In this document: positions 1 through 64,000 of the stretch, piece by piece | How the letters are laid out: each line of letters opens with the position of its first letter | How positions within the stretch are numbered: the first letter of the stretch is position 1 | From: Dehalococcoidia bacterium | GTDB taxonomy: Bacteria; Chloroflexota; Dehalococcoidia; Lucifugimonadales; JAGWBF01 | Assembly (NCBI GenBank): GCA_963663025.1 | Contig: OY760073.1 | Coordinates: 1,897,354-1,961,353 of the forward strand | Direction: 5' to 3' | Length of the DNA stretch: 64,000 nucleotides | Made by a program: the position numbers and the translations under genes | Notes under the pieces: model-generated | Told to the model about the DNA's origin: nothing | Databases searched by the model: none | Seen by the model: the letters and a program-made list of their open reading frames with translations, nothing else

Positions 1-2
1 GC

Positions 3-149
3 AGCGTGCCCAAGACGGTGCTGGGCAACATCGGCCCCATGTCGGGCATTGCTCCGCCCATCCAGTTCGTGGGAGCGGTAACCGAGGCCCAGTTCGTCGA
101 GAAGGTGCTGGAAGAAGGGATGGAAGAACCCGAAGGCGGCACAAAATAG
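3..149 (+). CDS. 3' end of unidentified upstream CDS (partial at window edge)
   Basis: Frame open from base 3 to TAG 147-149 (...GPMSGIAPPIQFVGAVTEAQFVEKVLEEGMEEPEGGTK*), GC-rich third positions; no family recognised. Confidence 0.35.
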   Translation, partial: SVPKTVLGNIGPMSGIAPPIQFVGAVTEAQFVEKVLEEGMEEPEGGTK

Positions 150-173
150 CCTGATGGCAAGCGCGGGGTACAA

Positions 174-656
174 TTGGCACAGGAGATAACGGGAGACCTA
201 CAGGGCAAGGGACTGAAGGTAGCCATCGTGGTTGCCCGGTTCAACGATTACGTAACCACTACGATGCTGCGGGGGGCCGTGGACGGGTTATCCAGGCACG
301 GGGTGGGAGATGACGATATCCTGGTTGCCTGGGTACCCGGGGCCTTCGAGCTTCCATCCTGCGCCAAGACCCTGGCGGAGACGGGCCGTCACGATGCTGT
401 CATCTGCCTGGGGGCGGTGATACGGGGAGAGACGTCCCACCACGACCTGGTAGCCAGCCAGGCAGCCTCGGGCATTAACAGGGCTTCCCTGGACACCGGC
501 GTGCCGGTGATCTTCGGGGTGCTGTCGGCGGAGAATATCGACCAAGCCATCAACCGGGCGGGAGGCAAGCAGGGGAACGTGGGCTACAGCTCCGCCGCGG
601 CAGCCATAGAGATGGCCCGCCTCAACCAAGCCATCAAGGGCCTCGGCAGCGCCTAG
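174..656 (+). CDS. ribH: 6,7-dimethyl-8-ribityllumazine synthase
   Basis: 160 aa, TTG start; KVAIVVARFNDYVT, WVPGAFELP, GVPVIFGVL blocks typical of RibH. Confidence 0.9.
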   Translation: MAQEITGDLQGKGLKVAIVVARFNDYVTTTMLRGAVDGLSRHGVGDDDILVAWVPGAFELPSCAKTLAETGRHDAVICLGAVIRGETSHHDLVASQAASGINRASLDTGVPVIFGVLSAENIDQAINRAGGKQGNVGYSSAAAAIEMARLNQAIKGLGSA

Positions 657-739
657 CCCCGGGATGTACGGTTCCTCCCTTATGACCAGCCGGGCTCCCT
701 CTGCCCGGCCTTTCTTTACTTTGCTGAGCAGGAGGCATC

Positions 740-1582
740 ATGACCGCTGTCGATAGGCTGATGGAAGGGGCGGTGGATATCCACGTCCACTTTGCTCCCG
801 ACCCCAGGATGGAACGCCGGGCCGGCGCCCTTGAGATCGCCAAGAGCGCCCAGGCCGCAGGTATGCGGGGCATAGTCCTCAACAGCCACGAATACCCAGC
901 CCACCCCGTCGCCTACACCGTGGCCCAGATGGTACCCGGCCTCGCCGTCATCGGCGGTATCACGCTGAACCTGGAGGTCGGAGGCCTGAACCCCACGGCG
1001 GTGGAAGCGACCGCTGACATGGGAGGCCGGGTGGTGTCGATGCCCACCCATTCAGCCGAGGTTGACCGGAAGCGCCGGGGGCTGGAAGGGGGGATCAACC
1101 TGCTGGACTCATCGGGCCGGCTGCTGCCAGAGGTGTACTCCATCCTCGAGACCATCAAGCTCCACGACATGGTGCTGGCAACAGGACACCTCTCAACCAG
1201 GGAGAGCATGTCGCTGGTGGATGAGGCCCGGGACCTTGGCATAAATCGTATCGTCATCTCCAACGGCTCCACCATGTCATTCCTTACGGGAATGACCATA
1301 GAGGACATGAAGGCCCTGGCCGCCAAAGGGGCTTACGTCGAGCACAGCGTCCACGCCATGATGCCTCTGACTTACAGGCAGAACCCTGGACAGCTGCTGG
1401 AGAGTGTGCGAGCCATTGGGCCTGAGCATTGCATCATCAGCTCCGACTTCGGGCAGGACTTTCATCCCATGCCGGCCGAGGGCCTGCGGATGGGAGTCGC
1501 CACGCTGCTGAAGGTGGGCTTGGAAGAGGTGGAGGCGGGCATCATGGTGAGGGAGAACCCCTCCCGCCTGCTGGGGCTGTAA
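740..1582 (+). CDS. amidohydrolase-superfamily (TIM-barrel, metal-dependent) hydrolase
   Basis: 280 aa, ATG preceded by AGGAGG; N-terminal VDIHVHF (HxH metal motif) and overall amidohydrolase-like pattern. Confidence 0.6.
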   Translation: MTAVDRLMEGAVDIHVHFAPDPRMERRAGALEIAKSAQAAGMRGIVLNSHEYPAHPVAYTVAQMVPGLAVIGGITLNLEVGGLNPTAVEATADMGGRVVSMPTHSAEVDRKRRGLEGGINLLDSSGRLLPEVYSILETIKLHDMVLATGHLSTRESMSLVDEARDLGINRIVISNGSTMSFLTGMTIEDMKALAAKGAYVEHSVHAMMPLTYRQNPGQLLESVRAIGPEHCIISSDFGQDFHPMPAEGLRMGVATLLKVGLEEVEAGIMVRENPSRLLGL

Positions 1583-1641
1583 GAGAAGCGGCTCACCCAC
1601 CATATCCACTGGGGACCTTAACAGGTCCCACTACGGGCCTT

Positions 1642-1845
1642 TTAGGAACGCGCTCCCCAGGAAGAGTAACGCCGAATGGCAGGGTCCGGGCGCGATATCG
1701 CCAGCTTCAACCAACGAGCTATCACAGCCTTGGCCGCCCGCGCTGACAGCCTCCCCAGGACCTTAATCATGAGGGATATGCCGAAGAGAGCTGCCCAGCC
1801 GGCAATGGCTACCAGGGCGAAGAAACTCTCCGCTCCCTGGGTCAT
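1642..1845 (-). CDS. hypothetical small membrane protein
   Basis: ATG at 1845 (MTQGAESFFALVAIAGWAALFGISLMI...), one hydrophobic helix; frame stays open up to 1950, directly after an in-frame TGA. Confidence 0.3.
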   Translation of the reverse strand: MTQGAESFFALVAIAGWAALFGISLMIKVLGRLSARAAKAVIARWLKLAISRPDPAIRRYSSWGARS

Positions 1846-1950
1846 ATTTCCCGACTCCACCTGGGCAAGGGGGTGAAAGTTCAGGCTGGTGCGATGATCA
1901 CGATAGTTGGCGTCGGGGACCCATTGTCCAAACTCAGCAGTGGGCGCCAA

Positions 1951-2226
1951 TCAGGATCGGGTCTTCCAAGTCTGGGTATCCTCGGCCACTTCGATCTGCT
2001 GTATAACAGCATCCTGGGAGGCGGTCTGGGTCACCGCCCTCCTGAAAGTAAGCCTTCGGAATCCCCATCGCAGCAATCTGAAAGTCGCCACTCCAAGTAT
2101 CACGAAAATGGATAACAAGGCCGTGATTGGGTCCGACGTGGAACCCTGGCGGATCCTGTTGGCGCGGTATTCCCTTTCGTGCTTGTGAATCTCCGGCGGT
2201 AGAGGGGGCCCGGAAGGAATGTACAT
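1951..2226 (-). CDS. hypothetical small membrane protein
   Basis: 91 aa, GGAGG just upstream of ATG 2226, one hydrophobic helix (ITALLSIFVILGVATF). Confidence 0.35.
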   Translation of the reverse strand: MYIPSGPPLPPEIHKHEREYRANRIRQGSTSDPITALLSIFVILGVATFRLLRWGFRRLTFRRAVTQTASQDAVIQQIEVAEDTQTWKTRS

Positions 2227-2238
2227 GCTCCTCCTTTC

Positions 2239-3711
2239 TCAGGGAAGCGTGCGGTTTTGGCCCATTATATCAGAGCCGTCCGGCTCGAACCTGATGGCGC
2301 AAACGCGAGAGGAGTCCTGCCTCACCCTGGCCCACTGGGCGGGCCTGTAGCCCACAACCCACGCGATGTCCGACTCGCCTACGACGAGGGGAATCCTGTC
2401 TCGCCAATGCCGGGGCACCTTCTGGTCCACGAGGAAGTCCTGTAGCTTGCCTGTCCCGTCGCTACCCAGGGGCTGGAAGCGGTCCCCGGGCCTGCGGGCC
2501 CTTACCTTCAGATGTCCAGCTACAGCTTGGGCATCCAGGTGGGCCTCAAAAGGGTCGCTGGGAAGGGGTCTGCCCGCCGGCACTTCGGCAAGGATCACCC
2601 TCCAGCCCGGTATATGGGTGACAGACGGGCTTCCTGGTGTCGGCAGGGTCAGCGAGTGGCTCCCTGTCATTTCAGGAAAGGGGCAGAGAGCTTCCGGGTC
2701 CTTGCCGATAACCAGGCTGTCATAGCTCCTCACCAGTCGAAGGCCCTTGGGCAGGTTGGTCGTGGACACGGAAGAGCTGCCAAGCATTCGCACCATGGCC
2801 AGGATGTGGGCTTCTCCCAGACGTCGGCGGCTGCCTGAAGCTTCCTCATAGGCCTTGGCCAGAACCAGACGCTGCATGAAGGGATGCAACGTCCTTAGGG
2901 AAGGCACGTCCAGTACCACCCGGCCGTCCTGCACCTCTGCCAGGGACGCCCATGCCTCGGCCAGCTCCTGCTCCAGGTAATCGGCCTCCAGGGTAGCTAT
3001 GCGAGACAGCCGGACGAGGGCGCCCTTGATGTTGGGGTTGTACTCTTCCAGCGCGGGAAGGAGGTGGTGGCGCACCCGGTTCCGCGTAAAGCGCATCAGC
3101 ACGTTGCCGGTGTCCTTACGGCAGGTGATGTTCTTCTCGACGCAATACTGGAGGGCTTCCTCTTTGGAGATTCCCAGCATTGGGCGGAAGAGCGTGGCGC
3201 GCTTATCGCCCTCTCGGCTTCTCCAATCGGAGAGCTCCACCATGCCCCTTAGGCCCCGCGTCCCACTGCCCCTCATAATGCGCATAAGGACGGTTTCTGC
3301 AAGGTCGTCGAGGGTATGCCCCAGGGCGACTATGCCAAGGCCGGTGGCTTCCGCCACCTCGCCCAGGAAGGAGTAACGTACCTCCCTGGCAGCTTCTTCA
3401 AAGGAGGACACGCCAGCCTTCCTCTGATAGTCCGCCGGGTCAGCCTTGCCGATGGTGGAAGGCAAGCCGAGGCTGCTGGCAACCTGGGCGACGAACCTGG
3501 CATCCACCTTGGCTTCATCGCCCCTGAAATCATGGTCGAGATGAGCGACATGGAGGTCCAGGTTGGCCTGCTCCTTCAAGGCAACCAAGGCATGGAGGAG
3601 GGACATGGAGTCGGGACCGCCGGACACCGCCACCACCATGCCGGTGTTTCCCGATGGACACCCCAACCCGTGGAGGGAAGCCAGGACTTGGGCCTCGAGA
3701 TTGTACATCAC
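2239..3711 (-). CDS. tilS: tRNA(Ile)-lysidine synthase
   Basis: 490 aa; PP-loop VAVSGGPDSMSLL, HLDHDFRG block, C-terminal TilS substrate-binding region. Confidence 0.9.
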   Translation of the reverse strand: MMYNLEAQVLASLHGLGCPSGNTGMVVAVSGGPDSMSLLHALVALKEQANLDLHVAHLDHDFRGDEAKVDARFVAQVASSLGLPSTIGKADPADYQRKAGVSSFEEAAREVRYSFLGEVAEATGLGIVALGHTLDDLAETVLMRIMRGSGTRGLRGMVELSDWRSREGDKRATLFRPMLGISKEEALQYCVEKNITCRKDTGNVLMRFTRNRVRHHLLPALEEYNPNIKGALVRLSRIATLEADYLEQELAEAWASLAEVQDGRVVLDVPSLRTLHPFMQRLVLAKAYEEASGSRRRLGEAHILAMVRMLGSSSVSTTNLPKGLRLVRSYDSLVIGKDPEALCPFPEMTGSHSLTLPTPGSPSVTHIPGWRVILAEVPAGRPLPSDPFEAHLDAQAVAGHLKVRARRPGDRFQPLGSDGTGKLQDFLVDQKVPRHWRDRIPLVVGESDIAWVVGYRPAQWARVRQDSSRVCAIRFEPDGSDIMGQNRTLP

Positions 3712-3714
3712 AGC

Positions 3715-4332
3715 CTACTTAGGCCGGACGGAGTCCAGATGGCACCGCTCGTTGATGGTCAGGACCTGGGGTGACCCAGCAGAGAAGGAAACAACACTAA
3801 TGGAAGCAAGGTCCACCCTGAGCCGGTGGAACATGGACAAGGGCAAGCCGAGGCAAGCGCAGAGGATGGACCTGATGGCAAAGTTGTGAGATACGGCCAC
3901 CACCGTACCTTCAGCGTGGGCGTCCTCCATCTCTTCTATGGCACGCCAAGCCCTGGTCTGCAGTTGGCGTATGGATTCGCCCTGGGGGAATACGACGTCT
4001 GAGGGGTCCTCACGCCAGGATGCGTACAGCTCTGCATACTTGGAGCGCATCATCTTCCCGGTTATGCCTTCCAACGCGCCCAGGTTGACCTCTTTCAGCC
4101 CTTCCCTAGGCTCTACGGGGAGACCGATAGACTTGGAGACCATCGATGCTGTCATGAGGGTCCGGGGCAGGGGACTTGAGTACAGGGAGGTCGGTTTCCA
4201 GGAGACCAGGGCGCCAGCGACATGCCGGGCCTGTTCCATGCCCCTGTCGTTAAGTTCGACCTGGCTCTGGCCTTGAAACCGGCCTTCCCGGTTCCACTTG
4301 GTTTCCCCGTGCCTTACCAGTATCAAGCGCAC
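3715..4332 (-). CDS. histidine phosphatase family protein (phosphoglycerate mutase-like)
   Basis: RLILVRHGETKWN (RHG catalytic motif), SHNFAIR block. ORF is open to 4458 but that overlaps the upstream gene; GTG at 4332 gives the family-typical M-R-L-I-L-V-R-H-G start. Start uncertain. Confidence 0.8.
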   Translation of the reverse strand: MRLILVRHGETKWNREGRFQGQSQVELNDRGMEQARHVAGALVSWKPTSLYSSPLPRTLMTASMVSKSIGLPVEPREGLKEVNLGALEGITGKMMRSKYAELYASWREDPSDVVFPQGESIRQLQTRAWRAIEEMEDAHAEGTVVAVSHNFAIRSILCACLGLPLSMFHRLRVDLASISVVSFSAGSPQVLTINERCHLDSVRPK

Positions 4333-4367
4333 TGCTGCGGCATGCTCCTTCCGGGGAAGCCAGGGGA

Positions 4368-5033
4368 TCAGATGCCCCGTCTGCTCTTCACATACAACAG
4401 GATTCCAGCGCCGATAACGAGCAAGGCGCCACCCACGATGAGGGGTATGATCCACCACAAGGCCGATATGGCGCTGGCGGGCGTGTCTTCGATAGTGAAA
4501 GTGGACTCCGAGCTGCTGGTTTCCTGGGCTGTGCTGAAGTTCACCGTCGCCGTGTAATCTCCGCCGAGATCAGGAGGATAGTAGACAATGGAGTAACTTA
4601 TCTTGCCCCCGCTGTAGCTCATAGCCGAACCGCTGCCACCCGGAGAGACACCATCGTGGGTCACGGTCAGCCAGGCGCTTCCCACTGAGTAGGGGTCTAC
4701 ACCTTCGGGAGGTCCCCCCGTAATGTAGTCTCCCTTCCCCGTGGGCAAGTTGATGATGATACCCGTGAACCCGGACTCCCCTTCTGCCTGTCTTACCTCG
4801 AAGGTGGCAGATACGAACACTTCCTCTCTGCCTTCCAGGTCCACCTCTACATCGATAGTCACTTCATCTCCCTGGGCAAACATGGTCTGGCTGGCATCAC
4901 CACTCTTGGATGCCGTTACGTCCACCGACAGTCCCAGGGCTTGGTCGGGACGCAGCAGGAGGAGGGCTATAACGAAACAGGCAGCCAGCGATGCGTAAAT
5001 GGGAAGATATCTTGCCTGCTTCAGTTGAGTCAT
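4368..5033 (-). CDS. secreted surface protein with C-terminal transmembrane anchor
   Basis: ATG 5033 preceded by AAGGAG; N-terminal signal-like segment (YLPIYASLAACFVIALLLL...ALG); C-terminal helix WWIIPLIVGGALLVIGAGILLY followed by KSRRG. Confidence 0.6.
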   Translation of the reverse strand: MTQLKQARYLPIYASLAACFVIALLLLRPDQALGLSVDVTASKSGDASQTMFAQGDEVTIDVEVDLEGREEVFVSATFEVRQAEGESGFTGIIINLPTGKGDYITGGPPEGVDPYSVGSAWLTVTHDGVSPGGSGSAMSYSGGKISYSIVYYPPDLGGDYTATVNFSTAQETSSSESTFTIEDTPASAISALWWIIPLIVGGALLVIGAGILLYVKSRRGI

Positions 5034-5180
5034 CTGGTTTCTCCTTGGTTGAGGGAACGCTGGTAGGAGAGCCTCGGGGCAGACCGCCAAGGTGTAACTA
5101 ACTGCTGAACATATCATCTAGGCCAAAGCCAAGTCAATAAATGCCGCATCGATATTGTGAGACCTCAGTCTCTCTTTGTC

Positions 5181-5209
5181 TTGACAGTCAAAATGCCCTT
5201 TGCTAGCAT
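5181..5209 (+). promoter_or_regulatory. sigma70-like promoter of the hopanoid cluster
   Basis: TTGACA (5181-5186) - 17 nt - TAGCAT (5204-5209) in the AT-richer gap upstream of the polyprenyl synthase. Confidence 0.5.
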
Positions 5210-5263
5210 TTCGGAGCATCGGATTACGATGTACACCGCCTTTTCTGAATTAACGTTGTCGCA

Positions 5264-6370
5264 GTGGAACGGATAGCCAAGACTCAACCTACTGACCAGG
5301 GGGCCGGTCCGGCCCCCGTCCCACCTATGTTCTCTCGCTATCAAGCCCACATCCTTTCGGGCCTCAAGCATGCCGTTCCTGGCAATAGTCTTCCAACCGA
5401 TGAAGATGATGCATCCGTTGAGCTTTACCGGATGATGGCTTACCACATGGGCTGGATGGACGCCTCCGGTCAGGTTGCGGATAACTCCGCGACCCAGGGG
5501 AAGGCCCTCCGGCCCACGCTGTGCATGTTTGCCTGCGAGTCCCTGGGGGGCGACTGCTCCCGGGCTGTGCCGGTGGCATCGGCGCTGGAGCTCATTCACA
5601 ACTTCTCCCTGGTGCACGATGACATTCAGGACGGCGACGTGGAGCGTCGCCACCAGCCCACGGTGTGGTGCCTGTGGGGCCAGCCCAAGGCTCTCACAGC
5701 AGGCAATGCCCTTCGATCGGCAGCCGACATTTCCCCCCTGCGTTTGACGGCGCAGGGTGTGCCCCCAGCCAAGGCCCTGAAAGCATCCCGGATTCTCACC
5801 GAAGGCTGCCTGTCCATGATCCAGGGCCAGTGCATGGACCTCTCATTCGAAGGACGCCTTGACATTGGCTCGGGCGACTACCTGGACATGGTTTCGAAGA
5901 AGACCGGGGCGCTGATCCGATGCGGGACCGAGATGGGCGCCCTCATCGGCTGCGACGATGACTCCAGCACCGAGATCTACGCCAGCGCCGGGGCACACCT
6001 GGGAATAGCATTTCAGGTGCGGGATGACGTGCTCGGCATTTGGGGCGACTCTGAGGTTACCGGGAAGGCTTCCGGTAACGACATCCGTCGCCGAAAGAAG
6101 TCCTTCCCGATCGTCTACGCGCTGGAAACGGCAACCGGCGTTCCCCGCCAGCGCCTGCTGGAAGCCTACGGTAAAGACACCCCAGATGAAGGGGATGTGG
6201 AAGATGTGCTGACCGTCCTCGGCGATGTGGGCGCTGAGGCCCACGCCCACCGGATGGCGGTTGACCAGGGTGAGTTGGCGTCGGGAGAGCTGAAGAAGAT
6301 ACCAGTGGAGCCCTGGGCACAAGCCGAGTTTGATGATCTAGTGCATTTCTTGACCACCAGGCAGAGCTAG
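5264..6370 (+). CDS. polyprenyl diphosphate synthase (FPP/GGPP synthase family)
   Basis: First and second Asp-rich motifs LVHDDIQDGD and FQVRDDVLG; start may be ATG 5327 rather than GTG 5264. Confidence 0.85.
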   Translation: MERIAKTQPTDQGAGPAPVPPMFSRYQAHILSGLKHAVPGNSLPTDEDDASVELYRMMAYHMGWMDASGQVADNSATQGKALRPTLCMFACESLGGDCSRAVPVASALELIHNFSLVHDDIQDGDVERRHQPTVWCLWGQPKALTAGNALRSAADISPLRLTAQGVPPAKALKASRILTEGCLSMIQGQCMDLSFEGRLDIGSGDYLDMVSKKTGALIRCGTEMGALIGCDDDSSTEIYASAGAHLGIAFQVRDDVLGIWGDSEVTGKASGNDIRRRKKSFPIVYALETATGVPRQRLLEAYGKDTPDEGDVEDVLTVLGDVGAEAHAHRMAVDQGELASGELKKIPVEPWAQAEFDDLVHFLTTRQS

Positions 6371-6392
6371 ACGAGAAGCAAAGGGTGGTCAG

Positions 6393-7457
6393 ATGTTGAG
6401 GCAACGAAAGGCAGACATGAAAACTTCCAAGAGACCCATGGAACTATCCCTCCGGCTGGCTGCGTACATGTTGAAGAACAAATTGACGCGCAGGAAGCGT
6501 TATCCGCTGGTCACCATGCTGGAGCCGTTGGAGATGTGCAACCTGGCCTGCATCGGGTGTGGACGCATCCACGAGTACAAGCCAGTAATGGACAAGATGA
6601 TGCCCGTGGAGGAAGCGGTCGCAGCGGTGGAAGCATCGGGGGCGCCCATCGTCTCCATAGCCGGTGGGGAGCCCACCATTCATCCGAAGATAGACCAGAT
6701 CATAAACGAGCTGGTACGGCGCAAGTACTTCGTCTACTGCTGTACGAACGGAATACTCCTGGAGCGAGTCCTGAAGAAGGTCCCCCCATCCAAGTACCTG
6801 TCCTGGGTGGTCCACATGGACGGCATGGAGCAGCGCCACGATGAGGCTGTCGCAAGGGAGGGCGTGTACAAGAAGGCGAAGAAGGCCATAGAGACCGCCC
6901 TGGAAGGCGGATACAGGGTCTGCACCAACACAACCATCTTCCGGGGATGCGACGTCGAAGACCTTCACACCCTCTTCCGCACCATGACCGACATGGGGGT
7001 GGAGGGCTGCATGGTCTCCCCCGGATACGACTACATCGATGCTCCCGATCACGACCTGTTCCTAACCAGGGAGGAGTCCAAGCGGGAGTTCGGCAAGATC
7101 CTCGATGAGCGTTCCACGAAGGGGATGCGCCTGTACAACAACCCTTTGTACCTGGACTTCCTGCGGGGTCGCAGGGAGTACCAATGCACCGCCTACTCTA
7201 ATCCGACCTACACAGTAATGGGATGGCGCAAGCCCTGCTATCCCCTTGCTGACGAGCATGTAACCGACGTGAACGAGCTGTTCGAAGAGTCGCTGTGGGA
7301 TAACTACGGAGTCGGTAAAGACCCAAGGTGCTCGGGGTGCATGATGCACTGCGGCTTCGAGTCAGCCACTGTCTTTAATGCCATTTCCAGCCCCAGGGAC
7401 TGGGTGACCCTGGTGAAGTCAGGGGCCATAGGGAAGAGCGGTATCACCGCCAGCTAA
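6393..7457 (+). CDS. hpnH: adenosyl-hopene transferase (radical SAM)
   Basis: 354 aa; KRYPLVTMLEPLEMCNLACIGCG radical-SAM CxxxCxxC in the HpnH-typical N-terminal context; located in hpn cluster. Confidence 0.9.
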   Translation: MLRQRKADMKTSKRPMELSLRLAAYMLKNKLTRRKRYPLVTMLEPLEMCNLACIGCGRIHEYKPVMDKMMPVEEAVAAVEASGAPIVSIAGGEPTIHPKIDQIINELVRRKYFVYCCTNGILLERVLKKVPPSKYLSWVVHMDGMEQRHDEAVAREGVYKKAKKAIETALEGGYRVCTNTTIFRGCDVEDLHTLFRTMTDMGVEGCMVSPGYDYIDAPDHDLFLTREESKREFGKILDERSTKGMRLYNNPLYLDFLRGRREYQCTAYSNPTYTVMGWRKPCYPLADEHVTDVNELFEESLWDNYGVGKDPRCSGCMMHCGFESATVFNAISSPRDWVTLVKSGAIGKSGITAS

Positions 7458-7494
7458 GTCTATAGCAAGGCCCCAGAGAGGAAGGCTGAAGCTT

Positions 7495-8220
7495 TTGATA
7501 GCAGTCCTGGCATCCATGAAACGCGAGATTTCGGCGGTCGCCAAGCTCCGCTCGGTGGAGAACTATCCGGGAGGAGTCCGATTTGTGATCACCGGCGTCG
7601 GGCGGGAAAAGGTCGAAGCGTCCCTTGACGCCATGGATGAATGGGAGGAAAAGCCGTCCGGGATCCTATCCCTGGGCTATGCCGCTGCCCTGGAAGAAGG
7701 GCTCGAGCCGGGGGACCTGGTTATCGGCGACGCACTGTGGGCGACGGGAGAGGAGGCTTGCCTCCAGGCCGACCCGGACCTTCTGGCCCAGGTAAGGCGA
7801 GTGACGGAAGGGGTACAGCCCGGTCGCTGCCGCATCGCCAGCTCCGTAACCCTGCACGGCATCGCAACGAACCGCGCCGAAAAGCGCTTGATGGCGGCCA
7901 TGACATCTGCCTCCATCGCCAACATGGAGGACTACTGGGTAGCCAGGTGGGCATTCGATCGGGGCATACCCTACGTCAGCGTGCGCTCGGTGCTGGACAC
8001 CGTGTCCCAAGAGGTACCGGAGTTCATCTCCAAGCTGGCTGGGTTGAAGCTGCCCATCCAAATAATGGGCGTTGCCATACAGGGCATCGTGCGCCCCGAA
8101 AAGCTCGAGTCGCTGCTACGGCTGTTCAAGGAAGACCGGGTGGCCCGAAGGAGCCTGAAGGAGTTCGGCGCCATCTTCTTGTCGGGGAGCTTCGGCGCCC
8201 AGAGCTATGCTGCTACCTAG
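7495..8220 (+). CDS. hpnG: hopanoid-associated phosphorylase/nucleosidase
   Basis: 241 aa, TTG start; PNP/UDP-phosphorylase-like pattern, position between hpnH and hpnA. Confidence 0.65.
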   Translation: MIAVLASMKREISAVAKLRSVENYPGGVRFVITGVGREKVEASLDAMDEWEEKPSGILSLGYAAALEEGLEPGDLVIGDALWATGEEACLQADPDLLAQVRRVTEGVQPGRCRIASSVTLHGIATNRAEKRLMAAMTSASIANMEDYWVARWAFDRGIPYVSVRSVLDTVSQEVPEFISKLAGLKLPIQIMGVAIQGIVRPEKLESLLRLFKEDRVARRSLKEFGAIFLSGSFGAQSYAAT

Positions 8221-8258
8221 AATGACTGGTCCACTCGGACTTGGGAGGTGTTACGGGG

Positions 8259-9242
8259 ATGGTGGTCCTGGTAACGGGAGCTTCCGGATTCATCGGCGCA
8301 AATGTGGCACGCAGCTTCCTGGAACGTGGCTACCAGGTAAGGGCGCTGGTGAGGAAGGAGAGCAACACCCTTGCCCTCCAGGGAACGAGCATCGAGCTGG
8401 CATATGGTGACCTGCTCGACCGGGACTCGGTTGCTCGGGCTCTCCAGGGCTGTGAAGCCCTCATCCACTGTGCGGCGCTCTACACCTTCTGGGCCCGAGA
8501 CCCTGCTCCCATTTATGAGGCAAATGTCGGTGGGACGAGGTTGGTGTTGGAAGAAGGAATGAAGGCCGGAGTGGAAAAGTGCGTCTATACCAGCACCGTC
8601 TCCACGATTCACGCACCTGCGGACAGGCCCGGCGTCGAGGATGACTGGCCGGCGGAAGACGAGATGATAGGACACTACAAGAGGTCCAAGCACCGCGCGG
8701 AGGTGGTTGCGCGCAGGATCGGCGACGAGGGACTTCCCGTCGTGATTGTGAACCCCACGGCTCCCGTGGGTCCCTGGGATGTAAAACCCACGCCTACCGG
8801 GCGCATAGTGCTGGACTTCATTCGCCGGCGGGTGCCTGCCTGCATCGATACAGGAATGAACGTAGTCGATGTGGAAGATGTGGCCCTTGGCCATGTCCTT
8901 GCATTGGAGAAGGGGGCTCCGGGAGAAAGATACATCCTCGGGAATGCCAACCTGACCCTCAGGCAGATGTTCGGGATGTTGGAGGATGTATCGGGGGTCC
9001 CTGCCCCACGCTGGGATCTACCCATGTGGGTGGCTGTGGGCGCAGCGTACGTGGACAACTTCATCGAAGGCGGCCTGATGAGAAGGGAACCGGCTATTCC
9101 CCTGGAAGGGGTGAACGTGGCCCGTAAGCCGGTCTATGTGAAATGTGACAAGGCATCCCAGGAGCTGGGAATGCCGCAGAGGCCCGTAGGGGAAGCCTTG
9201 GAGAAAGCGGTGGGCTGGTTCAGGGCCCACAGTTACGCCTGA
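8259..9242 (+). CDS. hpnA: hopanoid-associated NAD-dependent sugar epimerase
   Basis: VLVTGASGFIGANVARSFLERGYQVRALVR Rossmann motif, YxxxK (YKRSK); GGAGG 10 nt upstream of ATG 8259; ORF open from TTG 8241. Confidence 0.75.
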   Translation: MVVLVTGASGFIGANVARSFLERGYQVRALVRKESNTLALQGTSIELAYGDLLDRDSVARALQGCEALIHCAALYTFWARDPAPIYEANVGGTRLVLEEGMKAGVEKCVYTSTVSTIHAPADRPGVEDDWPAEDEMIGHYKRSKHRAEVVARRIGDEGLPVVIVNPTAPVGPWDVKPTPTGRIVLDFIRRRVPACIDTGMNVVDVEDVALGHVLALEKGAPGERYILGNANLTLRQMFGMLEDVSGVPAPRWDLPMWVAVGAAYVDNFIEGGLMRREPAIPLEGVNVARKPVYVKCDKASQELGMPQRPVGEALEKAVGWFRAHSYA

Positions 9243-9279
9243 GGTCGAATTGGACCTTAGTTCCGGGGAAAGGACGAGT

Positions 9280-11364
9280 ATGCCTGTTGCTCCTGTGTTG
9301 ACAAGGAATATGGTGGATACGGAGCTAACCGAAGCCATCAAAAAGTCCCAGGACTACCTGCTTTCCATCCAACATCCCGAGGGGTACTGGTGGGGCGAGC
9401 TGGAATCCAATCCGACAATGGAAGCGGAGTACCTGCTCTTGACCTACTTCCTGGGTGCGGTTGACAAGGAGCGCTGGAGCAAGCTGGCAAACTACATCCT
9501 CCAGAGGCAACAGGACGACGGATCCTGGGGACAGTACTACGAAGCCCCGGGCGACGTGAGCACCTCGGTGGAGTGCTACTTCGCCCTCAAGCTGGCGGGA
9601 ATATCCCCGGAGCGCCCGGAGATGCGGAAAGCCCGCGAGTTTATCCTGTCAAAGGGCGGGGTGCCTGAGGTTAGAGTGTTTACCAAGATCTGGCTGGCCC
9701 TGTTCGGCCAGTGGGACTGGAAGGGCACTCCAACGATGCCCCCGGAGCTTATGTACCTACCAACCTGGGCCCCCTTCAACATCTACCAGTTCTCCAGCTG
9801 GGCGCGGGCCACAATCGTCCCAATGACCATCATCCTCACCAACAAGCCCTGCAAAGCTGTCCCTGAGTGGGCATCCATTCAAGACCTTTATCCCGCCGAT
9901 TGGACCGAAGACAACTATAAGCTCCCCAAACCCAAGGAGCTTTTTAGCTGGCGCCGTGCCTTCTATTACGTGGACATGGTAATCAAGGCCTACCAGGCTC
10001 TCCCCTTCAAGCCTGGTCGGAAGCGGGCACTGCGGAAGATCGAGGAATGGACCGTTGATCACCAGGAAGCGGATGGCTCCTGGGGGGGCATACAGCCCCC
10101 CTGGGTCTATTCCCTGATTGCCCTTCACCATCGGGGATACTCCCTGGACCACCCCGTAATCAAGAAGGGCCTGGAGGGGTTCGAGCGCTTTGCAATCGAG
10201 GACGAGACCACCTGGAGGGTCCAGGCCTGCGTCTCGCCTGTTTGGGATACATGCCTCGTTCAGATTGGCCTGCTGGACTCGGGCCTGGCTCCGAGCCACC
10301 CTGCGGTACAGGCATCCACAAAATGGCTGGTCGAGGAACAGGTGCACTCAGGTGGTGACTGGCAGGTAAACGTCAAGGACGTGGAGCCTGGGGGATGGGC
10401 CTTTGAGTTCGCCAACGACAACTACCCTGACGTGGACGATGCCGCCGAGGTCATCATTGCCCTGAACATGGCCCCCATGGAACGGGAAGATGACGAAACT
10501 CGGAAGCAGAAAGCTATCGAAAGAGGCGCCCGTTGGATGCTTGCGATGCAGTGCTCAAACGGAGGCTGGGCTGCATTCGACAAGGACAACGATAAGAGCC
10601 TTCTCTCAAAGATACCCTTCAGCGATTTCGGTGAGGCCCTGGACCCTCCCAGTGTCGATGTTGCTTCCCACGCAGTGGAAGCGCTGGCAAAGCTGGGCTA
10701 CACAAGGGACGATCCGGCCATTGATCGGGCCTACAAGTACATTCTGGCCGAGCAGGAGGAGGAAGGTCCCTGGTTCGGTAGGTGGGGCGTTAACTACATA
10801 TACGGAACAGGGGCGGTCCTTCCGGCCCTGGAGGCCATCGGGGAGGACATGCATCAGCCCTACGTTAGTCGAGCGGTTGAGTGGCTGATATCCCACCAGA
10901 ACGACGACGGCGGCTGGGGCGAGAGCTGTGACTCCTACGTCGATGAGGCCTCATGGGGAAAGGGACCCAGCACTCCCTCTCAGACTGCCTGGGCTCTTAT
11001 GGCCCTTATGGCAGCGGGAGAGACTGACCACATCGCAACCCAAAACGGGGTCCACTACCTGATAACCACGCAGAACGACGACGGTACCTGGGAAGAACCT
11101 TATTACACAGGCACGGGCTTCCCGGGCTACGGCGTGGGCCGGAGGCTCAAGGGACTTCCCAAGCCCGGTGAATCCGGGTACCAGGGCGCGGAAATGGGTG
11201 CAGGGTTCATGATCAAGTACCACAGCTATCGCAACTGCTGGCCTCTCATGGCGTTGGGGCGCTTCCGCAACATGACACACCTGCCCCCGGTAATCCTGGG
11301 GGCGAATGGCACGAATGGCTCCAGCCCTGCAGGCTTCGGGAAACCTGGTGAATCAAAGGGATAG
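9280..11364 (+). CDS. shc: squalene-hopene cyclase
   Basis: Multiple QW repeats (e.g. QQDDGSWG, HQNDDGGWG, TQNDDGTWEE), catalytic DVDDAAEV (DxDD); ATG 9280 with GAAAGGA upstream, ORF open from 9250. Confidence 0.95.
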   Translation: MPVAPVLTRNMVDTELTEAIKKSQDYLLSIQHPEGYWWGELESNPTMEAEYLLLTYFLGAVDKERWSKLANYILQRQQDDGSWGQYYEAPGDVSTSVECYFALKLAGISPERPEMRKAREFILSKGGVPEVRVFTKIWLALFGQWDWKGTPTMPPELMYLPTWAPFNIYQFSSWARATIVPMTIILTNKPCKAVPEWASIQDLYPADWTEDNYKLPKPKELFSWRRAFYYVDMVIKAYQALPFKPGRKRALRKIEEWTVDHQEADGSWGGIQPPWVYSLIALHHRGYSLDHPVIKKGLEGFERFAIEDETTWRVQACVSPVWDTCLVQIGLLDSGLAPSHPAVQASTKWLVEEQVHSGGDWQVNVKDVEPGGWAFEFANDNYPDVDDAAEVIIALNMAPMEREDDETRKQKAIERGARWMLAMQCSNGGWAAFDKDNDKSLLSKIPFSDFGEALDPPSVDVASHAVEALAKLGYTRDDPAIDRAYKYILAEQEEEGPWFGRWGVNYIYGTGAVLPALEAIGEDMHQPYVSRAVEWLISHQNDDGGWGESCDSYVDEASWGKGPSTPSQTAWALMALMAAGETDHIATQNGVHYLITTQNDDGTWEEPYYTGTGFPGYGVGRRLKGLPKPGESGYQGAEMGAGFMIKYHSYRNCWPLMALGRFRNMTHLPPVILGANGTNGSSPAGFGKPGESKG

Positions 11365-11365
11365 C

Positions 11366-11494
11366 ATGAGGACCCCGCTATACTGCTTGCAGGCGGAAGG
11401 GACTATACACGTCGGCACCCGTCAGAGTATCTTCCTGATAGAGCTGGACCATCCCCGATCCAGGGAAATACTGGCGCAAATAGTCGGGGAATAA
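11366..11494 (+). CDS. possible 42-aa small ORF between shc and hpnC
   Basis: ATG one base after shc stop; MRTPLYCLQAEGTIHVGTRQSIFLIELDHPRSREILAQIVGE*; no homology recognised. Confidence 0.2.
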   Translation: MRTPLYCLQAEGTIHVGTRQSIFLIELDHPRSREILAQIVGE

Positions 11495-11502
11495 GGACCG
11501 AC

Positions 11503-12471
11503 GTGGACGAGGCCCGCACAATCCCCGGTAATGCTGTCTCTCTAGAAGATGCCTTCCGGTACTGCGAGCGGTTGGCAAAGACCCACTACGAGAACTTTAC
11601 TGTGGGCTCTTTTCTCATACCCAAGGCCCTGCGCAGACATGTTCATGCCGTCTACGCTTACTGCCGCTGGGTCGATGACCTGGGTGACGAGCCCTACGAG
11701 CCTCTGGTGGAGTCCCTCGCCGGGGCAAACTGGATGCATGAACAGGCCCGGTCCGATAGCCAGCCCCTGGGACCCCCCCAGCGTATGGCACTCCTGGATA
11801 GATGGGAGGAGGAGCTGGAAGCATGCTTCACCGGCATTCCGACCCACCCGGCTATAATTGCTCTCCAGGACACCGTTCGAGCCTTTGACATCCCCAGGGA
11901 ACCCTTCCTTAAGCTGATAGAAGCCAATCGTATGGAGCAGCAGGTTTCCCGTTATTCCACCTACGAGGACCTCCTGTTCTACTGCGACCACTCCGCAAAC
12001 CCTGTGGGTCACCTGTTTCTATACCTGTTCGGTTACAGCGACAAAAGTATGCGAGAGCTCTCCGACCACACCTGCACAGCCCTCCAGCTCACCAACTTCT
12101 GGCAGGATGTGCACCGGGACTTCGAGATAGGTCGCATCTATCTGCCCCTGGAAGACTTGGAGAGGTTCGAATACACCGAAGCCGAGCTTTCCCAGCGCGT
12201 CGTCAATCAGAATTTTCGAGACCTTATGGCCTTCGAGGTGCAGCGGGCGGAAGACCTGTTCCAGCGCGGACTGCCGTTGGTGGATATGCTGGAGGGAAAG
12301 GCCAAGACCGATGTTGCCCTGTTCACCAAGGGCGGGATGGCTGTCCTAGATGCCATAAAGAACCAGGAGTACGACGTTCTGTCCCGCAGGCCCGCCCTGT
12401 CACGATGGAAAAAGGCGCGCCTGTTTCTGTCCACATGGGCAAAGATGACTTGGCGTGCATCCGCCGCCTGA
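11503..12471 (+). CDS. hpnC: squalene synthase-family enzyme HpnC (hydroxysqualene synthase-like)
   Basis: Squalene/phytoene synthase family, Asp-rich YCRWVDDLGDE; first of the hpnC-hpnD-hpnE triad by order. Confidence 0.8.
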   Translation: MDEARTIPGNAVSLEDAFRYCERLAKTHYENFTVGSFLIPKALRRHVHAVYAYCRWVDDLGDEPYEPLVESLAGANWMHEQARSDSQPLGPPQRMALLDRWEEELEACFTGIPTHPAIIALQDTVRAFDIPREPFLKLIEANRMEQQVSRYSTYEDLLFYCDHSANPVGHLFLYLFGYSDKSMRELSDHTCTALQLTNFWQDVHRDFEIGRIYLPLEDLERFEYTEAELSQRVVNQNFRDLMAFEVQRAEDLFQRGLPLVDMLEGKAKTDVALFTKGGMAVLDAIKNQEYDVLSRRPALSRWKKARLFLSTWAKMTWRASAA

Positions 12472-12516
12472 CTTTCGGACATCCGCCAGCATGCCACGCC
12501 CCGCGGGATATACACG

Positions 12517-13377
12517 ATGAGCGAGCTGACTGACGCCTACGAAGAATGCCGCCGGATCACCTTCCGCGAGGCCAAGAACTTCTACTACGCCTTCATCACC
12601 CTTCCTCGCCGGAAACGCTACGCAATCTACGCAGCCTATGCCTTCTGCCGAATCTGCGATGACATTGCCGACGGCGACCAGGACCCCGACGCCAGGCTGG
12701 AAAGCCTGCAAGATGTACGGGGAGACCTTGCTCATACCTACGCAGGACGGGCACAAAACCCTGTGTACCTCGCCCTCGCCGATGCTGCATCCACCTACGA
12801 CATCCCCGAGCAGCACTTCCAGGATGTCATCACCGGCGTGGAGATGGACCTCACCAAGACCGCTTACCAGGACTTCGATGAGCTGTACACCTACTGCTAC
12901 CACGTGGCATGCGTAGTGGGCCTGATCTGCCTTCAGGTCTTCGGGTACTCCAACGACAAGGCCAGGGACTACGCCGTGGACCTGGGCCTCGCTATGCAGC
13001 TGACCAACATTCTGAGGGATGTGAAGGAGGACCTGGAGCGTGGGCGGGTGTACATACCCCAGGACGAGTTGGAACGCTTTGGGTACACCCTCGAGGACCT
13101 GCAGGCCGGCACCATGAACGAACCATTCGCGGACCTGATGGCTTTCCAGGTAGAGCGGGCGCGCCGCCGATTCGACGAGGGCTTCAAGCTGCTCCCCCTT
13201 CTCTCCGCCAGATCCAGGGGATGTCCCGCAGTCCTCGGCGCCCTGTACCGTCGCATCCTCGATAAGATAGAGTCGAAGGGCTACGACGTCTTCCAAGAGC
13301 GGGTGAGCCTGGGCCGGGGCGAGAAGGGCTTGGTAACCCTCCGCACCTGGGTAAAGAGCCTGCTGCCCTCCTTATGA
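12517..13377 (+). CDS. hpnD: presqualene diphosphate synthase HpnD
   Basis: Squalene/phytoene synthase family, FCRICDDIADG and NILRDVKEDLERGRVY blocks; second of triad. Confidence 0.8.
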   Translation: MSELTDAYEECRRITFREAKNFYYAFITLPRRKRYAIYAAYAFCRICDDIADGDQDPDARLESLQDVRGDLAHTYAGRAQNPVYLALADAASTYDIPEQHFQDVITGVEMDLTKTAYQDFDELYTYCYHVACVVGLICLQVFGYSNDKARDYAVDLGLAMQLTNILRDVKEDLERGRVYIPQDELERFGYTLEDLQAGTMNEPFADLMAFQVERARRRFDEGFKLLPLLSARSRGCPAVLGALYRRILDKIESKGYDVFQERVSLGRGEKGLVTLRTWVKSLLPSL

Positions 13378-14804
13378 GCCTCCCCAACAGCCGCGTGCCC
13401 CACATCATCGTCCTGGGAGGAGGCTTGGCCGGTATTTCGGCAGCCTGCCATCTCCTGGAGCGAGGCTGCCGAGTTACCCTGGTGGAGAAGAGGCCCTACC
13501 TCGGCGGAAGGACCTTCTCCTTCGGACACCATCCCCATCAAGAGACAGAGCCTGCCTTCCGGGTGGACAACGGCCAGCACGTCTTCCTGGGCTGCTGCAC
13601 CAGCTACATCGACCTGCTCAAGAAGCTGGGCTCCCACGCCCAAGCCTATCTCCAGCCCAACCTCCACGTGGAGATTCGGCGGGTAGGGGAGCGGGGGAAG
13701 CCCACGAAGGCAAGCACACTTTCTTCTTTTCCCTTCCTCCCGGCGCCCTTCCACATCCTGCCTTCTTTCCTCCGCTACTCCCACCTGGGCATCGGGGACC
13801 GCCTCAGGGTGATCTACGGCCTGCTGTGCGTCAGGCTCACCCGCCGCAGTCGCCCCGCCCTTGAAGCCCAAAGCTTCCACCAGTGGCTCAAGGCCCACGG
13901 GCAGTCTGACAATGCGATATCCAGGTTCTGGGACATCATCATCGTTGCCACCCTGAACGACGATTCCAGGAACGTCAGCGCATCCATGGCTCTCATGGTG
14001 TACCAGGAAGGTGTGCTGAAGGGCCGGAACAGCCCCAACATAGGCTTCTCCCGAGTCGGACTCTCCGAGTTGATGGGGCACCCCGCCAAGGACCTTATCC
14101 TGGCGGCGGGAGGCAGCGTCCTCTCCGGCAGGAAGGTCTCCCGGCTCATCGTCGAAGACACGGCCGAGGGGTCCGAGAAGACGGTCGCCGGCATTGAACT
14201 GACCGACGGCGAGACCCTGCGCGGGGACATCTACGTTTCCGCCCTCCCCTTCGGCGACCTCGGCTCCATCCTGCCCCCGGACCTTACCGATTCCCCCTTC
14301 TTCAGCGGCGTCCGCGAGCTGGCCACCGCCCCCATCGTGAACGTGCACATCTGGTATGATCGACAGGTTATGGACACCACTGGCGAACCCTTTGTGGCCT
14401 TCCTGGACAGCCCCCTGCAGTGGGTATTCGACAAGAGCAGAATGCAGGGCGCGGACCCCTCCGGGCCGCTAGGGCAGTACCTCTGCGTGTCCATAAGCAG
14501 TGCCTGGGACTACATGGATATGCCCAAGGCGGACGTCAGGCGCATCGTGCTGGCGGAGATGGAATCTGCCTTCCCCCTGGCAGCCCAAGCCCAGGTCAGG
14601 GACGTTTTGGTTATCAAGTCCCCGGCGACCTTCCGCTGCACCCCCGGCTCAGCAGCCCTCAGGCCATCGACCATCACCCCCATCAAGAACCTTTTCCTGG
14701 CTGGGGACTGGACCGACACCGGCTGGCCCTCCACCATGGAGGGCGCGGTGCGCAGCGGTGCAGCCGCCGTCGACGCCATCGAATCAGCGGTGCCCCTTGG
14801 ATAG
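13374..14804 (+). CDS. hpnE: FAD-dependent hydroxysqualene dehydroxylase HpnE
   Basis: ATGA overlap with hpnD; dinucleotide-binding IIVLGGGLAGISAA; amine-oxidase-like C terminus (FLAGDWT). Confidence 0.8.
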   Translation: MSLPNSRVPHIIVLGGGLAGISAACHLLERGCRVTLVEKRPYLGGRTFSFGHHPHQETEPAFRVDNGQHVFLGCCTSYIDLLKKLGSHAQAYLQPNLHVEIRRVGERGKPTKASTLSSFPFLPAPFHILPSFLRYSHLGIGDRLRVIYGLLCVRLTRRSRPALEAQSFHQWLKAHGQSDNAISRFWDIIIVATLNDDSRNVSASMALMVYQEGVLKGRNSPNIGFSRVGLSELMGHPAKDLILAAGGSVLSGRKVSRLIVEDTAEGSEKTVAGIELTDGETLRGDIYVSALPFGDLGSILPPDLTDSPFFSGVRELATAPIVNVHIWYDRQVMDTTGEPFVAFLDSPLQWVFDKSRMQGADPSGPLGQYLCVSISSAWDYMDMPKADVRRIVLAEMESAFPLAAQAQVRDVLVIKSPATFRCTPGSAALRPSTITPIKNLFLAGDWTDTGWPSTMEGAVRSGAAAVDAIESAVPLG

Positions 14805-15798
14805 GGCAGCCCTCATCCTGGCGCCCTTCTCCGAGGATGCCCTCGACCGCCTGGGCAAGCACGTCCGCGTCTCCTACGAAAGCTGGCTGGACACGGGTGA
14901 GCTGCTCTCCCCCGACGACATGGCCCGGCGGATCAACGACGATGGCCTCAGCATCCTGGTGGTGGAAGCCGACTACGTGTTCGAAGAGGTGTTCGCCGAC
15001 ACCCCCGGCCTGGAGTTTCTCGGCGTGTGCCGGTCCAGCCTGGGACACATCGACGTCGATGCGGCCACCGCACACGGCGTGCTTGTGGTGAACACGCCGG
15101 GTCGCAACGCCAACGCTGTCGCCGAGCTTACCCTGGGCCTGATGCTCTCCCTCGCCAGGGGCATCCCCTCCTCGGACCGCTACGTGTCCGAAGGCCGGTG
15201 GGAGGACCCCGTCGGTCCCTACACCCACATGCGGGGCGACGAGCTTGGAGGCAAGACCCTGGGCCTTCTAGGTTTCGGCGCCATCGGCCGCGCTGTGAGC
15301 AAACGGGCCCGCAGCTTCGGCATGAAGGTCATCGCCTACGACCCCTACCTGGGCGCTCCCGGAACAAGGCTGGGAGGAGCTCGCCTGGAAAGCCTGGAGA
15401 CCCTCCTGGAGGCGTCCGACTACCTGTCCGTCCACACTCCAGACACCGGCGAAACCCGCGGCCTCGTAAACAAGGACAACGCAAGCCTCCTGAAGCGGGG
15501 GGTGTACATAATCAATACCGCTTCCTACTGGGCCATCGACGAAGACGCCCTGGTGGACGCCCTCCGCTCGGGCCAGGTGGGCGCCGTCGCCATGGATGTT
15601 CACCGCACCCACCCCATATCGCCCAACAGCCCCCTGCTCGCCATGGACAACGCCCTGCTGACACCCCACATCGGCGGGGCCACCGCCGAGACCATCCAGC
15701 GCCACTCCATGATGATGGTCGAGGATATTCGCAGGTACCTTCGCGGGCACAGGCCCCGACGCTTGGTCAACAACTCGGTCTGGGGGCAGGTTGGCTAA
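14797..15798 (+). CDS. D-isomer-specific 2-hydroxyacid dehydrogenase (PGDH-like)
   Basis: TTG 14797 overlaps hpnE stop by 8 nt; GLLGFGAIGRAV NAD motif, catalytic-domain blocks. The 14500 start in the ORF track is an off-frame overlap with hpnE. Confidence 0.8.
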   Translation: MDRAALILAPFSEDALDRLGKHVRVSYESWLDTGELLSPDDMARRINDDGLSILVVEADYVFEEVFADTPGLEFLGVCRSSLGHIDVDAATAHGVLVVNTPGRNANAVAELTLGLMLSLARGIPSSDRYVSEGRWEDPVGPYTHMRGDELGGKTLGLLGFGAIGRAVSKRARSFGMKVIAYDPYLGAPGTRLGGARLESLETLLEASDYLSVHTPDTGETRGLVNKDNASLLKRGVYIINTASYWAIDEDALVDALRSGQVGAVAMDVHRTHPISPNSPLLAMDNALLTPHIGGATAETIQRHSMMMVEDIRRYLRGHRPRRLVNNSVWGQVG

Positions 15799-17287
15799 CC
15801 CCATCCTGGCCCTGGATGTGGGCACCAGCTCCTGCCACGTCCTGTTGGCCGACAACGAAGGCTCCTGCCTGTCATCAGCCTCCTCCCCCATCGCCTACCA
15901 CACCCCCAGGGACGGCCCCGAGCTGGCCCGGGAGTTCGACCCCGCCCAGGCGCTGTCCACCCTCGGAAGCCTGGTCTCCCAAGCGCTGAGCGAGGCCGGA
16001 GTCTCCCCGGGGAGCATCGATTCGATAGCCATCACCAGCCAGCGCCAGGGACTTGTGCTCCTGGACTCCGCCGGCGTCGAGCTGGCCTGCACGCCCAACA
16101 TCGACCTCAGGGCCGTGTTCGAAGGGGCAGCCATCGACGAGCAGCGGGGCGAGCAGGTATACCGCACCACCGGGCACACCCCCTCCCTCATCCTGGCCCC
16201 GGCCCGCCTCGCCTGGTTCCAGAAACATGAGCCTGGCATCTTCCAGCGTATCGACGCCGTCCTGTCCGTCGCGGGCTGGCTCATGTACCATTTGACGGGA
16301 CGGAAGCTGGGCGAGCGGTGCATGGAGGGAGAGGCCGGCCTGCTGAACATCTCCTCCGGCGCCCGCTGCCACCGGTTGCTGGACAGCCTGGGCTTCCCCC
16401 GGGGCCTCCTGCCCTCAATGCCGGGCAGGGGGGCTCCTCACAGGACCGTCTTCGGCCCCCTGGCCCAGGAGTGGGGCCTGAAGAAAGGAGCCGAGGTCAT
16501 ACTGGCCGGCCCCGACACCCAGTGCGGCCTCCTGGGCATGGGCCTCACCCAGCCCGGCCAGGTCGGCGCCCTCCTCGGCTGGAGCGGCGCCGTCCAGGCC
16601 ATCACCTCCGATCCCTGCCTACATCCCGACCGAGCCACCTGGGCAGGGCGCTACCTGCTTGACGACCTCTGGGTGGCCGAAGCCAACCTTGGCGAGGTTG
16701 GCTCCTCCTACGCCTGGCTCAAGGACCTTCTGCTGGGCCCAGACGCCCCCATAAGCGAAGCCGACGACCTGGCGGCAGCAGCCCCCGAGGACGGTTCCGG
16801 CATCCTCGCCTGCCTGGGACCCAGCCCCGAAAGCGCCTTCACCGCCGGACTCCGCCGGGGAGGCCTCCTCTTTCCCACTCCTTTCGCATACCAACAGCCC
16901 ACAGCCGCCGGCCTTTTCAGGGCCTCCCTGGAAAACGTCGCCTTCAGCGCCAAGGCCAACCTGGCCTGCCTGGACCAGCTCACCGGCCGTACCACGGACC
17001 TCCTTCATATAGGAGGGGGGATGGCCCGCAGCGACGTCCTGGCCTCCATCCTGGCCGATGTCCTGGGCATCCCCGTCCGCCGCACCCGCACACCCCAGGC
17101 AACCGCCCGGGGCGCCGTCCTCCGCGCCATCCTTCAAACCCGCCCCGATATCACGCCCCATCAGTTGACAGAGATTGCGGGCGCAGACCATGATGATATC
17201 GTCCCCAGATCGCCTGCAGTCGTGGCCCGCTACGAGAGCGCCTACCGGGAATGGCTGGACGTGCAGCAGCGCCTCGACTGGGAGTAA
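15791..17287 (+). CDS. FGGY-family carbohydrate kinase
   Basis: TTG 15791 overlaps upstream stop by 8 nt; N-terminal LALDVGTSSCHVLL actin-like ATPase motif, C-terminal HIGGGMARSDV block. Confidence 0.8.
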   Translation: MANPILALDVGTSSCHVLLADNEGSCLSSASSPIAYHTPRDGPELAREFDPAQALSTLGSLVSQALSEAGVSPGSIDSIAITSQRQGLVLLDSAGVELACTPNIDLRAVFEGAAIDEQRGEQVYRTTGHTPSLILAPARLAWFQKHEPGIFQRIDAVLSVAGWLMYHLTGRKLGERCMEGEAGLLNISSGARCHRLLDSLGFPRGLLPSMPGRGAPHRTVFGPLAQEWGLKKGAEVILAGPDTQCGLLGMGLTQPGQVGALLGWSGAVQAITSDPCLHPDRATWAGRYLLDDLWVAEANLGEVGSSYAWLKDLLLGPDAPISEADDLAAAAPEDGSGILACLGPSPESAFTAGLRRGGLLFPTPFAYQQPTAAGLFRASLENVAFSAKANLACLDQLTGRTTDLLHIGGGMARSDVLASILADVLGIPVRRTRTPQATARGAVLRAILQTRPDITPHQLTEIAGADHDDIVPRSPAVVARYESAYREWLDVQQRLDWE

Positions 17288-17295
17288 GCCCAGAT

Positions 17296-17997
17296 ATGGA
17301 TAGAGGGAGGCCCTTGACCCTCAGGCCCGAAGAACGGAACCTCCTCTGGGATGTGGTCATGGAGCTGGCCAAGGAAGGCTTGGTCACCGGCTCCAACGGC
17401 AACGCCAGCATGCGCCTGGACGGCGACACCCTCCTCATTACGCCCACAGGTCGTTCCTACCGTGCCATGACCCCCGAAGACCTCCTCATAATCGACATGG
17501 AAGGCGGGCCCGTCGAGGGCGACAGCATCCCCTCCTCCGAGACCGCCCTCCACCTGGCCATCTACCAAGCCCGCCCCGACGCCGGAGCCGTCATCCACAC
17601 CCACTCCCCCTACGCCACCATCGCCGCCGTCGCCGCCCTCGAGATCCCTCCGCTGGTGGATGAGGTCGTATATAAGGTTGGGGGAAGCATCCCCGTCGCC
17701 GACTACGCCTTCCCCTCCACCGAAGAGCTGGCCTCCAACACCGTCGCCACTCTGGGCGAGGGCAACGCCGTCCTCTTACGCAATCACGGGCTGGTCGGCT
17801 TGGGCCGCAACCCCTGGGAAGCCTTCGACATGTGCCAGCTTGTGGAGAGGCTGGCCCACACCTTCATCTATGCAACCCTGCTTGGAAAGGCCATCCCCAT
17901 TCCCGACGAGTACGTCGAGCTGGAGCAGGAGCTGTTCCGCATGAAGCGCCGGGCCTCCGTCGCCTGGACCCCGGCCCGTAAAATAACGTTCTGGTGA
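17296..17997 (+). CDS. class II aldolase/adducin-family protein (fuculose-P aldolase / ribulose-5-P epimerase-like)
   Basis: GSNGNASMR, IHTHSPYAT, LLRNHGLV blocks; ATG 17296 nine nt after kinase stop. Confidence 0.8.
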   Translation: MDRGRPLTLRPEERNLLWDVVMELAKEGLVTGSNGNASMRLDGDTLLITPTGRSYRAMTPEDLLIIDMEGGPVEGDSIPSSETALHLAIYQARPDAGAVIHTHSPYATIAAVAALEIPPLVDEVVYKVGGSIPVADYAFPSTEELASNTVATLGEGNAVLLRNHGLVGLGRNPWEAFDMCQLVERLAHTFIYATLLGKAIPIPDEYVELEQELFRMKRRASVAWTPARKITFW

Positions 17998-18006
17998 AAA
18001 GGAAAC

Positions 18007-18375
18007 ATGGTTAAGATTCCCGCCTTCCTGCTGCGCAGGGTTTACGTTAAGGGGAGCCTCACCAACGTGGACGACGGCTTCCAGTTCCAGCTTCTCAACT
18101 CCCTGGGCTCGGGCTATGCCCGGCGCATGCTCCCCCTCACCCTCGACGGCCGGGAGATAGCCATGGAGCAGTGCACATTCCCGTTGAACGACGGCGCATG
18201 CTCCTTTGACCGGGTGTCCAACGACCTGCCCTTCACCCTGGATGTGAACAAGACCGTCACCATTACCGTCCACGGCGAGACCCTGGACGCCAACCCCCAC
18301 ACCATCGTCCTCAACTTCGAGGTTGCCGGACTGGGCGAGCTCACCCTGGACTTCACCGACACCCCCGCCTCCTGA
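18007..18375 (+). CDS. hypothetical 122-aa protein
   Basis: Tightly packed between aldolase and epimerase, GC3-rich; no family recognised. Confidence 0.5.
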   Translation: MVKIPAFLLRRVYVKGSLTNVDDGFQFQLLNSLGSGYARRMLPLTLDGREIAMEQCTFPLNDGACSFDRVSNDLPFTLDVNKTVTITVHGETLDANPHTIVLNFEVAGLGELTLDFTDTPAS

Positions 18376-18386
18376 AGCCGCCAGCC

Positions 18387-19331
18387 ATGAACGTAGCGGT
18401 TACCGGGGCATCGGGCTTCCTGGGGCGGAACCTCCTGCCCGTCCTCAGCGCCGACCCGTCCATCGAAAGCATCATAGCCCTGGACATGGCGCCCGCAGGC
18501 CCCGACCTACCCAAGGTCGATCACCGCCGGGTGGACCTTGCCTCCCTGCCCGCCGACGCCTTCGCCAAGGACCGGGTCGATGCCGTCCTCCACCTAGCCT
18601 TCCACCTGCGCACCGACCGCCGGGGCCGCCTGAGCCAAGACAACCTGGCCGGCACCCGGGCCCTCCTGGAAGCCTGCCATAGCGCCAGCGTGCCCAACAT
18701 CATCTTCCTCAGCAGCCACACCATCTACGGCGCCCATGCCCACAACCCTGTGCCCATAACTGAGGACACCCCAGCGGACCCACTGCCCGGCTTCGGCTAC
18801 GCCGAGGACAAGGCCGCCTGCGAGGAGCTTATGCTGGAGTACGCCGAAACCCACCCCGACGCCACCGTCGCCATCCTCCGCTCCTGCATGGTGCTCGGCC
18901 CGGGCAGCGCAGGCAGATACCCCGCCCGCACCCTCTTCAAGCCTGTCTTGCTGCGCCTCATGGGCTATGATCCCCTTCTACAATTCGTGCATGTGGAGGA
19001 CCTGACCCGCCTTCTCCACCGGCTTGTCACCCAGCCTGTGGCGGGCGCCTTCAACGTGGCAGGCGACGGCGCCATCCCCTACAGCCGGGCCGCCCGCATC
19101 GCCTCCAGCCGCTTGCTGCCCCTGCCCGTGGGCTTGGCGTATCCCCTGGTCGGCCTGACCTGGCGCCTGGGGCTCCAGGGCGACTCCCCTGCCATCGGCC
19201 TCGAGTACATCCGCCACCCCATCCTCCTGGACACCGCCAAGCTCACCCACGCCACCGGCTTCCGGTTCTCCCACTCCTCCGAGTCCGCCCTCCGCGCCGC
19301 CTTCCCCAGTTCGTCTTCCCCCCTCCCTTGA
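18387..19331 (+). CDS. NAD-dependent epimerase/dehydratase (SDR)
   Basis: VAVTGASGFLGRNLL Rossmann motif, YxxxK (YAEDK); last codons lie in repeat-like sequence. Confidence 0.8.
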   Translation: MNVAVTGASGFLGRNLLPVLSADPSIESIIALDMAPAGPDLPKVDHRRVDLASLPADAFAKDRVDAVLHLAFHLRTDRRGRLSQDNLAGTRALLEACHSASVPNIIFLSSHTIYGAHAHNPVPITEDTPADPLPGFGYAEDKAACEELMLEYAETHPDATVAILRSCMVLGPGSAGRYPARTLFKPVLLRLMGYDPLLQFVHVEDLTRLLHRLVTQPVAGAFNVAGDGAIPYSRAARIASSRLLPLPVGLAYPLVGLTWRLGLQGDSPAIGLEYIRHPILLDTAKLTHATGFRFSHSSESALRAAFPSSSSPLP

Positions 19332-19334
19332 TGC

Positions 19335-20040
19335 AACTGCCCGTTCGCCCTTCGAGAGCCTCAGCACGAACGGGGCCCGCCGTCATTGCGGCCCCCCACC
19401 GTCATTGCGGCGTAGGCCGCAATCCAGGAAACACAGGCTGGGGAGCAAGCCTCCCATACCGTCCCTCCTGCCCATTCGCCCTTCGAGAGCCTCAGGGCGA
19501 ACGGCAGTATAAGGCCCACGCCCCCCATTCGTGCTGAGGGGACTCGAAGCATGAACGGGGGCCGTCGTCATTGCGGCGTAGGCCGCAATCCAGGAAAGTC
19601 AGGCCGGAAACAGCTGGGTGTGACAAAGATGCCCCGCCGTCATTGCGGCGTAGGCCGCAATCCAGGAAAGTCAGGCCGGGGACAGGCCGCCCATACCGTC
19701 CCCCTGCCGTTCCCCCTTCGAGAGCCTCAGGGCGAACGGCTGTGCAGGCCCACGCCCCCCGTTCATGCTGAGCACCCCCTTCCGTTCGTGCTGAGGCTCT
19801 CGAAGCACGAAGGGAGGGTGAAGGACGAAGCCATCCGCCGTCATTGCGGCGTAGGCCGCAATCCAGGACGGAGCATTGCCGGGTCCCGGGATGGCTCCTT
19901 TATCCCCGTAAGTGCCATATTGAGGAACTTGGCCCAATTCCAGGTCTAGGGTTTCCTGGATTGCGGCCTCCGCCGCAATGACGACTAGCGTGGAGGACGT
20001 CCCTGCCGTTCACCCTTCGAGAGCCTCAGGGCGAACGGAC
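19335..20040. repeat. REP/BIME-like mosaic array 1
   Basis: Modules A (about 5 copies) and B in both orientations; track ORFs here (e.g. 19551..19949) are repeat translations. Confidence 0.9.
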
Positions 20041-20053
20041 AATCCCGCTGTCG

Positions 20054-20083
20054 TTGACGAAAGATTGCCTCGGCTACTATAGT
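20054..20083 (+). promoter_or_regulatory. sigma70-like promoter of the small-protein/protease pair
   Basis: TTGACG (20054-20059) - 18 nt - TATAGT (20078-20083). Confidence 0.45.
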
Positions 20084-20136
20084 GGACTTGAGGCGCCTTA
20101 ATGCCCTGAACCAGGGGAGAGCGCACTCCCACACAA

Positions 20137-20150
20137 GGTCCTCGAGGACC
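20137..20150. promoter_or_regulatory. perfect 14-bp palindrome, operator-like
   Basis: GGTCCTCGAGGACC between the promoter and ATG 20179. Confidence 0.35.
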
Positions 20151-20178
20151 GAAAAGAGTAGGCGATGAGAAGGGGAAA

Positions 20179-20466
20179 ATGGCTACAGGACCGAGTCCAC
20201 GCCAAGTCATAGAAGAGATGGGTGGGGCCAAAGCGGTCCTTGCGGGGTTTACTGAGTTCTATAACAGGATGAACGCCCTGGATGCCAAGCGATCCCAGCT
20301 TACCGAAGAGTACCCCGATAAGTGGATCGCCTTGCACAACGGAGAGGTAAGTGTCAGCTCCGATTCCCTGGAAGAACTCCTTGGAGAAATGGACCGCCTC
20401 GGCATACCAAGGAAAGAGTCCATCGTCGAATTTATGGAAACCGAGCGCAGAAACCTGGTTCTTTAG
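20179..20466 (+). CDS. small protein resembling DUF5678-type proteins
   Basis: 95 aa, good RBS (GAGAAGGGGAAA-ATG); C-terminal EYPDKWIALHNGEVSVSSDSLEELL pattern. Confidence 0.6.
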   Translation: MATGPSPRQVIEEMGGAKAVLAGFTEFYNRMNALDAKRSQLTEEYPDKWIALHNGEVSVSSDSLEELLGEMDRLGIPRKESIVEFMETERRNLVL

Positions 20467-20478
20467 CAGGCCTGCCTC

Positions 20479-20919
20479 TTGATTAGCGGAACCTTTGACC
20501 CAACGTACAGACGGCCCTACGTCCGGGGCCGTCTTGCTTTACCCGGCCTCCACCTCGATGACTACATCTACTTCCTCGTGGATACTGGGGCAGACACCAC
20601 CACGATCTATCCCCGCGACGCGCTGCGCATGGGCATCGACTACGACAAGCTCTCTCCCGTGGAGGTCCCCCAGTACGGGGTCGGAGGCATCGAATATGCC
20701 TCTGAGGAACACGCAAACATCTTTTTCCAAGATGGCCGCTCTATCCGCACTTACACCATCCTGGTATCCGTTCCTAGGCCAACGGAACACAATATTCGCC
20801 TCCCCTCTCTCTTGGGCCAGGACATCATCCAGTACTGGAGAATGGTCCACGACAAACGCCGGGACCGCTTGACCTTCACCGTTCGCCGGGCAGACCTGAC
20901 CCTGCGCAGCCACCAATGA
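20479..20919 (+). CDS. retropepsin-like (clan AA) aspartic protease, single domain
   Basis: 146 aa; FLVDTGADTTTI catalytic DTGA at residues 35-38 and SLLGQDIIQYW near the C terminus, parallel to retroviral LLDTGADDTV / IIGRNLL. Confidence 0.75.
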   Translation: MISGTFDPTYRRPYVRGRLALPGLHLDDYIYFLVDTGADTTTIYPRDALRMGIDYDKLSPVEVPQYGVGGIEYASEEHANIFFQDGRSIRTYTILVSVPRPTEHNIRLPSLLGQDIIQYWRMVHDKRRDRLTFTVRRADLTLRSHQ

Positions 20920-20930
20920 CCCCCTACTTC

Positions 20931-20987
20931 TCCGAGGCCGCCCTCCGCGCCGCCTTCCCCGACCCATCTTCCCCCCTCCCTTGATGC
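20931..20987 (+). repeat. 57-nt duplicate of the 3' end of the epimerase gene (partner 19278..19334)
   Basis: TCCGAG-N-CCGCCCTCCGCGCCGCCTTCCCC-N7-CTTCCCCCCTCCCTTGATGC present at both sites, including the TGA stop. Confidence 0.85.
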
Positions 20988-21522
20988 TCTTTTTTCGTCC
21001 CCCTCCCTTGATGGGAGGGGATTAAGGGGAGGGTGATACCCAGCCCCGAGCCTCCCCTAATTTTGCTCCCCCTCACCCCAACCCTCTCCCTCCAGGGGCG
21101 AGGGAGTATTGGGAGGGTGACCCGCCCGCTAGAGAAGGCCCCCCTGCCCGTTCGCCCTGAGGCTCTCGAAGGGTGAACGGCTGTACAGGCCGCCGCTGCC
21201 CCCCCGTTCGTGCTGAGACTGTCCTGAGGCTCTCGAAGGGGGGACTCGAAGCATGAACGGGGGGGGGCCGCAATCCAGGACGGAGCATTGCCGGATCCCG
21301 GGATGGCTCCTTTCCCTCAGTGACTACTACAGTGGAGACCTGACGCAGTCCCGGAGTTTCCTGGATTGCGGCCTACGCCGCAATGACGAATAGCGTGGAG
21401 GACGTCCCTGCCGTTCACCCTTCGAGAGCCTCAGGGCGAACGGCTGTACAGGCCGCCGCTGCCCCCCGTTCGTGCTGAGCCTGTCCTGAGGCCCTCGAAG
21501 GAGGAAATCGAAGGGGAACGGG
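20968..21522. repeat. REP/BIME-like mosaic array 2
   Basis: Modules D, C, B, A, B. Confidence 0.9.
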
Positions 21523-21572
21523 CGGAGCCATAACGCACGGCAGGTGTCAGGGTGTCCCTACATCCCAGCCGG

Positions 21573-21581
21573 TGCTATAAT
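21573..21581 (+). promoter_or_regulatory. extended -10 promoter (TGcTATAAT)
   Basis: TGCTATAAT 41 nt upstream of ATG 21622; no good -35. Confidence 0.4.
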
Positions 21582-21621
21582 CGGGCGCCAGACCCAATAC
21601 CCTTCCTTACAGGAGTACGCC

Positions 21622-22488
21622 ATGACCACCAACAAGAAAGCCACCACCGTCGTCCGCGAAGCCTTCTTCCGCAAGGGCAGGCCCATCTTCGGCATCAGCG
21701 CCCCCACTCCCTTCGGCGCCAAGCTCCTCGAGCGCGCCGGCTTCGAGTACCTATTTATCGGCGGCGATGCCACCATGGCCCCCATGCTGGACATCCAGGG
21801 CACCGGCGAGATCGACATGACCACCTCCGTCATGCTCGGCAGAACCTTCGCCAACGCCGTCTCCATTCCCATCGTCATGGACGTTGACGTGGGCTTCGGC
21901 GGCCCCACCCAGGTCGCCAAGATCGTCCGCGAGTACATCCGCAACGGCGTCGCAGGCATACGCATCGAGGACGGCATCGTCCGCTACCTCCGCGACAAGG
22001 TCCAGGGCAGCGTCCACGACGAGGTGACCTCCGCCGAGGAGATGGTGCTCAAGGTCGAGGCCGCCTCCGACGCCCGCAACGAGCTGGACCCCGACTTCCT
22101 CATCATCGCCCGCAGCGACTGCCACTTCGCCGAGGGCTACCGGGGCGTCGAGGAGGTCATCGAGCGGGCCAAGGCCTACAACAAGGCAGGCGCCGACGTG
22201 CTATTCACCACTAGCGCCGTCAAGGCCCAGGGCGACGTCAAGGACCACATCCGCACCGTCGTCCAGGGCGTCGCCCCCATGCCCGTCTCCATCCCCGGCA
22301 ACGGCCTGGATGTGGACGAGGGGGCCGAGCTGGGCGTGGCCGAGATACGCTACCCCTACGAGCTCCTCCGGGCCATGCACTCGGCCGGGTGGGACCACAT
22401 CGTGGACATCAAGAACCGGGGCGTCGCCGCCATCAACGACTGGCGGGAGCGCAACAAGGACAACCCCTACCGCGCCAACCAGGCCTGA
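21622..22488 (+). CDS. isocitrate lyase / PEP mutase family protein (methylisocitrate lyase-like)
   Basis: AGGAG 6 nt upstream of ATG 21622; FEYLFIGGD, VMDVDVGFGG, GIRIEDG blocks. Confidence 0.8.
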   Translation: MTTNKKATTVVREAFFRKGRPIFGISAPTPFGAKLLERAGFEYLFIGGDATMAPMLDIQGTGEIDMTTSVMLGRTFANAVSIPIVMDVDVGFGGPTQVAKIVREYIRNGVAGIRIEDGIVRYLRDKVQGSVHDEVTSAEEMVLKVEAASDARNELDPDFLIIARSDCHFAEGYRGVEEVIERAKAYNKAGADVLFTTSAVKAQGDVKDHIRTVVQGVAPMPVSIPGNGLDVDEGAELGVAEIRYPYELLRAMHSAGWDHIVDIKNRGVAAINDWRERNKDNPYRANQA

Positions 22489-22491
22489 TGT

Positions 22492-23220
22492 CTTTATCCC
22501 CCTCACTCCAACCCTCTCCCGCCAGAGGAGAGGGGGCCCCAATATCTCCCCCCTCCCTTGATGGGAGGGGACTAAGGGGAGGGTGAAACACTGAAGGGAG
22601 CCATCCTGCTAGCCGGCAGCGCTCCGTCCTGGATTGCGGCCTCCGCCGCAATGACGAACAAGGTGGAGGGCGCCCATACCGTCCCACCTGCCCGTTCACC
22701 CTTCGAGGGCCTCAGGGCGAACGGACAGTATAAGGCCCACGCCCCCCGTTCGTGCTGAGCACCCCCTTCCGTTCGTGCTGAGGCTCTCGAAGCACGAAGG
22801 GACAAGCCGCCCCTACATTAGAGCCATCCTGGAACCCGGCAGCGCTCCGTCCTGGATTGCGGCCTTCGCCGCAATGACGAATAGCGTGGAGGCCGCCCAT
22901 ACCGTCCCACCTGCCCGTTCACCCTTCGAGAGCCTCAGGACAGGCTCAGCAGGAACGGGCCCCACCGTCATTGCGGCGTAGGCCGCAATCCAGGAAAGTC
23001 AGACCGGGAACAGCTGGTTGTGACGACCCCCCCACCGTCATTGCGGCGTAGGCCGCAATCCAGGAAAGTCAGACCGGGAACAGCTGGTTGTGACGACCCC
23101 CCCACCGTCATTGCGGCGTAGGCCGCAATCCAGGAAAGTCAGACCGGGAACAGCTGGGTATGACGAAAACCCCCCACCGTCATTGCGGCGTAGGCCGCAA
23201 TCCAGGAAACCTAGGTCGGG
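22492..23220. repeat. REP/BIME-like mosaic array 3 (includes 70-bp tandem)
   Basis: Modules C-D-A-B-B-A-B then four tandem module-A units. Confidence 0.9.
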
Positions 23221-23251
23221 GCCAGGGGCGTGGGGATGACGGGGCAGGGAA

Positions 23252-23587
23252 TCAGGGCGGCCCAATAAGCCACGAACCGCCGTCAGCCTCAGTGATCCTC
23301 AGGCCGTGGGCCCTGGCGATGGCTTCGTGCACCGACGATAGCTCCGCAGGAGGATTGGCGAGTTCCAATAGCAGGTCGCGCCCGTGGCTTTGTGAAAGCT
23401 CGCCCATCGAGTGCAGCAGCTCATCGAAGAAGGATGGCGTAAATCCTTGGATTCCCGCAAAGTCCAGCGCCAAAGATTCCGCCGATTCATTCAACGCCTC
23501 CGCTATGCCCGCTCCCACATTCCTGGCCGTTGTCCTCGTGACAAGCAATTTGAATGCGACCATATCTGCGATGCCTATCATGCCCAC
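23252..23587 (-). CDS. STAS-like protein resembling DUF4325
   Basis: 111 aa; LALDFAGIQGFTPSFFDELL pattern; GGAGGTG RBS; 11 nt downstream of the ATPase gene. Confidence 0.65.
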   Translation of the reverse strand: MGMIGIADMVAFKLLVTRTTARNVGAGIAEALNESAESLALDFAGIQGFTPSFFDELLHSMGELSQSHGRDLLLELANPPAELSSVHEAIARAHGLRITEADGGSWLIGPP

Positions 23588-23598
23588 ACCTCCGCCCC

Positions 23599-24204
23599 TC
23601 AGCCCGGAATCGAAGCGTAAGCTAGCGTACCGGGAAACAACTTTGTACGCCGTGCCTGGCTCTGGAGTTCTTCCCCTATCTGAAGCACACCAATACCGGA
23701 CTGTATTAAGAGCTGCCTTTGCGCCTTTCGCACCTCTTCCACCACGCTGAATAGCCCCATACCCCTGGTGGGGTCCTGCGTTCCGCTTACCCGTTCCTGC
23801 ATAGCAACCTCAATCGCCACCCAGTCATAGGGCACCCGGGCCAACAGCGCAGGGTTCCGCTCCAGCGAGCGCCTGATCCCTATTCCTCCATCAGCTACGG
23901 CGCAGATGAACCGAGGCCCGTTGGCCGACTCCCGGTATTGGATATAACCGAAGGCGCCGACCTCGGATTCCGAGTGCTGGACTGCATTGAGCGCCAGCTC
24001 GGCGAAAGCGTCGGCCACCACTTGGTAAATGTTTGAAGCTCCAAGCCCGGAACCTGTCAGACCATCGATTACATCGTTGGCGACCTTCTCGACTTGGTAC
24101 TCGGATTCCAGATCGGTCAATGGCAAAATGAGCCTTTCAGTGCCTCCGCCTGGAACATCTCTATCGTCGATCGCCACTCCCTTTTCCTTCAGGATATCGA
24201 ACAT
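23599..24204 (-). pseudogene. 3' part of IS-disrupted STAS-GHKL ATPase gene (SpoIIAB/RsbW-like kinase domain)
   Basis: N-box ELALNAVQHS, G1 VADGGIGI, G2 TRGMGLF. The ATG at 24204 is internal to the reconstructed gene. Confidence 0.75.
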
Positions 24205-24374
24205 GCCAAGGGACTTCAGGTAGCTGGGTTCCGTTTGCTTCTAGTGTCTTGCCTATGGTAGCATTTCCGTATGGCTGAGTTTAACCACCGAGAAGGGATA
24301 TTGCGTTCAGTGTGAGATGAACAAACGGACGCCCTGGAGTATGCGGCTCCAGGGCGTCCAGACCAAGGGGGGCT

Positions 24375-24648
24375 ATGGAGATGCTGGTTAACGTCCTGTC
24401 GTTGGTACTTGGGTGTTCGGTTGTATTGGGGAGTTTCTTTGCTGGCTGGCTTCTAGGTGCGCTTCTGAATTCTGACTCTTGGGCGACGAGCATAGGTAGC
24501 ACGGCTCTACTCCTATGCGGATTTTTTGGCGTCGTCGCACTTGTACCTTTGCTACTATCCCAAGCATTATGAAGGTGAAACTCAACATGAAGGTTGAGAA
24601 GATTGCTAGGAGACTAGTAACATCCGTTACGCCGTGCTCAAACAGCAT
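24375..24648. other. small hydrophobic ORF(s) inside the IS, strand ambiguous
   Basis: Plus-strand 65-aa two-helix ORF (24375..24572). Overlapping minus-strand 86-aa ORF (24388..24648) has an AAGAGG RBS and a downstream hairpin at 24327-24359. I cannot decide between them. Confidence 0.3.
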
Positions 24649-24689
24649 AATTACCTCTTAGTGCAGAAGCTAGCTTACAACAAACACAA

Positions 24690-24977
24690 GTGTGGTTGTC
24701 AACTATGAGCAGGCGCAGGAAGAACGGAGACCTGACCGACTATGAGTTGGCTTGGGTTGTGCGGGAAGTTTCCAAGCTCACCAACAAGAGTTTCCGTGAG
24801 ATCGGAGAGAACCTTGCCAACGAAATGTCCGACAATGAGGATGTTCTCTCCGAGGATGACTTCGAGCTAGGGAACAACATCGCTGCCACGCTGGAAACGC
24901 TTTGGCCCAGAGAGGGATTATGGCAGCCTGGGCCGAATGCAGAGCGGGCATTGAAGCTAATCCAACGGGTGCTGTAG
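24690..24977 (+). CDS. IS accessory ORF (hypothetical)
   Basis: 95 aa (probably from ATG 24705), ends 9 nt before the transposase ATG; weak RBS. Confidence 0.4.
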   Translation: MWLSTMSRRRKNGDLTDYELAWVVREVSKLTNKSFREIGENLANEMSDNEDVLSEDDFELGNNIAATLETLWPREGLWQPGPNAERALKLIQRVL

Positions 24978-24985
24978 GAGCTCAC

Positions 24986-26146
24986 ATGACCGAGTTTACC
25001 GAGACCACAACCTACATCATCACCTGCCCCGACTGCCAGGGGAATAAGGTCAGGAAGCACGGCTTCCAGGCAGGGCAGCAACGCTATTTCTGCAAGGGCT
25101 GTAAAAAGGCGTTCCGTGCCAACGGCAAAGCCCAGGGCCGCAGAATGGACGCCGACATGGTGGGTTCCGCCATCAGGGACTACTACACTGGCAAAAGCTA
25201 CAAGCAGATTGCCGAAGGGCTGAAGAATGAGTACGACCTGGCGAAGGAGCCGAGCAAGGCCACCATCTATGAGAACGTGAGGGATTACACCACCAAGGCC
25301 GTTGGGGAGCTGAAAGACCACAAGGCCAAGACGGGCGGCCACTGGGTAGCCGATGAAATGCAGGTGGATGTGGGCGGGGAAAAGGTGTGGCTGTGGAACG
25401 TGATGGACTCCAAGACCCGCTACATTCTGGCATCCCATCTGACACCAAGACGGGATGCCCAAGCCGCCAGGGTGGTCTTGCGAAAGGCGGCGCTGGCGGC
25501 AGATAAGCCCCCCACAAGCATCACGACCGACAAGCTACGTTCCTACATTCCAGCCGTCAAGGATGTCATTCCCGAGTCCAAGCATATCCAGTCCGAGGGG
25601 ATGCGGGCCAAGGTCAACAACAACCTTTCGGAGCGTTTGCAAGGGACCTTCAGAGACCGCATAAAGACTTTGCGGGGCCTCGACAGCATCAAGACTGGTC
25701 AGCACTACCTCGACGGCTGGACGCTGACTTACAACCATTTCCGAGGCCATGAAAGCCTTGGGAATAAGACGCCAGGGGAGAAGGCGAAGATGAAGCCTCC
25801 GTTCAGGGAGTGGGCAGACGTGGTAAAAGCAGGGGCCGCAACCCTGCCGAAGGTAAAGGCGGGGAAGCGGCCATCGCTATCGTTACCGAAGTCGAGACAG
25901 CCAAAAGCCAGCCAGGATAAGGAAGCTGGCACGAAACGACGTGGACGCATCAAACCGCCCAAGCCTGTGTTGCCGAAGGTGGGACGGTCTCAAGCAGACC
26001 AGGGTAAGAAAGCTGGCAAGAGACCACGTGGTCTTATCGAACCGCCCAAGCCTGTGTTGCCGAAGGTGGGACGCCGTGCCAAGAAGCCTAAATCTCGAAC
26101 TCCCAGGTGGGCAAGAGTCATCCCACGTCTGCCACGACGGAATTAA
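24986..26146 (+). CDS. DDE transposase with N-terminal CxxC..CxxC zinc finger
   Basis: AGGAG 5 nt upstream of the ATG; CPDCQGNKVRKHGFQAGQQRYFCKGCKKAF. DDE-like blocks WVADEMQVDV, SITTDKLRSY, NNNLSERLQGTFRDR (IS6/IS240-type spacing). Basic C-terminal tail with a 29-aa tandem duplication. Confidence 0.85.
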   Translation: MTEFTETTTYIITCPDCQGNKVRKHGFQAGQQRYFCKGCKKAFRANGKAQGRRMDADMVGSAIRDYYTGKSYKQIAEGLKNEYDLAKEPSKATIYENVRDYTTKAVGELKDHKAKTGGHWVADEMQVDVGGEKVWLWNVMDSKTRYILASHLTPRRDAQAARVVLRKAALAADKPPTSITTDKLRSYIPAVKDVIPESKHIQSEGMRAKVNNNLSERLQGTFRDRIKTLRGLDSIKTGQHYLDGWTLTYNHFRGHESLGNKTPGEKAKMKPPFREWADVVKAGAATLPKVKAGKRPSLSLPKSRQPKASQDKEAGTKRRGRIKPPKPVLPKVGRSQADQGKKAGKRPRGLIEPPKPVLPKVGRRAKKPKSRTPRWARVIPRLPRRN

Positions 26147-26172
26147 CTGTCACTGGCCAGTGACAGTTAATT
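26141..26172. repeat. perfect 32-nt palindrome at the IS right end
   Basis: AATTAACTGTCACTGG|CCAGTGACAGTTAATT overlapping the transposase stop codon. Confidence 0.85.
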
Positions 26173-26209
26173 GGACGCAAAACGTCAAACACTACTAGCA
26201 AACGGAACC

Positions 26210-26450
26210 GGTAGCTGCACACCCCCATGTTTTCCGGCACGAGAAGGGTGCAGTCGCACCCCCTCCGTTTGGCCAGCAGGGAGTACACCAGGCACCACAT
26301 CACCGCCGAAGGTTCAATGAACTCGCAAGTCCGCAAATCAATCTCCACGCTGGATTCTCTGAACTCGGAAGCCCGGGGGTCTGGCACAGCGAACCCCTTC
26401 AAATTGCCTGGATGATTAAACCTGGGTAAGGGTACAAACCTCACAGGCAT
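26210..26450 (-). pseudogene. 5' part of IS-disrupted STAS-GHKL ATPase gene (STAS-like domain)
   Basis: MPVRF...IDLRTCEFIEPSAVMWCLVYSLLAKRRGCDCTLLVPENMGVCSY. Removing the IS plus one target-duplication copy joins it in frame to ...LKSLGMFDILKEKG of 23599..24204. Confidence 0.7.
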
Positions 26451-26536
26451 CGGCCCTCTGAAGGCTCCTCCGGGGCCAGCCCGCCCCCCATCTCCCAGTC
26501 CATCGGCACAGCACCCTCTATCTGATACATGGCTCA

Positions 26537-26545
26537 AGTATAACA
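26537..26545 (-). promoter_or_regulatory. extended -10 promoter (TGtTATACT) for the STAS-GHKL operon
   Basis: Reverse complement reads TGTTATACT about 85 nt upstream of ATG 26450. Confidence 0.3.
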
Positions 26546-26564
26546 GCACGCCGGGCAAGAAGGC

Positions 26565-27322
26565 CTTTATCCCCCTCACCCCAGCCCTCTCCCACCAGGG
26601 GAGAGGGAGCCCCAATATCTCCCCCCTCCCTTGATGGGAGGGGACTAAGGGGAGGGTGAAGCACTGAAGGGAGCCATCCTGCTAGCCGGCAGCGCTCCGT
26701 CCTGGATTGCGGCCTTCGCCGCAATGACGAACAAGGTGGAGGGCGCCCCAGCCGTTCGTGCTGAGGCTCTCGAAGCACGAAGGGAGGGTGAAGGACGAAC
26801 CCCACCGTCATTGCGGCGTAGGCCGCAATCCAGGAAACACAGGCCGGGAACAGGCCGCCCATACCGTCCCCCCTGTCCGTTCGCCCTTCGAGTCCCCTCA
26901 GGGTGAACGGCTGTACAGGCCCACGCCCCCCGATTCTCCCCTTCGAGTCCCCTCAGGGCGAACGGGCAATGCGGCTGACTCCCCCCGTTCGTGCTGAGCA
27001 CCCCCTGTCCGTTCGTGCTGAGGCTCTCGAAGCACGAAGGGGCAGACCGCCCCTGCACTAGAGCCATCCTGGAACCCGGCAGCGCTCCGTCCTGGATTGC
27101 GGCCTACGCCGCAATGACGAATATCCTTGCAATGATGAAAAGCCTGGGGGGCCCAGGGCCAGGAAGGCGTCGGGGGTGAAGACAACGCCCCCACCGTCAT
27201 TGCGGCGTAGGCCTCAATCCAGGAAACCTAGGCCGGAGGCAGGCCGCCCATACCGTCTCCCCTGCCCGTTCACCCTTCGAGAGCCTCAGGGCGAACGGAC
27301 GGCTTCCCTCAGGGTGAACGGA
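26565..27322. repeat. REP/BIME-like mosaic array 4
   Basis: Modules C-D-A-B-A-B-B-B-A-A-B; first 184 bp nearly identical to 22492..22675. Confidence 0.9.
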
Positions 27323-27395
27323 CATCCTGGCCCGGGCGGGAGGGGGTGAAATTGGAAAGGGAATCCACTTTGGGACAGAAAGACGCAAAAATACC

Positions 27396-27425
27396 TTGAC
27401 AATAAAAATGGGTTGGTGTTAGAAA
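27396..27425 (+). promoter_or_regulatory. sigma70-like promoter of the large surface-protein gene
   Basis: TTGACA (27396-27401), 17-18 nt spacer, TGTTAGAAA extended -10; implies a leader of about 155 nt. Confidence 0.5.
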
Positions 27426-27585
27426 TAGTACTGATCCTTCACTGGAAAGGGTTTCTTGTGTATTATTCTGCGTTGAACACTGGTCGCCGAACCCTGCCCA
27501 GTTCCGGAGTTGCGAACCGGAAGGATAGAAGTGGCAAAAATATTCCAGCTCTGGTGAACCAGGAAGCAAAAGGGGAGAGGAACTG

Positions 27586-30500
27586 ATGAAGATTCAAAGG
27601 TCCAGGTACTTTCTAGGCGGAATAGGCGTACTGCTCCTGCTCTTAGTGGGCGCATTGTGGGCAGTGGCTGCCGTTGCTTCTCCTTCCGGACAAACCCAGG
27701 GGACCATCGCGTTGGATGACACCTACGTGAGGTCCGACTGCGGCGCCGGCTCTGCCGACGACTGCACGCTCAAGGTCACGGTTAACGATGCCGACCTGAG
27801 CAAGCCCGTAGCGGTCGGCCACGGCAAAGACCGCAGCGTGAGCGTAACTATCACCAAAGAGGTCAGCGCGGCCAGGTTCAACACCCTGGTTGTCGATATT
27901 GACGGTGGCATGGCCTTCACGGCCCAGGACGCGGATGATAAGGGGACTGTCTCTCACACACCGGACCGGGACGGCGTGCTCCCCATAGTCGGCAGCGTCT
28001 CCATTGACTACGACAACAGCACTGGTATCGGCTCCTCTAAGAGCCCCGACGTCGAAGTGGCCCGTGATCGGGTGCAGGGCGGCAAGCAGCTGATCGATCT
28101 GAAGCTTAACAAAAACCTGGACGCTAACGACGTTATCGCCCTGTCCTACAACACCTCGGATGAAGAGGGAACCGTCGCCTCCGTCAGGGGCGACGAAGGC
28201 ACCATGTACCTGAACCTCCAGGAGCAGCTCGGCGGGACCGAGTCGGGCTTCGGCGGCCAGGGCAAGTACGCCGGGACCTTCGAAGTCGCCAAGAGCGTCA
28301 CCATAGATGTGAACGACATCAAGGGCGAGCAGCACATGGTCCCCGCCGGGCTACGGAGCGGAAGGCAGTTCACAGAGAACCTGGAAGTCGGAGATGCCGA
28401 CATTGCCGATAACGGGACCGTAGAGGTTACAGTCAGCAACCCCACCCTGCGGGACAACGACAAAGACGGCGACATTGCCGACGACATTAAGATCCTCAGG
28501 GGAGAGGTGGAAGACCCGGTTGTCGTCAATGCCGGGACGGGAACGATAACGTTCACCGCTACCGATGACATCAAGGCCAACTCCACCATCAGGATCAGCT
28601 ACTACGGCGACGATCACTTCAACATAGACCTGGACTACAGCCCCGCGCGGGATGACCTGACAGAGTCCGACATAGCGGTTCCCCAACCCGGCATGTTCAG
28701 CGACCTCTACAAGTGGCGCAAGGCCACCAGAAGCCGCATAACCCTCAGCGTGGAGGCGAACACGCCTTCCAACGGAGCGGTCCTGGCAGTCTCCTACAAG
28801 GGTACCCAAACGGTCGTTAACCAGGACGGAGACATAGCTGCCGGAGGTGAATTCGAAGTCGAGCTCATAGAGAGGGCGAATACCGTGCCCGTTAACATCA
28901 CCGTGCTTGGCGACAACGGAAGCACGACCGATGTGAACGCGGTCGCCACGGGAGATGGCAAGACCTGGGCGCGAGTCACCTTCACGGCAGGCGCCGACCC
29001 CGTTAAGGACGGCCAGTCCTTCTACATACACTACGACGACATGGAATTCCCCAAGGCCTTCAACCCCCAGAACGCCCTGGACGCCGAAGCTACCACCAGG
29101 CCCATCCTGAAGGTCGATCCCAGCCCGGCGGGCGAGGCCCGGGCCATCTATGATGATGTCACCGGAGGCGATGCCAGCATCGTGGCAACGGTGGAGAACT
29201 CGGGGCCGTCGGTGAGCGGCGCGTCCCCGGCCAACGGCAGCTCCTTTGCGCCGGCCAACGCCCCCACCCTGTCGGTCGTCATCACCGACATGCCTGCGCC
29301 ACCCCTGGGGTCCGGCGTGGACACAGATACGGTCGAGTTCTACGTCAGCACCGCCGGCGCCAAGACGATGACGGGAGGCCAGACCTTCACCGGTGACCTG
29401 AGCACCGACGACGCGGGCGTCGTAACGGCTTCCCTGCCTCTCATCAACGACCCCAACAAGCGGACTGACGAGTTGAACATCAAGGACGGGGATGCACCGA
29501 ACATCAGCTGGTGGGTGACAGTCGCGGACAAGGTCGGGAACGAGACCACCAGCGACGCCAAGCCCGACGACAAGGACGACAAGACCACCGACGATGTGGG
29601 CAACCAGCCCTACACCCTGAAGATAGACACCACCGCCCCCAAGTCGGTTGACGAAAACACGGTGACGGGTCAGTACTACGATGCGTCCGAGAAGGACTCC
29701 TCCAAGCGCATCAAGGACAACCGTCGCAACAGCATACGGCTGGCCTTTGACGACCCCATTAACGCCGACAGCGTGGACGCCGACGACTTCACGGTTACGT
29801 CCGGCGGCGCGACCATAGCGGTTGAATCCGCGGACGTACAGGGCAGCGACATCTACCTGACCCTGGCCGAAGACCTGTCTTCGGATGCGACCCCCACGGT
29901 GACCGTCCTGGCCACCGACGACCGGATCACAAACACGGCGGGCAACATGCTGGCCACGGGCGACATCAAGGTCAGCGACTATATCGACCCCGGCATCAGC
30001 GTGTCCCTGTCCAAGAGCCTGAGCACCGGCGACCTGAGCGTGACCGTCGCCACCGACGAGGACATAATCAGCGTTCCCTCGGTTGACCTGTACTTCGGCG
30101 ATACCAGGATACGCGCCGTGGGCAGCGCCAAGCGGACCTCGCCCACGGTCAACGAGTGGACCTTCGCGGTCACCATAACCGAGCGGGCCGACGGCTCCGA
30201 TGACGGAGACAACAACGACTCCGATGGCGTGTACAGCGTGATTTCAAGCGCCCTGGACAAGGCCAGGAACCGGGCCGAAGTGGGCAACAAGGACACCTCG
30301 AAGGACAACGCCATCAAGTTCGAGATAGACACCGACCTGGACAACCTAATGGTTGAGGACGACGGGGACTTCGACACCCTGTCCTCGGGCGACCTGGTGG
30401 GCGAGACGGACATCTACTATTTCGGCCTGAAGTGGAACGACGACAAGGAGTACGACGGGGACAGCCACAAGGGCGTTACCCTGACCACCGCCGTGCTGAA

Positions 30501-31281
30501 CTCGGGCGACAAGGACAACGAAGTGGACCTGACGGCGGGCATAGATCCTGCCGGCTCGGCGACCAGCTTCACCATAACGGCCGAGGGCCTGCCCAAGGGC
30601 AAACACACCCTGACGGTCAGAGGTGTGGACGATGCCGGGAACAAGTCGGAGAACGTCACGATAAACTTCACGATCACCGAGCTCTCCTTCGACTTCCAGC
30701 TACGGCGGGGCGTGAACCACATCTCCCTGCCCAGGAACCCGGCTAACATGGACATCAACGCGGTGTTCGGAGAGGTGTCCCAGGTAACCTCGGTGTTCAC
30801 CTACGTGGACGGCACACCCAAGGCAGCCTTCCGCGACCCGGCCACCAACGAGTTCGTGGGCGACCTGACGCAGATAGACGCCAGCCATGCCTACGGCGTG
30901 GAGTCCACGGGCAGCGTGAAGATAACCATAGCCATACCCAACGTGTCGGGCAGCGTGGCGCCCCCGACGGTGATGGTGAACCAGGGCTGGAACTTCGTGC
31001 CTGTGATCACCCTGGACGACATCAACGTGATCAACGACCAGCCCGTGATGGACGCCGACGCGTACCTGGGCTTCGGGTGGACCAGCGGTTGGACATTCTT
31101 CAACAGCAGGTGGACATCCATAGCGCCCGATCCCAAGAACGACAACCTCAACTGCGACAACGACGCCCAGGAGAGCGGTGAGGTGCACATAGGCAGAGGC
31201 TACTGGGTGTACTACGAGGGCGCATCGAGCCTGAACCCAGGCTCAGTACCCACCAAGGCAAGCTGCACGCCTAGCTCGTAG
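27586..31281 (+). CDS. large acidic secreted/cell-surface protein (S-layer- or adhesin-like)
   Basis: 1231 aa; GGGGAGAGG RBS; N-terminal signal/anchor GGIGVLLLLLVGALWAVAAVASP; D/T/V-rich beta-type sequence with Ig-like segments (e.g. DADDFTVTSGGATIAVESADVQGSDIYLTL). Confidence 0.8.
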   Translation: MKIQRSRYFLGGIGVLLLLLVGALWAVAAVASPSGQTQGTIALDDTYVRSDCGAGSADDCTLKVTVNDADLSKPVAVGHGKDRSVSVTITKEVSAARFNTLVVDIDGGMAFTAQDADDKGTVSHTPDRDGVLPIVGSVSIDYDNSTGIGSSKSPDVEVARDRVQGGKQLIDLKLNKNLDANDVIALSYNTSDEEGTVASVRGDEGTMYLNLQEQLGGTESGFGGQGKYAGTFEVAKSVTIDVNDIKGEQHMVPAGLRSGRQFTENLEVGDADIADNGTVEVTVSNPTLRDNDKDGDIADDIKILRGEVEDPVVVNAGTGTITFTATDDIKANSTIRISYYGDDHFNIDLDYSPARDDLTESDIAVPQPGMFSDLYKWRKATRSRITLSVEANTPSNGAVLAVSYKGTQTVVNQDGDIAAGGEFEVELIERANTVPVNITVLGDNGSTTDVNAVATGDGKTWARVTFTAGADPVKDGQSFYIHYDDMEFPKAFNPQNALDAEATTRPILKVDPSPAGEARAIYDDVTGGDASIVATVENSGPSVSGASPANGSSFAPANAPTLSVVITDMPAPPLGSGVDTDTVEFYVSTAGAKTMTGGQTFTGDLSTDDAGVVTASLPLINDPNKRTDELNIKDGDAPNISWWVTVADKVGNETTSDAKPDDKDDKTTDDVGNQPYTLKIDTTAPKSVDENTVTGQYYDASEKDSSKRIKDNRRNSIRLAFDDPINADSVDADDFTVTSGGATIAVESADVQGSDIYLTLAEDLSSDATPTVTVLATDDRITNTAGNMLATGDIKVSDYIDPGISVSLSKSLSTGDLSVTVATDEDIISVPSVDLYFGDTRIRAVGSAKRTSPTVNEWTFAVTITERADGSDDGDNNDSDGVYSVISSALDKARNRAEVGNKDTSKDNAIKFEIDTDLDNLMVEDDGDFDTLSSGDLVGETDIYYFGLKWNDDKEYDGDSHKGVTLTTAVLNSGDKDNEVDLTAGIDPAGSATSFTITAEGLPKGKHTLTVRGVDDAGNKSENVTINFTITELSFDFQLRRGVNHISLPRNPANMDINAVFGEVSQVTSVFTYVDGTPKAAFRDPATNEFVGDLTQIDASHAYGVESTGSVKITIAIPNVSGSVAPPTVMVNQGWNFVPVITLDDINVINDQPVMDADAYLGFGWTSGWTFFNSRWTSIAPDPKNDNLNCDNDAQESGEVHIGRGYWVYYEGASSLNPGSVPTKASCTPSS

Positions 31282-31307
31282 GCATCCCCCAAGACCCGGA
31301 CCCGGAA

Positions 31308-31345
31308 GAGGGGCCCCGCCAGTCGGCGGGGCCCCTCGCTTTTTC
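31308..31345 (+). terminator. intrinsic terminator
   Basis: Perfect 13-bp stem GAGGGGCCCCGCC-AGTC-GGCGGGGCCCCTC followed by GCTTTTT. Confidence 0.85.
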
Positions 31346-31362
31346 TGCGGGCCATACATCCT

Positions 31363-32380
31363 CGTCGTTCCCGCTTGCGCGGGAACCTGCGCTGGCTCGG
31401 CGCAGGGCGTCCGTTCGCCCTGAGGCTGTCCGTTCGCCCTTCGAGAGCCTCAGGGTGAACGGACAACACGGGCCAACCTGTCCCAGTCCCTGACTTTCCT
31501 GGATTGCGGCCTTCGCCGCAATGACGACACCCCCGTTGATGCTTCGAGTTCCCCCTTCGAGAGCCTCAGGACAGGCTCAGGGTGAACGGACAGCGGCGGG
31601 GCAGCCTGGCCCAGTCCCTGACTTTCCTGGATTGCGGCCTTCGCCGCAATGACGAAGGACGTGGATGATGTGAGAAAGGGCAGGGGACGCAAGGCCAGGT
31701 AGGGCGATGGTGTAACGAAAGGCCTCCCGTCATTGCGGCGGAGGCCGCAATCCAGGACGGAGCACTGCCCGGTACCAGGCTGGCTCCAACATTACGATGA
31801 ACGCGGCGAACGATGCGGAATCTCAGTTAGTGTTGCGTTGGGGCACCTGGATTCATTCCAAAGTTTCCTGGATTGCGGCCTTCGCCGCAATGACGAAGAG
31901 CGTGGCGGGTGAGAGCTGTCCGTTCGTCCTTCGAGAGCCTCAGGGTGAACGGACGCCCCGATCCACCCTAGTCCCGGTCTGACTTTCCTGGATTGCGGCC
32001 TCCGCCGCAATGACGGAGGACATGGATGGTGTGAGCAAGGGCAGGGGACGCAAGGCCAGGTAGGGCGATGGTGTAACGAAAGGCCTCCCGTCATTGCGGC
32101 GGAGGCCGCAATCCAGGACGGAGCACTGCCCGGTACCAGGCTGGCTCACACCCCCTACCGTCGTTCCCGCGAAACTTGTCCTCGTGAAAACGGGGAGGGG
32201 AAACCTATGCTGGAATGCAGCAGGGCTGTCCGTTCACCCTTCGAGAGCCTCAGGGTGAACGGGCAACACGGGCCAACCTGTCCCAGTCCCTGACTTTCCT
32301 GGATTGCGGCCTTCACCGCAATGACGGCGTCCCCCGTTCATGCTTCGAGTCCCCCCTTCGAGAGCCTCAGGGTGAACGGA
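31363..32380. repeat. REP/BIME-like mosaic array 5
   Basis: Modules E, B, A (about 7 copies) including a 168-bp segment duplicated at 31619..31786 and 31980..32147. Confidence 0.9.
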
Positions 32381-32419
32381 CAGCAGCGGGAGGGACGGGA
32401 AGTGGGGTGGGGTGAGGTC

Positions 32420-33310
32420 TTACCCGGAGCGGGGGAGGCCGCGGGGTTCGAGGAGGACGATGCGCAGCTCGGCGGGGAGGCTGGTGGCGGAGATGGTGAG
32501 CCTCGGCTGGGGGGCCACGTCCCGGATGCCCATCTCCCGCAGGAAGTCGTCCACGGCGCCCAGGTCAGCCGACCGGGCCGGGGGAGCATCCTGCCGGGGA
32601 GGCTCCTGCTCCTCGGGCGCAGCCGCGGCGGGCGCGGGCTGGTCCGGCGGAGGCGTGGTGGGGGCTGGCTGGGAAGAACCACCCATCAGCCCTTCGAGCC
32701 CAAGCTGCCGGATGCCCCCGGTCTCCCCAGACTCGGGCTCCTGCCCGTCGTCCGTGGGGGGTTCATCCTGGACGGCTGTGGCGGCCGGGGCGGATGGCGT
32801 TGAGGCGAAGCGCAGGCCGGGCAGTCGGTAGTGCATGGGCACCACAACCCTGGGTCCCAATGCCCGCACCATTTCGGCGGCGCCGGGAGCGTCGATGGTG
32901 CACCCTCCGCCCACGGGGATGAGGAGGATGTCCAGGGGGGACAACTCCTGCACCTGGCGGGGCGTGAGGCGGGCGCTGACATCCCCCAGGTGGCACACCC
33001 GCAGGCGCTCGATCTCGAACAGGTAGGCGGTGTTGCGCTTGGAAGGGGGGTCGCCCGCGCCCTTGGGGGTCATGACGCCGGTGACGTAGATGCCCGACAG
33101 CTCGTACTCGCCGGGCCCGTCCAGCACCCTGGGCGCGCCGGCCAGGGCTTCCCGGCAGCTATGGTTGGGGTGCCGGTGGCTGACGGTAGCCAGGGTGGGG
33201 GCCGGCTCCCGCAGCTCCAGGCCGATGGACGGCGGGAATGGGTCCGTGATGATGGATGTCTCATCGGACCGGATGCGAAAGCACGAATGTCCCAGCCATG
33301 TTAAGTCCAA
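32420..33310 (-). CDS. MBL-fold metallo-hydrolase with internal Pro-rich insertion
   Basis: MDLTWLGHSCFRI, VSHRHPNH, LIPVGGG, VVPMHY blocks; low-complexity P/A/E segment before the conserved C-terminal LGAVDDFLREMG...IVLLEP. Confidence 0.8.
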   Translation of the reverse strand: MDLTWLGHSCFRIRSDETSIITDPFPPSIGLELREPAPTLATVSHRHPNHSCREALAGAPRVLDGPGEYELSGIYVTGVMTPKGAGDPPSKRNTAYLFEIERLRVCHLGDVSARLTPRQVQELSPLDILLIPVGGGCTIDAPGAAEMVRALGPRVVVPMHYRLPGLRFASTPSAPAATAVQDEPPTDDGQEPESGETGGIRQLGLEGLMGGSSQPAPTTPPPDQPAPAAAAPEEQEPPRQDAPPARSADLGAVDDFLREMGIRDVAPQPRLTISATSLPAELRIVLLEPRGLPRSG

Positions 33311-33360
33311 GTTACGACCTGCCTCACTTTGTTTTCCTCATCACCTCTAGCGCCGGAGAT

Positions 33361-33907
33361 CCATTCTCCCCCCTCCCTTGATGGGAGGGGATTAAGGGGA
33401 GGGTGATACGCATCCCCAGGGGCAACATCCCCATGTTGATCCCCCTCACCCCAACCCTCTCCCACCAGGGGAGAGGGGGTAGGGAGCTTCTCCCGTTCGC
33501 CCTTCGATTTCCCCCTTCGAGAGCCTCAGGACAGGCTCAGGACGAACGGACAGCCTATGCTGCTTTCCAGCATAGGTTCCCGCTTTCGCGGGAACGACGA
33601 CTTGATGTTAACCGCCACTTCCGTCGGAGATCCATTCTCCCCCCTCCCTTGATGGGAGGGGATTAAGGGGAGGGTGATACGCATCCCCAGGGGCAGCATC
33701 CCCATGTTGATCCCCCTCACCCCAACCCTCTCCCACCAGGGGAGAGGGGGTAACCGGGGAGGGCGACACGCTCCCCAGACAGCCCGGCCGTTCGCCCTTC
33801 GATTTCCCCTTCGAGAGCCTCAGGACAGGCTCAGGACGAACGGACAGCACGGGGCGGCCTGATCTCGGCCTGACTCTCATGGATTGCGGCCTTCGCCGCA
33901 ATGACGA
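33361..33907. repeat. REP/BIME-like mosaic array 6
   Basis: Two D-C-B units (period about 275 bp), then modules E and A. Confidence 0.9.
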
Positions 33908-34017
33908 CGCAATGCCGGATCCCAGAGGGGCAACGGCTGAGGAAGTATAGCTGGCGGGGAAGGGGGGAGTCAACGTTTTCAGCTACGATTATCGATTCAA
34001 TATGTCAAGCCGATTCC

Positions 34018-34046
34018 TTGACAGTGGACAGGCGTCGTGTTAACTT
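34018..34046 (+). promoter_or_regulatory. sigma70-like promoter of hrcA
   Basis: TTGACA (34018-34023) - 17 nt - TAACTT (34041-34046). Confidence 0.5.
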
Positions 34047-34077
34047 CCGTTAACTAATCCGACACCCTGCCAGCACC

Positions 34078-35130
34078 ATGACCAACTACAGCTTCCCCAG
34101 CTACGGGGGCCTCAAGATGCGCACCGGGACGGTGCTCAACATCCTGGTGGATGAGTACATCAACACGGTGGCGCCGGTGGCCTCGGACGACATAGCCCAG
34201 CGCCTGCCCCGGAAGGTGAGCTCGGCGACCATCCGCAACGAGATGGCCGAGCTGGAGGAGGAGGGGTACATCACCCGCCCCCATATCTCCTCGGGCGGGG
34301 TGCCCTCGGACAAGGGGTACCGCTTCTACGTGGAGTCGCTGGTGGAGACGGCGGGGCCGTCGGCAGAGGCGCAGCAGGAGATACGACGGCGGTTCAACCA
34401 GGCGGCGTGGGCCCAGGATGTGTGGGTGCAGCTTGCAGCCTCGGCCCTGGCCCAGCTTACCAACAACCTGGCCATCGTGACCCTGCCGCGCACGCCCACA
34501 GCCAAGCTGAAGTACGTCGACCTGGTGTACCTGCAGGAGTTCCTGGCCCTGCTGGTGGTGGTGCTGGAGGAGACCCGGCTGAGGCACCAGCTTATCCCCC
34601 TGGACGACATCACCAACCAGAACCAGCTTTCGGAGATGTCCCTGCGCCTGAACGAGAGCCTTTCGGGGATGACCTGGGACAAGATCGGCGACGTCCAGAT
34701 GGAGCTTTCGCCCCTGGGCGAGATGGTGAAGGGGAACACGGCGGAGATGCTGCGGGAGGCCGACGCCGACGATGTGCTGGAGCACTACGTGGACGGGCTG
34801 CGCCTGCTTCTGGACCAGCCTGAGTTCTCGGAGAGCGGGCGGGCACAGGGGGTAGTGGAACTGCTGGAGGAGCGGACGTTGCTGCGGAGCCTCCTGTCCG
34901 AGGCGCCCGACGGGAGCGACGTCGGGGTGTACATCGGCGAAGAGAACCCGGCCGAGGCGCTGCAACCCTACGGGATCATCATCAGCAGCTACGGGGTGCC
35001 CCACAAGATGTCGGGCACCATCAGCGTCCTGGGGCCTACGCGCATGGAGTACGGCAGCGCCATCGGGAGCGTCCAGTTCCTGTCGTCCTTCATGAGCGAC
35101 CTGGTGGTCGGCATCCACGGCACCGGGTAG
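34078..35130 (+). CDS. hrcA: heat-inducible transcription repressor HrcA
   Basis: VLNILVDEYINTVAPVASDDIAQRL...SSATIRNEMAELEEEGYITRPHISSGGVPSDKGYRFYV is the HrcA winged-helix signature; true start may be ATG 34117. Confidence 0.9.
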   Translation: MTNYSFPSYGGLKMRTGTVLNILVDEYINTVAPVASDDIAQRLPRKVSSATIRNEMAELEEEGYITRPHISSGGVPSDKGYRFYVESLVETAGPSAEAQQEIRRRFNQAAWAQDVWVQLAASALAQLTNNLAIVTLPRTPTAKLKYVDLVYLQEFLALLVVVLEETRLRHQLIPLDDITNQNQLSEMSLRLNESLSGMTWDKIGDVQMELSPLGEMVKGNTAEMLREADADDVLEHYVDGLRLLLDQPEFSESGRAQGVVELLEERTLLRSLLSEAPDGSDVGVYIGEENPAEALQPYGIIISSYGVPHKMSGTISVLGPTRMEYGSAIGSVQFLSSFMSDLVVGIHGTG

Positions 35131-35155
35131 GGGGCCATCCCCCGGCCGCCAGCCT

Positions 35156-36607
35156 CCGTTCACCCTTCGAGAGCCTCAGGGCGAACGGAAGACGACGGGC
35201 CTTTCGTCATTGCGGCGTAGGCCGCAATCCAGAACGGAACGTTGCCGGGTTTCAGGCTGGCTCTCACCAGGGTAGGCCCCGTTCATGCTTCGAGTCCCCC
35301 CTTCGAGAGCCTCAGGACAGGCTCAGCACGAACGGGAGCGTCGGCCTTATACTGCCGTTCGCCCTTCGAGAGCCCCTTCGAGAGCCTCAGGACGAACGGA
35401 ATACGACGGGCCTGCCTGTCCCAGGCCCTGGGTTTCCTGGATTGCGGCCTTCGCCGCAATGACGGCGTCCCCAGTTCGTACTTCGAGTCCCCTCAGCACG
35501 AACGGGAGCGTCGGCCTTATACTGTCGTTCGCCCTGAGGCTCTCGAAGGGTGAACGGAGGACGACGGGTTTAGCAGCGGGGCGTAGACTCCCGCTTGCGC
35601 GGGAGTGACGGTGGGGGTAGCGGGAGTGACGGTGAGGGTGCCCTCACACCAGCCACGCTATTCGTCATTGCGGCGTAGGCCGCAATCCAAGACGGAGCGC
35701 TGCCGGGTTTCAGGCTGGCTCTCGCCAGGGTGGGCCCCGTTCATGCTTCGAGTTCCCTCAGCACGAACGGGGAGCGTCGGCCTTATACTGCCGTTCGTCC
35801 TGAGGCTCTCGAAGGGCGAACGGACGACGACAGGTTTAGCAGCAGGGAGTAGACTCCCGCTTGCGCGGGAGTGCCGGGCAACGTAGAGCATCCGCGCCGT
35901 TCGTCATTGAGGCCTTCGCCGCAATGACGGTGGGGGCCTTTCGTCACACCCGCGCCCTTCCGGACCTTGCGTCCCATACCCTTCCCCACACCAGCCACGC
36001 TATTCGTCATTGCGGCGTAGGCCGCAATCCAAGACGGAGCGCTGCCGGGTTTCAGGCTGGCTCTCGCCAGGGTGGGCCCCGTTCATGCTTCGAGTTCCCC
36101 CTTCGGGCGCCTCAGGACAGCCTCAGCACGAACGGGAGTGGGGATCAGGGCGAACGGAGATATATATTATCCCCCCTCCCTTGAGGGAGGGGATTAAGGG
36201 GAGGGTGATGCCCCCGCCGGGAGCGCATCCCCCATGGTGGTCCCCCTCACCCCAACCCTCTCCCACCAGGGGAGAGGGGGTAGGGGCTTCTCCCGTTCGT
36301 GCTTCGAGTTCGTACTTCGAGAGCCTCAGGACAGGCTCAGCACGAACGGGGGCGTCGGCCTTATACTGTCGTTCACCCTGAGGCTCTCGAAGGGCGAACG
36401 GCCTGTCAGGGGCCTGCCTGATTCCAGCCTGAGTTTCCTGGATTGCGGCCTTCGCCGCAATGACGGCAGGGGGGCCGTTACAGCCAGCCTTACTCGCACC
36501 AAGCCTCCTCGGATGTATTATGATGTAGGCGTCCCCCTCACCCCAACCTTCTCCCGCGGGGAGTCCTACTCCCCCCTCCCTTGAGGGAGGGGATAAAGGG
36601 GAGGGCG
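35156..36607. repeat. REP/BIME-like mosaic array 7 (longest non-tandem array)
   Basis: Modules B, A, E, D, C in repeated blocks. Confidence 0.9.
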
Positions 36608-36736
36608 AGACTATTTCAACGAAGGGGTCGTGCATTGAACACCAGATATGGCATGGAGCATGCGGCCGAGGCGTGCTGCCGCAGGGGGATCATATTCGCG
36701 GAGGAGTCGGCCTACGGCGCCACCAGCCAGGCTGGG

Positions 36737-39226
36737 ATGGCGGACAGCAAGGCCTTCCCCCTGCCCGGGGATGAGCCCCAGTGGCCCAGGGACCGGGTGT
36801 GCAACCTGCGCCACACCAGGCTGGAGATCGGCCTGGACGTGGAGGCGCGCCGCATCTCCGGCGTGGCCACTCACACCCTGTCGCCCATCAACGACGGGCT
36901 GGCGACGCTGGAGCTGGATGCCGTGGAGCTGGACGTCACTAGCGTCCGCCTGGACGGCGGGAGCGACCTTGCCTTCACTGCATCAGGGGGCAAGCTGAAC
37001 ATCGACCTGGGGCGGGCCTGGAGCGCTGGCGATGAGCTGACTCTGGCCATTTCCTACAGCGCCCAGCCCCGGCGGGGCCTGTACTTCAACGCGCCCGACG
37101 ATGCCTACCCCGGGCGGCCCCGGCAGGTGTGGACCCAAGGCCAGGACGAAGACTCCCGCTTCTGGTTCCCCTGCTTCGACTACCCCAACCAGCGGTTCAC
37201 CAGCGAGATCATCGCCAGGGCGCCCGCCTCCTGGACCGCCATCTCCAACGGCCGGCTGGTGTCGTCGGAGGCCGAGGGCGACGCGCGGACCTTCCACTGG
37301 CTCCAGGACAAGCCCCACTCCACCTACCTGATGTCCCTGGTGGCCGGGGAGTACACCGAGGTGCGGGACGATGTGGACGGCGTGGCCATCTCTTACTACT
37401 CGCCCCCAGGCCGGGAGGGGGACACCCGCCGGGCCTTCGGCAACACGCCCAAGATGGTGCAGTTCTTCGCCGACAAGATCGGCGTCCCCTACCCCTGGGA
37501 CAAATACTCCCAGGTTACGGTGGCCGACTTCATCTTCGGCGGAATGGAGAACACCTCTGCCACGACCATGACCGACGCCCTACTGCACAACGAGCGCGCC
37601 CACCTTGACTACTCGGCGGACAGCATCGTGGCCCATGAGCTGGCCCACCAGTGGTGGGGCGACCTGGTTACCTGCCGGGACTGGTCCCACGGCTGGCTCA
37701 ACGAGGGGTTCGCCACCTACTTCGACCTGTTGTTCAAGGAGCACGACCTGGGCCAGGACGAGTTCAGGTACGCAGTCTATCAGGACGCGTCCACCTACCT
37801 TCAGGAGGACTCCGGGCACTACCGGCGCCCCATCGTCAACAATGTGTACCGTCAGCCGGTGGACATCTTCGACCGCCACCTGTACGAGAAGGGGGCGCTG
37901 GCGCTCCACATGCTCCGGGCCTACCTGGGGGACGGCCTGTTCTGGAAGGCCCTGAACCACTACTGCACCAAGCACCGGGGCGGGAACGTGACCACCGACG
38001 ACCTGCAGAAGGCGGTGGAGGAGGCCACGGGCAGGAGCATGGACCGGTTCTTCCGCCAGTGGCTGTACAAGGGGGGCCACCCGGCCTTCAAGGTGACCTA
38101 CCAGTGGGATGAGGAGACGAAGACAGCCCGGGTGGGCGTGAGCCAGACCCAGGCCGCCGACGAGACGACCTCCGTGTTCGCGATGCCCATCATCCTGGCC
38201 TACCAGACATCCCAGGGGCGCCGGGAGGTGAAACTGGACATCTCCGAGGCCAACCAGACCTTCTACATCGCCGCCGATGAGAAACCCTTGATGGTGAGCT
38301 TCGACCCCGGCTACCGGTGCCTGAAGACCCTGGAGTTCGAGCTGCCCCGGGAGATGCTCACCTACCAGCTTGCCAACGACGAGGATGTCATCGGGCGCAT
38401 CACGGCAGCCCAGGGGCTGGCCAAGCTGGAGGACCCCAGGAGCGTGGAGGCGCTGGCCGAGGCGGTGAAGAGCGACGGGTTCTGGGGTGTGCAGGCCGAG
38501 GCCGCCAAGGCCCTGGGGGTGATCAAGTCCCAGGGCGCCCTGGAAGCCCTGGTGGGCTGCGTCGGCGTCGCCCACCCCAAGGCGCGGCGGGCGGTGGTGG
38601 CCGCTTTGGGCAACTTCAAGGAGAAGGCTGCCTTCGATGCCCTGCTGCCCATCATGGAGCGGGACGACAGCTACTTCGTGGAGGCTGAGGCGGTGCGGGC
38701 GGTGTGCAAGACCCGGGAAGCCGGGGCCTACGACGCCGTGACCGGGTCCCTGGGGAAGACCTCCTTCAACGACATCTTCACAGCCCAGGGCTTGGCGGGA
38801 CTGGGGGACCTGCAGGATGAGCGGGCCATCGAGGTCGCCAAGGAGTGGGCTGGCTACGGGAAGCCCTCCCGGGCCCGGGAGGCGGCCCTGGGCTGCCTGG
38901 GCAAGCTGGGAGAGCAGAAGAGGGAGATAGCCGAGTGGGTGGCCGACTACCTGGACGACCCGTGGCTGCGGGTGCGGGCCGGAGCGGCCCGGGCATTGCA
39001 GGACATCCGGGAGCCGGGGGCCATACCAGCCCTGGGGAGGCGCATCCCCAGGGAGCTGGACGGGCGGGTGGTGCGCCAGTGCCGGGAGGCCATCGCAGCC
39101 ATCTCCGCGGGCCGGGACCGGGGGGAGGATGTGAAGAAGCTGCGGGAGGGCTTGGAGTCCCTGGGCGAGGAGAACCGCAAGCTGAAGGACCGGCTGGAGA
39201 AGCTGGAGTCCCGCCTGGACCAGTAG
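36737..39226 (+). CDS. pepN: M1-family aminopeptidase N with C-terminal HEAT-like repeats and coiled-coil tail
   Basis: GGMENTS (GAMEN), HELAHQWWGD...WLNEGFATY zinc site. The ORF-track start at 36581 lies inside repeat module D; ATG 36737 preferred (36653 possible). Confidence 0.9.
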   Translation: MADSKAFPLPGDEPQWPRDRVCNLRHTRLEIGLDVEARRISGVATHTLSPINDGLATLELDAVELDVTSVRLDGGSDLAFTASGGKLNIDLGRAWSAGDELTLAISYSAQPRRGLYFNAPDDAYPGRPRQVWTQGQDEDSRFWFPCFDYPNQRFTSEIIARAPASWTAISNGRLVSSEAEGDARTFHWLQDKPHSTYLMSLVAGEYTEVRDDVDGVAISYYSPPGREGDTRRAFGNTPKMVQFFADKIGVPYPWDKYSQVTVADFIFGGMENTSATTMTDALLHNERAHLDYSADSIVAHELAHQWWGDLVTCRDWSHGWLNEGFATYFDLLFKEHDLGQDEFRYAVYQDASTYLQEDSGHYRRPIVNNVYRQPVDIFDRHLYEKGALALHMLRAYLGDGLFWKALNHYCTKHRGGNVTTDDLQKAVEEATGRSMDRFFRQWLYKGGHPAFKVTYQWDEETKTARVGVSQTQAADETTSVFAMPIILAYQTSQGRREVKLDISEANQTFYIAADEKPLMVSFDPGYRCLKTLEFELPREMLTYQLANDEDVIGRITAAQGLAKLEDPRSVEALAEAVKSDGFWGVQAEAAKALGVIKSQGALEALVGCVGVAHPKARRAVVAALGNFKEKAAFDALLPIMERDDSYFVEAEAVRAVCKTREAGAYDAVTGSLGKTSFNDIFTAQGLAGLGDLQDERAIEVAKEWAGYGKPSRAREAALGCLGKLGEQKREIAEWVADYLDDPWLRVRAGAARALQDIREPGAIPALGRRIPRELDGRVVRQCREAIAAISAGRDRGEDVKKLREGLESLGEENRKLKDRLEKLESRLDQ

Positions 39227-39232
39227 GGATCT

Positions 39233-40095
39233 ACCGTCGTTCCCAGGCCTCCCGCCCCTGTCCGCTCCCCCTTCGAGTTCCCTCAGGGTGAGCGGACAGG
39301 GGGAGAGCGCTCAGTCCCCCGTTCATGCTTCGAGAGCCCCATCGACAGGCTCAGCACGAACGGGAGTGGGGATCAGGACGAACGGGCGACGGCGGGTTTG
39401 GCGGCAGGACGTAGACTCCCACTTGCGCGGGAGTGACGGAAGCAGGGGCGGCCACGCTTTTCGTCATTGCGGCGAAGGCCGCAATCCAGGACGGAGCGCT
39501 GGCGGGTTCCAGGCTAGCTCCTAAGTTGGAGCCAGCAGACCCTTGGGGGAGGACAACACCTCTGCCAAGCAGCCCAGCCGTTCGTCCTTCGAGTCCCCTC
39601 AGGACGAACGGCCTGTCAGGGGCCTGCCTGTCCGAGGCCCTGGGTTTTCTGGATTGCGGCCTTCGCCGCAATGACGGATTGATGCTCCCCCTCACCCCAA
39701 CACTTTCCCACTAGGGGTCGTCCCCGCCGTCCCGCCCCTGTCCGCTCTCCCTTCGAGTTCCCTCAGGGTGAACGGACAGGGGGAGAGGGTCAGTCCCCCC
39801 GTTCGTCCTGAGCCTGTCCTGAGGCTCTCGAAGGGGAACTCGGAGGGCGAACGGCCTGTCAGGGGCCTGCCTGTCCCAGGCCCTGGGTTTCCTGGATTGC
39901 GGCTTACGCCGCAATGACGGATTGATGCTCCCCCTCACCCCAACCCTCTCCCACCAAGGGTCGTCCCCGCCGTCCCGCCCCTGTCCGCTCCCCCTTCGAG
40001 AACCTCAGTGTGAACGGACAGGAGGAGAGGGTCAGTCCTCCCGTTCATGCTTCGAGAGCCTCAGCACGAACGGGGGTGGGGCTCAGCACGAATGG
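39233..40095. repeat. REP/BIME-like mosaic array 8
   Basis: Modules E, B, A, C in three roughly colinear blocks. Confidence 0.9.
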
Positions 40096-40161
40096 GAGAG
40101 GGGGTAGGCGGCGGGTAAAGTGCTGGAAATAGATGCCTTCAGGGACTGGTGAATGGAAACG

Positions 40162-40190
40162 TTGTGTGTTACGCTCGCAAATTGTAAAAT
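40162..40190 (+). promoter_or_regulatory. sigma70-like promoter
   Basis: TTGTGT - 17 nt - TGTAAAAT (extended -10), followed by palindrome GTGCTATAGCAC at 40200-40211. Confidence 0.45.
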
Positions 40191-40227
40191 AAGGCATCTG
40201 TGCTATAGCACGTTCTAAGGGGGACCA

Positions 40228-41682
40228 ATGGGAGGGTTCGACAGGGCATACTCGACCCAAAGCGACTCAACTGATGTAGGGAAGCGGTGGTGGGCATCTC
40301 CCTTCCCGGCAGCTATAGCCCTTATGCTGTCTGTCCTGCTGGCCCTGACCTTGGCGCCAGCTATATTTGCTTCCGGCCATACCTTCACAGTCTCGTTGGG
40401 GAGTGGCGCGGTCACCCTCACTGGCGACGGCAACGACACCGCCGAGGTCATTCTAAGTGTGAATGTGACCTCTTCAACCAACGAGGTTCTGAGCACCGGC
40501 GATGAGATCACAGTCTCTATCGTTACGGGCGACCAAACTACAGCCAAGGCTGGCGACTACATGCTTGCGACAGCGGACATGGTGTTCACCAGCAATGATA
40601 TAACTGACCAGCAGACAGGTGCGATCGCCTCGGGCTCCAAGACTGCCAAGTTGTCCTTCGATATCAGCAAGGTTTCATCAAGCATCGAAGAGGAGGGCGA
40701 CAACCCCTGGCTGCTCACCCTTAAGGCCGAAATCGGCAGCGACGGCTGCCCGACGCGCAACAATGCCATCATCTGCAGCGCCTCTGACGGCCAGCAAACC
40801 GTCGCGGTCATCGCTGAGGACACGCCGGTGAAGGTCACGGTGCCCAACGGCGCTGCCCAGACCGGCGATGCGCCCAAGAACGGCAAGGCTGTATTCGACG
40901 GGACCACGATGACCTACACGCCGGCCAGGAACGTGCCCGCCGACCCGGACTCGGTGGCCCTGGACTCGGTAACGTGGACAGTGACCAGCGGAGGCAACCA
41001 CGGACGTGTGAACATCATCATCGTCCCCATAAACGACATACCTGAGCGCCGGGGGGCCATCCCTGCGATGACCCTGGTGGCCGGCGGTGAGTCGGCGACC
41101 CAACTTGTGGCAGGCCGCTTCGAGGACTACGACGGCGATGCCCTCTCCTACGGCGCCCGCAGCAGCAACCCCGACGTGGCAACGGCGGCGATAGTGGGCC
41201 GGCTGGTCAGCGTTACCCCCGTCAGCGAGGGTGATGCCATGATCACGGTGACCGCCAGGGACCCGGACGGGGTGGTGGCCCAGATCAACCAGATCAGGTT
41301 CGCCGTAACGGTAACGCCGGGCGAGGCTGAAGAGGACGAGGCTGTGGCCGCTCCGTACCCGACACCCAGGCCCACGGCAACACCCATGCCCACAGCCACG
41401 CCGGTGCTGCCGGAGCCTACTCCCACGCCGACGCCTACCCCAACGCCGACGCCCACTCCGACGCCGACGCCTACTCCCACGCCGACGGCGACGCCGGAGC
41501 CTACGGCAACGCCCACGCCCGTGCCTCCGACGCCCGTGCCTCCAACCCCGACACCCACGCCGGAGCCGGAGCCCCAGGATGAGGGTGGACTGGCAGTTAT
41601 CTGGTGGATACTGATTATCCTCGCCATAGTGGTGGTTATTGTTGCTGCGTCGGTAGGGTACGTCGTAATGCGACGGTCATAA
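40228..41682 (+). CDS. surface protein: signal peptide, beta-rich domains, (PT)n linker, C-terminal TM anchor
   Basis: 484 aa; signal AIALMLSVLLALTLAPAIFA; Calx-beta-like TAKAGDYMLATADMVF; Ig/cadherin-like ALSYGARSSNPDVATAAIVG...ITVTARDPDG; PTPTPTPT... linker; anchor VIWWILIILAIVVVIVAASVGYVVMRR. Confidence 0.75.
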   Translation: MGGFDRAYSTQSDSTDVGKRWWASPFPAAIALMLSVLLALTLAPAIFASGHTFTVSLGSGAVTLTGDGNDTAEVILSVNVTSSTNEVLSTGDEITVSIVTGDQTTAKAGDYMLATADMVFTSNDITDQQTGAIASGSKTAKLSFDISKVSSSIEEEGDNPWLLTLKAEIGSDGCPTRNNAIICSASDGQQTVAVIAEDTPVKVTVPNGAAQTGDAPKNGKAVFDGTTMTYTPARNVPADPDSVALDSVTWTVTSGGNHGRVNIIIVPINDIPERRGAIPAMTLVAGGESATQLVAGRFEDYDGDALSYGARSSNPDVATAAIVGRLVSVTPVSEGDAMITVTARDPDGVVAQINQIRFAVTVTPGEAEEDEAVAAPYPTPRPTATPMPTATPVLPEPTPTPTPTPTPTPTPTPTPTPTPTATPEPTATPTPVPPTPVPPTPTPTPEPEPQDEGGLAVIWWILIILAIVVVIVAASVGYVVMRRS

Positions 41683-41851
41683 GAGTCCAAGGAATAGAAT
41701 TGCAACACCCCCCTTCCTTCAAAGAAGGGGGACAGGAAATCGAGACACGATAGCAGGCTCCTCCCTTAAAGGGGAGGGGCTTGGGACCCCAGCTACAATC
41801 TTTGGAAACGTGGGCCAGGGGTGACGATGAGGTGAGGAGGTGTTTGCAGAG

Positions 41852-42682
41852 ATGCACCGGTCCATGTTGGCCCTTCCGCTAGTCCTCCTGCTGGTATTTG
41901 CCGCCCTGGGCGCCCAGATGGGCCAGGGCACCGCCCCTCCCGGACCGCCGGTGGGGTACTTCGGGACGATCACCATGAGCGACGGCTCCGACCCTACGGG
42001 CTATAGCTTGGTCGCATGCGTGAACGGGTGCGATACGACCGCCGGCGGATGGGAAAGCCAGCCGGTGGAGATCGGGGCCGGAGGGAGCTACAACGCCCTG
42101 ATCGTCGGGCCTCCCGACGGCAGCTTTAGCGGCAGGCCCATAACCTTCTGGATCGCGAACGAGGGCGGCAGGATCCAGGCCACGGAGAGCGTTAACCTCA
42201 ATTCGACACCTCCCCTGTACAGAGGGCAGAACCTGACCTTCGAGGGTGCGCTGCCTGTGGCGCCGGAGCCGACCCCGGCGCCTACGCAGGAACCTACGCT
42301 TGTACCGCCAACGCCGGCGCCCACACCTGAACCTACGCCCGTGCCTCCTACTCCCGTTCCGCCTACCCCCGCGCCTGAGCCGACGGCAACGCCTACTCCG
42401 ATACCGCCTACGCCCGTCCCACCGACTCCCACGCCCGAGCCGACAGCGACCCCGGAACCCACGGCTACTCCTGAGCCGACGGCAACGACGGCGCCGCCTA
42501 CGAACACTCCCATGCCGGAGCCTACTGCCGTGCCGGAGCCTACTCCAACGCCCGAGCCCGAGGAGGAAGAAGGGGGAGGCACAAACGTCTTCCTGTGGAT
42601 GTTCATCGGCCTTGTGGTCTTCCTGGTGGGGGGTGGGACACTGGTGTTCGTCTTCAGGAACAAGATACTGGGCTTGGACTAG
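41852..42682 (+). CDS. surface protein: signal peptide, small domain, P/T/E-rich linker, C-terminal TM anchor
   Basis: GAGGAGG upstream of ATG 41852 (ORF open from GTG 41840); [21 protein letters not shown] signal; long PTP/EPTAT linker; anchor [23 protein letters not shown]. Confidence 0.7.
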
Positions 42683-42727
42683 TCAAAATGGGCTAGCTGT
42701 CCCAAGAATAGTCTTAGCAGGTCATTC

Positions 42728-42772
42728 GAAGGCTTGGGTGGAGGAGGTCCACCCAAGCCTTCCTGTTTGTGT
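42728..42772 (+). terminator. intrinsic terminator-like hairpin
   Basis: Perfect 14-bp stem GAAGGCTTGGGTGG-AGGAGGT-CCACCCAAGCCTTC followed by CTGTTTGTGTG. Confidence 0.7.
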
Positions 42773-42786
42773 GCCGCCCCTATCTT

Positions 42787-44313
42787 CGTTCCCGCTTGCG
42801 CGGGAGTGACCGTAAGAGGCAGAGCTTCGGGAAGGCTGGGTGCGTCGAAAGGCTGCCTCGTCATTGCGGCGTAGGCCGCAATCCAGGACGGAGCACCGCC
42901 GGACTCCAGGATGATTCCAATGCCCCCTCACCGTCATTGCCGTGAAAGCGGGGACACTGCCTTAGTAAAGAGCACGGCGGCTGCGGGAGTGACGGTAATT
43001 TGAGGCAGCCTGTCCCAGGCTCGGAGTATCCTGGATTGCGGCCTACGCCGCAATGACGAAAGGCGTTGCCGGTGTGAGGAGAGGTGGGTATCGCAATGCT
43101 CGGAATGGGGCGGCCTGGTGTTTCCCATGTCCGTTCCCCCTTCGAGAGCCTCAGGACGAACGGACAAAGGGAACGCCAGAAGAGGGCAGGAATTCAAAAG
43201 AAGGCCGGTTGTGCCGAAAGGCTATGCCGTCATTGCGGCGTAGGCCGCAATCCAGCACGGACACTGCCGGACTCCAGGTGGACTACTTAATCACGGCAGT
43301 TACTGCTTGGGGGGCCTGTTCCCAGCTCGGAGTATCCTGGATTGCGGCCTTCGCCGCAATGACGAAAGGCGTTGCCGGTGTGAGGAGGGGTGGGAGTCGC
43401 AATGCCCGGAATGGGGCGGCCTGGTGTTTCCTCTGCCCGTTCCCCTTCGAGTTCGTACTTCGAGAACCCCTTCGACAGGCTCAGGGCGAACGGACAAAGG
43501 GAACGCCAGAAGAGGGCAGGAATTCAAAAGAAGGCCGGTTGTGCCGAAAGGCTATGCCGTCATTGCGGCGTAGGCCGCAATCCAGGACGGACACTGCCGG
43601 ACTCCAGGTGGACTACCTAATCACGGCAGTTACTGCTTGGGGGGCCTGTTCCCAGCTCGGAGTATCCTGGATTGCGGCCTACGCCGCAATGACGAAAGGC
43701 GTTGCCGGTGTGAGGAGAAGTGGGTATTGCAATGCCCGGAATGGGGCGGCCTGGTGTTTCCCATGTCCGTTCCCCCTTCGAGAGCCTCAGGACGAACGGA
43801 CAAAGGGAACGCCAGAAGAGGGCAGGAATTCAAAAGAAGGCCGGTTGTGCCGAAAGGCTATGCCGTCATTGCGGCGTAGGCCGCAATCCAGGACGGAGCA
43901 CCGCCGGACTCTAGGTGGACTACTTAATCGCGGCAGGTACTGCATCAGGGGGCCTGTTCCCAGCCCGCAGTATCCTGGATTGCGGCCTACGCCGCAATGA
44001 CGAAAGGCGTTGCCGGTGTGAGGAGAGGTGGGTATCGCAATGCCCGGAATGAGTCGGCCTGGTGTTTCCTCTGTCCGTTCGCCCTTCGAGTTCGTACTTC
44101 GAGAGCCCCTTCGACAGGCTCAGGACAGGCTCAGCACGAACGGGAGGAGAGAAGGCCTGTCCGCTCCCCCTTCGAGTCCCCTCAGGGTGAGCGGACAAGG
44201 GGGAGGGTGACGCCCCCGCCAGAAGCGCATCCTCCATGATGGTCCCCCTCACCCCAACCCTCTCCCACCAGGGGAGAGGGGTAGTAGATATGTGTCCGTG
44301 GCGGGAACGACGA
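42787..44313. repeat. REP/BIME-like mosaic array 9 with higher-order tandem repeat
   Basis: Composite unit of about 306-330 bp (modules A, B, A plus unit-specific sequence) starting at 43027, 43333, 43663, 43971. Confidence 0.9.
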
Positions 44314-44330
44314 TGAGTGGGCCCGCTGCC

Positions 44331-44359
44331 TTGACCATGTGGCTCTGAGCTTGTATATA
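44331..44359 (+). promoter_or_regulatory. sigma70-like promoter
   Basis: TTGACC (44331-44336) - 17 nt - TATATA (44354-44359). Confidence 0.45.
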
Positions 44360-44369
44360 GAGGACATTC

Positions 44370-45335
44370 TTGGGGAAGGAGCCTTTTTCTGCGTTGACCG
44401 GGCGTAAGCTGAGATTCGGGGCTGTCCTGAGCTTGGGTCTTGGCGAGACGGCGGCCGAGGCTCGATGGCTGGAGGAGCTGGGCTACGACTATTGCGGGTC
44501 GGGAGAGCACTTCATGCGCGGAGACCCGCCCAAGCCATCGTCGGCTGCTCTTTCCGCCCTGGCTGTGGCCGGGGGCGCCACCGAGACCCTCGGCTTGGTG
44601 TCCTCGGTGATCTTGCTGCCCTTCTACCATCCCACGGTCCTTGCCAAGCTGGCCACCACCATGGACATCGCCACCAACGGGCGCCTGGTGCTGGGAGTGG
44701 GCGTGGGAGGCGAGTTCCCCGTGGAGTTCCAGGCGGCCGGCCTCTCGGTGAAGCAGAGGGGGGGCAGGTCCGACGAGTGCCTGGAAGCCCTGCGCAACCT
44801 GTGGACCCGCCGCGAGGTGGACTACGAGGGGCGCCACTTCAATCTGAAGGGTGTGACCATCGAACCTCCGCCCCACCAGCAGCCCCACCCGCCGGTGTGG
44901 GTGGCCGGGCGACGGGATGCGGCCATGAAGCGGGCAGTGCGCCTGGGGGACGGCTGGCTCCCCTATTTGTACAGCCCCGAGCGGTACCGCGCCAGCGTCT
45001 CTCACATATCCTCCCTGGCGGCCGGGGAGGGCCGGGACCTGTCAGGGTTCACATGGGCCAACTTTCAGTTCATATCCATAGGCGAATCCAGGGAGCAGGC
45101 GGCCTCGGCGGCCGCCTCGGCCCTGGGCGGCCAGTACCTGTACCAGGGGAACTTCCTGGATATCGTCGGTAGCTACTGCGTGCTGGGCACCCCGGATGAG
45201 TGCGTCAGCCGTATCCAGGAGTACGTGGATGCCGGGGTTGAGCAGTTCCTGTTCAACTGGGCATGTCCGCCCGAGGATGTACCCCGGCACATCGAAACCG
45301 TCGCCAAGGAGATCATCCCGCACTTCCGGGACTAA
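44370..45335 (+). CDS. luciferase-like monooxygenase (LLM) family oxidoreductase, probably F420-dependent
   Basis: RFGAVLSLG...ARWLEELGYDY, LGVGVGGEFPVEF blocks; no ATG start, TTG 44370 or TTG 44394. Confidence 0.8.
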   Translation: MGKEPFSALTGRKLRFGAVLSLGLGETAAEARWLEELGYDYCGSGEHFMRGDPPKPSSAALSALAVAGGATETLGLVSSVILLPFYHPTVLAKLATTMDIATNGRLVLGVGVGGEFPVEFQAAGLSVKQRGGRSDECLEALRNLWTRREVDYEGRHFNLKGVTIEPPPHQQPHPPVWVAGRRDAAMKRAVRLGDGWLPYLYSPERYRASVSHISSLAAGEGRDLSGFTWANFQFISIGESREQAASAAASALGGQYLYQGNFLDIVGSYCVLGTPDECVSRIQEYVDAGVEQFLFNWACPPEDVPRHIETVAKEIIPHFRD

Positions 45336-45352
45336 CCAAGAGGAGGTGAACC

Positions 45353-46168
45353 ATGTCCGGAATCTGGCCCGGCGACATACAGTGTGTGGCTATGCTGTCC
45401 TTCGACGTGGATGGGGTGTCGTCCTGGCTCAGGCGCAACCCCGACTTCGCCAGGATGCCCAGCCTCATGTCCATGGCAGAGTACGGCCCCGGCGTGGCTG
45501 CGCCCCGCATCCTGGACATCCTGGACGCCCATGACATCAAGGCGACTTTCTTTGTGCCAGGCTACGTGGCCGAGACCCACCAGGACCTGGTTCGGGACAT
45601 CTGCGGGCGGGGGCACGAGGTGGCCCATCACGGATACATGCACGAAGCCCCCGCCTCCATGAACGCCGAGGAGGAAGAGGAGGTGATCCGAAAGGGCATC
45701 GACATTCTCCAGGGTCTGACCGGCCATCGGCCCGTCGGCTACCGATCCCCCAGCTGGGAGCTGAGCGAGGCGTCCCTGGACCTGCTGTCCCGCTACGAGT
45801 TCTCCTACGACTCCAGCCTGATGGGCGACGATGCCCCCTACATGGTGGACTCCGGAGAGGGACGGCTGGTAGAGATACCTGTGAGCTGGGTGCTGGATGA
45901 TGCTCCCCACTTCGTCCATGCCCCCTCGGCCCAGCGCACCAGCCCCATGAAGAGCCCCGACGAGGTGATGGAGATATGGCTGGCGGAGTTCGAGGGCCTG
46001 TATCGCTACGGAAGGGCCTTTCCCCTGACCATGCATCCCCAGTACATCGGGCGCCCGGGGAGGCTGCTAATGCTGGAGAAGCTCATCTCCCGGATATCAG
46101 CCTTCCCCAACGTGTCCTTCATGCGCATGATCGACGTCGCAGAGATGTGGGCGCCATCTGGCCCTTAA
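45353..46168 (+). CDS. polysaccharide deacetylase (NodB homology) family protein
   Basis: GAGGAGG RBS; SFDVDG, HDIKATFFVPG, HEVAHHGYMH metal/catalytic motifs. Confidence 0.85.
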   Translation: MSGIWPGDIQCVAMLSFDVDGVSSWLRRNPDFARMPSLMSMAEYGPGVAAPRILDILDAHDIKATFFVPGYVAETHQDLVRDICGRGHEVAHHGYMHEAPASMNAEEEEEVIRKGIDILQGLTGHRPVGYRSPSWELSEASLDLLSRYEFSYDSSLMGDDAPYMVDSGEGRLVEIPVSWVLDDAPHFVHAPSAQRTSPMKSPDEVMEIWLAEFEGLYRYGRAFPLTMHPQYIGRPGRLLMLEKLISRISAFPNVSFMRMIDVAEMWAPSGP

Positions 46169-46187
46169 GAGGGCCCTAGACTCCCGC

Positions 46188-46516
46188 GTGCGAAGACTAT
46201 AGCGCTACCCAGCCCGGTCCGTCCGTTCGCCCTTCGATTTCCCTCAGGACGAACGGACGGAGGATTTGGCAATAGGGGCGCAGACTCCAGCTTGCGCGGA
46301 AGAGACGGTATTTGGGGTATCCACGCTTTTTGTCATTGCGGCGTAGGCCGCAATCCAGGACGGAGCAATGCCGGGTTCAAGGTTGGAACCACCAACATTC
46401 CAAGCTTAGGGATAGGGCGCCTGTCCCCAGACCTAAGTTTCCTGGATTGCGGCCTACGCCGCAATGACGGGGCCAGTCCCCTTCACCCCAGCCCTCTCCC
46501 CCCAGGGGCGAGGGGG
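46188..46516. repeat. REP/BIME-like mosaic array 10
   Basis: Modules E, B, E, A, A, C. Confidence 0.85.
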
Positions 46517-46645
46517 AAAATATTCTTGCGAGGCGGCCCCGGTGCTCGTTGACACGTATGGAGGCGGAATGATACATTGATGGGTGAATTAGCAGCTTCA
46601 TAGGGAAGCTGCTAACCATGCTTCCATGATCCCAGGAGGACCGAT

Positions 46646-46975
46646 TTGCCGCGGTACGATTACGAATGCACGGAGTGTGGACACACCTTTGAGTTGAAGC
46701 AGAGCTTCGACTCGGCCCCCGAGGGCAGTTGTCCCATCTGCTCCGGCTTCTCCAAACGTAAGTTCCACGCAGTCCCCATCATATACAAAGGCTCCGGCTT
46801 CTATACCACCGACTACAAGGGCACCGGCTATAGTCCCGCCTCCAAGGATGTGGACGAGGGCGATTCGGCGGGGAAAGCCCAAGCTGACGCCGAGAAGGCC
46901 AAGACCGAGGACAAGCAAAAGGCAGAAAAGCTGATGGAAACGGCGGAAGCTGCCAAAAAGGGGACCGCTATTTGA
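46646..46975 (+). CDS. FmdB-family zinc-ribbon protein
   Basis: TTG start after AGGAGG; MPRYDYECTECGHTFE...CPICSG CxxC-CxxC ribbon. Confidence 0.8.
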   Translation: MPRYDYECTECGHTFELKQSFDSAPEGSCPICSGFSKRKFHAVPIIYKGSGFYTTDYKGTGYSPASKDVDEGDSAGKAQADAEKAKTEDKQKAEKLMETAEAAKKGTAI

Positions 46976-47472
46976 GACTCCTCCTCCAGCGGGTAGCGCA
47001 CGCTTCCGTAAGCGTGCAAGGGCTGGAGGTTGGCAGGATCGGCAAAGGGCTCCTGGTTCTGGTCGGAATAGCCAGGGAAGACTCTCAGGAAGACATCCGC
47101 TATCTCTCCGACAAGCTCCTGAATCTGCGAATATTCTTCGGAGACTCCGACAGGTTTGATCGCTCTGCCCTGGATATCGGGGCAGAGCTTCTTGTTATCA
47201 GCCAGTTCACCCTCTATGGCAGCACCCGCAAAGGCCGACGCCCCGATTTCACAGAGGCAGCCGTTCCCGGAGATGCTGAACGCCTCTACGGCCAGTTCGT
47301 GGAAGCTCTCCGCGCTTCAGGCCTCCGGGTGGAGACGGGACGCTTCGGGGAGTACATGCAGGTAGAGCTGCTGAACGATGGGCCGGTTACGCTGATGCTG
47401 GACAGCGCCGAGCGTTCCCAGCCCCGCCGTTCTAGGCAGACATCCAGCCACGACCCTGGAAATAGCCCCTGA
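46972..47472 (+). CDS. dtd: D-aminoacyl-tRNA deacylase
   Basis: MRLLLQRV...GLLVLVGI...SQFTLYG...RPDF blocks; 4-nt overlap with upstream gene. Confidence 0.9.
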   Translation: MRLLLQRVAHASVSVQGLEVGRIGKGLLVLVGIAREDSQEDIRYLSDKLLNLRIFFGDSDRFDRSALDIGAELLVISQFTLYGSTRKGRRPDFTEAAVPGDAERLYGQFVEALRASGLRVETGRFGEYMQVELLNDGPVTLMLDSAERSQPRRSRQTSSHDPGNSP

Positions 47473-47962
47473 GGTAGGCAATCTGCCCGCCGTGGGAAAT
47501 GTTGTCGAAGATCATGACCTCCATAGCAGCTCCCACGGAACGGGGTTCGGCTACGGGAGGTATGACCTTCACCACATCCAAATCGGCATCGCCAAGGAAT
47601 GACAGGTACTCCCGGGCGCTGGCCCGCACCGCTTCGGAGTAGGCTATCAGGTCATCCTTGGACGGGACAGCCCACTGGGAGACCTGCTCGGCGGTCCAGC
47701 CCACACCCCGGTTCTCGGGGTCGTCGCTCATGCCGAACCTGCTGTGCCAGCCGCCGTCTATCCACACCTGGGCCTTAGACTGGAAGCGGGTGTTGATGAA
47801 GGTGTCCAGCACCCGGTACATGTGCCACATCAGCCATGCTACGGAGTTGCACCCTTCGGCGGGAATGGCTCCAAAGTTGGACTCCTCCAGGTCTTTGATA
47901 GCGTTGTCCACCGTGTTCCAGTTCCGTTCCAGTACGCTCAGAGTTCTCTGCGGTGCTGCCAA
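47432..47962 (-). CDS. DinB-superfamily protein
   Basis: 176 aa; four-helix DinB pattern with WLMWHMYRVLD and HGGQIAYLRG His motifs. Confidence 0.75.
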   Translation of the reverse strand: MAAPQRTLSVLERNWNTVDNAIKDLEESNFGAIPAEGCNSVAWLMWHMYRVLDTFINTRFQSKAQVWIDGGWHSRFGMSDDPENRGVGWTAEQVSQWAVPSKDDLIAYSEAVRASAREYLSFLGDADLDVVKVIPPVAEPRSVGAAMEVMIFDNISHGGQIAYLRGYFQGRGWMSA

Positions 47963-47990
47963 GTTCCACCTCTTAGGCCAAGATTGCCGG

Positions 47991-48857
47991 CTACGCCGGC
48001 TGCTGTCCGAACACCAAATCCAAGCTGATGTCCAGGGCGTCGGGTGAGTGGGTCAGGCCTCCCACGGAGATGAGGTCCACCCCTGTTTCGGCCACCGTCC
48101 GCACGCTGTCCATGTTGATGCCCCCCGATGCTTCGATGACCGCCCGCCCATCCACGATCTCGACGCATCGGCGCATCTCCTCGGGGGTCATGTTGTCCAG
48201 CATTATAATGTGCGCTCCGCCTGCCAGGGCCTCCTCCAGCTCCTCCAGGTTGGTCACCTCCACCTCCACCTTGATGGTGTGGGAGGCCCGGCCGATTGCC
48301 AGCTCCACAGTCTCTTTCAGGGAGACACCCCGGGAGCGGAGGGCACGTATGTGGTTGTCCTTGATCAGTATGCCGTCGGCCAGGTTCTGCCTGTGGTTGA
48401 AGCCTCCGCCCGCCCGGACGGCGTACTTGTCCAGGTACCTCATGCCGGGGGCAGTCTTACGGGTGTCTATGATGCGCGGCCCAAGGCCCTGCACAGCCTC
48501 CACGTAATGGGCGGTGGCGGTTGCGATGCCGCTCATACGCTGGAGCAGGTTCAGGGCGGTGCGCTCGGCCTGCAATATGCTGCACGCCCTGCCGGACACC
48601 CGGGCTGCTATATCCCCCGGGCCCAGCCTATGGCTGTCAGGCAGAAGGGCTTCTGTCAGGAGGTCAGGGTCCACCCTTTGGAATACGGCCAGGGACACAT
48701 CCACCCCTGCCAGCACGCCCGATGCCTTGGCTTTCAGCACACCCACCCCACGCAGGTCCGGCGGTACGATATCCCTGGTCGTAGGATCGTTGAAGGCCTG
48801 GTCCTCGGACAAGGCGTTGTCTATCAGAGCCTGGACTTCAGGGATATGCTGAAGCAA
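47991..48857 (-). CDS. nadC: nicotinate-nucleotide pyrophosphorylase (carboxylating)
   Basis: 288 aa; ERTALNLLQRMSGIAT, IIDTRKTAPGMR, IMLDNM, ASGGI blocks. Confidence 0.9.
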   Translation of the reverse strand: MLQHIPEVQALIDNALSEDQAFNDPTTRDIVPPDLRGVGVLKAKASGVLAGVDVSLAVFQRVDPDLLTEALLPDSHRLGPGDIAARVSGRACSILQAERTALNLLQRMSGIATATAHYVEAVQGLGPRIIDTRKTAPGMRYLDKYAVRAGGGFNHRQNLADGILIKDNHIRALRSRGVSLKETVELAIGRASHTIKVEVEVTNLEELEEALAGGAHIIMLDNMTPEEMRRCVEIVDGRAVIEASGGINMDSVRTVAETGVDLISVGGLTHSPDALDISLDLVFGQQPA

Positions 48858-48905
48858 TGGTTCCTCGCTGGGTGTAATAACGGCGGCCCCTGCCGGAGGT
48901 AGGGG

Positions 48906-50126
48906 CTAGGCCAGCCGGAGCATGTTCTCCAGGGCTATCCGGGAGTAGTGACGGGTGTCTTCGTCGACTGTGATCCGGTTCACCACCCGCCCCTCCACCA
49001 GCTCTTCCAGCACCCACAGCAGGTAGGCCGGATGGATGCGGTACATGGTGGAGCAGGGGCACACCACCGGGTCCAGGCAGAAGATCGTCTTATCGGGATT
49101 GGCTTGGGCCAGCCGGTTGACTAGATTGATCTCGGTGCCCACTCCCCAGATGGTGCCCGGCGGGGCTTCATTGATAACCTGGCAGATAAGCTCCGTCGAT
49201 CCGTTCAGGTCCGCCGCGTTGATAACCTCGGTTGTGCACTCGGGGTGGACCAGGATGTTGATGTCCGGGAAACGGCTCCGGGCCGCCTCTATTTGCCGAA
49301 TGGTGAAGCGGGTGTGCACCGAGCAGTGGCCCTGCCACAGCACCAGCTTGGCGCGGCGCAGCGCTTCAGGAGTGTGGCCTCCCAGGGGCTTGAATGGGTT
49401 CCACACAATCATTTCCTCAGGAGCCACACCCAGGTTCAACGCTGTGTTGCGCCCCAGGTGCTGGTCGGGCAGGAAGAACACCCGGTCGGCCCGGTCATAG
49501 GCCCATCGCAGCGCTTCATGGGCGTTGGAGGAGGTGCAGACGATCCCGCCTTGGCGCCCGCACAAGCTCTTCAGGGCCGCGGCTGTGTTCATATAGGCCA
49601 CCGGCAGGATGGCGCCGTGGCCATCCAGCACATCGGATAGGTCATCCCATGCGTCCATGACATCATCCATGGGCGCCATGTCGGCCATGGAGCATCCGGC
49701 CGCCATGTTGGGCAGGACCACCTGCTGGTGGGGGGCGCATAATATGCAGGCTGTTTCGGCCATGAAATGCACACCGCAGAACACGATGAAGTCGGCCTCG
49801 GGACGGGAAGCGGCGTTCTGGGACAGCTTGAAGGAGTCCCCCCGGTAGTCCACATGCTTGATGATCTCTTCTCGCTGGTAGTGGTGTCCCAGAATAGTGA
49901 CTGTGCGACCCAGCGCCCTCTTGGCATCGGTGATGCGCCGGTCCAGGGTCTCCGGGTCCAATGCCTGGTACTCGGGGGGTATCTGCTGCCACCGCACGTT
50001 GACCTTCAGCTCATCCAGCAGGGGCTGGGGCCTCAGGCTATCTTCGCTGCGGCAGAAAGCAGTCTGTTCCACCTCGCTAAGGGGAACGGAGAGCTTTCTG
50101 GTCGGCTGTCTGGCGATTGTGCTCAC
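48906..50126 (-). CDS. nadA: quinolinate synthase
   Basis: 406 aa, GTG start; FCGVHFMAETA, HPEC, CPCSTMYRI blocks; about 70-aa N-terminal extension. Confidence 0.9.
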   Translation of the reverse strand: MSTIARQPTRKLSVPLSEVEQTAFCRSEDSLRPQPLLDELKVNVRWQQIPPEYQALDPETLDRRITDAKRALGRTVTILGHHYQREEIIKHVDYRGDSFKLSQNAASRPEADFIVFCGVHFMAETACILCAPHQQVVLPNMAAGCSMADMAPMDDVMDAWDDLSDVLDGHGAILPVAYMNTAAALKSLCGRQGGIVCTSSNAHEALRWAYDRADRVFFLPDQHLGRNTALNLGVAPEEMIVWNPFKPLGGHTPEALRRAKLVLWQGHCSVHTRFTIRQIEAARSRFPDINILVHPECTTEVINAADLNGSTELICQVINEAPPGTIWGVGTEINLVNRLAQANPDKTIFCLDPVVCPCSTMYRIHPAYLLWVLEELVEGRVVNRITVDEDTRHYSRIALENMLRLA

Positions 50127-50160
50127 CTTTAGAGCTTCTCCCCGCTGGCAATCTGGGCCA

Positions 50161-51435
50161 TCAGGCTACCGCTCCCTGCAGCGACCAAGGACTTGTGCGG
50201 GTGATACGGACATCCAGAATATGGCCCAGGAGGTCGCCTTCATCTTCGATGAACACCAGCTTGTCCGAGCGGGTGCGGCCCTGCCACTTGCCCTTGTGGT
50301 GGCCGTCCACCAGCACCTCTACCTGCTGGTCCAGGAAGGATGCGTTGGTCCTGGTGAGTATGCCCTCCTGGAGCAGGTCCAGGTTCTTGAGCCGGTAATC
50401 CTTGTCTTCGGCGGATACATCGTCGGGCATGGAGCGGTGAGCGATGGTGCCCGGCCTGGTCGAATAGGCAGCGGCGTGCACCTTGCTGAACTCCAGGTCC
50501 TTAACCATCTGCACCGTCGAGTCGTACTGCTCCCGGGTCTCGCCGGGAAAGCCTACGATGATATCCGTGCTGATGGATGCATCGGGCATAGAGGCTCGGA
50601 TGTCGGCGACAAGCCGGCGGTACTCAGCCGCAGTGTAGCGGCGGCGCATCCTCTCCAGCACCTGGTCGTCCCCGGCCTGCACGGGCAGGTTGATGTGCTC
50701 GCACACCTTGTCCAGGCTGGCGACGGCATCGATGATGTCCCTGGTCATGAAGCTGGGGTGGGACGTAAGGAAGCGGATCCTGAGCAGGCCGTCGATGGCG
50801 TTAAGGGCCGTGAGCAGGTGGGCCAAGCTGGGCTGGTCGGGCAGGTCATACCCGTAGGCATCGACCGTCTGGCCCAGGAGAGTGACCTCTTTCACGCCTC
50901 GCTGGACCAGAGCGCGCACCTCTTCCACAACCTCGGTTACCGGCCTGCTGACCTGGCGCCCCCGGCGGTAGGGAATGATGCAGAAGGTGCACATAAGGTC
51001 GCAGCCATGAATTATTGGAACGTAGCTGCGAACTGACGGCTGGGGAGGCAGCAGGGGACCCACGCAGCCCTCCCAGTCCAAGCCCAGGCGGTCTCCCACC
51101 AATTCCAGGAGGGGTCCGAACTTCTGGGGCTGCATGAATGTGTCCACGTAGGGAAAGCGGGTTTCCAGGTCGGCGGTCTTGGGCCCCACCATGCATCCCA
51201 TCAGCGCCAGGATGCTCCCGGGCCTGCGCTGCTTGAGGGACTTCATGGAGCCCAGGTTCCCCACCACCTTGTCCTCTGCGCCCTGGCGCACCACGCACGA
51301 GTTTAGAACGATCACGTCGGCATCCCCGGGGCTGGAAGCGGCTTCCAGGCCCATCTGCTCCAGGGCTCCTGCCAGGCGCTCGGAGTCGGCGGTGTTCATC
51401 TGGCATCCGATTGTCCAAATATGGTAGTTCTTCAT
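50161..51435 (-). CDS. miaB: tRNA-2-methylthio-N6-dimethylallyladenosine synthase
   Basis: MKNYHIWTIGCQMN UPF0004 N-domain, radical SAM CDLMCTFC, C-terminal TRAM domain. Confidence 0.9.
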   Translation of the reverse strand: MKNYHIWTIGCQMNTADSERLAGALEQMGLEAASSPGDADVIVLNSCVVRQGAEDKVVGNLGSMKSLKQRRPGSILALMGCMVGPKTADLETRFPYVDTFMQPQKFGPLLELVGDRLGLDWEGCVGPLLPPQPSVRSYVPIIHGCDLMCTFCIIPYRRGRQVSRPVTEVVEEVRALVQRGVKEVTLLGQTVDAYGYDLPDQPSLAHLLTALNAIDGLLRIRFLTSHPSFMTRDIIDAVASLDKVCEHINLPVQAGDDQVLERMRRRYTAAEYRRLVADIRASMPDASISTDIIVGFPGETREQYDSTVQMVKDLEFSKVHAAAYSTRPGTIAHRSMPDDVSAEDKDYRLKNLDLLQEGILTRTNASFLDQQVEVLVDGHHKGKWQGRTRSDKLVFIEDEGDLLGHILDVRITRTSPWSLQGAVA

Positions 51436-51462
51436 GTGTTTTTCAGAGGGAATGCCGGAAGT

Positions 51463-51554
51463 TGGCGGAGGGAATGGGATTCGAACCCATGAGCCCGATT
51501 TCTCGGGCTAAGCGCTTAGCAGGCGCCCGCACTAGGCCACTATGCGATCCCTCC
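51463..51554 (-). tRNA. tRNA-Ser (anticodon GCU), CCA encoded
   Basis: Hand-folded cloverleaf. Acceptor GGAGGGA/TCCCTCC, D stem GCA/TGC, anticodon stem GGCGC/GCGCT with loop CTGCTAA, 7-bp long variable arm AGCCCGA-GAAA-TCGGGCT, T arm ATGGG-TTCGAAT-CCCAT, then G-CCA. Confidence 0.85.
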
Positions 51555-51564
51555 CGTGTGGGCC

Positions 51565-51594
51565 AATATAGCAGAGCGGCGTTTGGCTAATCAA
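51565..51594 (-). promoter_or_regulatory. sigma70-like promoter of tRNA-Ser (and possibly miaB)
   Basis: Reverse complement: TTGATT - 18 nt - TATATT, ending about 10 nt upstream of the tRNA 5' end. Confidence 0.4.
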
Positions 51595-51651
51595 CCGACG
51601 CATGTGAAATAAATCACAGCTTGGGCATCCATGGACAGTCCATCGAGAACC

Positions 51652-52905
51652 CTAGCTCTGCTGGGTCGCTTCCACAGGTTCGTAGAGCACCCGGAACCCT
51701 ATTGAAACCGCCACAGTGGCGAGGCACACCCAAAAGCCGGCCAACATTACCGCCATCTCGATGCCCAGCGCATTGGCGGCGACCCCTCCCAGCAGCCCGG
51801 CTATGGGCATCAGGCCGACGAACATGGTGAAAACGGACGTAACTCTACCCCGGACCTTGTCGTCCACATACAACTGCACCATGGTGAGGGACATGATGTT
51901 GGACAGCTCATCCACACCCCTAAGCAGGGCAAACACAACCAGGCTCAGGAGCAGCCAGGGCACCTGGGAGAAACCCACAAGCAACAGCCCAGCCAGTCCC
52001 GCCGTAACAAACATGATCCTGCCCTTATCGGGGGTGTTTGCCAGGTGGACCGAGAGCAGGGTTGCCAGGAAACCCCCGATGGCGGCGGCTGTGTGCAGGA
52101 ACCCGTATCCCTCAGCACCAGCGCCCAGCACCTCCTCGGAAAAAACGGGGAGCAGGGTGAAGACTGCAACCCCTCCGAAGAAGCACAGCAGCAGCTCCAG
52201 CATCGTAAGCCCCAGGATTCGTCTCTCGGAGCGGATGTAAGAGAGCCCTTCCACCAGGTTGGCTAGGGGAGTAGACCTTCTCACCGCTTCGGTGTCGTGG
52301 GGAACGGGCTTTAACACGAAGAAGGGGAACATGCAGCCCCCGTACACCACCGCCTGGGCATACAGGGTCGCCTCTACCCCGAACAGCCCGATCATTATCC
52401 CGATGAAGGCCGGGGAGACGATGCGGAACCCCTCGAATCCCGTCCTGTACAGGGCAAGGGCCGTCGGGAGCATCTCCTTTGGGCATGAACGGGCCAGGTA
52501 GGTCCTCCTGACAGGGCTGCCTATGGCGTACCCTATTCCGGTGAAGAACATGAAGGTGTAGATCTGCCAGTCCTGCACTTCGCTGTAGCGCACGAACAGG
52601 GCGAAGGCTGAGGTCAGGGAGGCCATGTAAACGGATGTGGCGATAAGGAGCACCCTTCCCTCGATGCGGTCGGCCAGCACCCCAAAGAATGGGCTGAACA
52701 GCAGGGGCATGTACCTGATCCCGATGGCGAGGGCGACGACGGTGGCAGAGCCTGTAACCTCGTATGCCAGCCAGCCCACCGAGACGAAGACGAAAGAGTT
52801 TCCCCAAGAGATTAGGATGGTGCCGGCGATGATCAGGCTGACGTTGCGGATGCGCAGGGCAGCCAGGGAACTGGAAAGCCTCTCCTTTAAGGCAGGCATT
52901 TTCAT
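51652..52905 (-). CDS. MFS transporter
   Basis: 417 aa, about 12 hydrophobic helices, MFS-like loop motifs. Confidence 0.85.
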   Translation of the reverse strand: MKMPALKERLSSSLAALRIRNVSLIIAGTILISWGNSFVFVSVGWLAYEVTGSATVVALAIGIRYMPLLFSPFFGVLADRIEGRVLLIATSVYMASLTSAFALFVRYSEVQDWQIYTFMFFTGIGYAIGSPVRRTYLARSCPKEMLPTALALYRTGFEGFRIVSPAFIGIMIGLFGVEATLYAQAVVYGGCMFPFFVLKPVPHDTEAVRRSTPLANLVEGLSYIRSERRILGLTMLELLLCFFGGVAVFTLLPVFSEEVLGAGAEGYGFLHTAAAIGGFLATLLSVHLANTPDKGRIMFVTAGLAGLLLVGFSQVPWLLLSLVVFALLRGVDELSNIMSLTMVQLYVDDKVRGRVTSVFTMFVGLMPIAGLLGGVAANALGIEMAVMLAGFWVCLATVAVSIGFRVLYEPVEATQQS

Positions 52906-52966
52906 GGCTCATTCCAATGTAGTACCACTAGAAGCAGGCGGTCAATGGCAGGCCGATTAGCTTTCG

Positions 52967-52995
52967 TTGACAGGTAAAGTACCCTAACCTAATAT
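52967..52995 (+). promoter_or_regulatory. sigma70-like promoter of lrp
   Basis: TTGACA (52967-52972) - 17 nt - TAATAT (52990-52995). Confidence 0.45.
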
Positions 52996-53068
52996 GAACA
53001 CCGAAGCAGACCCCATTGGTATCACCTACACCCTCTTCCCTTGATGGGAAAAGGCTACTCAGAGAAGG

Positions 53069-53509
53069 ATGGACGAGCTAGACGCCAGGATCATAAAGGT
53101 GCTCCAGACCGACGGGCGGGCCTCCAACTCCCACATTTCCCGGGAGGTTGGCGTGAGTGAAGGGACGGTCCGTCGCAGGCTGCATCACCTGGTCAAAGAC
53201 GATATGATCAAGGTCGTCGCCATTCCCAACCTGGACCAGATGGGGAACGGCACCGCCGCTCTCATCGGCATCCGCACCCATCCTGCAAGCGTGGAAGCCA
53301 TTGCCGACACGTTGAGCGATCTCGAGGAGGTCCACTACGTCTCCATCACCACCGGGGCGTGGGACATCTTCATCTGGATGAGGGCCCAGTCAACGGAGGA
53401 GCTGGGGGCGTTCCTGCGCAACCAGATAGCCGTCATTCCCGGGGTCATGCAGACCGAGACATTCATAAATCTGTCTATAAAGAAGCGCACCTACGGGATG
53501 GCCATGTAA
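53069..53509 (+). CDS. lrp: Lrp/AsnC-family transcriptional regulator
   Basis: LDARIIKVLQTDGRASNSHISREVGVSEGTVRRRL HTH plus C-terminal RAM domain. Confidence 0.9.
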   Translation: MDELDARIIKVLQTDGRASNSHISREVGVSEGTVRRRLHHLVKDDMIKVVAIPNLDQMGNGTAALIGIRTHPASVEAIADTLSDLEEVHYVSITTGAWDIFIWMRAQSTEELGAFLRNQIAVIPGVMQTETFINLSIKKRTYGMAM

Positions 53510-53590
53510 CGGGCCAATAGCGCCCCCTGAGCCGGGACGGTGCCATCCCACGCTAACCTTAGATTCCCGCCATTCGAGAGGAGTCGCAAG

Positions 53591-55870
53591 ATGGCCAACA
53601 GCATCGAGTCCAGCCCGGAGTTCGTAGCCAACACCTACCGGACCATGGAGGCCAACCTGGAGGTGGTCCGCAGGCGTTTGGGCCGCCCGATGACCCTGAC
53701 GGAAAAGGTGCTCCTGTCCCACCTGGAGGACCCAGAGTCCCAGGAGCTGGAGCCTGGGGAGAGCTACCTGCTGCTGAACCCGGACCGGGTGATACTCCAG
53801 GATGTGCTGGGCCAGACAGCCATGCTCCAGTTCATGCAGACCGAGCGTCAGCGCACCGCCGTTCCCTCCACCATTCACTGCGACCACCTGATACAGGCCC
53901 GCCAGGAGGGTGTGTCGGACCTGAGGGAGTCCCTGTCCGAGAACAACGAGGTGTACAACTTCCTGCGTTCTGCGGCCGCCAAGTACGGCCTGGGCTTCTG
54001 GGGACCAGGAGCGGGCATCATCCACCAGGTCAACCTGGAGAACTACGCCTTCCCGGGCGCGGTGATAATCGGCACCGACTCCCATACCCCCAACGCCGGA
54101 GGACTGGGGGCCTGCGCCGTGGGCGTTGGTGGGGCCGACGCGGTGGAGGTGATGGCCGGGCTTCCCTGGGAGCTGTTGTTCCCCAGGCGCATCGGGGTGC
54201 ACCTGACGGGCAGGCTGGGAGGCTGGACCGCCCCCAAAGACGTCATCCTGTACCTGGCCGGGGTGCTGACCGTGTCCGGCGGCACCAACTCCATAATCGA
54301 GTACTTCGGCCCCGGCATCGACTCCATAAGCTGCACTGGCCGGGCCACCATCACCAACATGGGGGCCGAATTGGGCGCCACCACCTCCATATTCCCCTAT
54401 GACGGGCGCATGGCCACCTACTTGAGGGCTACCGCAAGGGGAGACCTGGTACCCCTGGCCGAAGCGGCCGTCAACCTGCTACGTCCTGACGATGAAGTGC
54501 TGTCCGACCCGGCGCGCTACTTCGACCGGATAGTGGAGATCGACCTCTCCGCCCTGGAACCCCACGTGGTAGGGCCACACTCTCCCGACCGCGCCCGGCC
54601 CATATCCCAGCTTGCAGAAGAAGTGCGGGATTCAGGCAACAGTTTCGTGGATGAAGTGTCGGCTGCCCTCATCGGAAGCTGCACCAACTCATCCTACGAA
54701 GATATGGGGCGGGCAGCCGACGTGGCGGAGCAGGCCCGGGCCCACGGACTTCAGGCCGACGCTTCCCTCATGGTAACCCCCGGCTCCGAGCAGATACGGG
54801 CCACCATAGAAAGGGACGGCCAGATGGAGTCCCTGCGGGCCATAGGCGGGACGGTGTTGGCCAACGCCTGTGGTCCCTGCATAGGCCAGTGGCGCCGTTC
54901 CCAGGAAGCGGGTGGCGCGCCCAACTCCATCGTCACATCCTACAACCGCAACTTCCCCCGGCGGAACGACGGTCAGCCAGGCACCATGAACTTTATCGCA
55001 AGCCCCGAAGTCACCGTGGCCTTCGCCCTGGCAGGCAAACTCTCTTTCAACCCCCTGACCGATGCCCTCACGGGGGCCAACGGCGAGGCATTCATACTGG
55101 AACCCCCAGGCGATGCCCCCGAGGTGCCAGCGAACGGCTTCAGCCGGGGCGACACCACTTTCGTGCCCCCGCCCGACGACGGCTCCCACGTAGAGGTTGC
55201 GGTGGACCCCCAGAGCCAGCGCCTGCAGAGGATGGAACCCTGGCCCGCCTGGGACGGCCAGGACTACCTGGACATGCCGGTGCTGGCCAAGGTCAAAGGC
55301 AAATGCACCACCGACCACATCTCCCCCGCTGGGCCCTGGCTTAGCCTGCGGGGGCACCTGGACAAGTTCAGCGACAACATGTTCATGGGGGCCATCAACG
55401 CCTATACCGGGAACGCCGGCAAAGGACTAAACCTGCTGACCCAGGAACCGGACCAGTCCTTCTCCGACGTTGCTCGCAGCTACAAGAGAGAGGGCTTGCC
55501 CTGGGTGGTTATCGGCGACGATAACTACGGCGAAGGGAGCAGCAGGGAGCACGCAGCCCTCTCTCCCAGGCTTCTGGGAGGCGTGGCGGTCATCGCCAGG
55601 AGCTTTGCCCGCATCCACGAGACCAACCTCAAGAAGCAGGGCCTTCTGGCGCTGACATTCCAGGACCCTGCCGACTACGACAGGATACGGGAGAACGACC
55701 GCCTGAGCTTGGTGGGCCTGGACTTCCTCGCCCCCGGCAGGCCGGTCACGTGCCGAATCCGCCACGACGATGGGACGGAAGAGGAGATCGGGCTGGGCCA
55801 CTCTTTCAGCGAACCCCAGCTCGAATGGTTCAAGCTGGGCGCTGCGCTGAACCTGATGCGCGGGAAGTAG
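53591..55870 (+). CDS. acn: aconitate hydratase, mitochondrial-type (about 760 aa)
   Basis: GAGAGGAG RBS before ATG 53591; TIHCDHLIQA, IGTDSHTPNAGGLG, GSCTNSSYEDM, ANACGPCIGQW, SSREHAAL blocks. Confidence 0.9.
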   Translation: MANSIESSPEFVANTYRTMEANLEVVRRRLGRPMTLTEKVLLSHLEDPESQELEPGESYLLLNPDRVILQDVLGQTAMLQFMQTERQRTAVPSTIHCDHLIQARQEGVSDLRESLSENNEVYNFLRSAAAKYGLGFWGPGAGIIHQVNLENYAFPGAVIIGTDSHTPNAGGLGACAVGVGGADAVEVMAGLPWELLFPRRIGVHLTGRLGGWTAPKDVILYLAGVLTVSGGTNSIIEYFGPGIDSISCTGRATITNMGAELGATTSIFPYDGRMATYLRATARGDLVPLAEAAVNLLRPDDEVLSDPARYFDRIVEIDLSALEPHVVGPHSPDRARPISQLAEEVRDSGNSFVDEVSAALIGSCTNSSYEDMGRAADVAEQARAHGLQADASLMVTPGSEQIRATIERDGQMESLRAIGGTVLANACGPCIGQWRRSQEAGGAPNSIVTSYNRNFPRRNDGQPGTMNFIASPEVTVAFALAGKLSFNPLTDALTGANGEAFILEPPGDAPEVPANGFSRGDTTFVPPPDDGSHVEVAVDPQSQRLQRMEPWPAWDGQDYLDMPVLAKVKGKCTTDHISPAGPWLSLRGHLDKFSDNMFMGAINAYTGNAGKGLNLLTQEPDQSFSDVARSYKREGLPWVVIGDDNYGEGSSREHAALSPRLLGGVAVIARSFARIHETNLKKQGLLALTFQDPADYDRIRENDRLSLVGLDFLAPGRPVTCRIRHDDGTEEEIGLGHSFSEPQLEWFKLGAALNLMRGK

Positions 55871-55873
55871 GGG

Positions 55874-56587
55874 CTACCCCAGCCCGTCCAGGCACTCCCC
55901 CAAGGGCTTATGGATGCAGGTGAATATGGGGGTGTCCCGCAGGGTGTAGGGCCGGGCCTGGGACTCCCTGAGGGCCATAACAAGGTCGAGGAAGTCGCCG
56001 GGACTCTCGGTCTCGAACCCCAGCATGAACTCTTGGTCGTCCAGCCCGAAAGAGTAGCTGGTGCTGATCTTCACCGAGGGGTACTTGTGGCCTATCCGGA
56101 AGTGTTCGGACATGATGGACTGGCGCTCTTCCTGGGAGAGTTGGTACCAGTCGTGGGTCTTCACAAAAGGATAGACGAACAGGTAGGGCCGCCCCACGGT
56201 CCGCACTACATCCCCCGTGCCGTCTTGGCCGGGATGGGTGTGCTCATCGACGTAGGGTGAGCGCCGGGTCATAGCCAGATACGAGTACGGGGTCTCCAGG
56301 TACTTGCCCAGCTCGGTGCGGTTGGTCTGGGCAGCAAGCTGGTCCAGCAGCTCGACAGTCGGGCTGATTGCCCACAGCATGTAGTCCACGTCGCCTCTGG
56401 TCCCCAGGAGGGAGTAGCTGGCTATGCTCATCCTTTGGGACAGCTCATCGAGGACAGCCACGTATTCGGCTTTGCTTCGCTCCTTGTCCCCATGGTCCAG
56501 CCTCTTCCATTCGGGGGACACCTTGTAGAAGCAGTACCTCACGAAGTACCTGTCGCCGTCGGGACTCATGTACACTCCCCAACTCAT
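55874..56587 (-). CDS. hemQ: chlorite dismutase-family protein, coproheme decarboxylase-like
   Basis: 237 aa; YFVRYCFYKV...WKRL, YLFVYPFVKTHDWYQL, ISTSYSFGLDDQEFMLGFE pattern. Confidence 0.8.
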   Translation of the reverse strand: MSWGVYMSPDGDRYFVRYCFYKVSPEWKRLDHGDKERSKAEYVAVLDELSQRMSIASYSLLGTRGDVDYMLWAISPTVELLDQLAAQTNRTELGKYLETPYSYLAMTRRSPYVDEHTHPGQDGTGDVVRTVGRPYLFVYPFVKTHDWYQLSQEERQSIMSEHFRIGHKYPSVKISTSYSFGLDDQEFMLGFETESPGDFLDLVMALRESQARPYTLRDTPIFTCIHKPLGECLDGLG

Positions 56588-56653
56588 GCTGTAAAGTCAA
56601 TTATAGCATCGCCCGGTACCGGCCCAAGTTGGCCAAAGCGGTACCATTTGCGT

Positions 56654-56682
56654 TTGACAAAAGTCGAGTGTGAAAGTAGACT
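56654..56682 (+). promoter_or_regulatory. sigma70-like promoter of the sulfite/nitrite reductase gene
   Basis: TTGACA (56654-56659) - 17 nt - TAGACT (56677-56682). Confidence 0.45.
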
Positions 56683-56770
56683 ATTCCCAACATGCGATTT
56701 GAGGACGACCTTTTCCACCTGTGTACCCGGCTCCTGATGTAGGAGCCAGGTTAAACCCCTCTAGCGCCTA

Positions 56771-56819
56771 AACCTGCGCCCTATGCCCGGACTACTTGAT
56801 GAGCGCAGGTTATTTTTTG
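56771..56819 (+). terminator. terminator-like stem-loop plus T-run inside the reductase leader (possible attenuator)
   Basis: AACCTGCGC (56771-56779) pairs with GCGCAGGTT (56803-56811), followed by ATTTTTTG; lies 10 nt upstream of AGGAGG 56829-56834. Confidence 0.4.
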
Positions 56820-56840
56820 TCTAACTTCAGGAGGCCCCAA

Positions 56841-58685
56841 TTGAGCACGGTAACCCAGCCCGACGCCCGCCCCTCCCAGGGCGATATCCACCAGAGCAGC
56901 TTGGCCCAAGCCCCGTCCGCCAAGGGCGTGATCCCCTACATGGAGGGTGAGGTAGTTGCCCTGGAGGAAGAGATCCGGGCTTTTCGAGCGGGCGAGCGCG
57001 AGGACTCCCAGTTCCTTCCCTTCCGCCTGCGCCAGGGTGTGTACGGGCAGAGGCAGGCCGACTCCCAGATGGTTCGAGTGAAGATACCCGGCGGCGTTCT
57101 CACCGAGCAGGCCTTGAGGGCGCTGGGCATCATCGCCGACAGGTACGCTCCCTTGAGGAAGGGACACGTCACCACCAGGGAGAACGTCCAGTTCCACCAC
57201 CTGAAGCTGGAGGAGTGCCCGGAGGTGCTCCGTATCCTGGGAGAAGCGGGGTTGACTACCAGGGAAGCCTGTGGCAACACGGTGCGGAACGTAGTCGGCT
57301 CCCCCACTGAGGGCGTATCCCCCGATGAAGTGTTCGACACCACCCCCTACTTGGCCGCATATGTGCGCTTTGCCGTGCGCCATCCCCTGACTCAAAACTT
57401 CCCCAGGAAGTTCAAGACCTCCTTCTCCGGCTGCCCTGACCGCGATACCGTGGCATCGGCCATCCACGACCTGTCCTACATCGCCCAGGTACGCCACGTG
57501 GACGGAGTCGAGGTACGGGGATTCAAGGTCATCGTGGGCGGCGCAACGTCCATCATGCCCCGCCTGGGCAAGCCCCTCTTCGACTTCGTAGGGGTGGAAG
57601 ACTACCTGCGGGTGGCCCAAGCTATCTGGCAGGTGTTCGACAAGGCGGAAATGCTCCGCAAGAACCGGATGATGGCCCGCATCAAGGTCCTGATAGATCG
57701 CATCGGCTTCGAGCCATTCAAGGAGATGGTTGAGGAAGAGTTGGCAGGCATAGGCCCCATCGACCCTGTGCCTTTGATGGATCTGGATGATGAGTTCATC
57801 GAGCATCCCCCGGCGCTCCCTACCGGCGGCGCCAACGGCCACCAGCCGCCCGCAGAATTCCTGGAGTGGAAGTCTAGCAACACTTTTGCCCAGAAACAGC
57901 CGGGTTATCATGTAGCCTACGTCACCATTCCCCAGGGCGACATCGATCCGGAGCAGTTTGCAGCGCTGGCCGACCTGGTAGCCAAGTACACTGGCGGGTC
58001 TGCCAGGGCAACCCAGAACCAGAACCTCGCCTTCCGCTGGGTGCCGGAAGCCCATCTTGTGGATGTATGGAAGGGCCTAAAGGAGATTGGCCTTGCAGGG
58101 ACGGGCGTTGACTCCATAGTAGATGTCACATCCTGCCCCGGGACCGATAGCTGCAAGCTGGGCATCACCTCTTCCATGGGCTTGGGAAGGGCCATAATGG
58201 ATGAGCTGGGCTCCTGGAACGGGCTGCTGGAAGACCCGGAGATCAGCAAGCTTCACATCAAGATGAGCGGATGCCCCAACGGCTGCGGCCTGCACCACAT
58301 AGCCAACATCGGCTTCCATGGCGCAGCAATGAAGGGCCCCAACGGCGTCCAGGTGCCGGCCTACGAGGTCTTCCTGGGCGGTGCTTACGGCATCGGTCGC
58401 CCCGAAGACACCCGCATCGGGGAGCGTCTCCCACGGGTAAAGGTGCCCGCCAAGCGGGTCCCCCAGATGGTCCGTAGGCTGGCTGTGTATTACAAGGAGA
58501 ACCGCCTCGACGGGGAGGGCTTCAACGACTTCCTCCAGCGGGTCGGCCTGGAATCCGTGGCTTCCATAGCCCAGGAATTCTCAGAGGTCGCCCCCGTGGG
58601 TCCCGAATCCATAGACTTGTACATGGACTGGAGCCACACATTCATGTACAAGCTGGAACGGGGAGAAGGGGAATGCTCCGCCTAG
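56841..58685 (+). CDS. ferredoxin-type sulfite/nitrite reductase (siroheme, 4Fe-4S)
   Basis: TTRENVQFHH, TSCPGTDSCKLG, SGCPNGCGLHH cluster/siroheme motifs. TTG 56841 sits 6 nt after AGGAGG; ORF is open from ATG 56796, which lies inside the leader hairpin. Confidence 0.85.
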   Translation: MSTVTQPDARPSQGDIHQSSLAQAPSAKGVIPYMEGEVVALEEEIRAFRAGEREDSQFLPFRLRQGVYGQRQADSQMVRVKIPGGVLTEQALRALGIIADRYAPLRKGHVTTRENVQFHHLKLEECPEVLRILGEAGLTTREACGNTVRNVVGSPTEGVSPDEVFDTTPYLAAYVRFAVRHPLTQNFPRKFKTSFSGCPDRDTVASAIHDLSYIAQVRHVDGVEVRGFKVIVGGATSIMPRLGKPLFDFVGVEDYLRVAQAIWQVFDKAEMLRKNRMMARIKVLIDRIGFEPFKEMVEEELAGIGPIDPVPLMDLDDEFIEHPPALPTGGANGHQPPAEFLEWKSSNTFAQKQPGYHVAYVTIPQGDIDPEQFAALADLVAKYTGGSARATQNQNLAFRWVPEAHLVDVWKGLKEIGLAGTGVDSIVDVTSCPGTDSCKLGITSSMGLGRAIMDELGSWNGLLEDPEISKLHIKMSGCPNGCGLHHIANIGFHGAAMKGPNGVQVPAYEVFLGGAYGIGRPEDTRIGERLPRVKVPAKRVPQMVRRLAVYYKENRLDGEGFNDFLQRVGLESVASIAQEFSEVAPVGPESIDLYMDWSHTFMYKLERGEGECSA

Positions 58686-58718
58686 GAGATCGTCGTAGCC
58701 GTTAGCAGAAGACGGGCA

Positions 58719-59060
58719 TTGGAGCATGCCGATAGCGTGCTGGCCTCCCCTAAGGCCCACGTGGCCGTGGTCCTGCGCCACACCAAGGGCGGTGTCACCC
58801 TGCTACACCAGGGCAGGGCGTTGACCCGGTGCTACATCACGAGGACAGGGATGCGCGCCGCCCGCTTCACCGCCCACGCCCTTGGTGTCGATGTCCCCGC
58901 CTTGGGAGAGCAGGTGCAGGCCCGAGTGCCCACCGGAGTGCTCTGGCGGGCCATATCCATCTCGTGCCTGGACATGAGGAAGCCCGAAGTCTTGCCCCTG
59001 CTGGAGCGCCTGCTGGCTGAAGCTGAGATGCAGCGGACAGCGTCATCTACGGAGCTGTAA
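58719..59060 (+). CDS. hypothetical protein
   Basis: 113 aa, GC3-rich, immediately downstream of the reductase; no family recognised. Confidence 0.4.
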   Translation: MEHADSVLASPKAHVAVVLRHTKGGVTLLHQGRALTRCYITRTGMRAARFTAHALGVDVPALGEQVQARVPTGVLWRAISISCLDMRKPEVLPLLERLLAEAEMQRTASSTEL

Positions 59061-59099
59061 GGGGCAATACCAGAAATTGAGGGACCTTAGCCGCGGAAG

Positions 59100-59498
59100 C
59101 TAGCCCCGTAGCCACCTCTTGAAGCGCTCCCACGCCGACGGGTTCTCTTCGATCAGGCGGCCCCGCCACCGCTTCTCGTAGCCCGACGATATCCCTGAGG
59201 AGCCTACGAAGAGCAGGAAGTAGGCGACAACGAACAACACCAGACCTGCTATCAGGAAGATGGTGAGGTTGCCCACACCCAGTGTCCCCACCGTCAACGC
59301 GATGAGGAGCAGGGCAAAGCTCGCCAGCATGAGCTTCCCGAGGTTGAGCTTGAAGCCTCTGACAGAGCGTCCCATGGAACCCAGCGGCCCACCGCCGGAG
59401 CCGCCCGAAGAGGAGCTCGACCTGCGTGAGTCCTTTGGCAGCACTTCTTCCACTTGCTTGAGGATCTCCTCAATCTCCTGTTTGTACTTGTCAGACAT
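59100..59498 (-). CDS. hypothetical membrane protein
   Basis: 132 aa; charged N-terminal helix, S/G-rich spacer, two hydrophobic helices. Confidence 0.6.
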   Translation of the reverse strand: MSDKYKQEIEEILKQVEEVLPKDSRRSSSSSGGSGGGPLGSMGRSVRGFKLNLGKLMLASFALLLIALTVGTLGVGNLTIFLIAGLVLFVVAYFLLFVGSSGISSGYEKRWRGRLIEENPSAWERFKRWLRG

Positions 59499-59685
59499 TT
59501 CCTGCCCCCAGGAGCGATTCTATCCTATCGAGCTAAATGGGACCTTCAGTGCCCCGGACTCAGCCAAGTCTCCGGGACGCATTGGGGGTGATGCGGGCAC
59601 CCTATCACCCTGTTCATCAATACAATATATCAAACTGCTGATGAGTGAGTCCAGCACCCATCCATAGGGGGATGGGGCGCAGGTC

Positions 59686-60231
59686 TTAGCTGCGCGTGCC
59701 GGCGTATTGCCAGCTTGGGTTGGCGTGCTCCGCCTCCACCCAGCCCGGCTTCTGGCGCCAGCGCAAGCCCTCGGGATCGTCAGGCACCTCTATGCCCTCG
59801 CCTTCCGAGGTCTCCAGGCCGTTAGGATGGTATACCAGCTCGATCATGTTGCCGTCGGGGTCGTGGATGTAGGTGTAGTGCTCGCCGTTGTCCTCCCTGC
59901 GCCCCTGGTAGGGGTCATCGCCTCCAATGTTCCTGCCCAGGCTGCTGTTGGTGGTGCGGCTGTAGGGTATCTTCTCCTCATCTAGGTGGGCCAACATGGC
60001 ATCCCAGTCATCCACTTCCAAGGCAAAGTGGACTGCGGGGACGAATATCGGCTTGTCCACCTCGCTGAAGTGCATCTCAGCCGTGCCAATACGGAGCTGT
60101 AGCTGGCGCTTGTTCAACGCCGGGCCCCGGTCCAGGAACCGGGCACCCAGCACTCTCTCGTACCATTCGCGAGTGCGGTCCCGGTCGGTGATCTGGATGT
60201 TCACATGATGTACCAGCTTGACTCTGGGCAT
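59686..60231 (-). CDS. VOC (glyoxalase/bleomycin resistance/dioxygenase) family protein
   Basis: LVHHVNIQITDRDRTREWYERVLG and HFALEVDD...DPDGNMIEL pattern. Confidence 0.8.
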   Translation of the reverse strand: MPRVKLVHHVNIQITDRDRTREWYERVLGARFLDRGPALNKRQLQLRIGTAEMHFSEVDKPIFVPAVHFALEVDDWDAMLAHLDEEKIPYSRTTNSSLGRNIGGDDPYQGRREDNGEHYTYIHDPDGNMIELVYHPNGLETSEGEGIEVPDDPEGLRWRQKPGWVEAEHANPSWQYAGTRS

Positions 60232-60338
60232 CTCTACCTCCTCTCAGGGAGTTTGCCGATCTTGGCTACATTATGTTTCAGGTCCGGCGGCGAGAGCAAC
60301 CCTCGGCCATATGCCGACCTCCGGCTTCCTGTGGACCA

Positions 60339-61946
60339 TCAGTTAATCGACTTCTCGTAGCCCCGCCATTCCGCCTCGCGGAGGACGTACTTCTGCACCT
60401 TGCCGGTAGCGGTCTTGGGCAGGTCGCCGAACTCTACGTACTTCGGGGCCTTGAACCGGGCGATGCGCTCCTTGCAGAACTCGATAATCTCCTCCCCGTC
60501 CACCTTTTCGCCGGGCTTCCTCGTTACGAAGGCCTTGGGCACCTCTCCCCAGCGCTCGTCTGGCACCGCCACAACGCACACCTCGAGGACGCCTGGGTGC
60601 TCCATGATGACCTTCTCCACCTCCTGGCTGGAGATGTTCTCGCCCCCGGAAATGATGATGTCCTTGGCCCGGTCCTGGAGCTCGATGTAGCCGTCGGGAT
60701 GGCGGACCGCCAAGTCGCCCGAGTGGAACCATCCTCCCCGAAAAGCCTCCTGGGTGGACTCGGCATCATCCAGGTAGCCCGACATGACGTTGTTGCCCCT
60801 CATTACCACCTCGCCGATGGCCACCCCGTCGTCGGCAACATCCTGCATATTCCCATCCACCACCCTGAGATAATCGCCGGCAACCACGTAGGGCACCCCC
60901 TGTCTGGCTTTCAAGCGCGCCCGCTCCTCGGTGGTCAGGTCCTGCCAACCGGGCTGGACGGCGCAGATGGTGTGGGGGCCGTAGGTCTCGGTCAAGCCGT
61001 AGAGGTGGTGGATCGATGCCCCCATGCCCTCCATGGTGCGGATGACCTGTGGGGAAGGAGGAGCGCCGGCGGTGGCGATGGTCAGTCCTGACAAGTCCTG
61101 GCCTTCGGCGTCTGGGGACGAGTACATGGATATCAGCACAGTGGGTGCTCCGCACATGTGGGTCACCCTCTCCTCCCGGATCAACCTGTAGATATCCACC
61201 GGGTCCGGCCTCCGGAGGCAGACGTGGGTACCACCAGCGGCCGTGACCGCCCATGTGTAGCACCAGCCGTTGCAGTGGAACATGGGCAGGGTCCAGAGGT
61301 AGCTGCTTCGGGAGGACAGACCCATCTCGATTATCTCGCCCAGCGCGTTGAGATAAACGCCCCTGGCGGTGTACTGGACCCCCTTGGGCATGCCGGTGGT
61401 ACCCGAGGTGTAGTTGATGGCGATGGTGTCCAGCTCCGATGACAGGCCGGCATGGTGGCCGCCGAGAGGCGCCGACTCAAGAAACGACTCGTAGTCGGGG
61501 CCGGGAATGTCGTCAGCTTTGGGTGCGGTGTCCACCACCTGCACGCAGGCCAAGTCCCTGTCCGACCCAGCCCGCACCTCCCGGACGACGGGAGCGAACT
61601 CCGAATCGAAAACCAACGCCTTGGCCCCCGAGTGGTTGATGATGTGGGTGACCTCCCGGGCAGAGAGCCTGTAGTTGATGGCCACCAGCACCGCCCCGAT
61701 GCTCATCGGGCCGTAGTGGGCTTCCAGCATGGCGGGAATATTGGGCAGGAGAAAGGCTACCCGGTCACCGCGCCCCACGCCCAAGGACTTGAGGGCGCCG
61801 GCCAAGCGGTCCACCCTCTCGCAAAACTGGCGGTACGAGTAGCGCAGATCGTTGTAGATGACCGCAGTCTTGTCCGGGTACACCCGGAGACTACGGGCTA
61901 GAAAGCCGGTAGGATCCAAATCTTGATACCAGGCAGCATCCATCAT
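60339..61946 (-). CDS. AMP-dependent acyl-CoA synthetase/ligase
   Basis: 535 aa; AMP-binding INYTSGTTGMPKGV, YGLTET, SGDLAVRHPDGY, GKVQKYVLR motifs. Confidence 0.9.
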   Translation of the reverse strand: MMDAAWYQDLDPTGFLARSLRVYPDKTAVIYNDLRYSYRQFCERVDRLAGALKSLGVGRGDRVAFLLPNIPAMLEAHYGPMSIGAVLVAINYRLSAREVTHIINHSGAKALVFDSEFAPVVREVRAGSDRDLACVQVVDTAPKADDIPGPDYESFLESAPLGGHHAGLSSELDTIAINYTSGTTGMPKGVQYTARGVYLNALGEIIEMGLSSRSSYLWTLPMFHCNGWCYTWAVTAAGGTHVCLRRPDPVDIYRLIREERVTHMCGAPTVLISMYSSPDAEGQDLSGLTIATAGAPPSPQVIRTMEGMGASIHHLYGLTETYGPHTICAVQPGWQDLTTEERARLKARQGVPYVVAGDYLRVVDGNMQDVADDGVAIGEVVMRGNNVMSGYLDDAESTQEAFRGGWFHSGDLAVRHPDGYIELQDRAKDIIISGGENISSQEVEKVIMEHPGVLEVCVVAVPDERWGEVPKAFVTRKPGEKVDGEEIIEFCKERIARFKAPKYVEFGDLPKTATGKVQKYVLREAEWRGYEKSIN

Positions 61947-62114
61947 CTTCTCCTGGTCATCGAAGACTCCAAGGGGCGGTCACTTGTGCAGCTCGCCCAC
62001 GGGACAACCCAAATGATATTAGCCGACTTCCCGTGGGTCAACGATAAAGTAGACGGTGGTCATGAAGCCCAATCGTGGCCGACGGACAAGGCCTCTGGGC
62101 GGTCACTCAGCCTT

Positions 62115-62275
62115 GTCCGTTCGCCCTGAGGGAAATCGAAGGGGAACGGACCTGGGAGGCTTTGTTACACCCTGCCTGTTTTACGACCAGGGCTTCCTGG
62201 ATTGCGGCCTCCGCCGCAATGACGGCGAGACCAATCCCCCTCACCCCAACCCTCTCCCTCCAGGGGCGAGGGGGC
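62115..62275. repeat. REP/BIME-like mosaic array 11 (short)
   Basis: Modules B, A, C downstream of rarA. Confidence 0.85.
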
Positions 62276-62279
62276 AATT

Positions 62280-63626
62280 TTACTCTCTCTCACTCGGGCT
62301 CTCTCCTTCTGTGCGGTCCTTCCACCAGGCTCGAAGGCGGGCGGCGGCTTCCTTCTCCTGCCCTTCCTGGGACGGCTCGTAGTACGTCTTGTCTTTCAGA
62401 GCAGGGGGCAGATAGTCCTGGGGGACGAAGTGGTCTTCATAGTCGTGCCCGTACTTGTAACCCTTGCCATAACCCATGCTTTTCATCATGCCCGTTACAG
62501 CGTTGCGCAGGTGCATAGGCACAGGCTCGGTGGGCGAGCTCCTCACCTCGTCCCTCACCCTGTTCAAGGCTGCGTAGGCGGAGTTGCTCTTGGGTGCGCT
62601 GGCCAGGTATATGGTTGCCTCAGCTAGGGGGATGGCCCCCTCGGGCATGCCCATGAAGTGGACGGCCTGCTGGGCGGACACGGCAAGGGTCAGGGCGGCC
62701 GGGTCGGCAAGGCCGATGTCCTCGGCCGCCAGGATGATCAGCCGGCGGGCTATGAACATTGGGTCCTCCCCCGACTCGATCATCCGCACCAGCCAGTACA
62801 TGGCCCCATCGGGTGAAGATCCCCGGACGGACTTGATGAACGCCGAAATGGTGTCGTAGTGCAGGTCCCCGGCCTTGTCGTACTGCAGGGAGCGTCGTTG
62901 GAGGGCATCCTCCATCAGGGCAAGGTCTACGGTCGACCTTCCGTCGGCGCCGGAGGCGCGCGCAGAGGCTTCCAGGCCGTTCAGGGCTGTCCTGGCATCC
63001 CCGTTGGAGATGCTCACAAGGTGCTCAAGGGCTTCATCATCGAGGCTGACTCCCAGGGCGCCCAGACCGTTCTCCTCGTCGGCCAATGCCCGGCGCACGA
63101 TGGTCGCTATTTCCCCCTCGCCGAGGGGCTGCAGTGTGAACACGCGGCACCGGGACAGGAGGGGCGGGATGACCTCGAAGGACGGGTTTTCGGTGGTCGC
63201 CCCGATCAGGGTGAAGGTGCCATCCTCCACATAGGGTAGGACCACATCCTGCTGGGCTTTGTTGAAGCGATGAATCTCGTCGATGAACAGGATGGTCTTC
63301 TGCCCATACATGCCCAGCCTCTCGTGGGCCTTGTCCACGATGCGCCGAAGGTCGGCCACGCCCGAGGCTACGGCGCTGATGGGTTCGAAGTGGGCGCTTG
63401 TAGCCCCGGCGATGATGTGGGCCAGGGTCGTCTTGCCGCTACCGGGAGGCCCCCAAAGTACCAGGGACGGCACCTGGTCGGACTCGATAGCCCGGCGGAG
63501 CACCTTGCCCTCCCCCACGATGAGGTCCTGTCCGACCAGGTCCGAAAGCACCTTGGGCCTCATCCGCCCGGCCAGGGGCGCCCCCCGCCGCTGCTTCTCT
63601 ATGCGGTCATGCTCGAAAAGCTCCAT
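62280..63626 (-). CDS. rarA: replication-associated recombination protein A (AAA+ ATPase)
   Basis: 448 aa; Walker A LWGPPGSGKTTLA, ILFIDEIHRFNK, MgsA C-terminal domain (YDTISAFIKSVRGSSPD). Confidence 0.9.
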   Translation of the reverse strand: MELFEHDRIEKQRRGAPLAGRMRPKVLSDLVGQDLIVGEGKVLRRAIESDQVPSLVLWGPPGSGKTTLAHIIAGATSAHFEPISAVASGVADLRRIVDKAHERLGMYGQKTILFIDEIHRFNKAQQDVVLPYVEDGTFTLIGATTENPSFEVIPPLLSRCRVFTLQPLGEGEIATIVRRALADEENGLGALGVSLDDEALEHLVSISNGDARTALNGLEASARASGADGRSTVDLALMEDALQRRSLQYDKAGDLHYDTISAFIKSVRGSSPDGAMYWLVRMIESGEDPMFIARRLIILAAEDIGLADPAALTLAVSAQQAVHFMGMPEGAIPLAEATIYLASAPKSNSAYAALNRVRDEVRSSPTEPVPMHLRNAVTGMMKSMGYGKGYKYGHDYEDHFVPQDYLPPALKDKTYYEPSQEGQEKEAAARLRAWWKDRTEGESPSERE

Positions 63627-63756
63627 GGCATGCCCCCCAAGTAGGCCCAGTCTATTACACCCCCGTTTTGTTTACCAGTCAGCCGGATGGGTAGTAAGAT
63701 TCCGGCGTGCCAACGCCTGTAACGAACTGCCACATTGCCGGACAACTGCGACAAAC

Positions 63757-64000
63757 ATGACTGAAGACTACCTGACTTTGGACACCAGCCCCCCGGGGGT
63801 GCCTTGGGGGGCGAGGCACGTCGTCCTGGGTGTTCTGCTCTTCATAGGCTGCCTCCTGGTTGCCATCACCCTGTACGAGGCGGCCAAGTGGGCCCTGGGC
63901 GTGGACCCCGGCCTGGAGTACGACCTGGTTATCCTGGGGATAATCATCTCCGTACTCATGCTCGTTGCAGCGTGGGACATGGGCCCGCGCGCCCACAAGA
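63757..64000 (+). CDS. membrane protein, 5' partial (runs off window)
   Basis: ATG 63757; MTEDYLTLDTSPPGVPWGARHVVLGVLLFIGCLLVAITLY...; open to the window end, GC3-rich, two hydrophobic helices. The minus-strand track ORFs here look like shadows. Confidence 0.45.
   Translation, partial: MTEDYLTLDTSPPGVPWGARHVVLGVLLFIGCLLVAITLYEAAKWALGVDPGLEYDLVILGIIISVLMLVAAWDMGPRAHK

Follow-up and report, generated by a model that had tools for sequence, protein, structure and literature searches.

A five-gene module behind the squalene-synthesis genes of Dehalococcoidia is a conserved, lineage-specific operon extension of undescribed role

In the window (the whole stretch of DNA analyzed here, 64,000 nucleotides, GCA_963663025.1 OY760073.1:1897354-1961353, from a Dehalococcoidia bacterium), a string of triterpenoid genes runs on into five genes whose families, as assigned, are all typical of soluble phosphosugar metabolism. 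This raises the question of what such a module does in a lipid operon. An earlier note on this DNA had proposed that the five genes act on the hopanoid side chain or, alternatively, form an unrelated sugar-acid operon fused to hpnCDE. The analysis identifies the module as a conserved, undescribed, lineage-specific extension of the squalene-synthesis operon. Its role is probably not the side-chain chemistry first proposed, which is doubtful because the module follows the squalene-synthesis genes and not the side-chain genes.

The gene string and its junctions

All genes of the string lie on one strand and in one direction, in the order pps-hpnH-hpnG-like-hpnA-shc-hpnC-hpnD-hpnE-2HADH-FGGY kinase-class II aldolase-122-aa ORF-extended SDR:

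5264..6370, + strand: polyprenyl (FPP/GGPP-type) diphosphate synthase (pps), the string's first gene; NCBIfam polyprenyl synthase matches
6393..7457, + strand: hpnH, adenosylhopane synthase (radical SAM); TIGR03470, 421 bits (cut-off 225)
7495..8220, + strand: HpnG-like nucleosidase/phosphorylase (PNP_UDP_1 family); TIGR03468, 88.6 bits, below the cut-off of 187
8241..9242, + strand: hpnA, hopanoid-associated extended SDR; TIGR03466, 412 bits (cut-off 368)
9250..11364, + strand: shc, squalene-hopene cyclase; TIGR01507, 783 bits
11396..11491, + strand: remnant of a UPF0047 (YjbQ-like) gene; tblastn, C-terminal 32 residues, 56% identity
11503..12471, + strand: hpnC; TIGR03464, 322 bits (cut-off 250)
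12517..13377, + strand: hpnD; TIGR03465, 305 bits (cut-off 279)
13374..14804, + strand: hpnE; TIGR03467, 382 bits (cut-off 283)
14797..15798, + strand: 2HADH, D-isomer-specific 2-hydroxyacid dehydrogenase, SerA/glyoxylate-reductase-like; Pfam 2-Hacid_dh_C, 180 bits
15791..17287, + strand: FGGY-family sugar kinase of a Dehalococcoidia-specific subfamily; Pfam FGGY_N/C
17296..17997, + strand: class II (metal-dependent) aldolase/epimerase-family enzyme, FucA/DrdA-like; Pfam Aldolase_II, 183 bits
18007..18375, + strand: ORF122, 122-aa beta-sandwich protein; PF25653, 65 bits, and a weak PF19906 CGDB match
18387..19331, + strand: extended SDR, NAD-dependent epimerase/dehydratase family, the string's last gene here; Pfam Epimerase, 105 bits
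19332..23250, no strand: repeat-dense region at the operon's end; two palindromic repeat families in many copies

The HpnG-like orthologues at other loci also score under the HpnG cut-off. The intact UPF0047 orthologue found elsewhere has a Pfam UPF0047 match. It separates shc from the squalene-synthesis genes in 30 of the 47 loci with both shc and UPF0047.

Read from the sequence, the junctions of the module from hpnE onward are 8-nt overlaps or gaps of 8 to 11 nt. The hpnE stop (TAG, 14802-14804) and the TTG start of 2HADH (14797) overlap by 8 nt, as do the 2HADH stop (TAA, 15796-15798) and the kinase TTG (15791). The kinase stop (TAA, 17285-17287) is separated by an 8-nt spacer from the aldolase ATG (17296), which has GGGAG 11 nt upstream. 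Gaps of 9 nt and 11 nt follow, between the aldolase stop (17995-17997) and the ORF122 ATG (18007) and between the ORF122 stop (18373-18375) and the SDR ATG (18387); the SDR stop is at 19329-19331. An alternative in-frame ATG for the aldolase lies at 17251. Both TTG starts are supported: the Pfam domain matches set in at residues 5-6, and alignments to orthologues, whose genomes show the same overlapping junctions, run from residue 1-5. These junctions, with the gene identities, bear out what had been described: an uninterrupted co-directional block from pps to 19331, with successive 8-nt overlaps at the two TTG codons, an aldolase start just past the kinase stop and gaps of about 10 nt on either side of ORF122.

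A promoter-like site (TTGACA-17-TAGCAT, 5181-5209) stands ahead of pps. No riboswitch was found for the gene string, the intergenic gaps of the window string are free of terminator-like sites, and the five-gene module contains no transporter or regulator gene. The tailoring genes hpnI/J/K/O/P/R, previously noted as absent, were indeed not found among the roughly 40 larger window ORFs scanned. At the position after the SDR, other genomes carry a nucleoside hydrolase gene (30 loci) and the suf operon (within 10 kb downstream in 33 loci); a NUDIX gene precedes 2HADH in 11 loci. Among the conserved neighbors of the loci there is no aldose-ketose isomerase, and no locus has an MtnA-like gene.

Conservation and linkage of the module

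The same gene order recurs in 80 species-level Dehalococcoidia genomes, with kinase identities of 35-89%, and the arrangement is therefore far beyond chance. This evidence is all comparative and comes from one bacterial class with conserved long-range synteny. No lineage besides Dehalococcoidia was found to carry the five-gene module, and no mention of it was found in the literature, where the described hpn clusters are without it. The module follows the last squalene-synthesis gene, at a gap of at most 150 nt, in 63 of the 73 loci carrying 2HADH: after hpnE in 24, after hpnD in 28, and with the NUDIX gene between in 11. The gap is no longer than 30 nt in 40 of 69 loci, again across kinase identities of 35-89%, and in many lineages the stop of hpnE or hpnD overlaps the start of the module by 3-10 nt. 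This junction, which survives in 63-69 of the 73 loci, is better conserved than junctions within the hopanoid cluster (shc-UPF0047, 30/47) and far better than the nucleoside hydrolase-sufB adjacency (just 1 of 25 loci). The five genes, as the earlier note had it, do extend the triterpenoid operon and are tightly coupled to it. The linkage is conserved over deep divergence. Partial blocks also occur. Three loci (L025, L034, L040) are reduced to kinase-ORF122-SDR and four hold 2HADH-kinase-aldolase-ORF122 without the SDR; therefore, the steps do not necessarily make up a single linear pathway.

The module is linked to squalene synthesis rather than to the C35 side-chain genes. shc lies within 10 kb of the block in 56 of 80 loci, so the orthologues do not occur mainly in genomes lacking hopanoid genes, an outcome that would have counted against the hopanoid proposal; both shc and hpnH lie within that distance in 51. 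However, a side-chain enzyme would be expected only where shc and hpnH occur, and 15 of the 80 loci have hpnD or hpnCDE plus the block with neither shc nor hpnH within 10 kb, while in four the block stands by itself, away from any triterpenoid gene (in L069, one of these, it adjoins serS and a RelA/SpoT-like gene). Nor does the block stay with hpnH/hpnG after rearrangement. In genome OY761144.1, the block is found at 1.94 Mb together with a squalene-synthesis gene and the nucleoside hydrolase, and hpnH-shc is about 0.9 Mb away, at 2.86 Mb. In the split clusters (L067 versus L081; L082-L084), the block is with hpnD or hpnCDE and hpnH-hpnG-(hpnA)-shc is elsewhere, without the block within 10 kb in L082-L084. 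For three complete chromosomes of the squalene-plus-block type, no shc appeared in the 120 best shc clusters, nor among the members of the 10 inspected; this is suggestive of a lack of shc in the "squalene-only" genomes.

The five proteins

All five module proteins score under every curated family (equivalog) cut-off. The best NCBIfam match of 2HADH is D-3-phosphoglycerate dehydrogenase (PGDH; TIGR01327, 241 bits, cut-off 454), and in the PDB it is matched best by PGDH and glyoxylate reductase. The 2HADH-kinase junction is at most 30 nt in 71 of 73 loci. The score and the dispensability of the gene speak against SerA itself: the blocks of L025, L034, L040 and L042 lack 2HADH, and SerA, as a housekeeping gene, is expected to be indispensable. 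Enzymes of the 2HADH family normally act on 2-hydroxy acids and need a carboxylate substrate. The kinase is, by score, nearest to LsrK and XylB and a member of neither: it reaches 164 bits against the AI-2 kinase model (cut-off 528), 150 against XylB (cut-off 380), 131 against the LsrK structure 5ya0 and 71 against the fuculokinase model (cut-off 471). The first two scores rule out LsrK and XylB as its identity. All homologues of the kinase are from Chloroflexota/Dehalococcoidia.

Alignment with Escherichia coli FucA shows the catalytic motifs of the predicted aldolase to be intact. N29, T43, S71/S72/E73 and H92/H94 are kept and the third histidine is present, giving the FucA-type three-His metal site, Glu73 and phosphate-binding Asn/Thr/Ser set. 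FucA Y113 is replaced by Asp122, part of an invariant Asp-Glu pair. Across 70 orthologues, conservation is at least 95% for N36, T49, S80, E82, H101, H103, D122, E123 and H164. Family scores are nonetheless far below cut-off for FucA (113-127 bits, cut-offs 264-400), for OtnC (109 bits, cut-off 250) and for the top NCBIfam model, an L-ribulose-5-phosphate 4-epimerase subfamily (160 bits, cut-off 251). The best solved match is FucA (113 bits); 6btd (99 bits), which we take to be DrdA, 5-deoxyribulose-1-phosphate aldolase, is also among the best solved relatives. The metal ligand is the FucA-type Glu, not the AraD-type Asp; AraD Asp120 presumably aligns to a Tyr of the aldolase.

The predicted structure of ORF122 (AF2 pLDDT 92) shows the fold of a C-glycoside deglycosidase (CGD) beta subunit: the top 15 Foldseek matches, led by 8qvc_B, 7bvr_B and 7dnm_B (TM 0.65-0.71), are all such subunits, at probability 1.0. 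Elsewhere, the domain is fused to NAD-dependent GH4 glycosidases or to HMG-CoA reductase, or constitutes the CGD beta subunit. Neither the window string nor the conserved 10-kb neighborhood of the 80 loci encodes a TIM-barrel (xylose-isomerase-like) CGD alpha subunit. ORF122 has the SDR as its neighbor in 71 of 71 loci, with a gap of at most 30 nt in 69, and is probably an accessory subunit of the SDR that follows it. The SDR has only distant GalE-like PDB matches (51 bits). Its catalytic motifs, as predicted, are intact, with TGxxGxxG, Ser109/110 and Y138-x3-K142 at least 95% conserved in 70 orthologues. In the scan of the module proteins, the D-erythronate dehydrogenase model reached 46 bits (cut-off 325). 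No module protein has a hydrophobic segment, which is uninformative because Hpn enzymes also lack them.

Candidate roles and known systems

Our preferred reading, a tentative one at somewhat less than even odds, is that the module is a Dehalococcoidia-specific accessory unit, both co-transcribed and translationally coupled with hpnD or hpnCDE, that provides a soluble route, by kinase, aldolase and oxidoreductases, for a substrate derived from ribose. In the cytosolic route envisaged, which pairs a ketose kinase with a class II aldolase, an NAD(P) oxidoreductase (2HADH, or the SDR with ORF122 as a two-subunit enzyme) would prepare a ribose- or pentose-derived ketose or polyol. The FGGY kinase would phosphorylate its terminal hydroxyl, and the aldolase would cleave or epimerize the phosphate ester, probably giving a triose phosphate (e.g., DHAP) and an aldehyde. 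The other oxidoreductase would process the leftover fragment. The substrate would most likely be free sugar from nucleosidases of the same operons (HpnG-like, the nucleoside hydrolase, NUDIX), and the link to squalene synthesis would reflect co-regulation or carbon supply rather than hopanoid modification. The 2-hydroxy acid habit of 2HADH runs counter to this reading, as it fits a sugar-acid better than a neutral ketose route; so do the missing aldose-ketose isomerase and the sub-cut-off scores of all five proteins.

The sugar-type enzyme families are also what a sugar, sugar-acid or nucleoside catabolic operon would hold if ancestral synteny within the class had merely placed it here, for example to run a ribose/ribulose-1-phosphate route or one resembling the tetronate pathway, with DHAP as its end product. 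The block-alone loci, the frequent nucleoside hydrolase as next gene and the housekeeping suf operon fit this idea; the nearness of suf in 33 loci implies that unrelated neighbors persist in Dehalococcoidia. A chance fusion to hpnCDE is nevertheless hard to reconcile with short overlaps with hpnE or hpnD that recur across lineages, or with a junction kept despite kinase divergence to 35% identity, and the module has no transporter or regulator of its own and the string no intergenic terminator-like site. We regard an unrelated operon as somewhat unlikely. The side-chain proposal has the coupling to the triterpenoid operon in its favor and is weakened as to the side chain itself, so that we now consider it unlikely. 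In a variant resembling the DHAP shunt, oxidation or isomerization of ribosylhopane or bacteriohopanetetrol (BHT) would give a 34-keto form, which the FGGY kinase would phosphorylate at C35; the aldolase would then release DHAP and a C32 hopanoid aldehyde, to be reduced or oxidized by a dehydrogenase. Ribosylhopane is formally a 5-substituted 5-deoxyribose, and 6btd is among the aldolase relatives. Moreover, the window module is co-operonic with hpnH, hpnG-like, hpnA and shc, a neighborhood shared in part by the 51 loci above; ORF122 resembles a subunit of enzymes that remove sugars from bulky aglycones; and the lack of a transporter or regulator fits here as well. The ribosylhopane-to-BHT step, said earlier to have no assigned gene, is indeed given as non-enzymatic or unassigned in a 2026 review. 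On the other side stand the split genomes, the loci and chromosomes without shc, the block-alone loci and the carboxylate needed by the 2HADH family. In addition, the kinase subfamily was found only in Chloroflexota/Dehalococcoidia, which means that the block cannot be how BHT producers in general convert ribosylhopane to BHT.

By analogy with the MTA-isoprenoid shunt of Rhodospirillum rubrum, the module could instead salvage 5-deoxyribose, from the 5'-deoxyadenosine of radical-SAM enzymes, for isoprenoid synthesis. The sugar would be reduced, re-oxidized beside the methyl group, phosphorylated by the LsrK/XylB-like kinase and 4-epimerized by the aldolase-family enzyme to 1-deoxy-D-xylulose 5-phosphate. 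Such a shunt would call for exactly one kinase, two oxidoreductases, a single epimerase of the class II aldolase type and a nucleosidase, matching the observed gene content, and would account for linkage to pps and squalene synthesis independent of shc. LsrK and XylB have 1-deoxy-pentulose-like substrates, and the 4-epimerase model heads the aldolase's NCBIfam matches. However, the scheme is pure inference, the metal ligand is not of the AraD type, 2HADH enzymes are not known polyol dehydrogenases, and fusions of the ORF122 domain to HMG-CoA reductase exist; we regard it as very unlikely.

Among known systems, the hpn clusters of Proteobacteria and Streptomyces share the core hpnCDE, shc, hpnH, hpnG and hpnA with this operon, and none, as described, has the five-gene module. 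The lsr operon contains the best-scoring characterized relative of the kinase, LsrK; the module has no LsrG, LsrF or lsr transporter genes. The tetronate (erythronate/threonate) pathway of DenD/LtnD, OtnI, OtnK and OtnC is formally alike in chemistry, with a dehydrogenase, a kinase and a class II aldolase-family enzyme leading to DHAP. In contrast to it, the module kinase is FGGY rather than DUF1537, OtnI is absent, and scores are well under cut-off. The DHAP shunt (DrdK-DrdI-DrdA; MtnK-MtnA-Ald2) would be alike in logic: a nucleosidase-released 5-substituted ribose is phosphorylated and a FucA-like aldolase yields DHAP and an aldehyde. The module has an FGGY kinase instead of an MtnK/DrdK-type one and lacks an MtnA/DrdI-type isomerase. 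The FucK/FucA and RhaB/RhaD pairs, like the module, place an FGGY kinase before a metal-dependent class II aldolase, and the metal, phosphate and Glu73 residues of FucA are common to the module aldolase. The module differs in its invariant Asp-Glu pair in place of FucA Tyr113, its scores far under the equivalog cut-offs, the absence of a FucI/RhaA-type isomerase, its two added oxidoreductases and CGD-beta-like protein, and its place in a lipid operon. Finally, the CGDs (DgpB-DgpC, CarB-CarC, DfgA-DfgB) have a small beta subunit with the fold of ORF122. Their TIM-barrel alpha subunit is missing from the module, where the constant partner of ORF122 is the extended SDR, and CGD pathways and the module both include an NAD-dependent sugar oxidoreductase.

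The gene string in the window

The earlier note described a coupled, co-directional string in which hpnE is followed by five genes with short overlaps and gaps, and this is borne out by reading each junction and by profile identities. The string, 5264-19331, lies on one strand throughout, and its largest gap is the 139 nt between the cyclase gene shc and hpnC. By profile search, the upstream genes encode a polyprenyl synthase (pps), HpnH, an HpnG-like protein, HpnA, SHC, HpnC, HpnD and HpnE, all of which pass NCBIfam cut-offs except the HpnG-like protein and the polyprenyl synthase. The five genes that follow, here the block or module, are listed with two features of the upstream part.

Features of the string (genes co-directional; identities by profile search)
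7495-8220, HpnG-like gene, 88.6 bits with the HpnG model against a cut-off of 187
11396-11491, UPF0047 (YjbQ-like) remnant in the 139-nt gap, C-terminal 32 residues, 56% identity
14797-15798, D-2-hydroxyacid dehydrogenase (2HADH), TTG start, 8-nt overlap with hpnE (stop TAG 14802-14804), stop TAA 15796-15798
15791-17287, FGGY kinase, TTG start, 8-nt overlap with 2HADH, stop 17285-17287
17296-17997, class II aldolase-family protein, ATG start with GGGAG 11 nt upstream; in-frame ATG at 17251 as alternative start
18007-18375, PF25653 protein of 122 aa (ORF122)
18387-19331, extended SDR

A promoter/terminator scan, whose counts are about those expected of shuffled sequence, gave a promoter-like site directly upstream of pps and, between the genes of the string, no + strand terminator-like site; its two + strand matches within the five-gene stretch both lie inside coding sequence. 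Rfam searches found no riboswitch or other element in the window string, and none upstream of blocks that stand alone or follow a long gap. The inference that block and operon are co-expressed holds.

Two of the upstream features have counterparts in related loci. An intact UPF0047 gene has a constant position in the triterpenoid operon of related loci, directly following the cyclase gene in 30 of the 47 that have both. All "HpnG" genes scored in the lineage fall well below the cut-off, at 85-122 bits against 187 (window 7495-8220 and, in compared Dehalococcoidia loci, L006:3500-4222, L020:3721-4461 and L059:4408-5211), and one such gene also matches MTA/SAH nucleosidase. The L059 gene is kept beside pps and hpnCDE in a locus from which hpnH and shc are missing.

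Downstream of the SDR gene, 19332-23250 is dense in short palindromic interspersed repeats of two families, CGTCATTGCGGCGTAGGCCGCAATCCAGGAAA and CCGTTCGCCCTTCGAGAGCCTCAGGGCGAACGG, with about ten or more copies each in both orientations. They resemble REP or MITE elements and match no Rfam family. At 22960-23241, four copies stand in tandem with a period of 70-72 nt; this array is not a CRISPR, because units 1 and 2 are identical and unit 3 is 93% identical. An IS6/IS240-type DDE transposase gene (24902-26146) lies beyond the repeats. Most related genomes carry a nucleoside hydrolase gene and sufBCDSU in this place, and the window genome has therefore been rearranged at this point.

Distribution of the block and the genes it accompanies

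A kinase homologue search and scan, with one genome per GTDB species, yielded 166 confirmed relatives. The best 80 of these, 35-89% identical to the window kinase, are all from Dehalococcoidia, Chloroflexota or SAR202 MAGs, one being labelled only "uncultured bacterium". We searched 13 window proteins against these 80 loci, clustered the ORFs and measured the junctions, with a gap of ≤150 nt counted as adjacent. The five-gene order is conserved across the compared loci.

Adjacency within the block
2HADH to kinase, 72 of 73, mostly 5-8-nt overlaps
kinase to aldolase, 59 of 72
aldolase to ORF122, 62 of 72
ORF122 to SDR, 71 of 71, typically 4-7 nt

The block stands directly behind the last squalene-synthesis gene (gap ≤150 nt) in 63 of the 73 loci with 2HADH, the preceding gene being hpnE in 24 and hpnD in 28, with a NUDIX gene in between in 11. 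For 40 of 69 the gap is estimated at ≤30 nt, and overlap is frequent. Elsewhere in the region, shc and UPF0047 are adjacent in 30 of 47 loci, SDR and nucleoside hydrolase in 30 of 36, and nucleoside hydrolase and sufB in only 1 of 25. Since the shc/UPF0047 and hydrolase/sufB junctions are weaker, the squalene-synthesis/block junction is among the best conserved of the region, which is evidence against pure hitch-hiking.

The earlier note had proposed that the block carries out chemistry on the ribosyl side chain of hopanoids, and the 80 loci bear on this as follows.

Gene content of the 80 loci
squalene-synthesis genes (hpnC/hpnD/hpnE), shc and hpnH within 10 kb, 51
squalene-synthesis genes and shc, 5
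squalene-synthesis genes and block, shc/hpnH missing within 10 kb, full flanks, 15
block alone, 4
locus truncated on the left, 5

On chromosome OY761144.1, which has one of these "squalene-only" loci, an hpnD-block-hydrolase operon lies at 1.94 Mb and hpnH-shc at 2.86 Mb. Three further Dehalococcoidia contigs carry a compact hpnH-hpnG-(hpnA)-shc cluster with both a squalene-synthesis gene and the block missing within 10 kb. Thus, where clusters are split, the side-chain genes go with the cyclase and the block with the squalene-synthesis genes. Moreover, eight loci have the order pps-UPF0047-hpnC-hpnD-hpnE-NUDIX-block and are missing hpnH, hpnG, hpnA and shc (L059 keeps its HpnG-like gene). Three of the eight are complete chromosomes with proteins in the searched collection; their contigs are neither among the 120 best shc clusters (to 60% identity) nor among the members of the 10 clusters inspected, and shc is likely missing from them.

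Variant modules comprise kinase-ORF122-SDR without 2HADH and aldolase (3 loci) and 2HADH-kinase-aldolase-ORF122 without SDR or squalene-synthesis genes (4 loci); the constant core of the module is kinase plus ORF122. Occasional inserts (classical SDR, alpha/beta hydrolase, CoA transferase and toxin-antitoxin genes) are unrelated and inconsistent between loci, and a hidden sixth core gene or isomerase was rejected. Neighbours of the loci are nuo genes, TenA, 5-FTHF cyclo-ligase and DUF1800 upstream, and suf, IlvD, TldD/PmbA, a UbiE-like methyltransferase and DUF362 downstream; none are MEP/MVA, transporter or regulator genes. Two further neighbours are missing from the window: a RihA/RihC-like nucleoside hydrolase directly after the SDR in 30 loci (e.g. 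L040:12939-13874) and a canonical NUDIX hydrolase between hpnE and 2HADH in 11 (e.g. L027:8545-9033).

In 37 of 73 hpnD loci (L006-L009, L011, L013-L018, L020, L021 and others), hpnD occurs with hpnC and hpnE missing within 10 kb. With the HpnD model (cut-off 278.6) these genes score 271-294 bits; many of the loci nevertheless have shc. For the conversion of presqualene diphosphate to squalene, such operons may encode a bifunctional enzyme, or hpnC and hpnE may be present at another place in the genome. Replacement of HpnC/HpnE by the block was rejected, the block being equally present in hpnCDE operons. In one split-cluster genome, a cytochrome P450 gene (L081:12146-13474, minus strand) lies directly downstream of shc, convergent with it, and may be a different candidate for hopanoid or triterpenoid tailoring.

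The five proteins

None of the five block proteins reaches a named NCBIfam equivalog cut-off.

Nearest relatives of the block proteins
2HADH, SerA-type phosphoglycerate dehydrogenase and glyoxylate reductase, 241 bits against 454; PDB, 182 bits
FGGY kinase, LsrK and XylB, 164 against 528 and 150 against 380; LsrK structure, 131 bits
class II aldolase, FucA, 113 bits, and the 5-deoxyribulose-1-phosphate aldolase entry 6btd, 99 bits
SDR, distant GalE-like structures only, 51 bits

A housekeeping SerA identity for 2HADH was rejected on its score below the cut-off and because some loci have lost the gene from the block. When the aldolase is aligned residue by residue with E. coli FucA, Asn29, Thr43, Ser71/Ser72/Glu73, His92/His94 and the third histidine prove to be kept, with Asp at the position of Tyr113. 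Conservation among 70 orthologues is at least 95% for the FucA-matching residues and for an Asp122-Glu123 pair. Because these residues are conserved and Tyr113 is replaced, the aldolase is, as judged from its sequence, a competent metal-dependent enzyme for a phosphorylated substrate and not a canonical FucA. The SDR retains TGxxGxxG, Ser and Tyr138-x3-Lys142 in all orthologues.

The most unusual of the five is ORF122. In Chloroflexota its homologues have a length of about 120 aa and stand alone; one distant homologue is probably archaeal. Pfam assigns ORF122 to PF25653 ("HMG-CoA reductase N-terminal domain"), and it also weakly matches PF19906, the beta subunit of C-glycoside deglycosidases (CGD). 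An AlphaFold model built with 41 homologues is confident, with a pLDDT of 92, and a Foldseek search of the PDB gives CGD beta subunits for all of its best 15 matches (TM 0.65-0.71). Profile search of 1.84 billion representatives gave 653 relatives of the domain, some fused N-terminally to HMG-CoA reductase (P0463, P0465 and P0479) or to NAD/Mn-dependent GH4 glycosidases (P0460 and P0462, Anaerolineae). The domain resembles an accessory beta-sandwich that goes with redox-dependent sugar or acyl enzymes; from the fusions and the CGD beta structure, it appears to be a promiscuous one. A hydrophobicity scan found no membrane segment in any protein, which is not discriminating, since Hpn enzymes are without them too.

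Readings of the module and comparison with known systems

The proposal of side-chain chemistry is weakened because the block follows the squalene-synthesis genes, not hpnH/hpnG, and stays where these are missing nearby and probably genome-wide. In addition, the 2HADH family points to a carboxylate substrate, and the confinement of the block to one class also counts against the proposal. The conversion of ribosylhopane to bacteriohopanetetrol (BHT) is unassigned or non-enzymatic according to a 2026 review; being confined to one class and following squalene synthesis, the block is excluded as the general missing enzyme, which narrows that question. The alternative offered in the earlier note, an unrelated sugar-acid operon, draws on the ability of unrelated genes to stay close together in this class, as the suf genes do ≤10 kb downstream in 33 loci. 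However, this catabolic reading loses ground to the exceptional conservation of the overlapping squalene-synthesis/block junction and to a module without a transporter or regulator gene.

The best-supported reading, which we hold tentatively, is a soluble route co-expressed with squalene synthesis, in which the FGGY kinase, the class II aldolase and two NAD(P) oxidoreductases would act on a ribose-derived sugar; one of the oxidoreductases would probably be a two-subunit SDR-ORF122 enzyme. The nucleoside hydrolase and NUDIX neighbours suggest a nucleoside- or nucleotide-derived sugar, and the recurrence of HpnG-like, RihA/RihC-like and NUDIX genes in the same operons points to nucleoside cleavage as the source of that sugar. 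A more specific and rather unlikely proposal is an undescribed route, like the DHAP shunt (5-deoxyribose/MTR salvage), for the five-carbon ribose unit of hopanoid or radical-SAM chemistry. It has two chemically coherent versions: ribosylhopane or BHT would be trimmed to DHAP and a C32 hopanoid, or free 5-deoxyribose would be converted to DXP and enter isoprenoid/squalene synthesis. If the former were true, C32 hopanols and hopanoic acids, which are abundant in sediments, would gain a biological origin in a very abundant marine clade; under either, the SDR and the CGD-beta-like protein would together make up a new NAD-dependent enzyme of two subunits that modifies sugars.

Few bacteria are as abundant in the dark ocean and in sponges as the Dehalococcoidia, to which SAR202 belongs; we know of no cultured hopanoid-producing representative. 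A five-gene block tied to squalene-synthesis genes over deep divergence is a testable lead in this abundant uncultured clade, to a new lipid modification, to coupling of sugar/nucleoside salvage with isoprenoid synthesis, or to a new SDR plus CGD-like-beta enzyme. The best-supported reading is a less exciting one.

We found no published description of the five-gene block in the literature searched. Its working logic is nearest to FucK/FucA and the DHAP shunt, but it differs from both in being without an isomerase and in scores that are all below cut-off for membership. Moreover, its kinase is of the wrong type for the DHAP shunt, and Tyr113 of FucA is replaced. With the C-glycoside deglycosidases it has the small subunit in common, but the catalytic TIM-barrel alpha subunit is missing from the operon, and a full deglycosidase was rejected on that ground. 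The enzyme families of the block are known, and what is new is their conserved combination and their genomic association.

Follow-up and report, generated by a model that had tools for sequence, protein, structure and literature searches.

Among the intergenic palindromic repeats of bacteria, BIMEs are bound by IHF, gyrase and Pol I, dRS3 elements serve as phage or IS targets, and REPIN/RAYT systems consist of GTAG REP doublets that are moved by a REP-associated tyrosine transposase. For REPs with a CGTC tag, the survey by Di Nocera, De Gregorio & Rocco (2013; PMC3733652) describes a family CGTC-1, which includes Neisseria dRS3 and Rickettsia RPE-6 and to which the hairpin of the neisserial intergenic mosaic element (NIME) itself belongs. 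The same survey names five phyla as sources of CGTC repeats, Chloroflexota not among them, reports no linked transposase for CGTC REPs in general and describes clusters of CGTC elements as rare, save in Neisseria and Wolbachia. In E. coli, the TM motifs (TMECO/PIT) have been linked to intergenic variability (Holder et al., 2015; PMC4666352).

We analyzed a 64,000-nt Dehalococcoidia stretch of contig OY760073.1 (in the following the window), for which a preliminary description had proposed arrays of five hairpin repeat modules (A to E) between the genes. A blind self-BLAST of the whole window returned 11 repeat blocks with 8,466 bp altogether (Table 1), which reproduces the described arrays almost base for base and agrees with their estimated total of about 8.6 kb; all five modules are present at the described places, and their repeated arrangement as C-D-A and A-B was confirmed, being seen as repeat families. 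Blocks cover 30.3% of positions 19332-46540, compared to 0.3% of 1-19331 and 1.0% of 46541-64000. Thus, the flanks are nearly array-free as proposed, but the region of 1-19 kb consists mostly of dense operons with gaps below 140 bp, so that there is little space for repeats. A 656-bp convergent gap (1583-2238) is without repeats in the self-BLAST of the window, and placement therefore does not simply follow every permissive gap. Allowing up to three mismatches, the window holds 43 copies of A, 17 of B, 8 of C, 5 of D and 4 of E, whereas 100 shuffles gave 0 matches for each module, so that chance copies are not expected. Both orientations, which had been suggested for all modules, were only found for A and B; at this threshold the C, D and E copies all lie on the + strand.

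Table 1. Repeat arrays and associated features in the window (positions of the whole stretch).
Feature	Position	Strand	Self-BLAST block	Content
Array 1	19334-20042	.	19270-20042	Five A (CGTC-1-type REP), B stem-loops, one tag-outward A dimer (19839-19983); starts inside a truncated D that contains the epimerase stop codon
Two-gene cassette	20099-20919	+		DUF5678 (20179-20466), retropepsin-like protein (20479-20919); lineage-specific
Array 2	20923-21529	.	20923-21529	Begins with a second copy of 65 nt from the epimerase 3' end (20923-20987; 88% identity with 19270-19334), then D, C, B, partial A, A(-)
Array 3	22492-23229	.	22492-23229	C-D-A(-)-B and more; terminal A-unit tandem
Array 3 tandem	22960-23209			70-bp A unit, 3.5 copies, 97% identical
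3.3-kb insert	23230-26564	.		Lineage-specific, between duplicated arrays 3 and 4; STAS-like DUF4325 and HATPase-like genes, both - strand
IS6-like IS in 3.3-kb insert	24227-26209			21-bp TIRs unrelated to the modules
Array 4	26565-27303	.	26565-27303	Almost a second copy of array 3, with 96% identity over 184 nt and 90% over 187 nt
Intrinsic terminator	31308-31347	+		Ig-like protein gene; canonical, 13-bp GC stem and T run; upstream of array 5
Array 5	31363-32394	.	31418-32394	Convergent gap, Ig-like protein gene/lactamase_B; seven A copies, B copies; CGTC hairpin with GTTCCCGC stem at 31363; internal 298-nt duplication, offset 369
Array 6	33351-33911	.	33351-33911	Divergent gap, lactamase_B/hrcA; B-type hairpins, one A(-), two D-C inverted triplex-motif pairs forming a 271-bp duplication
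D(+)/C inverted pair (example)	33366-33478	+		Triplex-type motifs
Array 7	35150-36611	.	35150-36611	Gap between hrcA and the M1 peptidase gene; 1.46 kb with modules A, B, E, D-C and C-D; several internal duplications (136-190 nt)
Array 8	39236-40102	.	39236-40102	Begins directly after the M1 peptidase stop codon; 243-bp duplication (92%)
Intrinsic terminator	42728-42772	+		Gene 41840-42682; canonical, 15-bp stem and T-rich tail; upstream of array 9
Array 9	42787-44281	.	42828-44281	Unit of ~306-330 bp (B and tag-outward A dimer) x ~3, 88-95% identical; then D-like module and C
Tag-outward A dimer (example)	43228-43364	+		137 nt; folds as one long hairpin (-45.4 kcal/mol, z -8.3)
Array 10	46203-46519	.	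46203-46519	Composite block B-E-A(+)-spacer-A(-)-C
Promoter-like site TTGACA-18-TACATT and CIRCE-like inverted repeat	46549-46615	+		Immediately 3' of array 10
Array 11	62110-62277	.	62110-62277	Small outlier; B, A(-), C

Of the 43 copies of module A, 42 have the form CGTC-ATTGCGGC-G(T/A/G)AG-GCCGCAAT-CCA and one starts with TGTC instead; the module thus consists of a CGTC tag, an 8-bp stem beginning with AT, a 4-nt loop and a CCA tail. Its conserved unit is exactly the 30-nt hairpin, whereby the core shows a mean pairwise identity of 96.6%, compared to 33-38% in the 30 nt on each side. An NGTC tag is carried by 45 of the 66 perfect 8-bp-stem hairpins of the window. In 1.08 Mb of related loci, which had been chosen for carrying A, the pattern CGTC-N8-N4-N8-CCA is perfectly paired at 266 sites with 12 different stems, whereas four control tag/tail combinations yielded no perfectly paired site in the same loci. 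Module E is a related hairpin, likewise with a CGTC tag; since GTAG is located directly on its other side, E bears both superfamily tags. Judged by their sequences, A and E are CGTC-tagged REPs, and A belongs to family CGTC-1 by the described definition. A shares with CGTC-1 the unpaired CGTC (rarely TGTC) tag, the stem, loop and tail, the extragenic position in high copy number without a linked transposase, the prevalence of tag-outward dimers with 20-100-nt spacers (arrangement HH of Di Nocera et al., PMC3733652) and a copy number that varies strongly among related genomes. E differs from CGTC-1 in its non-AT stem starts, its CTA/CTG tails and the adjoining GTAG. In contrast to the described CGTC elements, clusters are the rule in the present window. 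Other Dehalococcoidia MAGs share the 137-nt dimer unit with 71-79% conservation, and the A 25-mer also occurs in records of Chloroflexota, Alpha-, Beta- and Gammaproteobacteria, Bacteroidia and Desulfobulbaceae.

Inverted doublets of tagged hairpins that form one long hairpin, and a doublet unit conserved across related genomes, are also features of REPIN/RAYT. However, the tag of A is CGTC and not GTAG, the spacer of the A dimer is long (~77 nt), and no RAYT homologue was detected: tblastn with E. coli RayT gave nothing below E = 1 in the window and the 1.08 Mb of A-bearing loci, and no protein family is common to the genes adjoining A at 115 loci. The resident IS6-like element was rejected as a mobilizer of the modules since its TIRs are unrelated to them.

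Folding as single-stranded DNA gave -9.5 kcal/mol for A (z -4.1), -9.6 kcal/mol for E (z -4.2) and -16.1 kcal/mol for extended B (z -6.2), a weaker result for C (z -2.7) and for D a value that does not stand out from shuffled sequence (z -1.4). Hairpin folding, as had been claimed for every module, is therefore predicted for A, extended B and E, less clearly for C and not for D. Module B is an unclassified long stem-loop, and its 19-nt tip is common across metagenomes. The reverse complement of C fits the published TMECO regular expression, CCCTCNCCC-N3-6-GGGNGAGGG-N3-GGGNGAGGG, exactly in 7 copies; in the pair at 33366-33478 it reads CCCTCTCCCC-TGGT-GGGAGAGGG-TTG-GGGTGAGGG. Of 5,426 E. coli genomes, 5,409 contain full-length matches to C with 80-95% identity. 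By this comparison, C agrees with the consensus of the intrastrand-triplex motifs of E. coli (TMECO/PIT), and D is a similar motif that is paired with C in inverted orientation, although D itself is off consensus (CCCCTCCC-TTGAT-GGGAGGGG-ATTAA-GGGGAGGG). The likeness to TMECO/PIT (Holder et al., 2015) extends to the strictly intergenic position of C, the inverted pairing with D, the association with intergenic variability and the lack of a linked mobile-element gene. It ends where the present motifs sit within larger arrays alongside REPs, and triplex/G-quadruplex formation is putative.

The modules are thus of kinds already described, namely REPs with a CGTC tag, motifs of the triplex type and a long stem-loop, and the organization of the arrays is BIME/NIME-like, with the NIME as the nearest architectural analogue. 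The REP/BIME likeness stated beforehand was right and can be sharpened accordingly, with A and E as CGTC-tagged REPs and C and D as TMECO/PIT-type motifs. Common features are intergenic mosaics of REP-type hairpins in alternating orientation mixed with other short repeat families, variability among strains and a location mostly between co-directional or convergent genes. The stems are, however, unlike dRS3 and the E. coli Y/Z REPs, and the partners are triplex-type motifs and the B stem-loop instead of RS or BIME linker motifs. Recent segmental duplication has led to a very high local density, with 30% of 27 kb covered and single arrays reaching 1.5 kb; a density beyond classical BIMEs, as had been proposed, is thus found locally, but it reflects lineage-specific amplification. 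Palindromes that separate genes, and repeats that alternate with less similar spacers, also give a superficial likeness to an integron cassette array with attC sites or to a CRISPR array, and a structured non-coding RNA family might be considered as well. We regard any such identity as extremely improbable and rejected it, since the spacing is irregular, the apparent spacers are themselves repeated, and the genes between the arrays belong to the syntenic core (10 of 13) and have promoters of their own. Pfam scans of ~50 larger window ORFs found no cas or integrase families, and Rfam gave no family at threshold, the sub-threshold matches being to long hairpins only.

All arrays of at least 600 bp contain internal direct duplications of 110-800 nt with 78-97% identity. 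The window has tandem repeats with 70-bp and 330-bp units, and in one relative 4.9 copies of a 341-bp unit follow each other with 99% identity. Multi-module blocks of ~260 nt also recur at unlinked gaps; array 10 is most similar (79% over 260 nt) to sequence from another gap of the related genome L124. The arrays have evidently grown mostly in a local manner, blocks of several modules being duplicated segmentally or in tandem at offsets of 70-1,014 bp. A clean single-unit insertion with target-site duplication was not found in the copies examined, and thus single-unit transposition is something we infer and did not observe. It is very unlikely that the arrays were misassembled or artificially expanded in the MAG: the contig is of MAG type and the tandem copy numbers (70 bp x 3.5, 330 bp x 3) are error-prone for assemblers, but the copies diverge by substitution (78-97% identity), each array has unique junctions to conserved genes and promoters, the same module families occur at many matching gaps in six independently assembled genomes, several of which are on megabase-scale contigs, and a 2.35-Mb contig is on record as encoding an HrcA protein identical to that of the window.

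Six syntenic congeneric genomes, the genes of which are 70-96% identical to the window, served for comparison. The syntenic region of the window genome holds 43 A and 28 B, compared to 3-11 A and 0-2 B in the six relatives, whereas A and B are absent from it in two more distant Dehalococcoidia. The gaps differ accordingly: the array 8 gap measures 1,001 bp in the window and 208-275 bp in the six relatives, gaps of 1,687 and 1,509 bp correspond to 167-561 and 294-821 bp, the deacetylase>Zn-ribbon gap has 477 bp in the window and 144-145 bp in two relatives, and the array 10 gap has 144-145 bp in L124 and L125. Some compared gaps have only ~145-300 bp in a relative, and some hold no consensus module. 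At the site of the A copy of array 6, L116 carries a REP with the GTTCCCGC stem. Beside the variable arrays, the ~100-190 nt adjoining each downstream gene are nearly invariant among the relatives, as are the promoter-like site and the CIRCE-like repeat next to array 10. The comparison demonstrates a lineage-specific amplification of arrays that are dispensable at these sites, with a turnover much faster than that of the flanking genes and promoters. Since six sister genomes have far fewer repeats at the same sites, the arrays look like fast-evolving passengers.

These data also bear on the proposal that the arrays insulate each gene or gene pair. That they are selected cis elements, i.e., insulators, terminators or 3'-end mRNA stabilizers, would be in line with the location of 10 of the 11 arrays 3' of at least one gene, with the stability of the A, B, E and dimer hairpins (z -4 to -9.5) and with REPs reportedly stabilizing upstream mRNA in E. 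coli and being generally located mostly downstream of coding regions (PMC3733652). Nevertheless, we consider this unlikely. Array length differs several-fold at the same sites and is mostly due to recent duplication, and some gaps of the congeners are module-free, yet genes and near-identical promoters are kept. Furthermore, genuine intrinsic terminators precede arrays 5 and 9, none of the modules A-E has a T tract or T tail, array 6 is located between divergent genes, and TMECO/PIT motifs reportedly had neither promoter nor terminator activity in E. coli (PMC4666352). Thus, insulation is unsupported, although individual hairpins may have a regulatory role.

The two lineage-specific cassettes of the window are both located within arrays, with directly duplicated array sequence on either side, namely 65 nt at 88% identity ending in the D loop, and 184 nt at 96% and 187 nt at 90%. 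In the former case, the epimerase 3' end and module D were broken and duplicated around the cassette, with one breakpoint in D. The DUF5678/retropepsin-like cassette is absent from the corresponding site in L116, L124 and L125; L119 and L122 have it in a different array-bearing gap (75% nucleotide identity) between ~110-nt direct repeats that contain D. The same gaps have taken other insertions in the relatives (an IS5-like element, GIY-YIG genes and a PNPOx gene). Together with the variability associated with E. coli TM motifs, it might be that the arrays, notably D/C, provide portable homology or break sites by which cassettes move between intergenic regions without a dedicated integrase. 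We hold this to be rather doubtful: there are three events only, whereby L119 and L122 are not independent, and an empty-site/filled-site pair with clean junctions was not found among the genomes compared. The 65-nt duplication includes unique epimerase coding sequence and therefore fits in situ duplication better than dispersed-repeat integration. Moreover, long non-coding gaps are a neutral spot where any insertion may survive, and thus the co-location could be passive. The proposed recombination scaffold for accessory-gene capture is partly supported: most genes between the arrays are core and syntenic, but both lineage-specific cassettes are flanked by duplicated array sequence. The same holds for the arrays as recombination hot spots.

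Overall, the arrays are probably pile-ups, in permissive DNA, of several small, non-coding and non-autonomous palindromic repeat families, namely CGTC-tagged REPs (A, E), inverted intrastrand-triplex/G-rich TMECO/PIT-type pairs (C, D) and a long stem-loop (B), which turn over rapidly as passengers. Like enterobacterial BIMEs and especially Neisseria NIMEs, they sit behind one transcription unit and ahead of the promoter that starts the next. A purely passive 'junk' view leaves the near-identity of the A core unexplained; since the core is conserved both among the copies of this genome and between phyla, it must be under a constraint on its sequence, possibly from a recognizing protein or enzyme. 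Single units may first have been dispersed by an enzyme, with no transposase linked to them. The hairpins would extrude in single-stranded DNA during replication or transcription and could thereby cause slippage, unequal exchange and breakage, which in turn would expand and contract the arrays and make them preferred sites for rearrangement and for the insertion of small accessory cassettes. Effects on neighboring genes, such as 3'-end mRNA protection, would be incidental and not the reason for the arrays, which resemble rapidly evolving passengers of the genome and hot spots of breakage rather than gene insulators.

A self-BLAST of the window with no prior consensus delimited 11 repeat blocks of 8,466 bp in total, which cover 30.3% of positions 19332-46540 but only 0.3% of positions 1-19331 and 1.0% of positions 46541-64000. 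The limits of these blocks agree within a few tens of bases with those of the arrays (intergenic pile-ups, numbered 1-11) in the preliminary description, and the arrays can thus be regarded as real repeat blocks. The five short palindromic repeat families (modules A to E) that had been read from the arrays by eye are equally real: at up to three mismatches the window contains 43 copies of A, 17 of B, 8 of C, 5 of D, and 4 of E, whereas 100 shuffles of the window yielded no match for any of them. Folding as single-stranded DNA, with Watson-Crick pairing only, reproduced the hairpins described for modules A-E (energies and z-scores are listed in the table). However, the statement that all modules occur in both orientations does not apply to C, D, and E, which lie on the + strand only within the window. 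Besides single modules, longer composite families are present, and the orders C-D-A(-), A-B, and B-E-A(+)-A(-)-C recur in the arrays, the signs giving the orientation of A. Tandem arrays were found at 22960-23209 (70-bp unit, 3.5 copies) and at 43137-44124 (unit of approximately 306-330 bp, about three copies). A coding role of the arrays was rejected, as the 315-aa ORF at 43053-44000 gave no Pfam hit; a codon-position GC screen returned only two weak borderline ORFs overlapping array ends. No Rfam family was detected in the arrays at gathering or permissive thresholds, and below threshold the long hairpins match plant miRNA precursors only. The repeat-poor character of the flanks holds for the coverage, but the left flank consists mostly of tightly packed operons with gaps of less than 140 bp. 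The sole large gap of the window that lacks an array is a convergent one of 656 bp (1583-2238), with neither repeats nor a Pfam-recognisable ORF. The left flank also harbors a hopanoid-type biosynthesis operon in Dehalococcoidia (5264-14804), with genes for a polyprenyl synthase, a radical SAM protein with DUF3463 (HpnH-like), a PNP_UDP_1 phosphorylase, an epimerase, a squalene-hopene cyclase (9250-11364), two squalene/phytoene synthase-family proteins, and an amine oxidase.

Module A has the sequence CGTC-ATTGCGGC-G(T/A/G)AG-GCCGCAAT-CCA, in which ATTGCGGC and GCCGCAAT form a stem of 8 bp. The tag is CGTC in 42 of the 43 copies and TGTC in one, the 4-nt loop is GTAG (23 copies), GAAG (11), GGAG (6), or GTAA (1), and all 43 copies end in GCAATCCA, a tail that is identical in copies from other phyla. 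Overall, 45 of the 66 perfect 8-bp-stem hairpins of the window carry an NGTC tag. The conserved unit of A can now be confined to a hairpin of exactly 30 nt, with a mean pairwise identity of 96.6% compared to 33-38% in the 30 nt on either side. CGTC-tagged REPs have been described as stem-loops in which one end carries an unpaired CGTC tag (or its variants TGTC and CCTC) and the other a short, likewise unpaired tail that in most cases is CCA; families 1 and 2 have 8-bp stems that nearly always start with A-T pairs, family 1 has 4-nt loops, and the elements occur mainly as tag-outward dimers (“HH”) whose copies are 20-100 bp apart, without an associated transposase gene (PMC3733652, Di Nocera et al.). 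In the window, 10 tag-outward dimers of A, that is, two copies in inverted orientation, were counted, 5 of them 137-145 nt long, together with 8 tag-inward pairs that are mostly junctions of tandem units; 20 dimers of 96 nt are present in a Pseudomonadota MAG. Module A thus shares every defining feature of the CGTC-1 REPs (tag, stem, loop, tail, HH dimers, and no linked transposase), whereas its clustering is atypical for CGTC elements and otherwise known from Neisseria and Wolbachia. Exact copies of the 25-mer core of A were found in Chloroflexota, Alpha-, Beta-, and Gammaproteobacteria, Bacteroidia, and Desulfobulbaceae, all of them with tag and tail but with unrelated flanks, and the 30-nt core is near-invariant across phyla from E. 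coli relatives to Chloroflexota. Within 1.08 Mb of A-bearing loci, sites of the form CGTC-N8-N4-N8-CCA are perfectly paired 266 times with 12 different stems, while four control tag/tail combinations gave no paired site. Hence, both stem arms co-vary, as expected of a structure-constrained family. These data add CGTC REPs to the Chloroflexota, a phylum for which none had been listed.

Module E is related to this family in part. Its other strand reads CGTC-ACTCCCGC-GCAA-GCGGGAGT, with GTTCCCGC as a variant stem and CTA or CTG as tails. E and its variants share the 8-bp stem and the 4-nt loop of CGTC-1 REPs, but the stem starts with AC or GT. Since the stem is immediately preceded by GTAG on its 5' side and followed on its 3' side by GACG, which reads CGTC in the complementary strand, E combines the tags of both published REP superfamilies. 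Module C belongs to a different class and reads CCCTCTCCCC-TGGT-GGGAGAGGG-TTG-GGGTGAGGG on the - strand. The intergenic TMECO/PIT intrastrand-triplex motif of E. coli has the consensus CCCTCNCCC-N3-6-GGGNGAGGG-N3-GGGNGAGGG, and its triplex fold is backed by CD and NMR evidence in vitro (PMC4666352). A regular expression for this consensus matched the window exactly seven times, in each case at module C on the - strand. Full-length matches to C with 80-95% identity were found in 5,409 of 5,426 complete E. coli genomes (median 19 per genome, in unannotated DNA), and the motif is near-invariant across phyla. The sequence of both purine arms also fits a G-quadruplex pattern. Module D has the same pyrimidine-purine-purine layout but departs from the exact TMECO/PIT consensus; it usually forms inverted pairs with C, an arrangement that is also frequent among the TMECO motifs of E. 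coli. At least 120 viral contigs of IMG/VR contain exact copies of the purine arms of C (GGGAGAGGGTTGGGGTGAGGG); module A has no match in this collection. Module B, a long imperfect palindrome CTGTCCGTTCGCCCT...AGGGTGAACGGACAG with a tip region that is often enlarged by short internal duplications, could not be placed in any of the named families. At least 120 metagenome contigs, with G+C contents of 33-72%, contain the 19-nt tip of B (CCCTTCGAGAGCCTCAGGG), and in a Robiginitomaculum MAG contig (L037, at about position 211) the 15-nt core of the tip (TTCGAGAGCCTCAGG) is located within the loop of a triplex motif of the C type. A stem of at least 5 bp adjoins the 19-mer in 25 of 137 metagenome copies compared to 3 of 134 controls. 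With only this share of copies stemmed, and in heterogeneous contexts, it is not established that the tip acts as a fixed loop on variable stems.

Taken together, the arrays are a BIME/NIME-like intergenic mosaic of CGTC-tagged REPs, TMECO/PIT-type motifs, and an unclassified stem-loop. The likeness to REP/BIME elements that had been suggested is borne out by the architecture, in which REP hairpins in alternating orientation are interleaved with other short motifs between genes as in the BIMEs of E. coli and the NIMEs of Neisseria, although the element sequences are not theirs. BIMEs are bound by IHF, gyrase, or Pol I, and dRS3 in NIMEs is the integration target of phages and IS elements. REPs can also be mobilised by a RAYT, an HUH/Y1 transposase whose gene is flanked by its REPs (REPIN/RAYT or REPtron systems) and whose REPs carry a GTAG tag. 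In module A, GTAG occurs only in the loop, whereas E has it beside the stem. A tblastn search with the E. coli RayT gave no match below E = 1 in the window and 125 loci (1.08 Mb), which, together with the CGTC tag of A, argues against a REPIN/RAYT system. No Y1 transposase was among the 25 most-matched of 151 Pfam families in 117 A-adjacent genes, and no family occurred in more than three of these genes. Likewise, no protein family is common to the A-adjacent genes of 115 loci, comparing 1,379 ORFs from the vicinity of A with one another and clustering them gave only housekeeping families or spurious repeat ORFs, and a crude HUH/Y motif search found nothing. To our knowledge, no mobilising enzyme is known for CGTC-tagged REPs. 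The lack of a mobilising gene linked to A matches the literature on these elements (PMC3733652). Plasmids and phages are not supported as vehicles of A, as searches of 72,556 plasmids and of IMG/VR gave no match to it; module B gave partial plasmid matches only. MITEs possess terminal inverted repeats and target-site duplications and derive from a parent IS. The A dimers do have 30-nt inverted ends, but neither a consistent target-site duplication at them nor a parent IS was found, and the CGAAAGGC shared beside several copies occurs in tandem duplicates of one another. The resident IS is not the source of the modules either: its TIRs (GGTTCCGTTTGCTTCTAGTGT) are unrelated to them. The IS lies within a 3.3-kb unique insert between duplicated arrays and not within any module. 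Within the ORF of its transposase (24902-26146), an 87-bp unit is present in 1.9 tandem copies at 25912-26073. Integrons consist of intI and attC-bounded promoterless cassettes, and CRISPR arrays of regular repeat-spacer units with cas genes. Here, the spacing is irregular, spacers are repeated, and the genes in between belong to the syntenic core and have conserved promoters; no integrase or cas family was detected when about 50 of the larger window ORFs were scanned against Pfam. Both options were thus discarded.

HrcA and further proteins assign the window to an uncultured lineage of Dehalococcoidia. The genes between the arrays encode an epimerase, a PEP mutase-family protein, a 1,231-aa Ig-domain protein, a lactamase_B-fold protein, HrcA, an M1 aminopeptidase, two Pro/Thr-rich proteins, a luciferase-like oxygenase, and a polysaccharide deacetylase. 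This whole set is syntenic in six congeneric genome loci (L116, L119, L122, L123, L124, and L125) with 70-96% nucleotide identity. They are core genes, and the idea that the arrays surround accessory genes does not hold for them. The adjacent Pro/Thr-rich genes (40228-41682 and 41840-42682) are the most divergent of the block (70-83% identity); they gave no Pfam hit and contain long tandem repeats with periods of 6, 15, and 18 nt at 41351-41562 and 42306-42559. Gap lengths, taken between orthologous gene ends, differ considerably between the window and the six relatives (see the table). The syntenic region contains 43 copies of A and 28 of B in the window compared to 3-11 and 0-2, respectively, in the relatives; two more distant Dehalococcoidia have neither. 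In contrast, the approximately 100-190 nt directly upstream of hrcA, gene 40228, and the Zn-ribbon gene are almost invariant in pairwise and three-way alignments, whereas the DNA from the preceding stop codon to this block is unalignable array sequence. Thus, turnover is far more rapid in the arrays than in genes or promoters, and the expansion of A and B is specific to the lineage of the window. At one orthologous site the window has a copy of A where L116 has a REP with the GTTCCCGC stem. Several copies of C and D hold their position between genomes, among them the D at the epimerase stop codon: the epimerase frame enters this D (19317-19334) and ends at a TGA in its loop, an arrangement that is kept in L116 (at about 1825) and L125, while L124 has three tandem partial D arms at the epimerase 3' end. 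Upstream of the Zn_ribbon_8 and D-Tyr-tRNA deacylase genes, a promoter-like TTGACA-18-TACATT precedes a CIRCE-like inverted repeat TTAGCAGCT-N9-AGCTGCTAA (46549-46615, repeat at 46589-46615), which is nearly invariant in relatives and a candidate HrcA operator 12 kb from hrcA.

The expansion was driven largely by local duplication. Every array of at least 600 bp has internal direct duplications of 110-800 nt with 78-97% identity at offsets of 70 to 1,014 bp. A very recent tandem amplification is seen in a related genome at a locus unrelated to the window (L048, 3927-5598 of CBDBNM010000002.1), where a 341-bp unit with an A dimer is repeated 4.9 times with 99% identity. Furthermore, blocks of several modules reappear in gaps that are not linked to each other: the best match of the B-E-A(+)-A(-) block of array 10, upstream of the Zn-ribbon gene, is a 260-nt stretch with 79% identity in the hrcA to M1 peptidase gap of L124, and other Dehalococcoidia MAGs contain the 137-nt A dimer with 71-79% conservation. 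In the relative CBDBNM01, both contigs have copies of A, in at least 15 separate blocks of 8 kb, which implies that the family is dispersed genome-wide and not limited to this region.

Regarding function, it had been proposed that the arrays insulate the genes. An intrinsic (Rho-independent) terminator is a GC-rich hairpin that is immediately followed by a T/U run, and none of the modules A-E has a T tail. The only strong terminator-like sites beside arrays are two unique hairpins located upstream of arrays 5 and 9, whereas inside the arrays only weak 5-6-bp matches occur; the total count of sites is at or below shuffle expectation. The modules are thus not intrinsic terminators. In addition, one array sits between divergent genes. 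Terminators placed before the arrays, missing T tails, the array in a divergent gap, and the fast turnover together argue against required insulators or terminators, and the insulation hypothesis is not supported. As the gaps of the relatives are shorter and poorer in modules while the promoters are almost invariant, the arrays are dispensable at these sites.

It had also been proposed that the arrays serve as a recombination scaffold for gene capture. Compared to L116, L124, and L125, the window has two inserted segments, both inside arrays. Insert 1 and array 1 are bracketed by a 65-nt direct repeat (19270-19334 and 20923-20987, 88% identical) that consists of the epimerase 3' end plus the first arm and the loop of D, where relatives have one intact D. 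The same cassette occurs with 75% nucleotide identity in the PEP mutase to Ig protein gap of L119 and L122, where it again lies between direct repeats, here of about 110 nt and including D. PADLOC gave only one weak match for the inserted cassettes (PDC-M08B, for the retropepsin-like aspartyl protease protein). Insert 2 is flanked by near-duplicate copies of a whole array (184 nt at 96% and 187 nt at 90% identity). Its STAS-like DUF4325 and HATPase_c_2-like gene pair (23252-24204, - strand) is specific to the window genome among the seven compared and matched no defense-system model. Other small insertions occupy these gaps in relatives, namely an IS5-like element, GIY-YIG genes, and a PNPOx gene; where L119 carries the cassette, L123 carries an IS. 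Insertions in array gaps fit the reported association of TM motifs with intergenic variability in E. coli (PMC4666352). It is conceivable, though we consider it rather unlikely, that the arrays act as a transposase-free cassette-shuffling system, in which D/C would be break or recombination sites, cassettes would move from array to array and duplicate the flanks, and a REP burst would multiply the landing sites. The position of both inserts within arrays and their duplicated flanks lend a scaffold role partial support; on the other hand, the independent events are few, and long non-coding gaps are also where any insertion can persist. No clean pair of an empty and a filled site was found among the relatives, whose short orthologous gaps are not simple array deletions.

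Features of the array region, with gap lengths in the window and its relatives and folding energies of the modules
Feature	Position in window	Size or value	Remarks
Insert 1	20099-20919		DUF5678 and retropepsin-like two-gene cassette; genes within 20179-20919
DUF5678/retropepsin-like cassette elsewhere			L119 1928-2736; L122 1275-2084
Insert 2		3.3 kb	STAS-like gene, HATPase-like gene, and IS; between arrays 3 and 4
IS6-like IS	24227-26209	1,983 bp	21-bp TIRs; only IS in window
Intrinsic terminator of Ig-protein gene (textbook type)	31308-31347		Upstream of array 5 (gap between Ig-like protein and lactamase_B genes)
Intrinsic terminator of gene 41840 (textbook type)	42728-42772		Upstream of array 9
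E hairpins	35582-35611, 35848-35877, 39410-39439		Also L116 ~9660
Gap lactamase to hrcA		767 bp	Relatives 215-576 bp
Gap hrcA to M1 peptidase		1,509 bp	Relatives 294-821 bp
Gap M1 peptidase to next gene		1,001 bp	Relatives 208-275 bp
Gap gene 41840 to luciferase-like		1,687 bp	Relatives 167-561 bp
Gap deacetylase to Zn-ribbon		477 bp	L124 and L125 144-145 bp
Fold of A		-9.5 kcal/mol	z -4.1
Fold of extended B		-16.1 kcal/mol	z -6.2
Fold of C hairpin		-10.8 kcal/mol	z -2.7
Fold of D		-10.4 kcal/mol	z -1.4
Fold of E		-9.6 kcal/mol	z -4.2
Fold of inverted A dimers		-45 to -55 kcal/mol	z -8.3 to -9.5

For genome annotation, these results mean that long ORFs running through the arrays, such as the 315-aa one, are not genes, and that the resulting “hypothetical proteins” in MAGs are repeat artefacts. 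Two poorly understood classes of small repeats that cross phyla, the CGTC REPs and the TMECO/PIT motifs, are extended to uncultured Dehalococcoidia with genomes of approximately 2.35 Mb, where they reach an unusual local density and where near-complete sister genomes show the repeats in the middle of their expansion. This set of sister genomes is a resource for studying how such elements spread, why the 30-nt core remains constant, and whether the elements promote rearrangement and gene insertion. The seven near-complete congeners, with their several-fold differences in arrays, would make both the cassette-shuffling reading and the question of the CGTC REP mobiliser testable.

Follow-up and report, generated by a model that had tools for sequence, protein, structure and literature searches.

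A conserved gene pair for a DUF5678-family protein and a predicted soluble retropepsin-like aspartic protease in a Dehalococcoidia genome

Gene content of the cassette

The window analyzed here is a stretch of 64,000 nt from contig OY760073.1 of a Dehalococcoidia bacterium, and all positions given below refer to it. On its forward strand we found a genuine, self-contained unit of two genes. The first, ORF1 (20179-20466), starts with ATG and encodes a protein of 95 amino acids, hereafter the partner; the second, ORF2 (20479-20919), starts with TTG, lies 12 nt further on and encodes a protease of 146 amino acids. This layout had been described in an earlier account made from the letters of the DNA (hereafter the sequence-only reading), and we confirmed the position and length of both frames as well as the spacing between them. 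Both are genuine genes under purifying selection, with dN/dS values of 0.08-0.35 for the partner and mostly 0.07-0.32 for the protease. Neither protein has a hydrophobic segment, since the maximum Kyte-Doolittle means over 19 residues were 0.63 and 0.68, far under the value of about 1.6 used for comparison with transmembrane helices; the protease had indeed been described as lacking both a signal peptide and a transmembrane segment. The neighbors of the cassette in the window are genes for an FGGY kinase, an aldolase, an epimerase and a PEP mutase.

Based on profiles and motif conservation, ORF2 is predicted to be a soluble, single-domain aspartic protease of the retropepsin type. The sequence-only reading had reached this assignment from two segments, FLVDTGADTTTI and SLLGQDIIQYW, both of which are found in the protein, and it is borne out by Pfam, by profile matches in the PDB and by the alignment of the catalytic motif. 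Among the Pfam models, ORF2 scored 24.6 for Asp_protease_2 (cut-off 24.3), 20.7 for RVP (cut-off 20.7) and 25.3 for gag-asp_proteas (cut-off 28.2), and the three models were matched by 24 to 29 of the 32 members of its family. The family profile retrieved only retropepsins from the PDB, the best being ApRick (E = 2.7e-6), with the FIV protease (E = 3.5e-6) aligned across both motifs.

The putative catalytic motif, F-L-V-D35-T-G-A, has its D35-T-G-A at 20581-20592 (D35 codon at 20581-20583); D35, T36 and G37 do not vary among the 32 family members, and A38 is conserved in at least 90% of them. The sequence-only reading had staked its case on the alignment of this motif to retropepsins, and the family profile places it on the DTGA of both ApRick and the FIV protease. 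Further along, a flap-like G67-V-G-G (20677-20688), in which G67 is invariant, falls on the flap GIGG of the FIV protease. The third motif, P-S-L-L-G-Q-D (20803-20823), is of the hydrophobic-hydrophobic-Gly type that stands before a helix, and the predicted model has a helix at residues 110-117. Within it, G113 is invariant and P109, S110, L112 and D115 reach at least 90% conservation in the same 32 proteins, and its LLGQD aligns with LLGRD of the FIV protease, in accordance with the resemblance to the retroviral signature first proposed. Judged by its motifs, the predicted enzyme retains every sequence hallmark of an active retropepsin. Additionally, the family has a conserved N-terminus of its own, MIxGxFD..GRPYVxGRL.

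The AlphaFold2 model of ORF2 was of low confidence (pLDDT 63.8) and had no significant Foldseek match in the PDB; its top matches were all pepsin-type proteases (E of at least 0.14, TM about 0.25). ORF2 is not a member of TIGR02281 (clan_AA_DTGA), for which it scored 17.9 bits against a cut-off of 57.95 and whose N-terminal region includes a transmembrane helix, whereas ORF2 has no hydrophobic segment. Longer proteobacterial relatives (L053-L074) occur without the partner.

ORF2 shares with the retropepsins of clan AA, such as retroviral PR, Rickettsia APRc/ApRick, DDI1, ASPRV1 and RimB/RloA, a single domain of ~140 amino acids with a Phi-Phi-D-T-G-A motif, a flap rich in Gly and, ahead of a helix, a Phi-Phi-G motif. 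In contrast to them, it is a soluble protein that stands alone, not part of a polyprotein and devoid of membrane anchor, signal peptide and UBL/UBA domains, and its similarity scores are marginal (E about 1e-5 to 1e-6). It also differs from the characterized retropepsins in its obligatory pairing with a DUF5678 protein (PMC4140852, PMC11957791, PMC11957051).

The product of ORF1 is, by profile and predicted fold, a DUF5678-family protein. Its own score against DUF5678 (PF18929) was 23.0 bits, which is 0.2 under the gathering threshold of 23.2, and the family was matched by 33 of 39 relatives of the partner at E < 0.01 (best 5.1e-9). The ORF1 model (pLDDT 86.5) has three helices near the N-terminus (residues 7-44), followed by a beta-beta-alpha-beta domain at 48-86 and then by a flexible tail, and it superposes on DUF5678 proteins of the BFVD (E 1.2e-4, TM 0.60, RMSD 1.6 Å over 64 columns), so that relatives and predicted fold both uphold the DUF5678-like character first ascribed to it. 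The likeness lies in the C-terminal beta-beta-alpha-beta domain, which fits the DUF5678 model; the partner subfamily differs in having, in addition, an N-terminal extension of ~45 amino acids that forms three helices, and in the conserved tail at its C-terminus. DUF5678 comprises about 2,100 clusters at 50% identity; as a Pfam family it has no assigned function, and we found no literature on it.

No significant match was obtained for the ORF1 fold among PDB structures or for the partner profile among PDB sequences, and neither profile nor structure searches recognized a DNA-binding family or fold in the partner. Weak structural matches of ORF1 to ubiquitin and roadblock-like proteins were also seen (TM about 0.2).

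Promoter and leader

Upstream of ORF1, the sequence-only reading had placed a promoter, and a sigma-70-like TTGACG-18-TATAGT that matches at 10 of 12 positions is indeed present on the forward strand at 20054-20083. Taken alone, the site is weak, as one such site was found against 0.5 expected in 3 kb. The prediction is strengthened, however, by the recurrence of promoter elements at homologous loci: identical hexamers occupy the equivalent position in L075 and L076, TTGACA/TATAAT is found in L001, and a -10 box matching at least five of six positions within -130 to -10 was detected in 22 of 44 pairs, against a background of 10.5% (p = 6.6e-11).

The predicted promoter is followed by a 5' leader (20099-20178, forward strand) with a TCCCACAC box (20127-20134) and a GA-rich putative ribosome-binding site (about 20167-20175). 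The blastn homology with the closest relative (L077) begins at 20099, and the two leaders are 75% identical. The box, as CCCAC[AG], occurs in 13 of the 54 upstream regions (background 10%), all of them from close relatives, and 'CCCACAC' was therefore rejected as a general regulatory motif. A structured RNA, or one of a known RNA family, was likewise discarded for the leader, with no Rfam match and a fold z-score of -1.04.

The leader also contains a perfect palindrome of 14 nt, GGTCCTCGAGGACC (20137-20150), which had been taken for the operator of an autoregulated operon. The palindrome is there, but the regulatory role did not stand. Seven perfect palindromes of at least 14 nt occur in the window, where random sequences from a first-order Markov model have 5.8 ± 2.3, and none lies at the equivalent place in the close homologs L001, L002, L004, L009 and L077. 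Because of this chance-level frequency and lack of conservation, we conclude that it is probably not an operator, and the absence of a recognized DNA-binding domain in the partner also speaks against autoregulation of that style.

Conservation and distribution of the pair

At the about 45 loci examined, mostly from Dehalococcoidia MAGs, the partner gene adjoins every intact protease gene of the subfamily, its end lying anywhere from 14 nt inside to 13 nt before the protease start. The commonest spacing is a 4-nt ATGA overlap (14 of 43 pairs), and gaps of 5 to 8 nt also occur. Many genomes of uncultured Chloroflexota contain the pair, which is also conserved across phyla and present in a single Thaumarchaeota MAG (L029). 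The pair is also found in more than one copy, with three in OY762251.1, two in OZ241987.1 and two pairs in each of L031, L038 and L039. The genes next to it differ at every locus and are mostly housekeeping or metabolic, not defense islands. Co-occurrence of the two genes in other genomes, on which the sequence-only reading also depended, is thus strict, in multiple copies and in varied neighborhoods. Moreover, partner and protease diverge together (r = 0.57; exceeded in 0 of 2000 permutations).

Apparent exceptions to the pairing were dismissed on closer comparison. The seemingly partner-less proteases of L022 and L038 have divergent partners, ending in IIL and MVL, which overlap the protease start by 4 nt, and the seemingly orphan partners of L075-L077 are accompanied by proteases that gene callers had missed, intact in L076 and L077 and truncated by an insertion in the other. 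The protease gene begins with TTG or GTG and was overlooked by gene callers in some of the assemblies, which leaves the family under-annotated. At four loci (L040, L055, L056 and L075) the protease is broken and the partner intact, and at none does an intact protease lack a partner; given the greater length of the protease gene, this asymmetry is not significant.

As to mobility, the pair lies beside a DDE transposase in L077, is interrupted by a HigBA-like insertion in L075 and occurs on one IMG/VR contig (L078). Plasmid and phage collections gave no matches, and neither protein matched PHROGs.

The gene order bears a superficial likeness to Gag-Pro, in that a retropepsin follows a small protein whose C-terminus is hydrophobic, and within the closest group both ORFs share one reading frame. 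The pair could accordingly be taken for a retroelement relic, with a Gag-like protein and its protease, or for a chance juxtaposition, in either case with no current function. We consider this very improbable and close to refuted already: no reverse transcriptase or integrase was found nearby, the frame relation varies among pairs with the overlaps and gaps described above, selection is purifying on both genes, and the pair has been kept across phyla as far as the Thaumarchaeota MAG. Programmed read-through or frameshifting into a fusion protein was rejected too, since the frame relation is not conserved.

Relation to a predicted defense system

By profile comparison, the sole described relative of the pair appears to be PDC-M08, a predicted candidate system in PADLOC that corresponds to cassette CAS_00054 (FAM_03167>>FAM_00414) of Payne et al. 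(bioRxiv 10.1101/2024.01.29.577857). PDC-M08 also consists of two genes, the second of which encodes a protein of ~95-130 amino acids weakly related to ORF2. The protease matched the PDC-M08B model at E = 7.7e-5, and 19 of 32 family members did so as well (best 2.7e-7), weak matches in all; in contrast, none of the 39 partners had detectable similarity to the PDC-M08A models. The settings differ too. The genes that define PDC-M08 lay within BREX, DISARM or type I RM loci in RefSeq genomes, and the present pair sits amid metabolic genes in uncultured Chloroflexota.

The weak relationship to PDC-M08B raises the possibility of an anti-phage system of the same kind, in which infection would be sensed by the partner or would inactivate it, upon which the protease would break down proteins of the host or the phage. 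Such a system would be a special case, with a defined biological role, of a protease restrained by its partner. Beyond the PDC-M08B matches, themselves to a two-gene candidate that came from guilt-by-embedding (bioRxiv 10.1101/2024.01.29.577857), this role is favored by the association of small retropepsin-domain proteins with archaeal Type III CRISPR modules (PMC3973734) and by sporadic defense or mobile genes near the pair (ThsB_TIR in L009, an Eco57I-type methylase domain in L001 and HigBA in L075). We nevertheless judge it unlikely, considering that the A component is unmatched and PDC-M08 is itself a prediction, that the neighbors are metabolic in the window and most other loci likewise show no defense islands, and that phage and plasmid collections gave no hits.

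The partner tail and control of the protease

Among the top 150 diverse partner representatives, 106 have the consensus (P/R)-R-x-(M/L)-(I/V)-L at their true C-terminus. In ORF1 this conserved free tail reads RRNLVL-COOH (codons at 20446-20463, forward strand), and a pLDDT below 50 at residues 92-95 indicates that it is disordered in the monomer model. In ~30% of the representatives a short extension follows the tail, as in MILCHP, MVLPCR and LVLYAAG. Partner-protease fusions, considered as possible evidence of interaction, were not found in the top 150 representatives, where only tandem DUF5678 repeat proteins were seen. In its residues, the tail resembles the P3-P1 side of retropepsin substrates, for example ARVL/ and ATIM/.

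One alternative is a processing or activation pair, with the partner as a dedicated substrate, adaptor or activator of the protease and a cassette that is not toxic. In variants of this explanation, the partner would mature when its short C-terminal extension is cut off at ...M-I-L|, or it would deliver or activate the protease for a housekeeping purpose. Protease-partner pairs of the ImmR/ImmA type, which look like toxin-antitoxin systems and act as switches, offer a precedent. The short extensions have the look expected of a cleavage site, metabolic neighbors predominate, and characterized bacterial A2-type peptidases act with partner factors (PMC11957791). On the other hand, the 106 partners that stop exactly at the tail have nothing remaining to cleave, no third gene conserved with the pair or other candidate substrate was found across the examined loci, and a multi-copy, patchy and context-free distribution is unusual for a housekeeping function. 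Taken together, we regard a processing pair as rather unlikely.

The explanation that we favor, although we would put it somewhat short of an even chance as a whole, is that the protease is bound and controlled by its dedicated DUF5678 partner in a module resembling toxin-antitoxin or abortive-infection systems. The cassette would then be an autonomous, translationally coupled operon in which a promoter of its own and a leader of ~95 nt precede the partner gene, with the protease gene last. The protease would act as a homodimer, and the free hydrophobic tail of the partner, ...R-x-M/L-I/V-L-COOH, would keep it inactive by docking in the substrate cleft or, possibly, at the dimer interface formed by the terminal strands. 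Once the partner is lost or displaced, the enzyme would be free to cleave targets of the cell or of an invader, and the cassette would behave as a type II toxin-antitoxin or abortive-infection module with an aspartic protease as effector. In favor of this explanation are the unbroken pairing, the multiple copies in varied contexts with hints of mobility (among them the duplicated gene tail described below), the retropepsin hallmarks and profile matches, the conserved tail, the joint divergence of the two proteins, purifying selection, the direction of decay and the weak kinship with PDC-M08B. We know of no described toxin-antitoxin family in which the toxin is an aspartic protease. That the pair represents an undescribed toxin-antitoxin or abortive-infection class, with a homodimeric retropepsin silenced by the partner tail as a product mimic in the cleft, we hold to be doubtful.

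The sequence-only reading had seen in the pair the layout of a toxin-antitoxin or protease-inhibitor module, which is plausible from the organization of the genes and agrees with a pair that is strictly conserved, autonomous, multi-copy and set in varying neighborhoods. As in type II toxin-antitoxin systems, the upstream gene is small, has its own predicted promoter and is coupled in translation to a downstream gene of slightly greater size, copies are patchily distributed in variable and sometimes mobile contexts, and the downstream gene is the first to go where decay was seen (4 versus 0, not significant). Unlike in those systems, no RHH, HTH, AbrB or Phd-like DNA-binding domain was recognized in the upstream protein and there is no conserved operator, which count against a restrained protease together with the mostly metabolic neighbors. 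Profile searches matched neither protein to known toxin-antitoxin families, and this counts against it too, as do the low-confidence model of the protease and the unmatched PDC-M08A component. We found no published description of a DUF5678-retropepsin pair, in agreement with the earlier remark that the pairing had no described function.

Free-standing prokaryotic retropepsins are rare and poorly understood. A strict pair with a conserved, substrate-like tail provides a concrete hypothesis for how a minimal aspartic protease may be controlled in the cytoplasm. If the protease proves toxic, it would bring a new effector chemistry to toxin-antitoxin and defense biology, and the tail would be a natural peptide inhibitor design for retropepsins. 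Silencing by the tail would further make the cassette the first toxin-antitoxin-like system with an aspartic protease as toxin and would give DUF5678 its first function.

Flanking repeats and local rearrangement

REP-like repeat units lie upstream (19335-20041) and downstream (21137-21520) of the cassette, which had been described as a segment inserted between repeat arrays. These units belong to genome-wide families that are not specific to the cassette and are dispersed over the window in 43 and 17 copies, so the flanking arrays do not mark an insertion, and that part of the description was abandoned.

A different trace was found directly past the protease stop. There, 65 nt at 20923-20987 (forward strand) repeat, as a relic, the 3' end of the epimerase-family gene that lies upstream, 88% identical to the original at 19270-19334 and found at these two sites only. 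The relic reads ...YFSEAALRAAFPDPSSPLP, and the intact epimerase-family gene ends in ...HSSESALRAAFPSSSSPLP. This duplicated gene tail suggests that a local insertion or rearrangement took place here.

Cassette Layout and the Two Protein Families

The central result of our analysis is the pairing of a small protease gene with a partner gene directly upstream. The partner (ORF1, 20179–20466, plus strand) encodes 95 aa from an ATG start, and the protease (ORF2, 20479–20919, plus strand), 12 nt further on, encodes 146 aa from a TTG start; sizes and spacing match those described in an earlier sequence-only reading, made by a model. No hydrophobic segment expected of a signal peptide or transmembrane helix was found in ORF1 or ORF2 (maximum 19-residue Kyte-Doolittle means of 0.63 and 0.68, respectively), as had been stated for the protease. 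The G+C content of the cassette is 56.5%, compared with 62.3% for the window. An epimerase-family gene (18387–19331) lies on one flank and a PEP-mutase-family gene (21544–22488) on the other, the rest of the surrounding stretch being composed of metabolic genes (FGGY kinase, class II aldolase). A solitary 122-aa ORF (18007–18372), located between the aldolase and epimerase genes, matched HMG-CoA reductase over its N-terminal domain only (PF25653, 1.1e-17).

ORF2 scored at or near the threshold of three clan-AA families of Pfam, that is, Asp_protease_2 (24.6 bits, cut-off 24.3), RVP (20.7 bits, cut-off 20.7) and gag-asp_proteas (25.3 bits, cut-off 28.2), and far under the cut-off for membership of the TIGR02281 subfamily. 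In an alignment of 32 members drawn from related loci, 29 of which match gag-asp_proteas, there is no variation at D35, T36, G37, G67 or G113, and conservation reaches at least 90% at F32, L33, V34, A38, P109, S110, L112 and D115. When the profile of this alignment was compared with PDB sequences, the significant matches were retropepsins only, led by ApRick (E = 2.7e-6) and FIV protease (3.5e-6) and followed by EIAV protease, ASPRV1, RSV protease and DDI1. With the FIV enzyme, the aligned region begins at the DTGA motif, takes in the GIGG flap and extends to LLGRD. The AlphaFold2 model of ORF2 was weak (pLDDT 63.8, shallow alignment) and its best Foldseek matches, all pepsin-type proteases, were not significant; we therefore infer the retropepsin fold from the sequence, which is that of a retropepsin-like protease with an intact catalytic apparatus.

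The assignment of ORF1 to DUF5678 also held: its own score was 23.0 bits against a cut-off of 23.2, and 33 of 39 relatives match the family. Its AlphaFold2 model was good (pLDDT 86.5), consisting of three helices (residues 7–44), a beta-beta-alpha-beta domain (48–86) and a disordered tail (92–95). This model superposes on predicted DUF5678 proteins of BFVD (E = 1.2e-4, TM 0.60, RMSD 1.6 Å), and no significant match was found in PDB by fold or by sequence.

Conservation of the Pair

A gene of 87–95 aa stands directly upstream of the protease in all of its closest homologues (46–62% identity) as well as in a distant 141-aa group (about 33%), each time in a different gene neighbourhood. A scan of species-representative genomes yielded 65 loci, nearly all in Dehalococcoidia MAGs, with single examples from Thermodesulfobacteriota, Calditrichales, Binatia and Thaumarchaeota. 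Co-occurrence of both genes in other genomes, which the sequence-only reading had proposed as a check, was found with HMMs of both proteins at essentially every locus of this protease subfamily. Relative to the protease start, the end of the partner lies between −14 and +13 nt, most commonly with an overlap of 4 nt. The longer proteobacterial relatives (200–350 aa) had no partner in the HMM search of their loci. The observation is thus real, and it extends further than the window alone could show.

Two loci considered as partner-less, L022 and L038, proved to carry divergent partners ending in VIIL and VMVL, with a 4-nt overlap with the protease start. Likewise, three candidate orphan partners were rejected. 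L076 and L077 have intact protease genes (3301–3741 and 3301–3732, 66% and 72% identical to that of the window) uncalled by the assembly gene finders, likely a consequence of the TTG start and a weak ribosome-binding site; public annotation of the family is thus incomplete. In L075, comparison with the syntenic L076 shows that the 3' two-thirds of the protease (remnant at 3301–3501) was replaced by an inserted HigB/HigA-like pair (Gp49 and HTH_37, minus strand, 3522–4228), leaving the partner intact.

Purifying selection acts on both genes (dN/dS of 0.07–0.35 in 19 of 20 gene comparisons), and a retroelement relic, as another explanation for the pair, is nearly excluded. Partner and protease divergence are correlated (r = 0.57, 38 loci, none of 2000 permutations higher). 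The pair is autonomous, translationally coupled, co-evolving and apparently mobile. A decayed protease stands beside an intact partner at four loci (L040, L055, L056 and L075) and the reverse was not seen among the loci examined; this is the direction that toxin-antitoxin (TA) logic predicts, although the counts are too small for significance.

Partner Tail and Possible Mode of Action

An exhaustive profile search for the partner family recovered 2,102 representatives (50% identity) at E ≤ 1e-3, 487 of them at E ≤ 1e-10. Among the best 150 of the 2,102, the protein ends at the last profile position in 106, with the consensus T-(E/N)-P-R-x-(M/L)-I-L-COOH: the last residue is Leu in 94/107, the penultimate Ile in 82/107 and the antepenultimate Met or Leu in 89/107. 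About 30% of these 150 carry short extensions past the tail (e.g., MILCHP, MVLPCR), and none is fused to a protease. The pair joins a catalytically equipped retropepsin to a DUF5678 protein whose hydrophobic C-terminus is free and conserved.

Retropepsins are active as homodimers whose terminal strands build the dimer interface, and they prefer a hydrophobic P1 and a beta-branched or hydrophobic P2, as in ARVL/AEAM and ATIM/MQRG. Based on this dimer and subsite biology, the partner tail would most plausibly control protease activity by docking, either in the substrate cleft, where it would mimic a product, or at the dimer interface. Combined with the distribution of the pair, this leads us to a module resembling a TA or abortive-infection system, whose protease effector would be kept under restraint by the partner, a reading held tentatively, with a little less than even confidence. 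Its main rival is a pair for processing or activation, without toxicity, where the tail would be a cleavage product or the partner an adaptor; this seems unlikely, though worth retaining. The pair lacks a recognisable DNA-binding antitoxin and a conserved operator, both typical of type II TA systems, and is therefore not to be filed as a classical one; it may work like one.

A few of the best 150 partner representatives contain tandem DUF5678 repeats. Polypeptides with two or three such units (P0067, P0071, P0072, P0080, P0093, P0096, P0143 and P0182) could mirror the two-fold axis of a protease dimer.

Unlike the window protease, none of the characterised bacterial retropepsin-like enzymes is paired with DUF5678: APRc is membrane-anchored (PMC4140852), RimB is part of the RimABK system (PMC11957791) and RloA is secreted (PMC11957051). 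The PADLOC candidate defence system PDC-M08 is also a two-gene cassette and its B protein is weakly related to our protease, whereas its A protein has no detectable relation to the partner. In the literature we found a single, unrelated paper on DUF5678, and nothing relevant joining retropepsins with TA except the small accessory proteins with a retropepsin domain in archaeal Type III CRISPR modules (PMC3973734). Both protein families are already known and the module layout is of a familiar kind; what is undescribed is the pairing, the tail motif and a retropepsin as probable effector.

Leader, Flanking Repeats and Mobility

Taken alone, the promoter-like site at 20054–20083 (plus strand) is weak evidence. 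It gains support because relatives have identical or similar hexamers at the equivalent place (TTGACG...TATAGT in L075 and L076, TTGACA...TATAAT in L001) and because −10 boxes precede the pairs more often than expected (22/44 vs. 10.5% background, p = 6.6e-11). L077, the closest relative, is homologous at the DNA level across 20099–20906 (75% over 812 nt), so the conserved unit comprises the leader and both genes. The leader had no match in Rfam, and its folding is not better than that of shuffled sequence. The proposed palindromic operator did not survive: the window has seven perfect palindromes of at least 14 nt against 5.8 ± 2.3 expected, and this one is absent even from the homologous leader of L077. 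The longest in the window by far, a perfect 32-nt palindrome at 26141–26172 (AATTAACTGTCACTGGCCAGTGACAGTTAATT), is AT-rich where the genome has 62% G+C and may represent an operator or a recombination site.

The cassette had also been placed in an inserted segment between repeat arrays. These repeats belong to dispersed, intergenic REP-like families found on both strands, CGTCATTGCGGCGTAGGCCGCAATCCAGGA with 43 copies and CCGTTCACCCTTCGAGAGCCTCAGGGCGAACGG with 17 over the window (e.g., 19335–20041, 21137–21520, 22590–23241, 26700–27300, 31430–32330, 35150–36470, 39460–39920 and 42860–44000), and say nothing specific about the cassette. A local event is nevertheless suggested by a 65-nt direct repeat, 88% identical and found nowhere else in the window (19270–19334 and 20923–20987), which places a copy of the last 20 codons and stop of the epimerase-family gene, still reading ...YFSEAALRAAFPDPSSPLP*, directly past the protease stop. 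A 1.65-kb segment of REP units and cassette may have entered that gene at its 3' end or arisen there by rearrangement.

Other loci give hints of mobility. The metagenome contig L077 comes from a related genome, as the shared REP families indicate; here the pair is found on the opposite flank of the PEP-mutase gene and adjoins a DDE transposase. Several genomes have two or three copies, and L031 (1419–2508 minus, 3172–4417 plus), L039 (2883–3603, 3706–4423) and L038 (2560–3275, 4299–5065) each hold two complete pairs, tandem or divergent. Together with L014 (2307–2636, 2838–3594), which has an extra partner copy, these loci point to local module duplication. Phage and plasmid collections gave no matches; among 2.9 million viral contigs, only L078 (IMGVR_UViG_3300024263_000029) carries a complete pair (3706–4453). 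Upstream of this pair are a 667-aa ORF and an ORF with weak similarity to the structural-protein family phrog_399; the evidence for a viral contig is thin. A dedicated anti-phage role, a special case of the TA-like reading, seems rather unlikely.

A second small two-gene unit of the window, formed by a 111-aa DUF4325 (STAS-like) protein (23252–23587, minus strand) and an adjoining 201-aa protein without Pfam match (23599–24204, minus strand), lies immediately beside a tandem array of REP-like units of about 70 nt (22960–23241).
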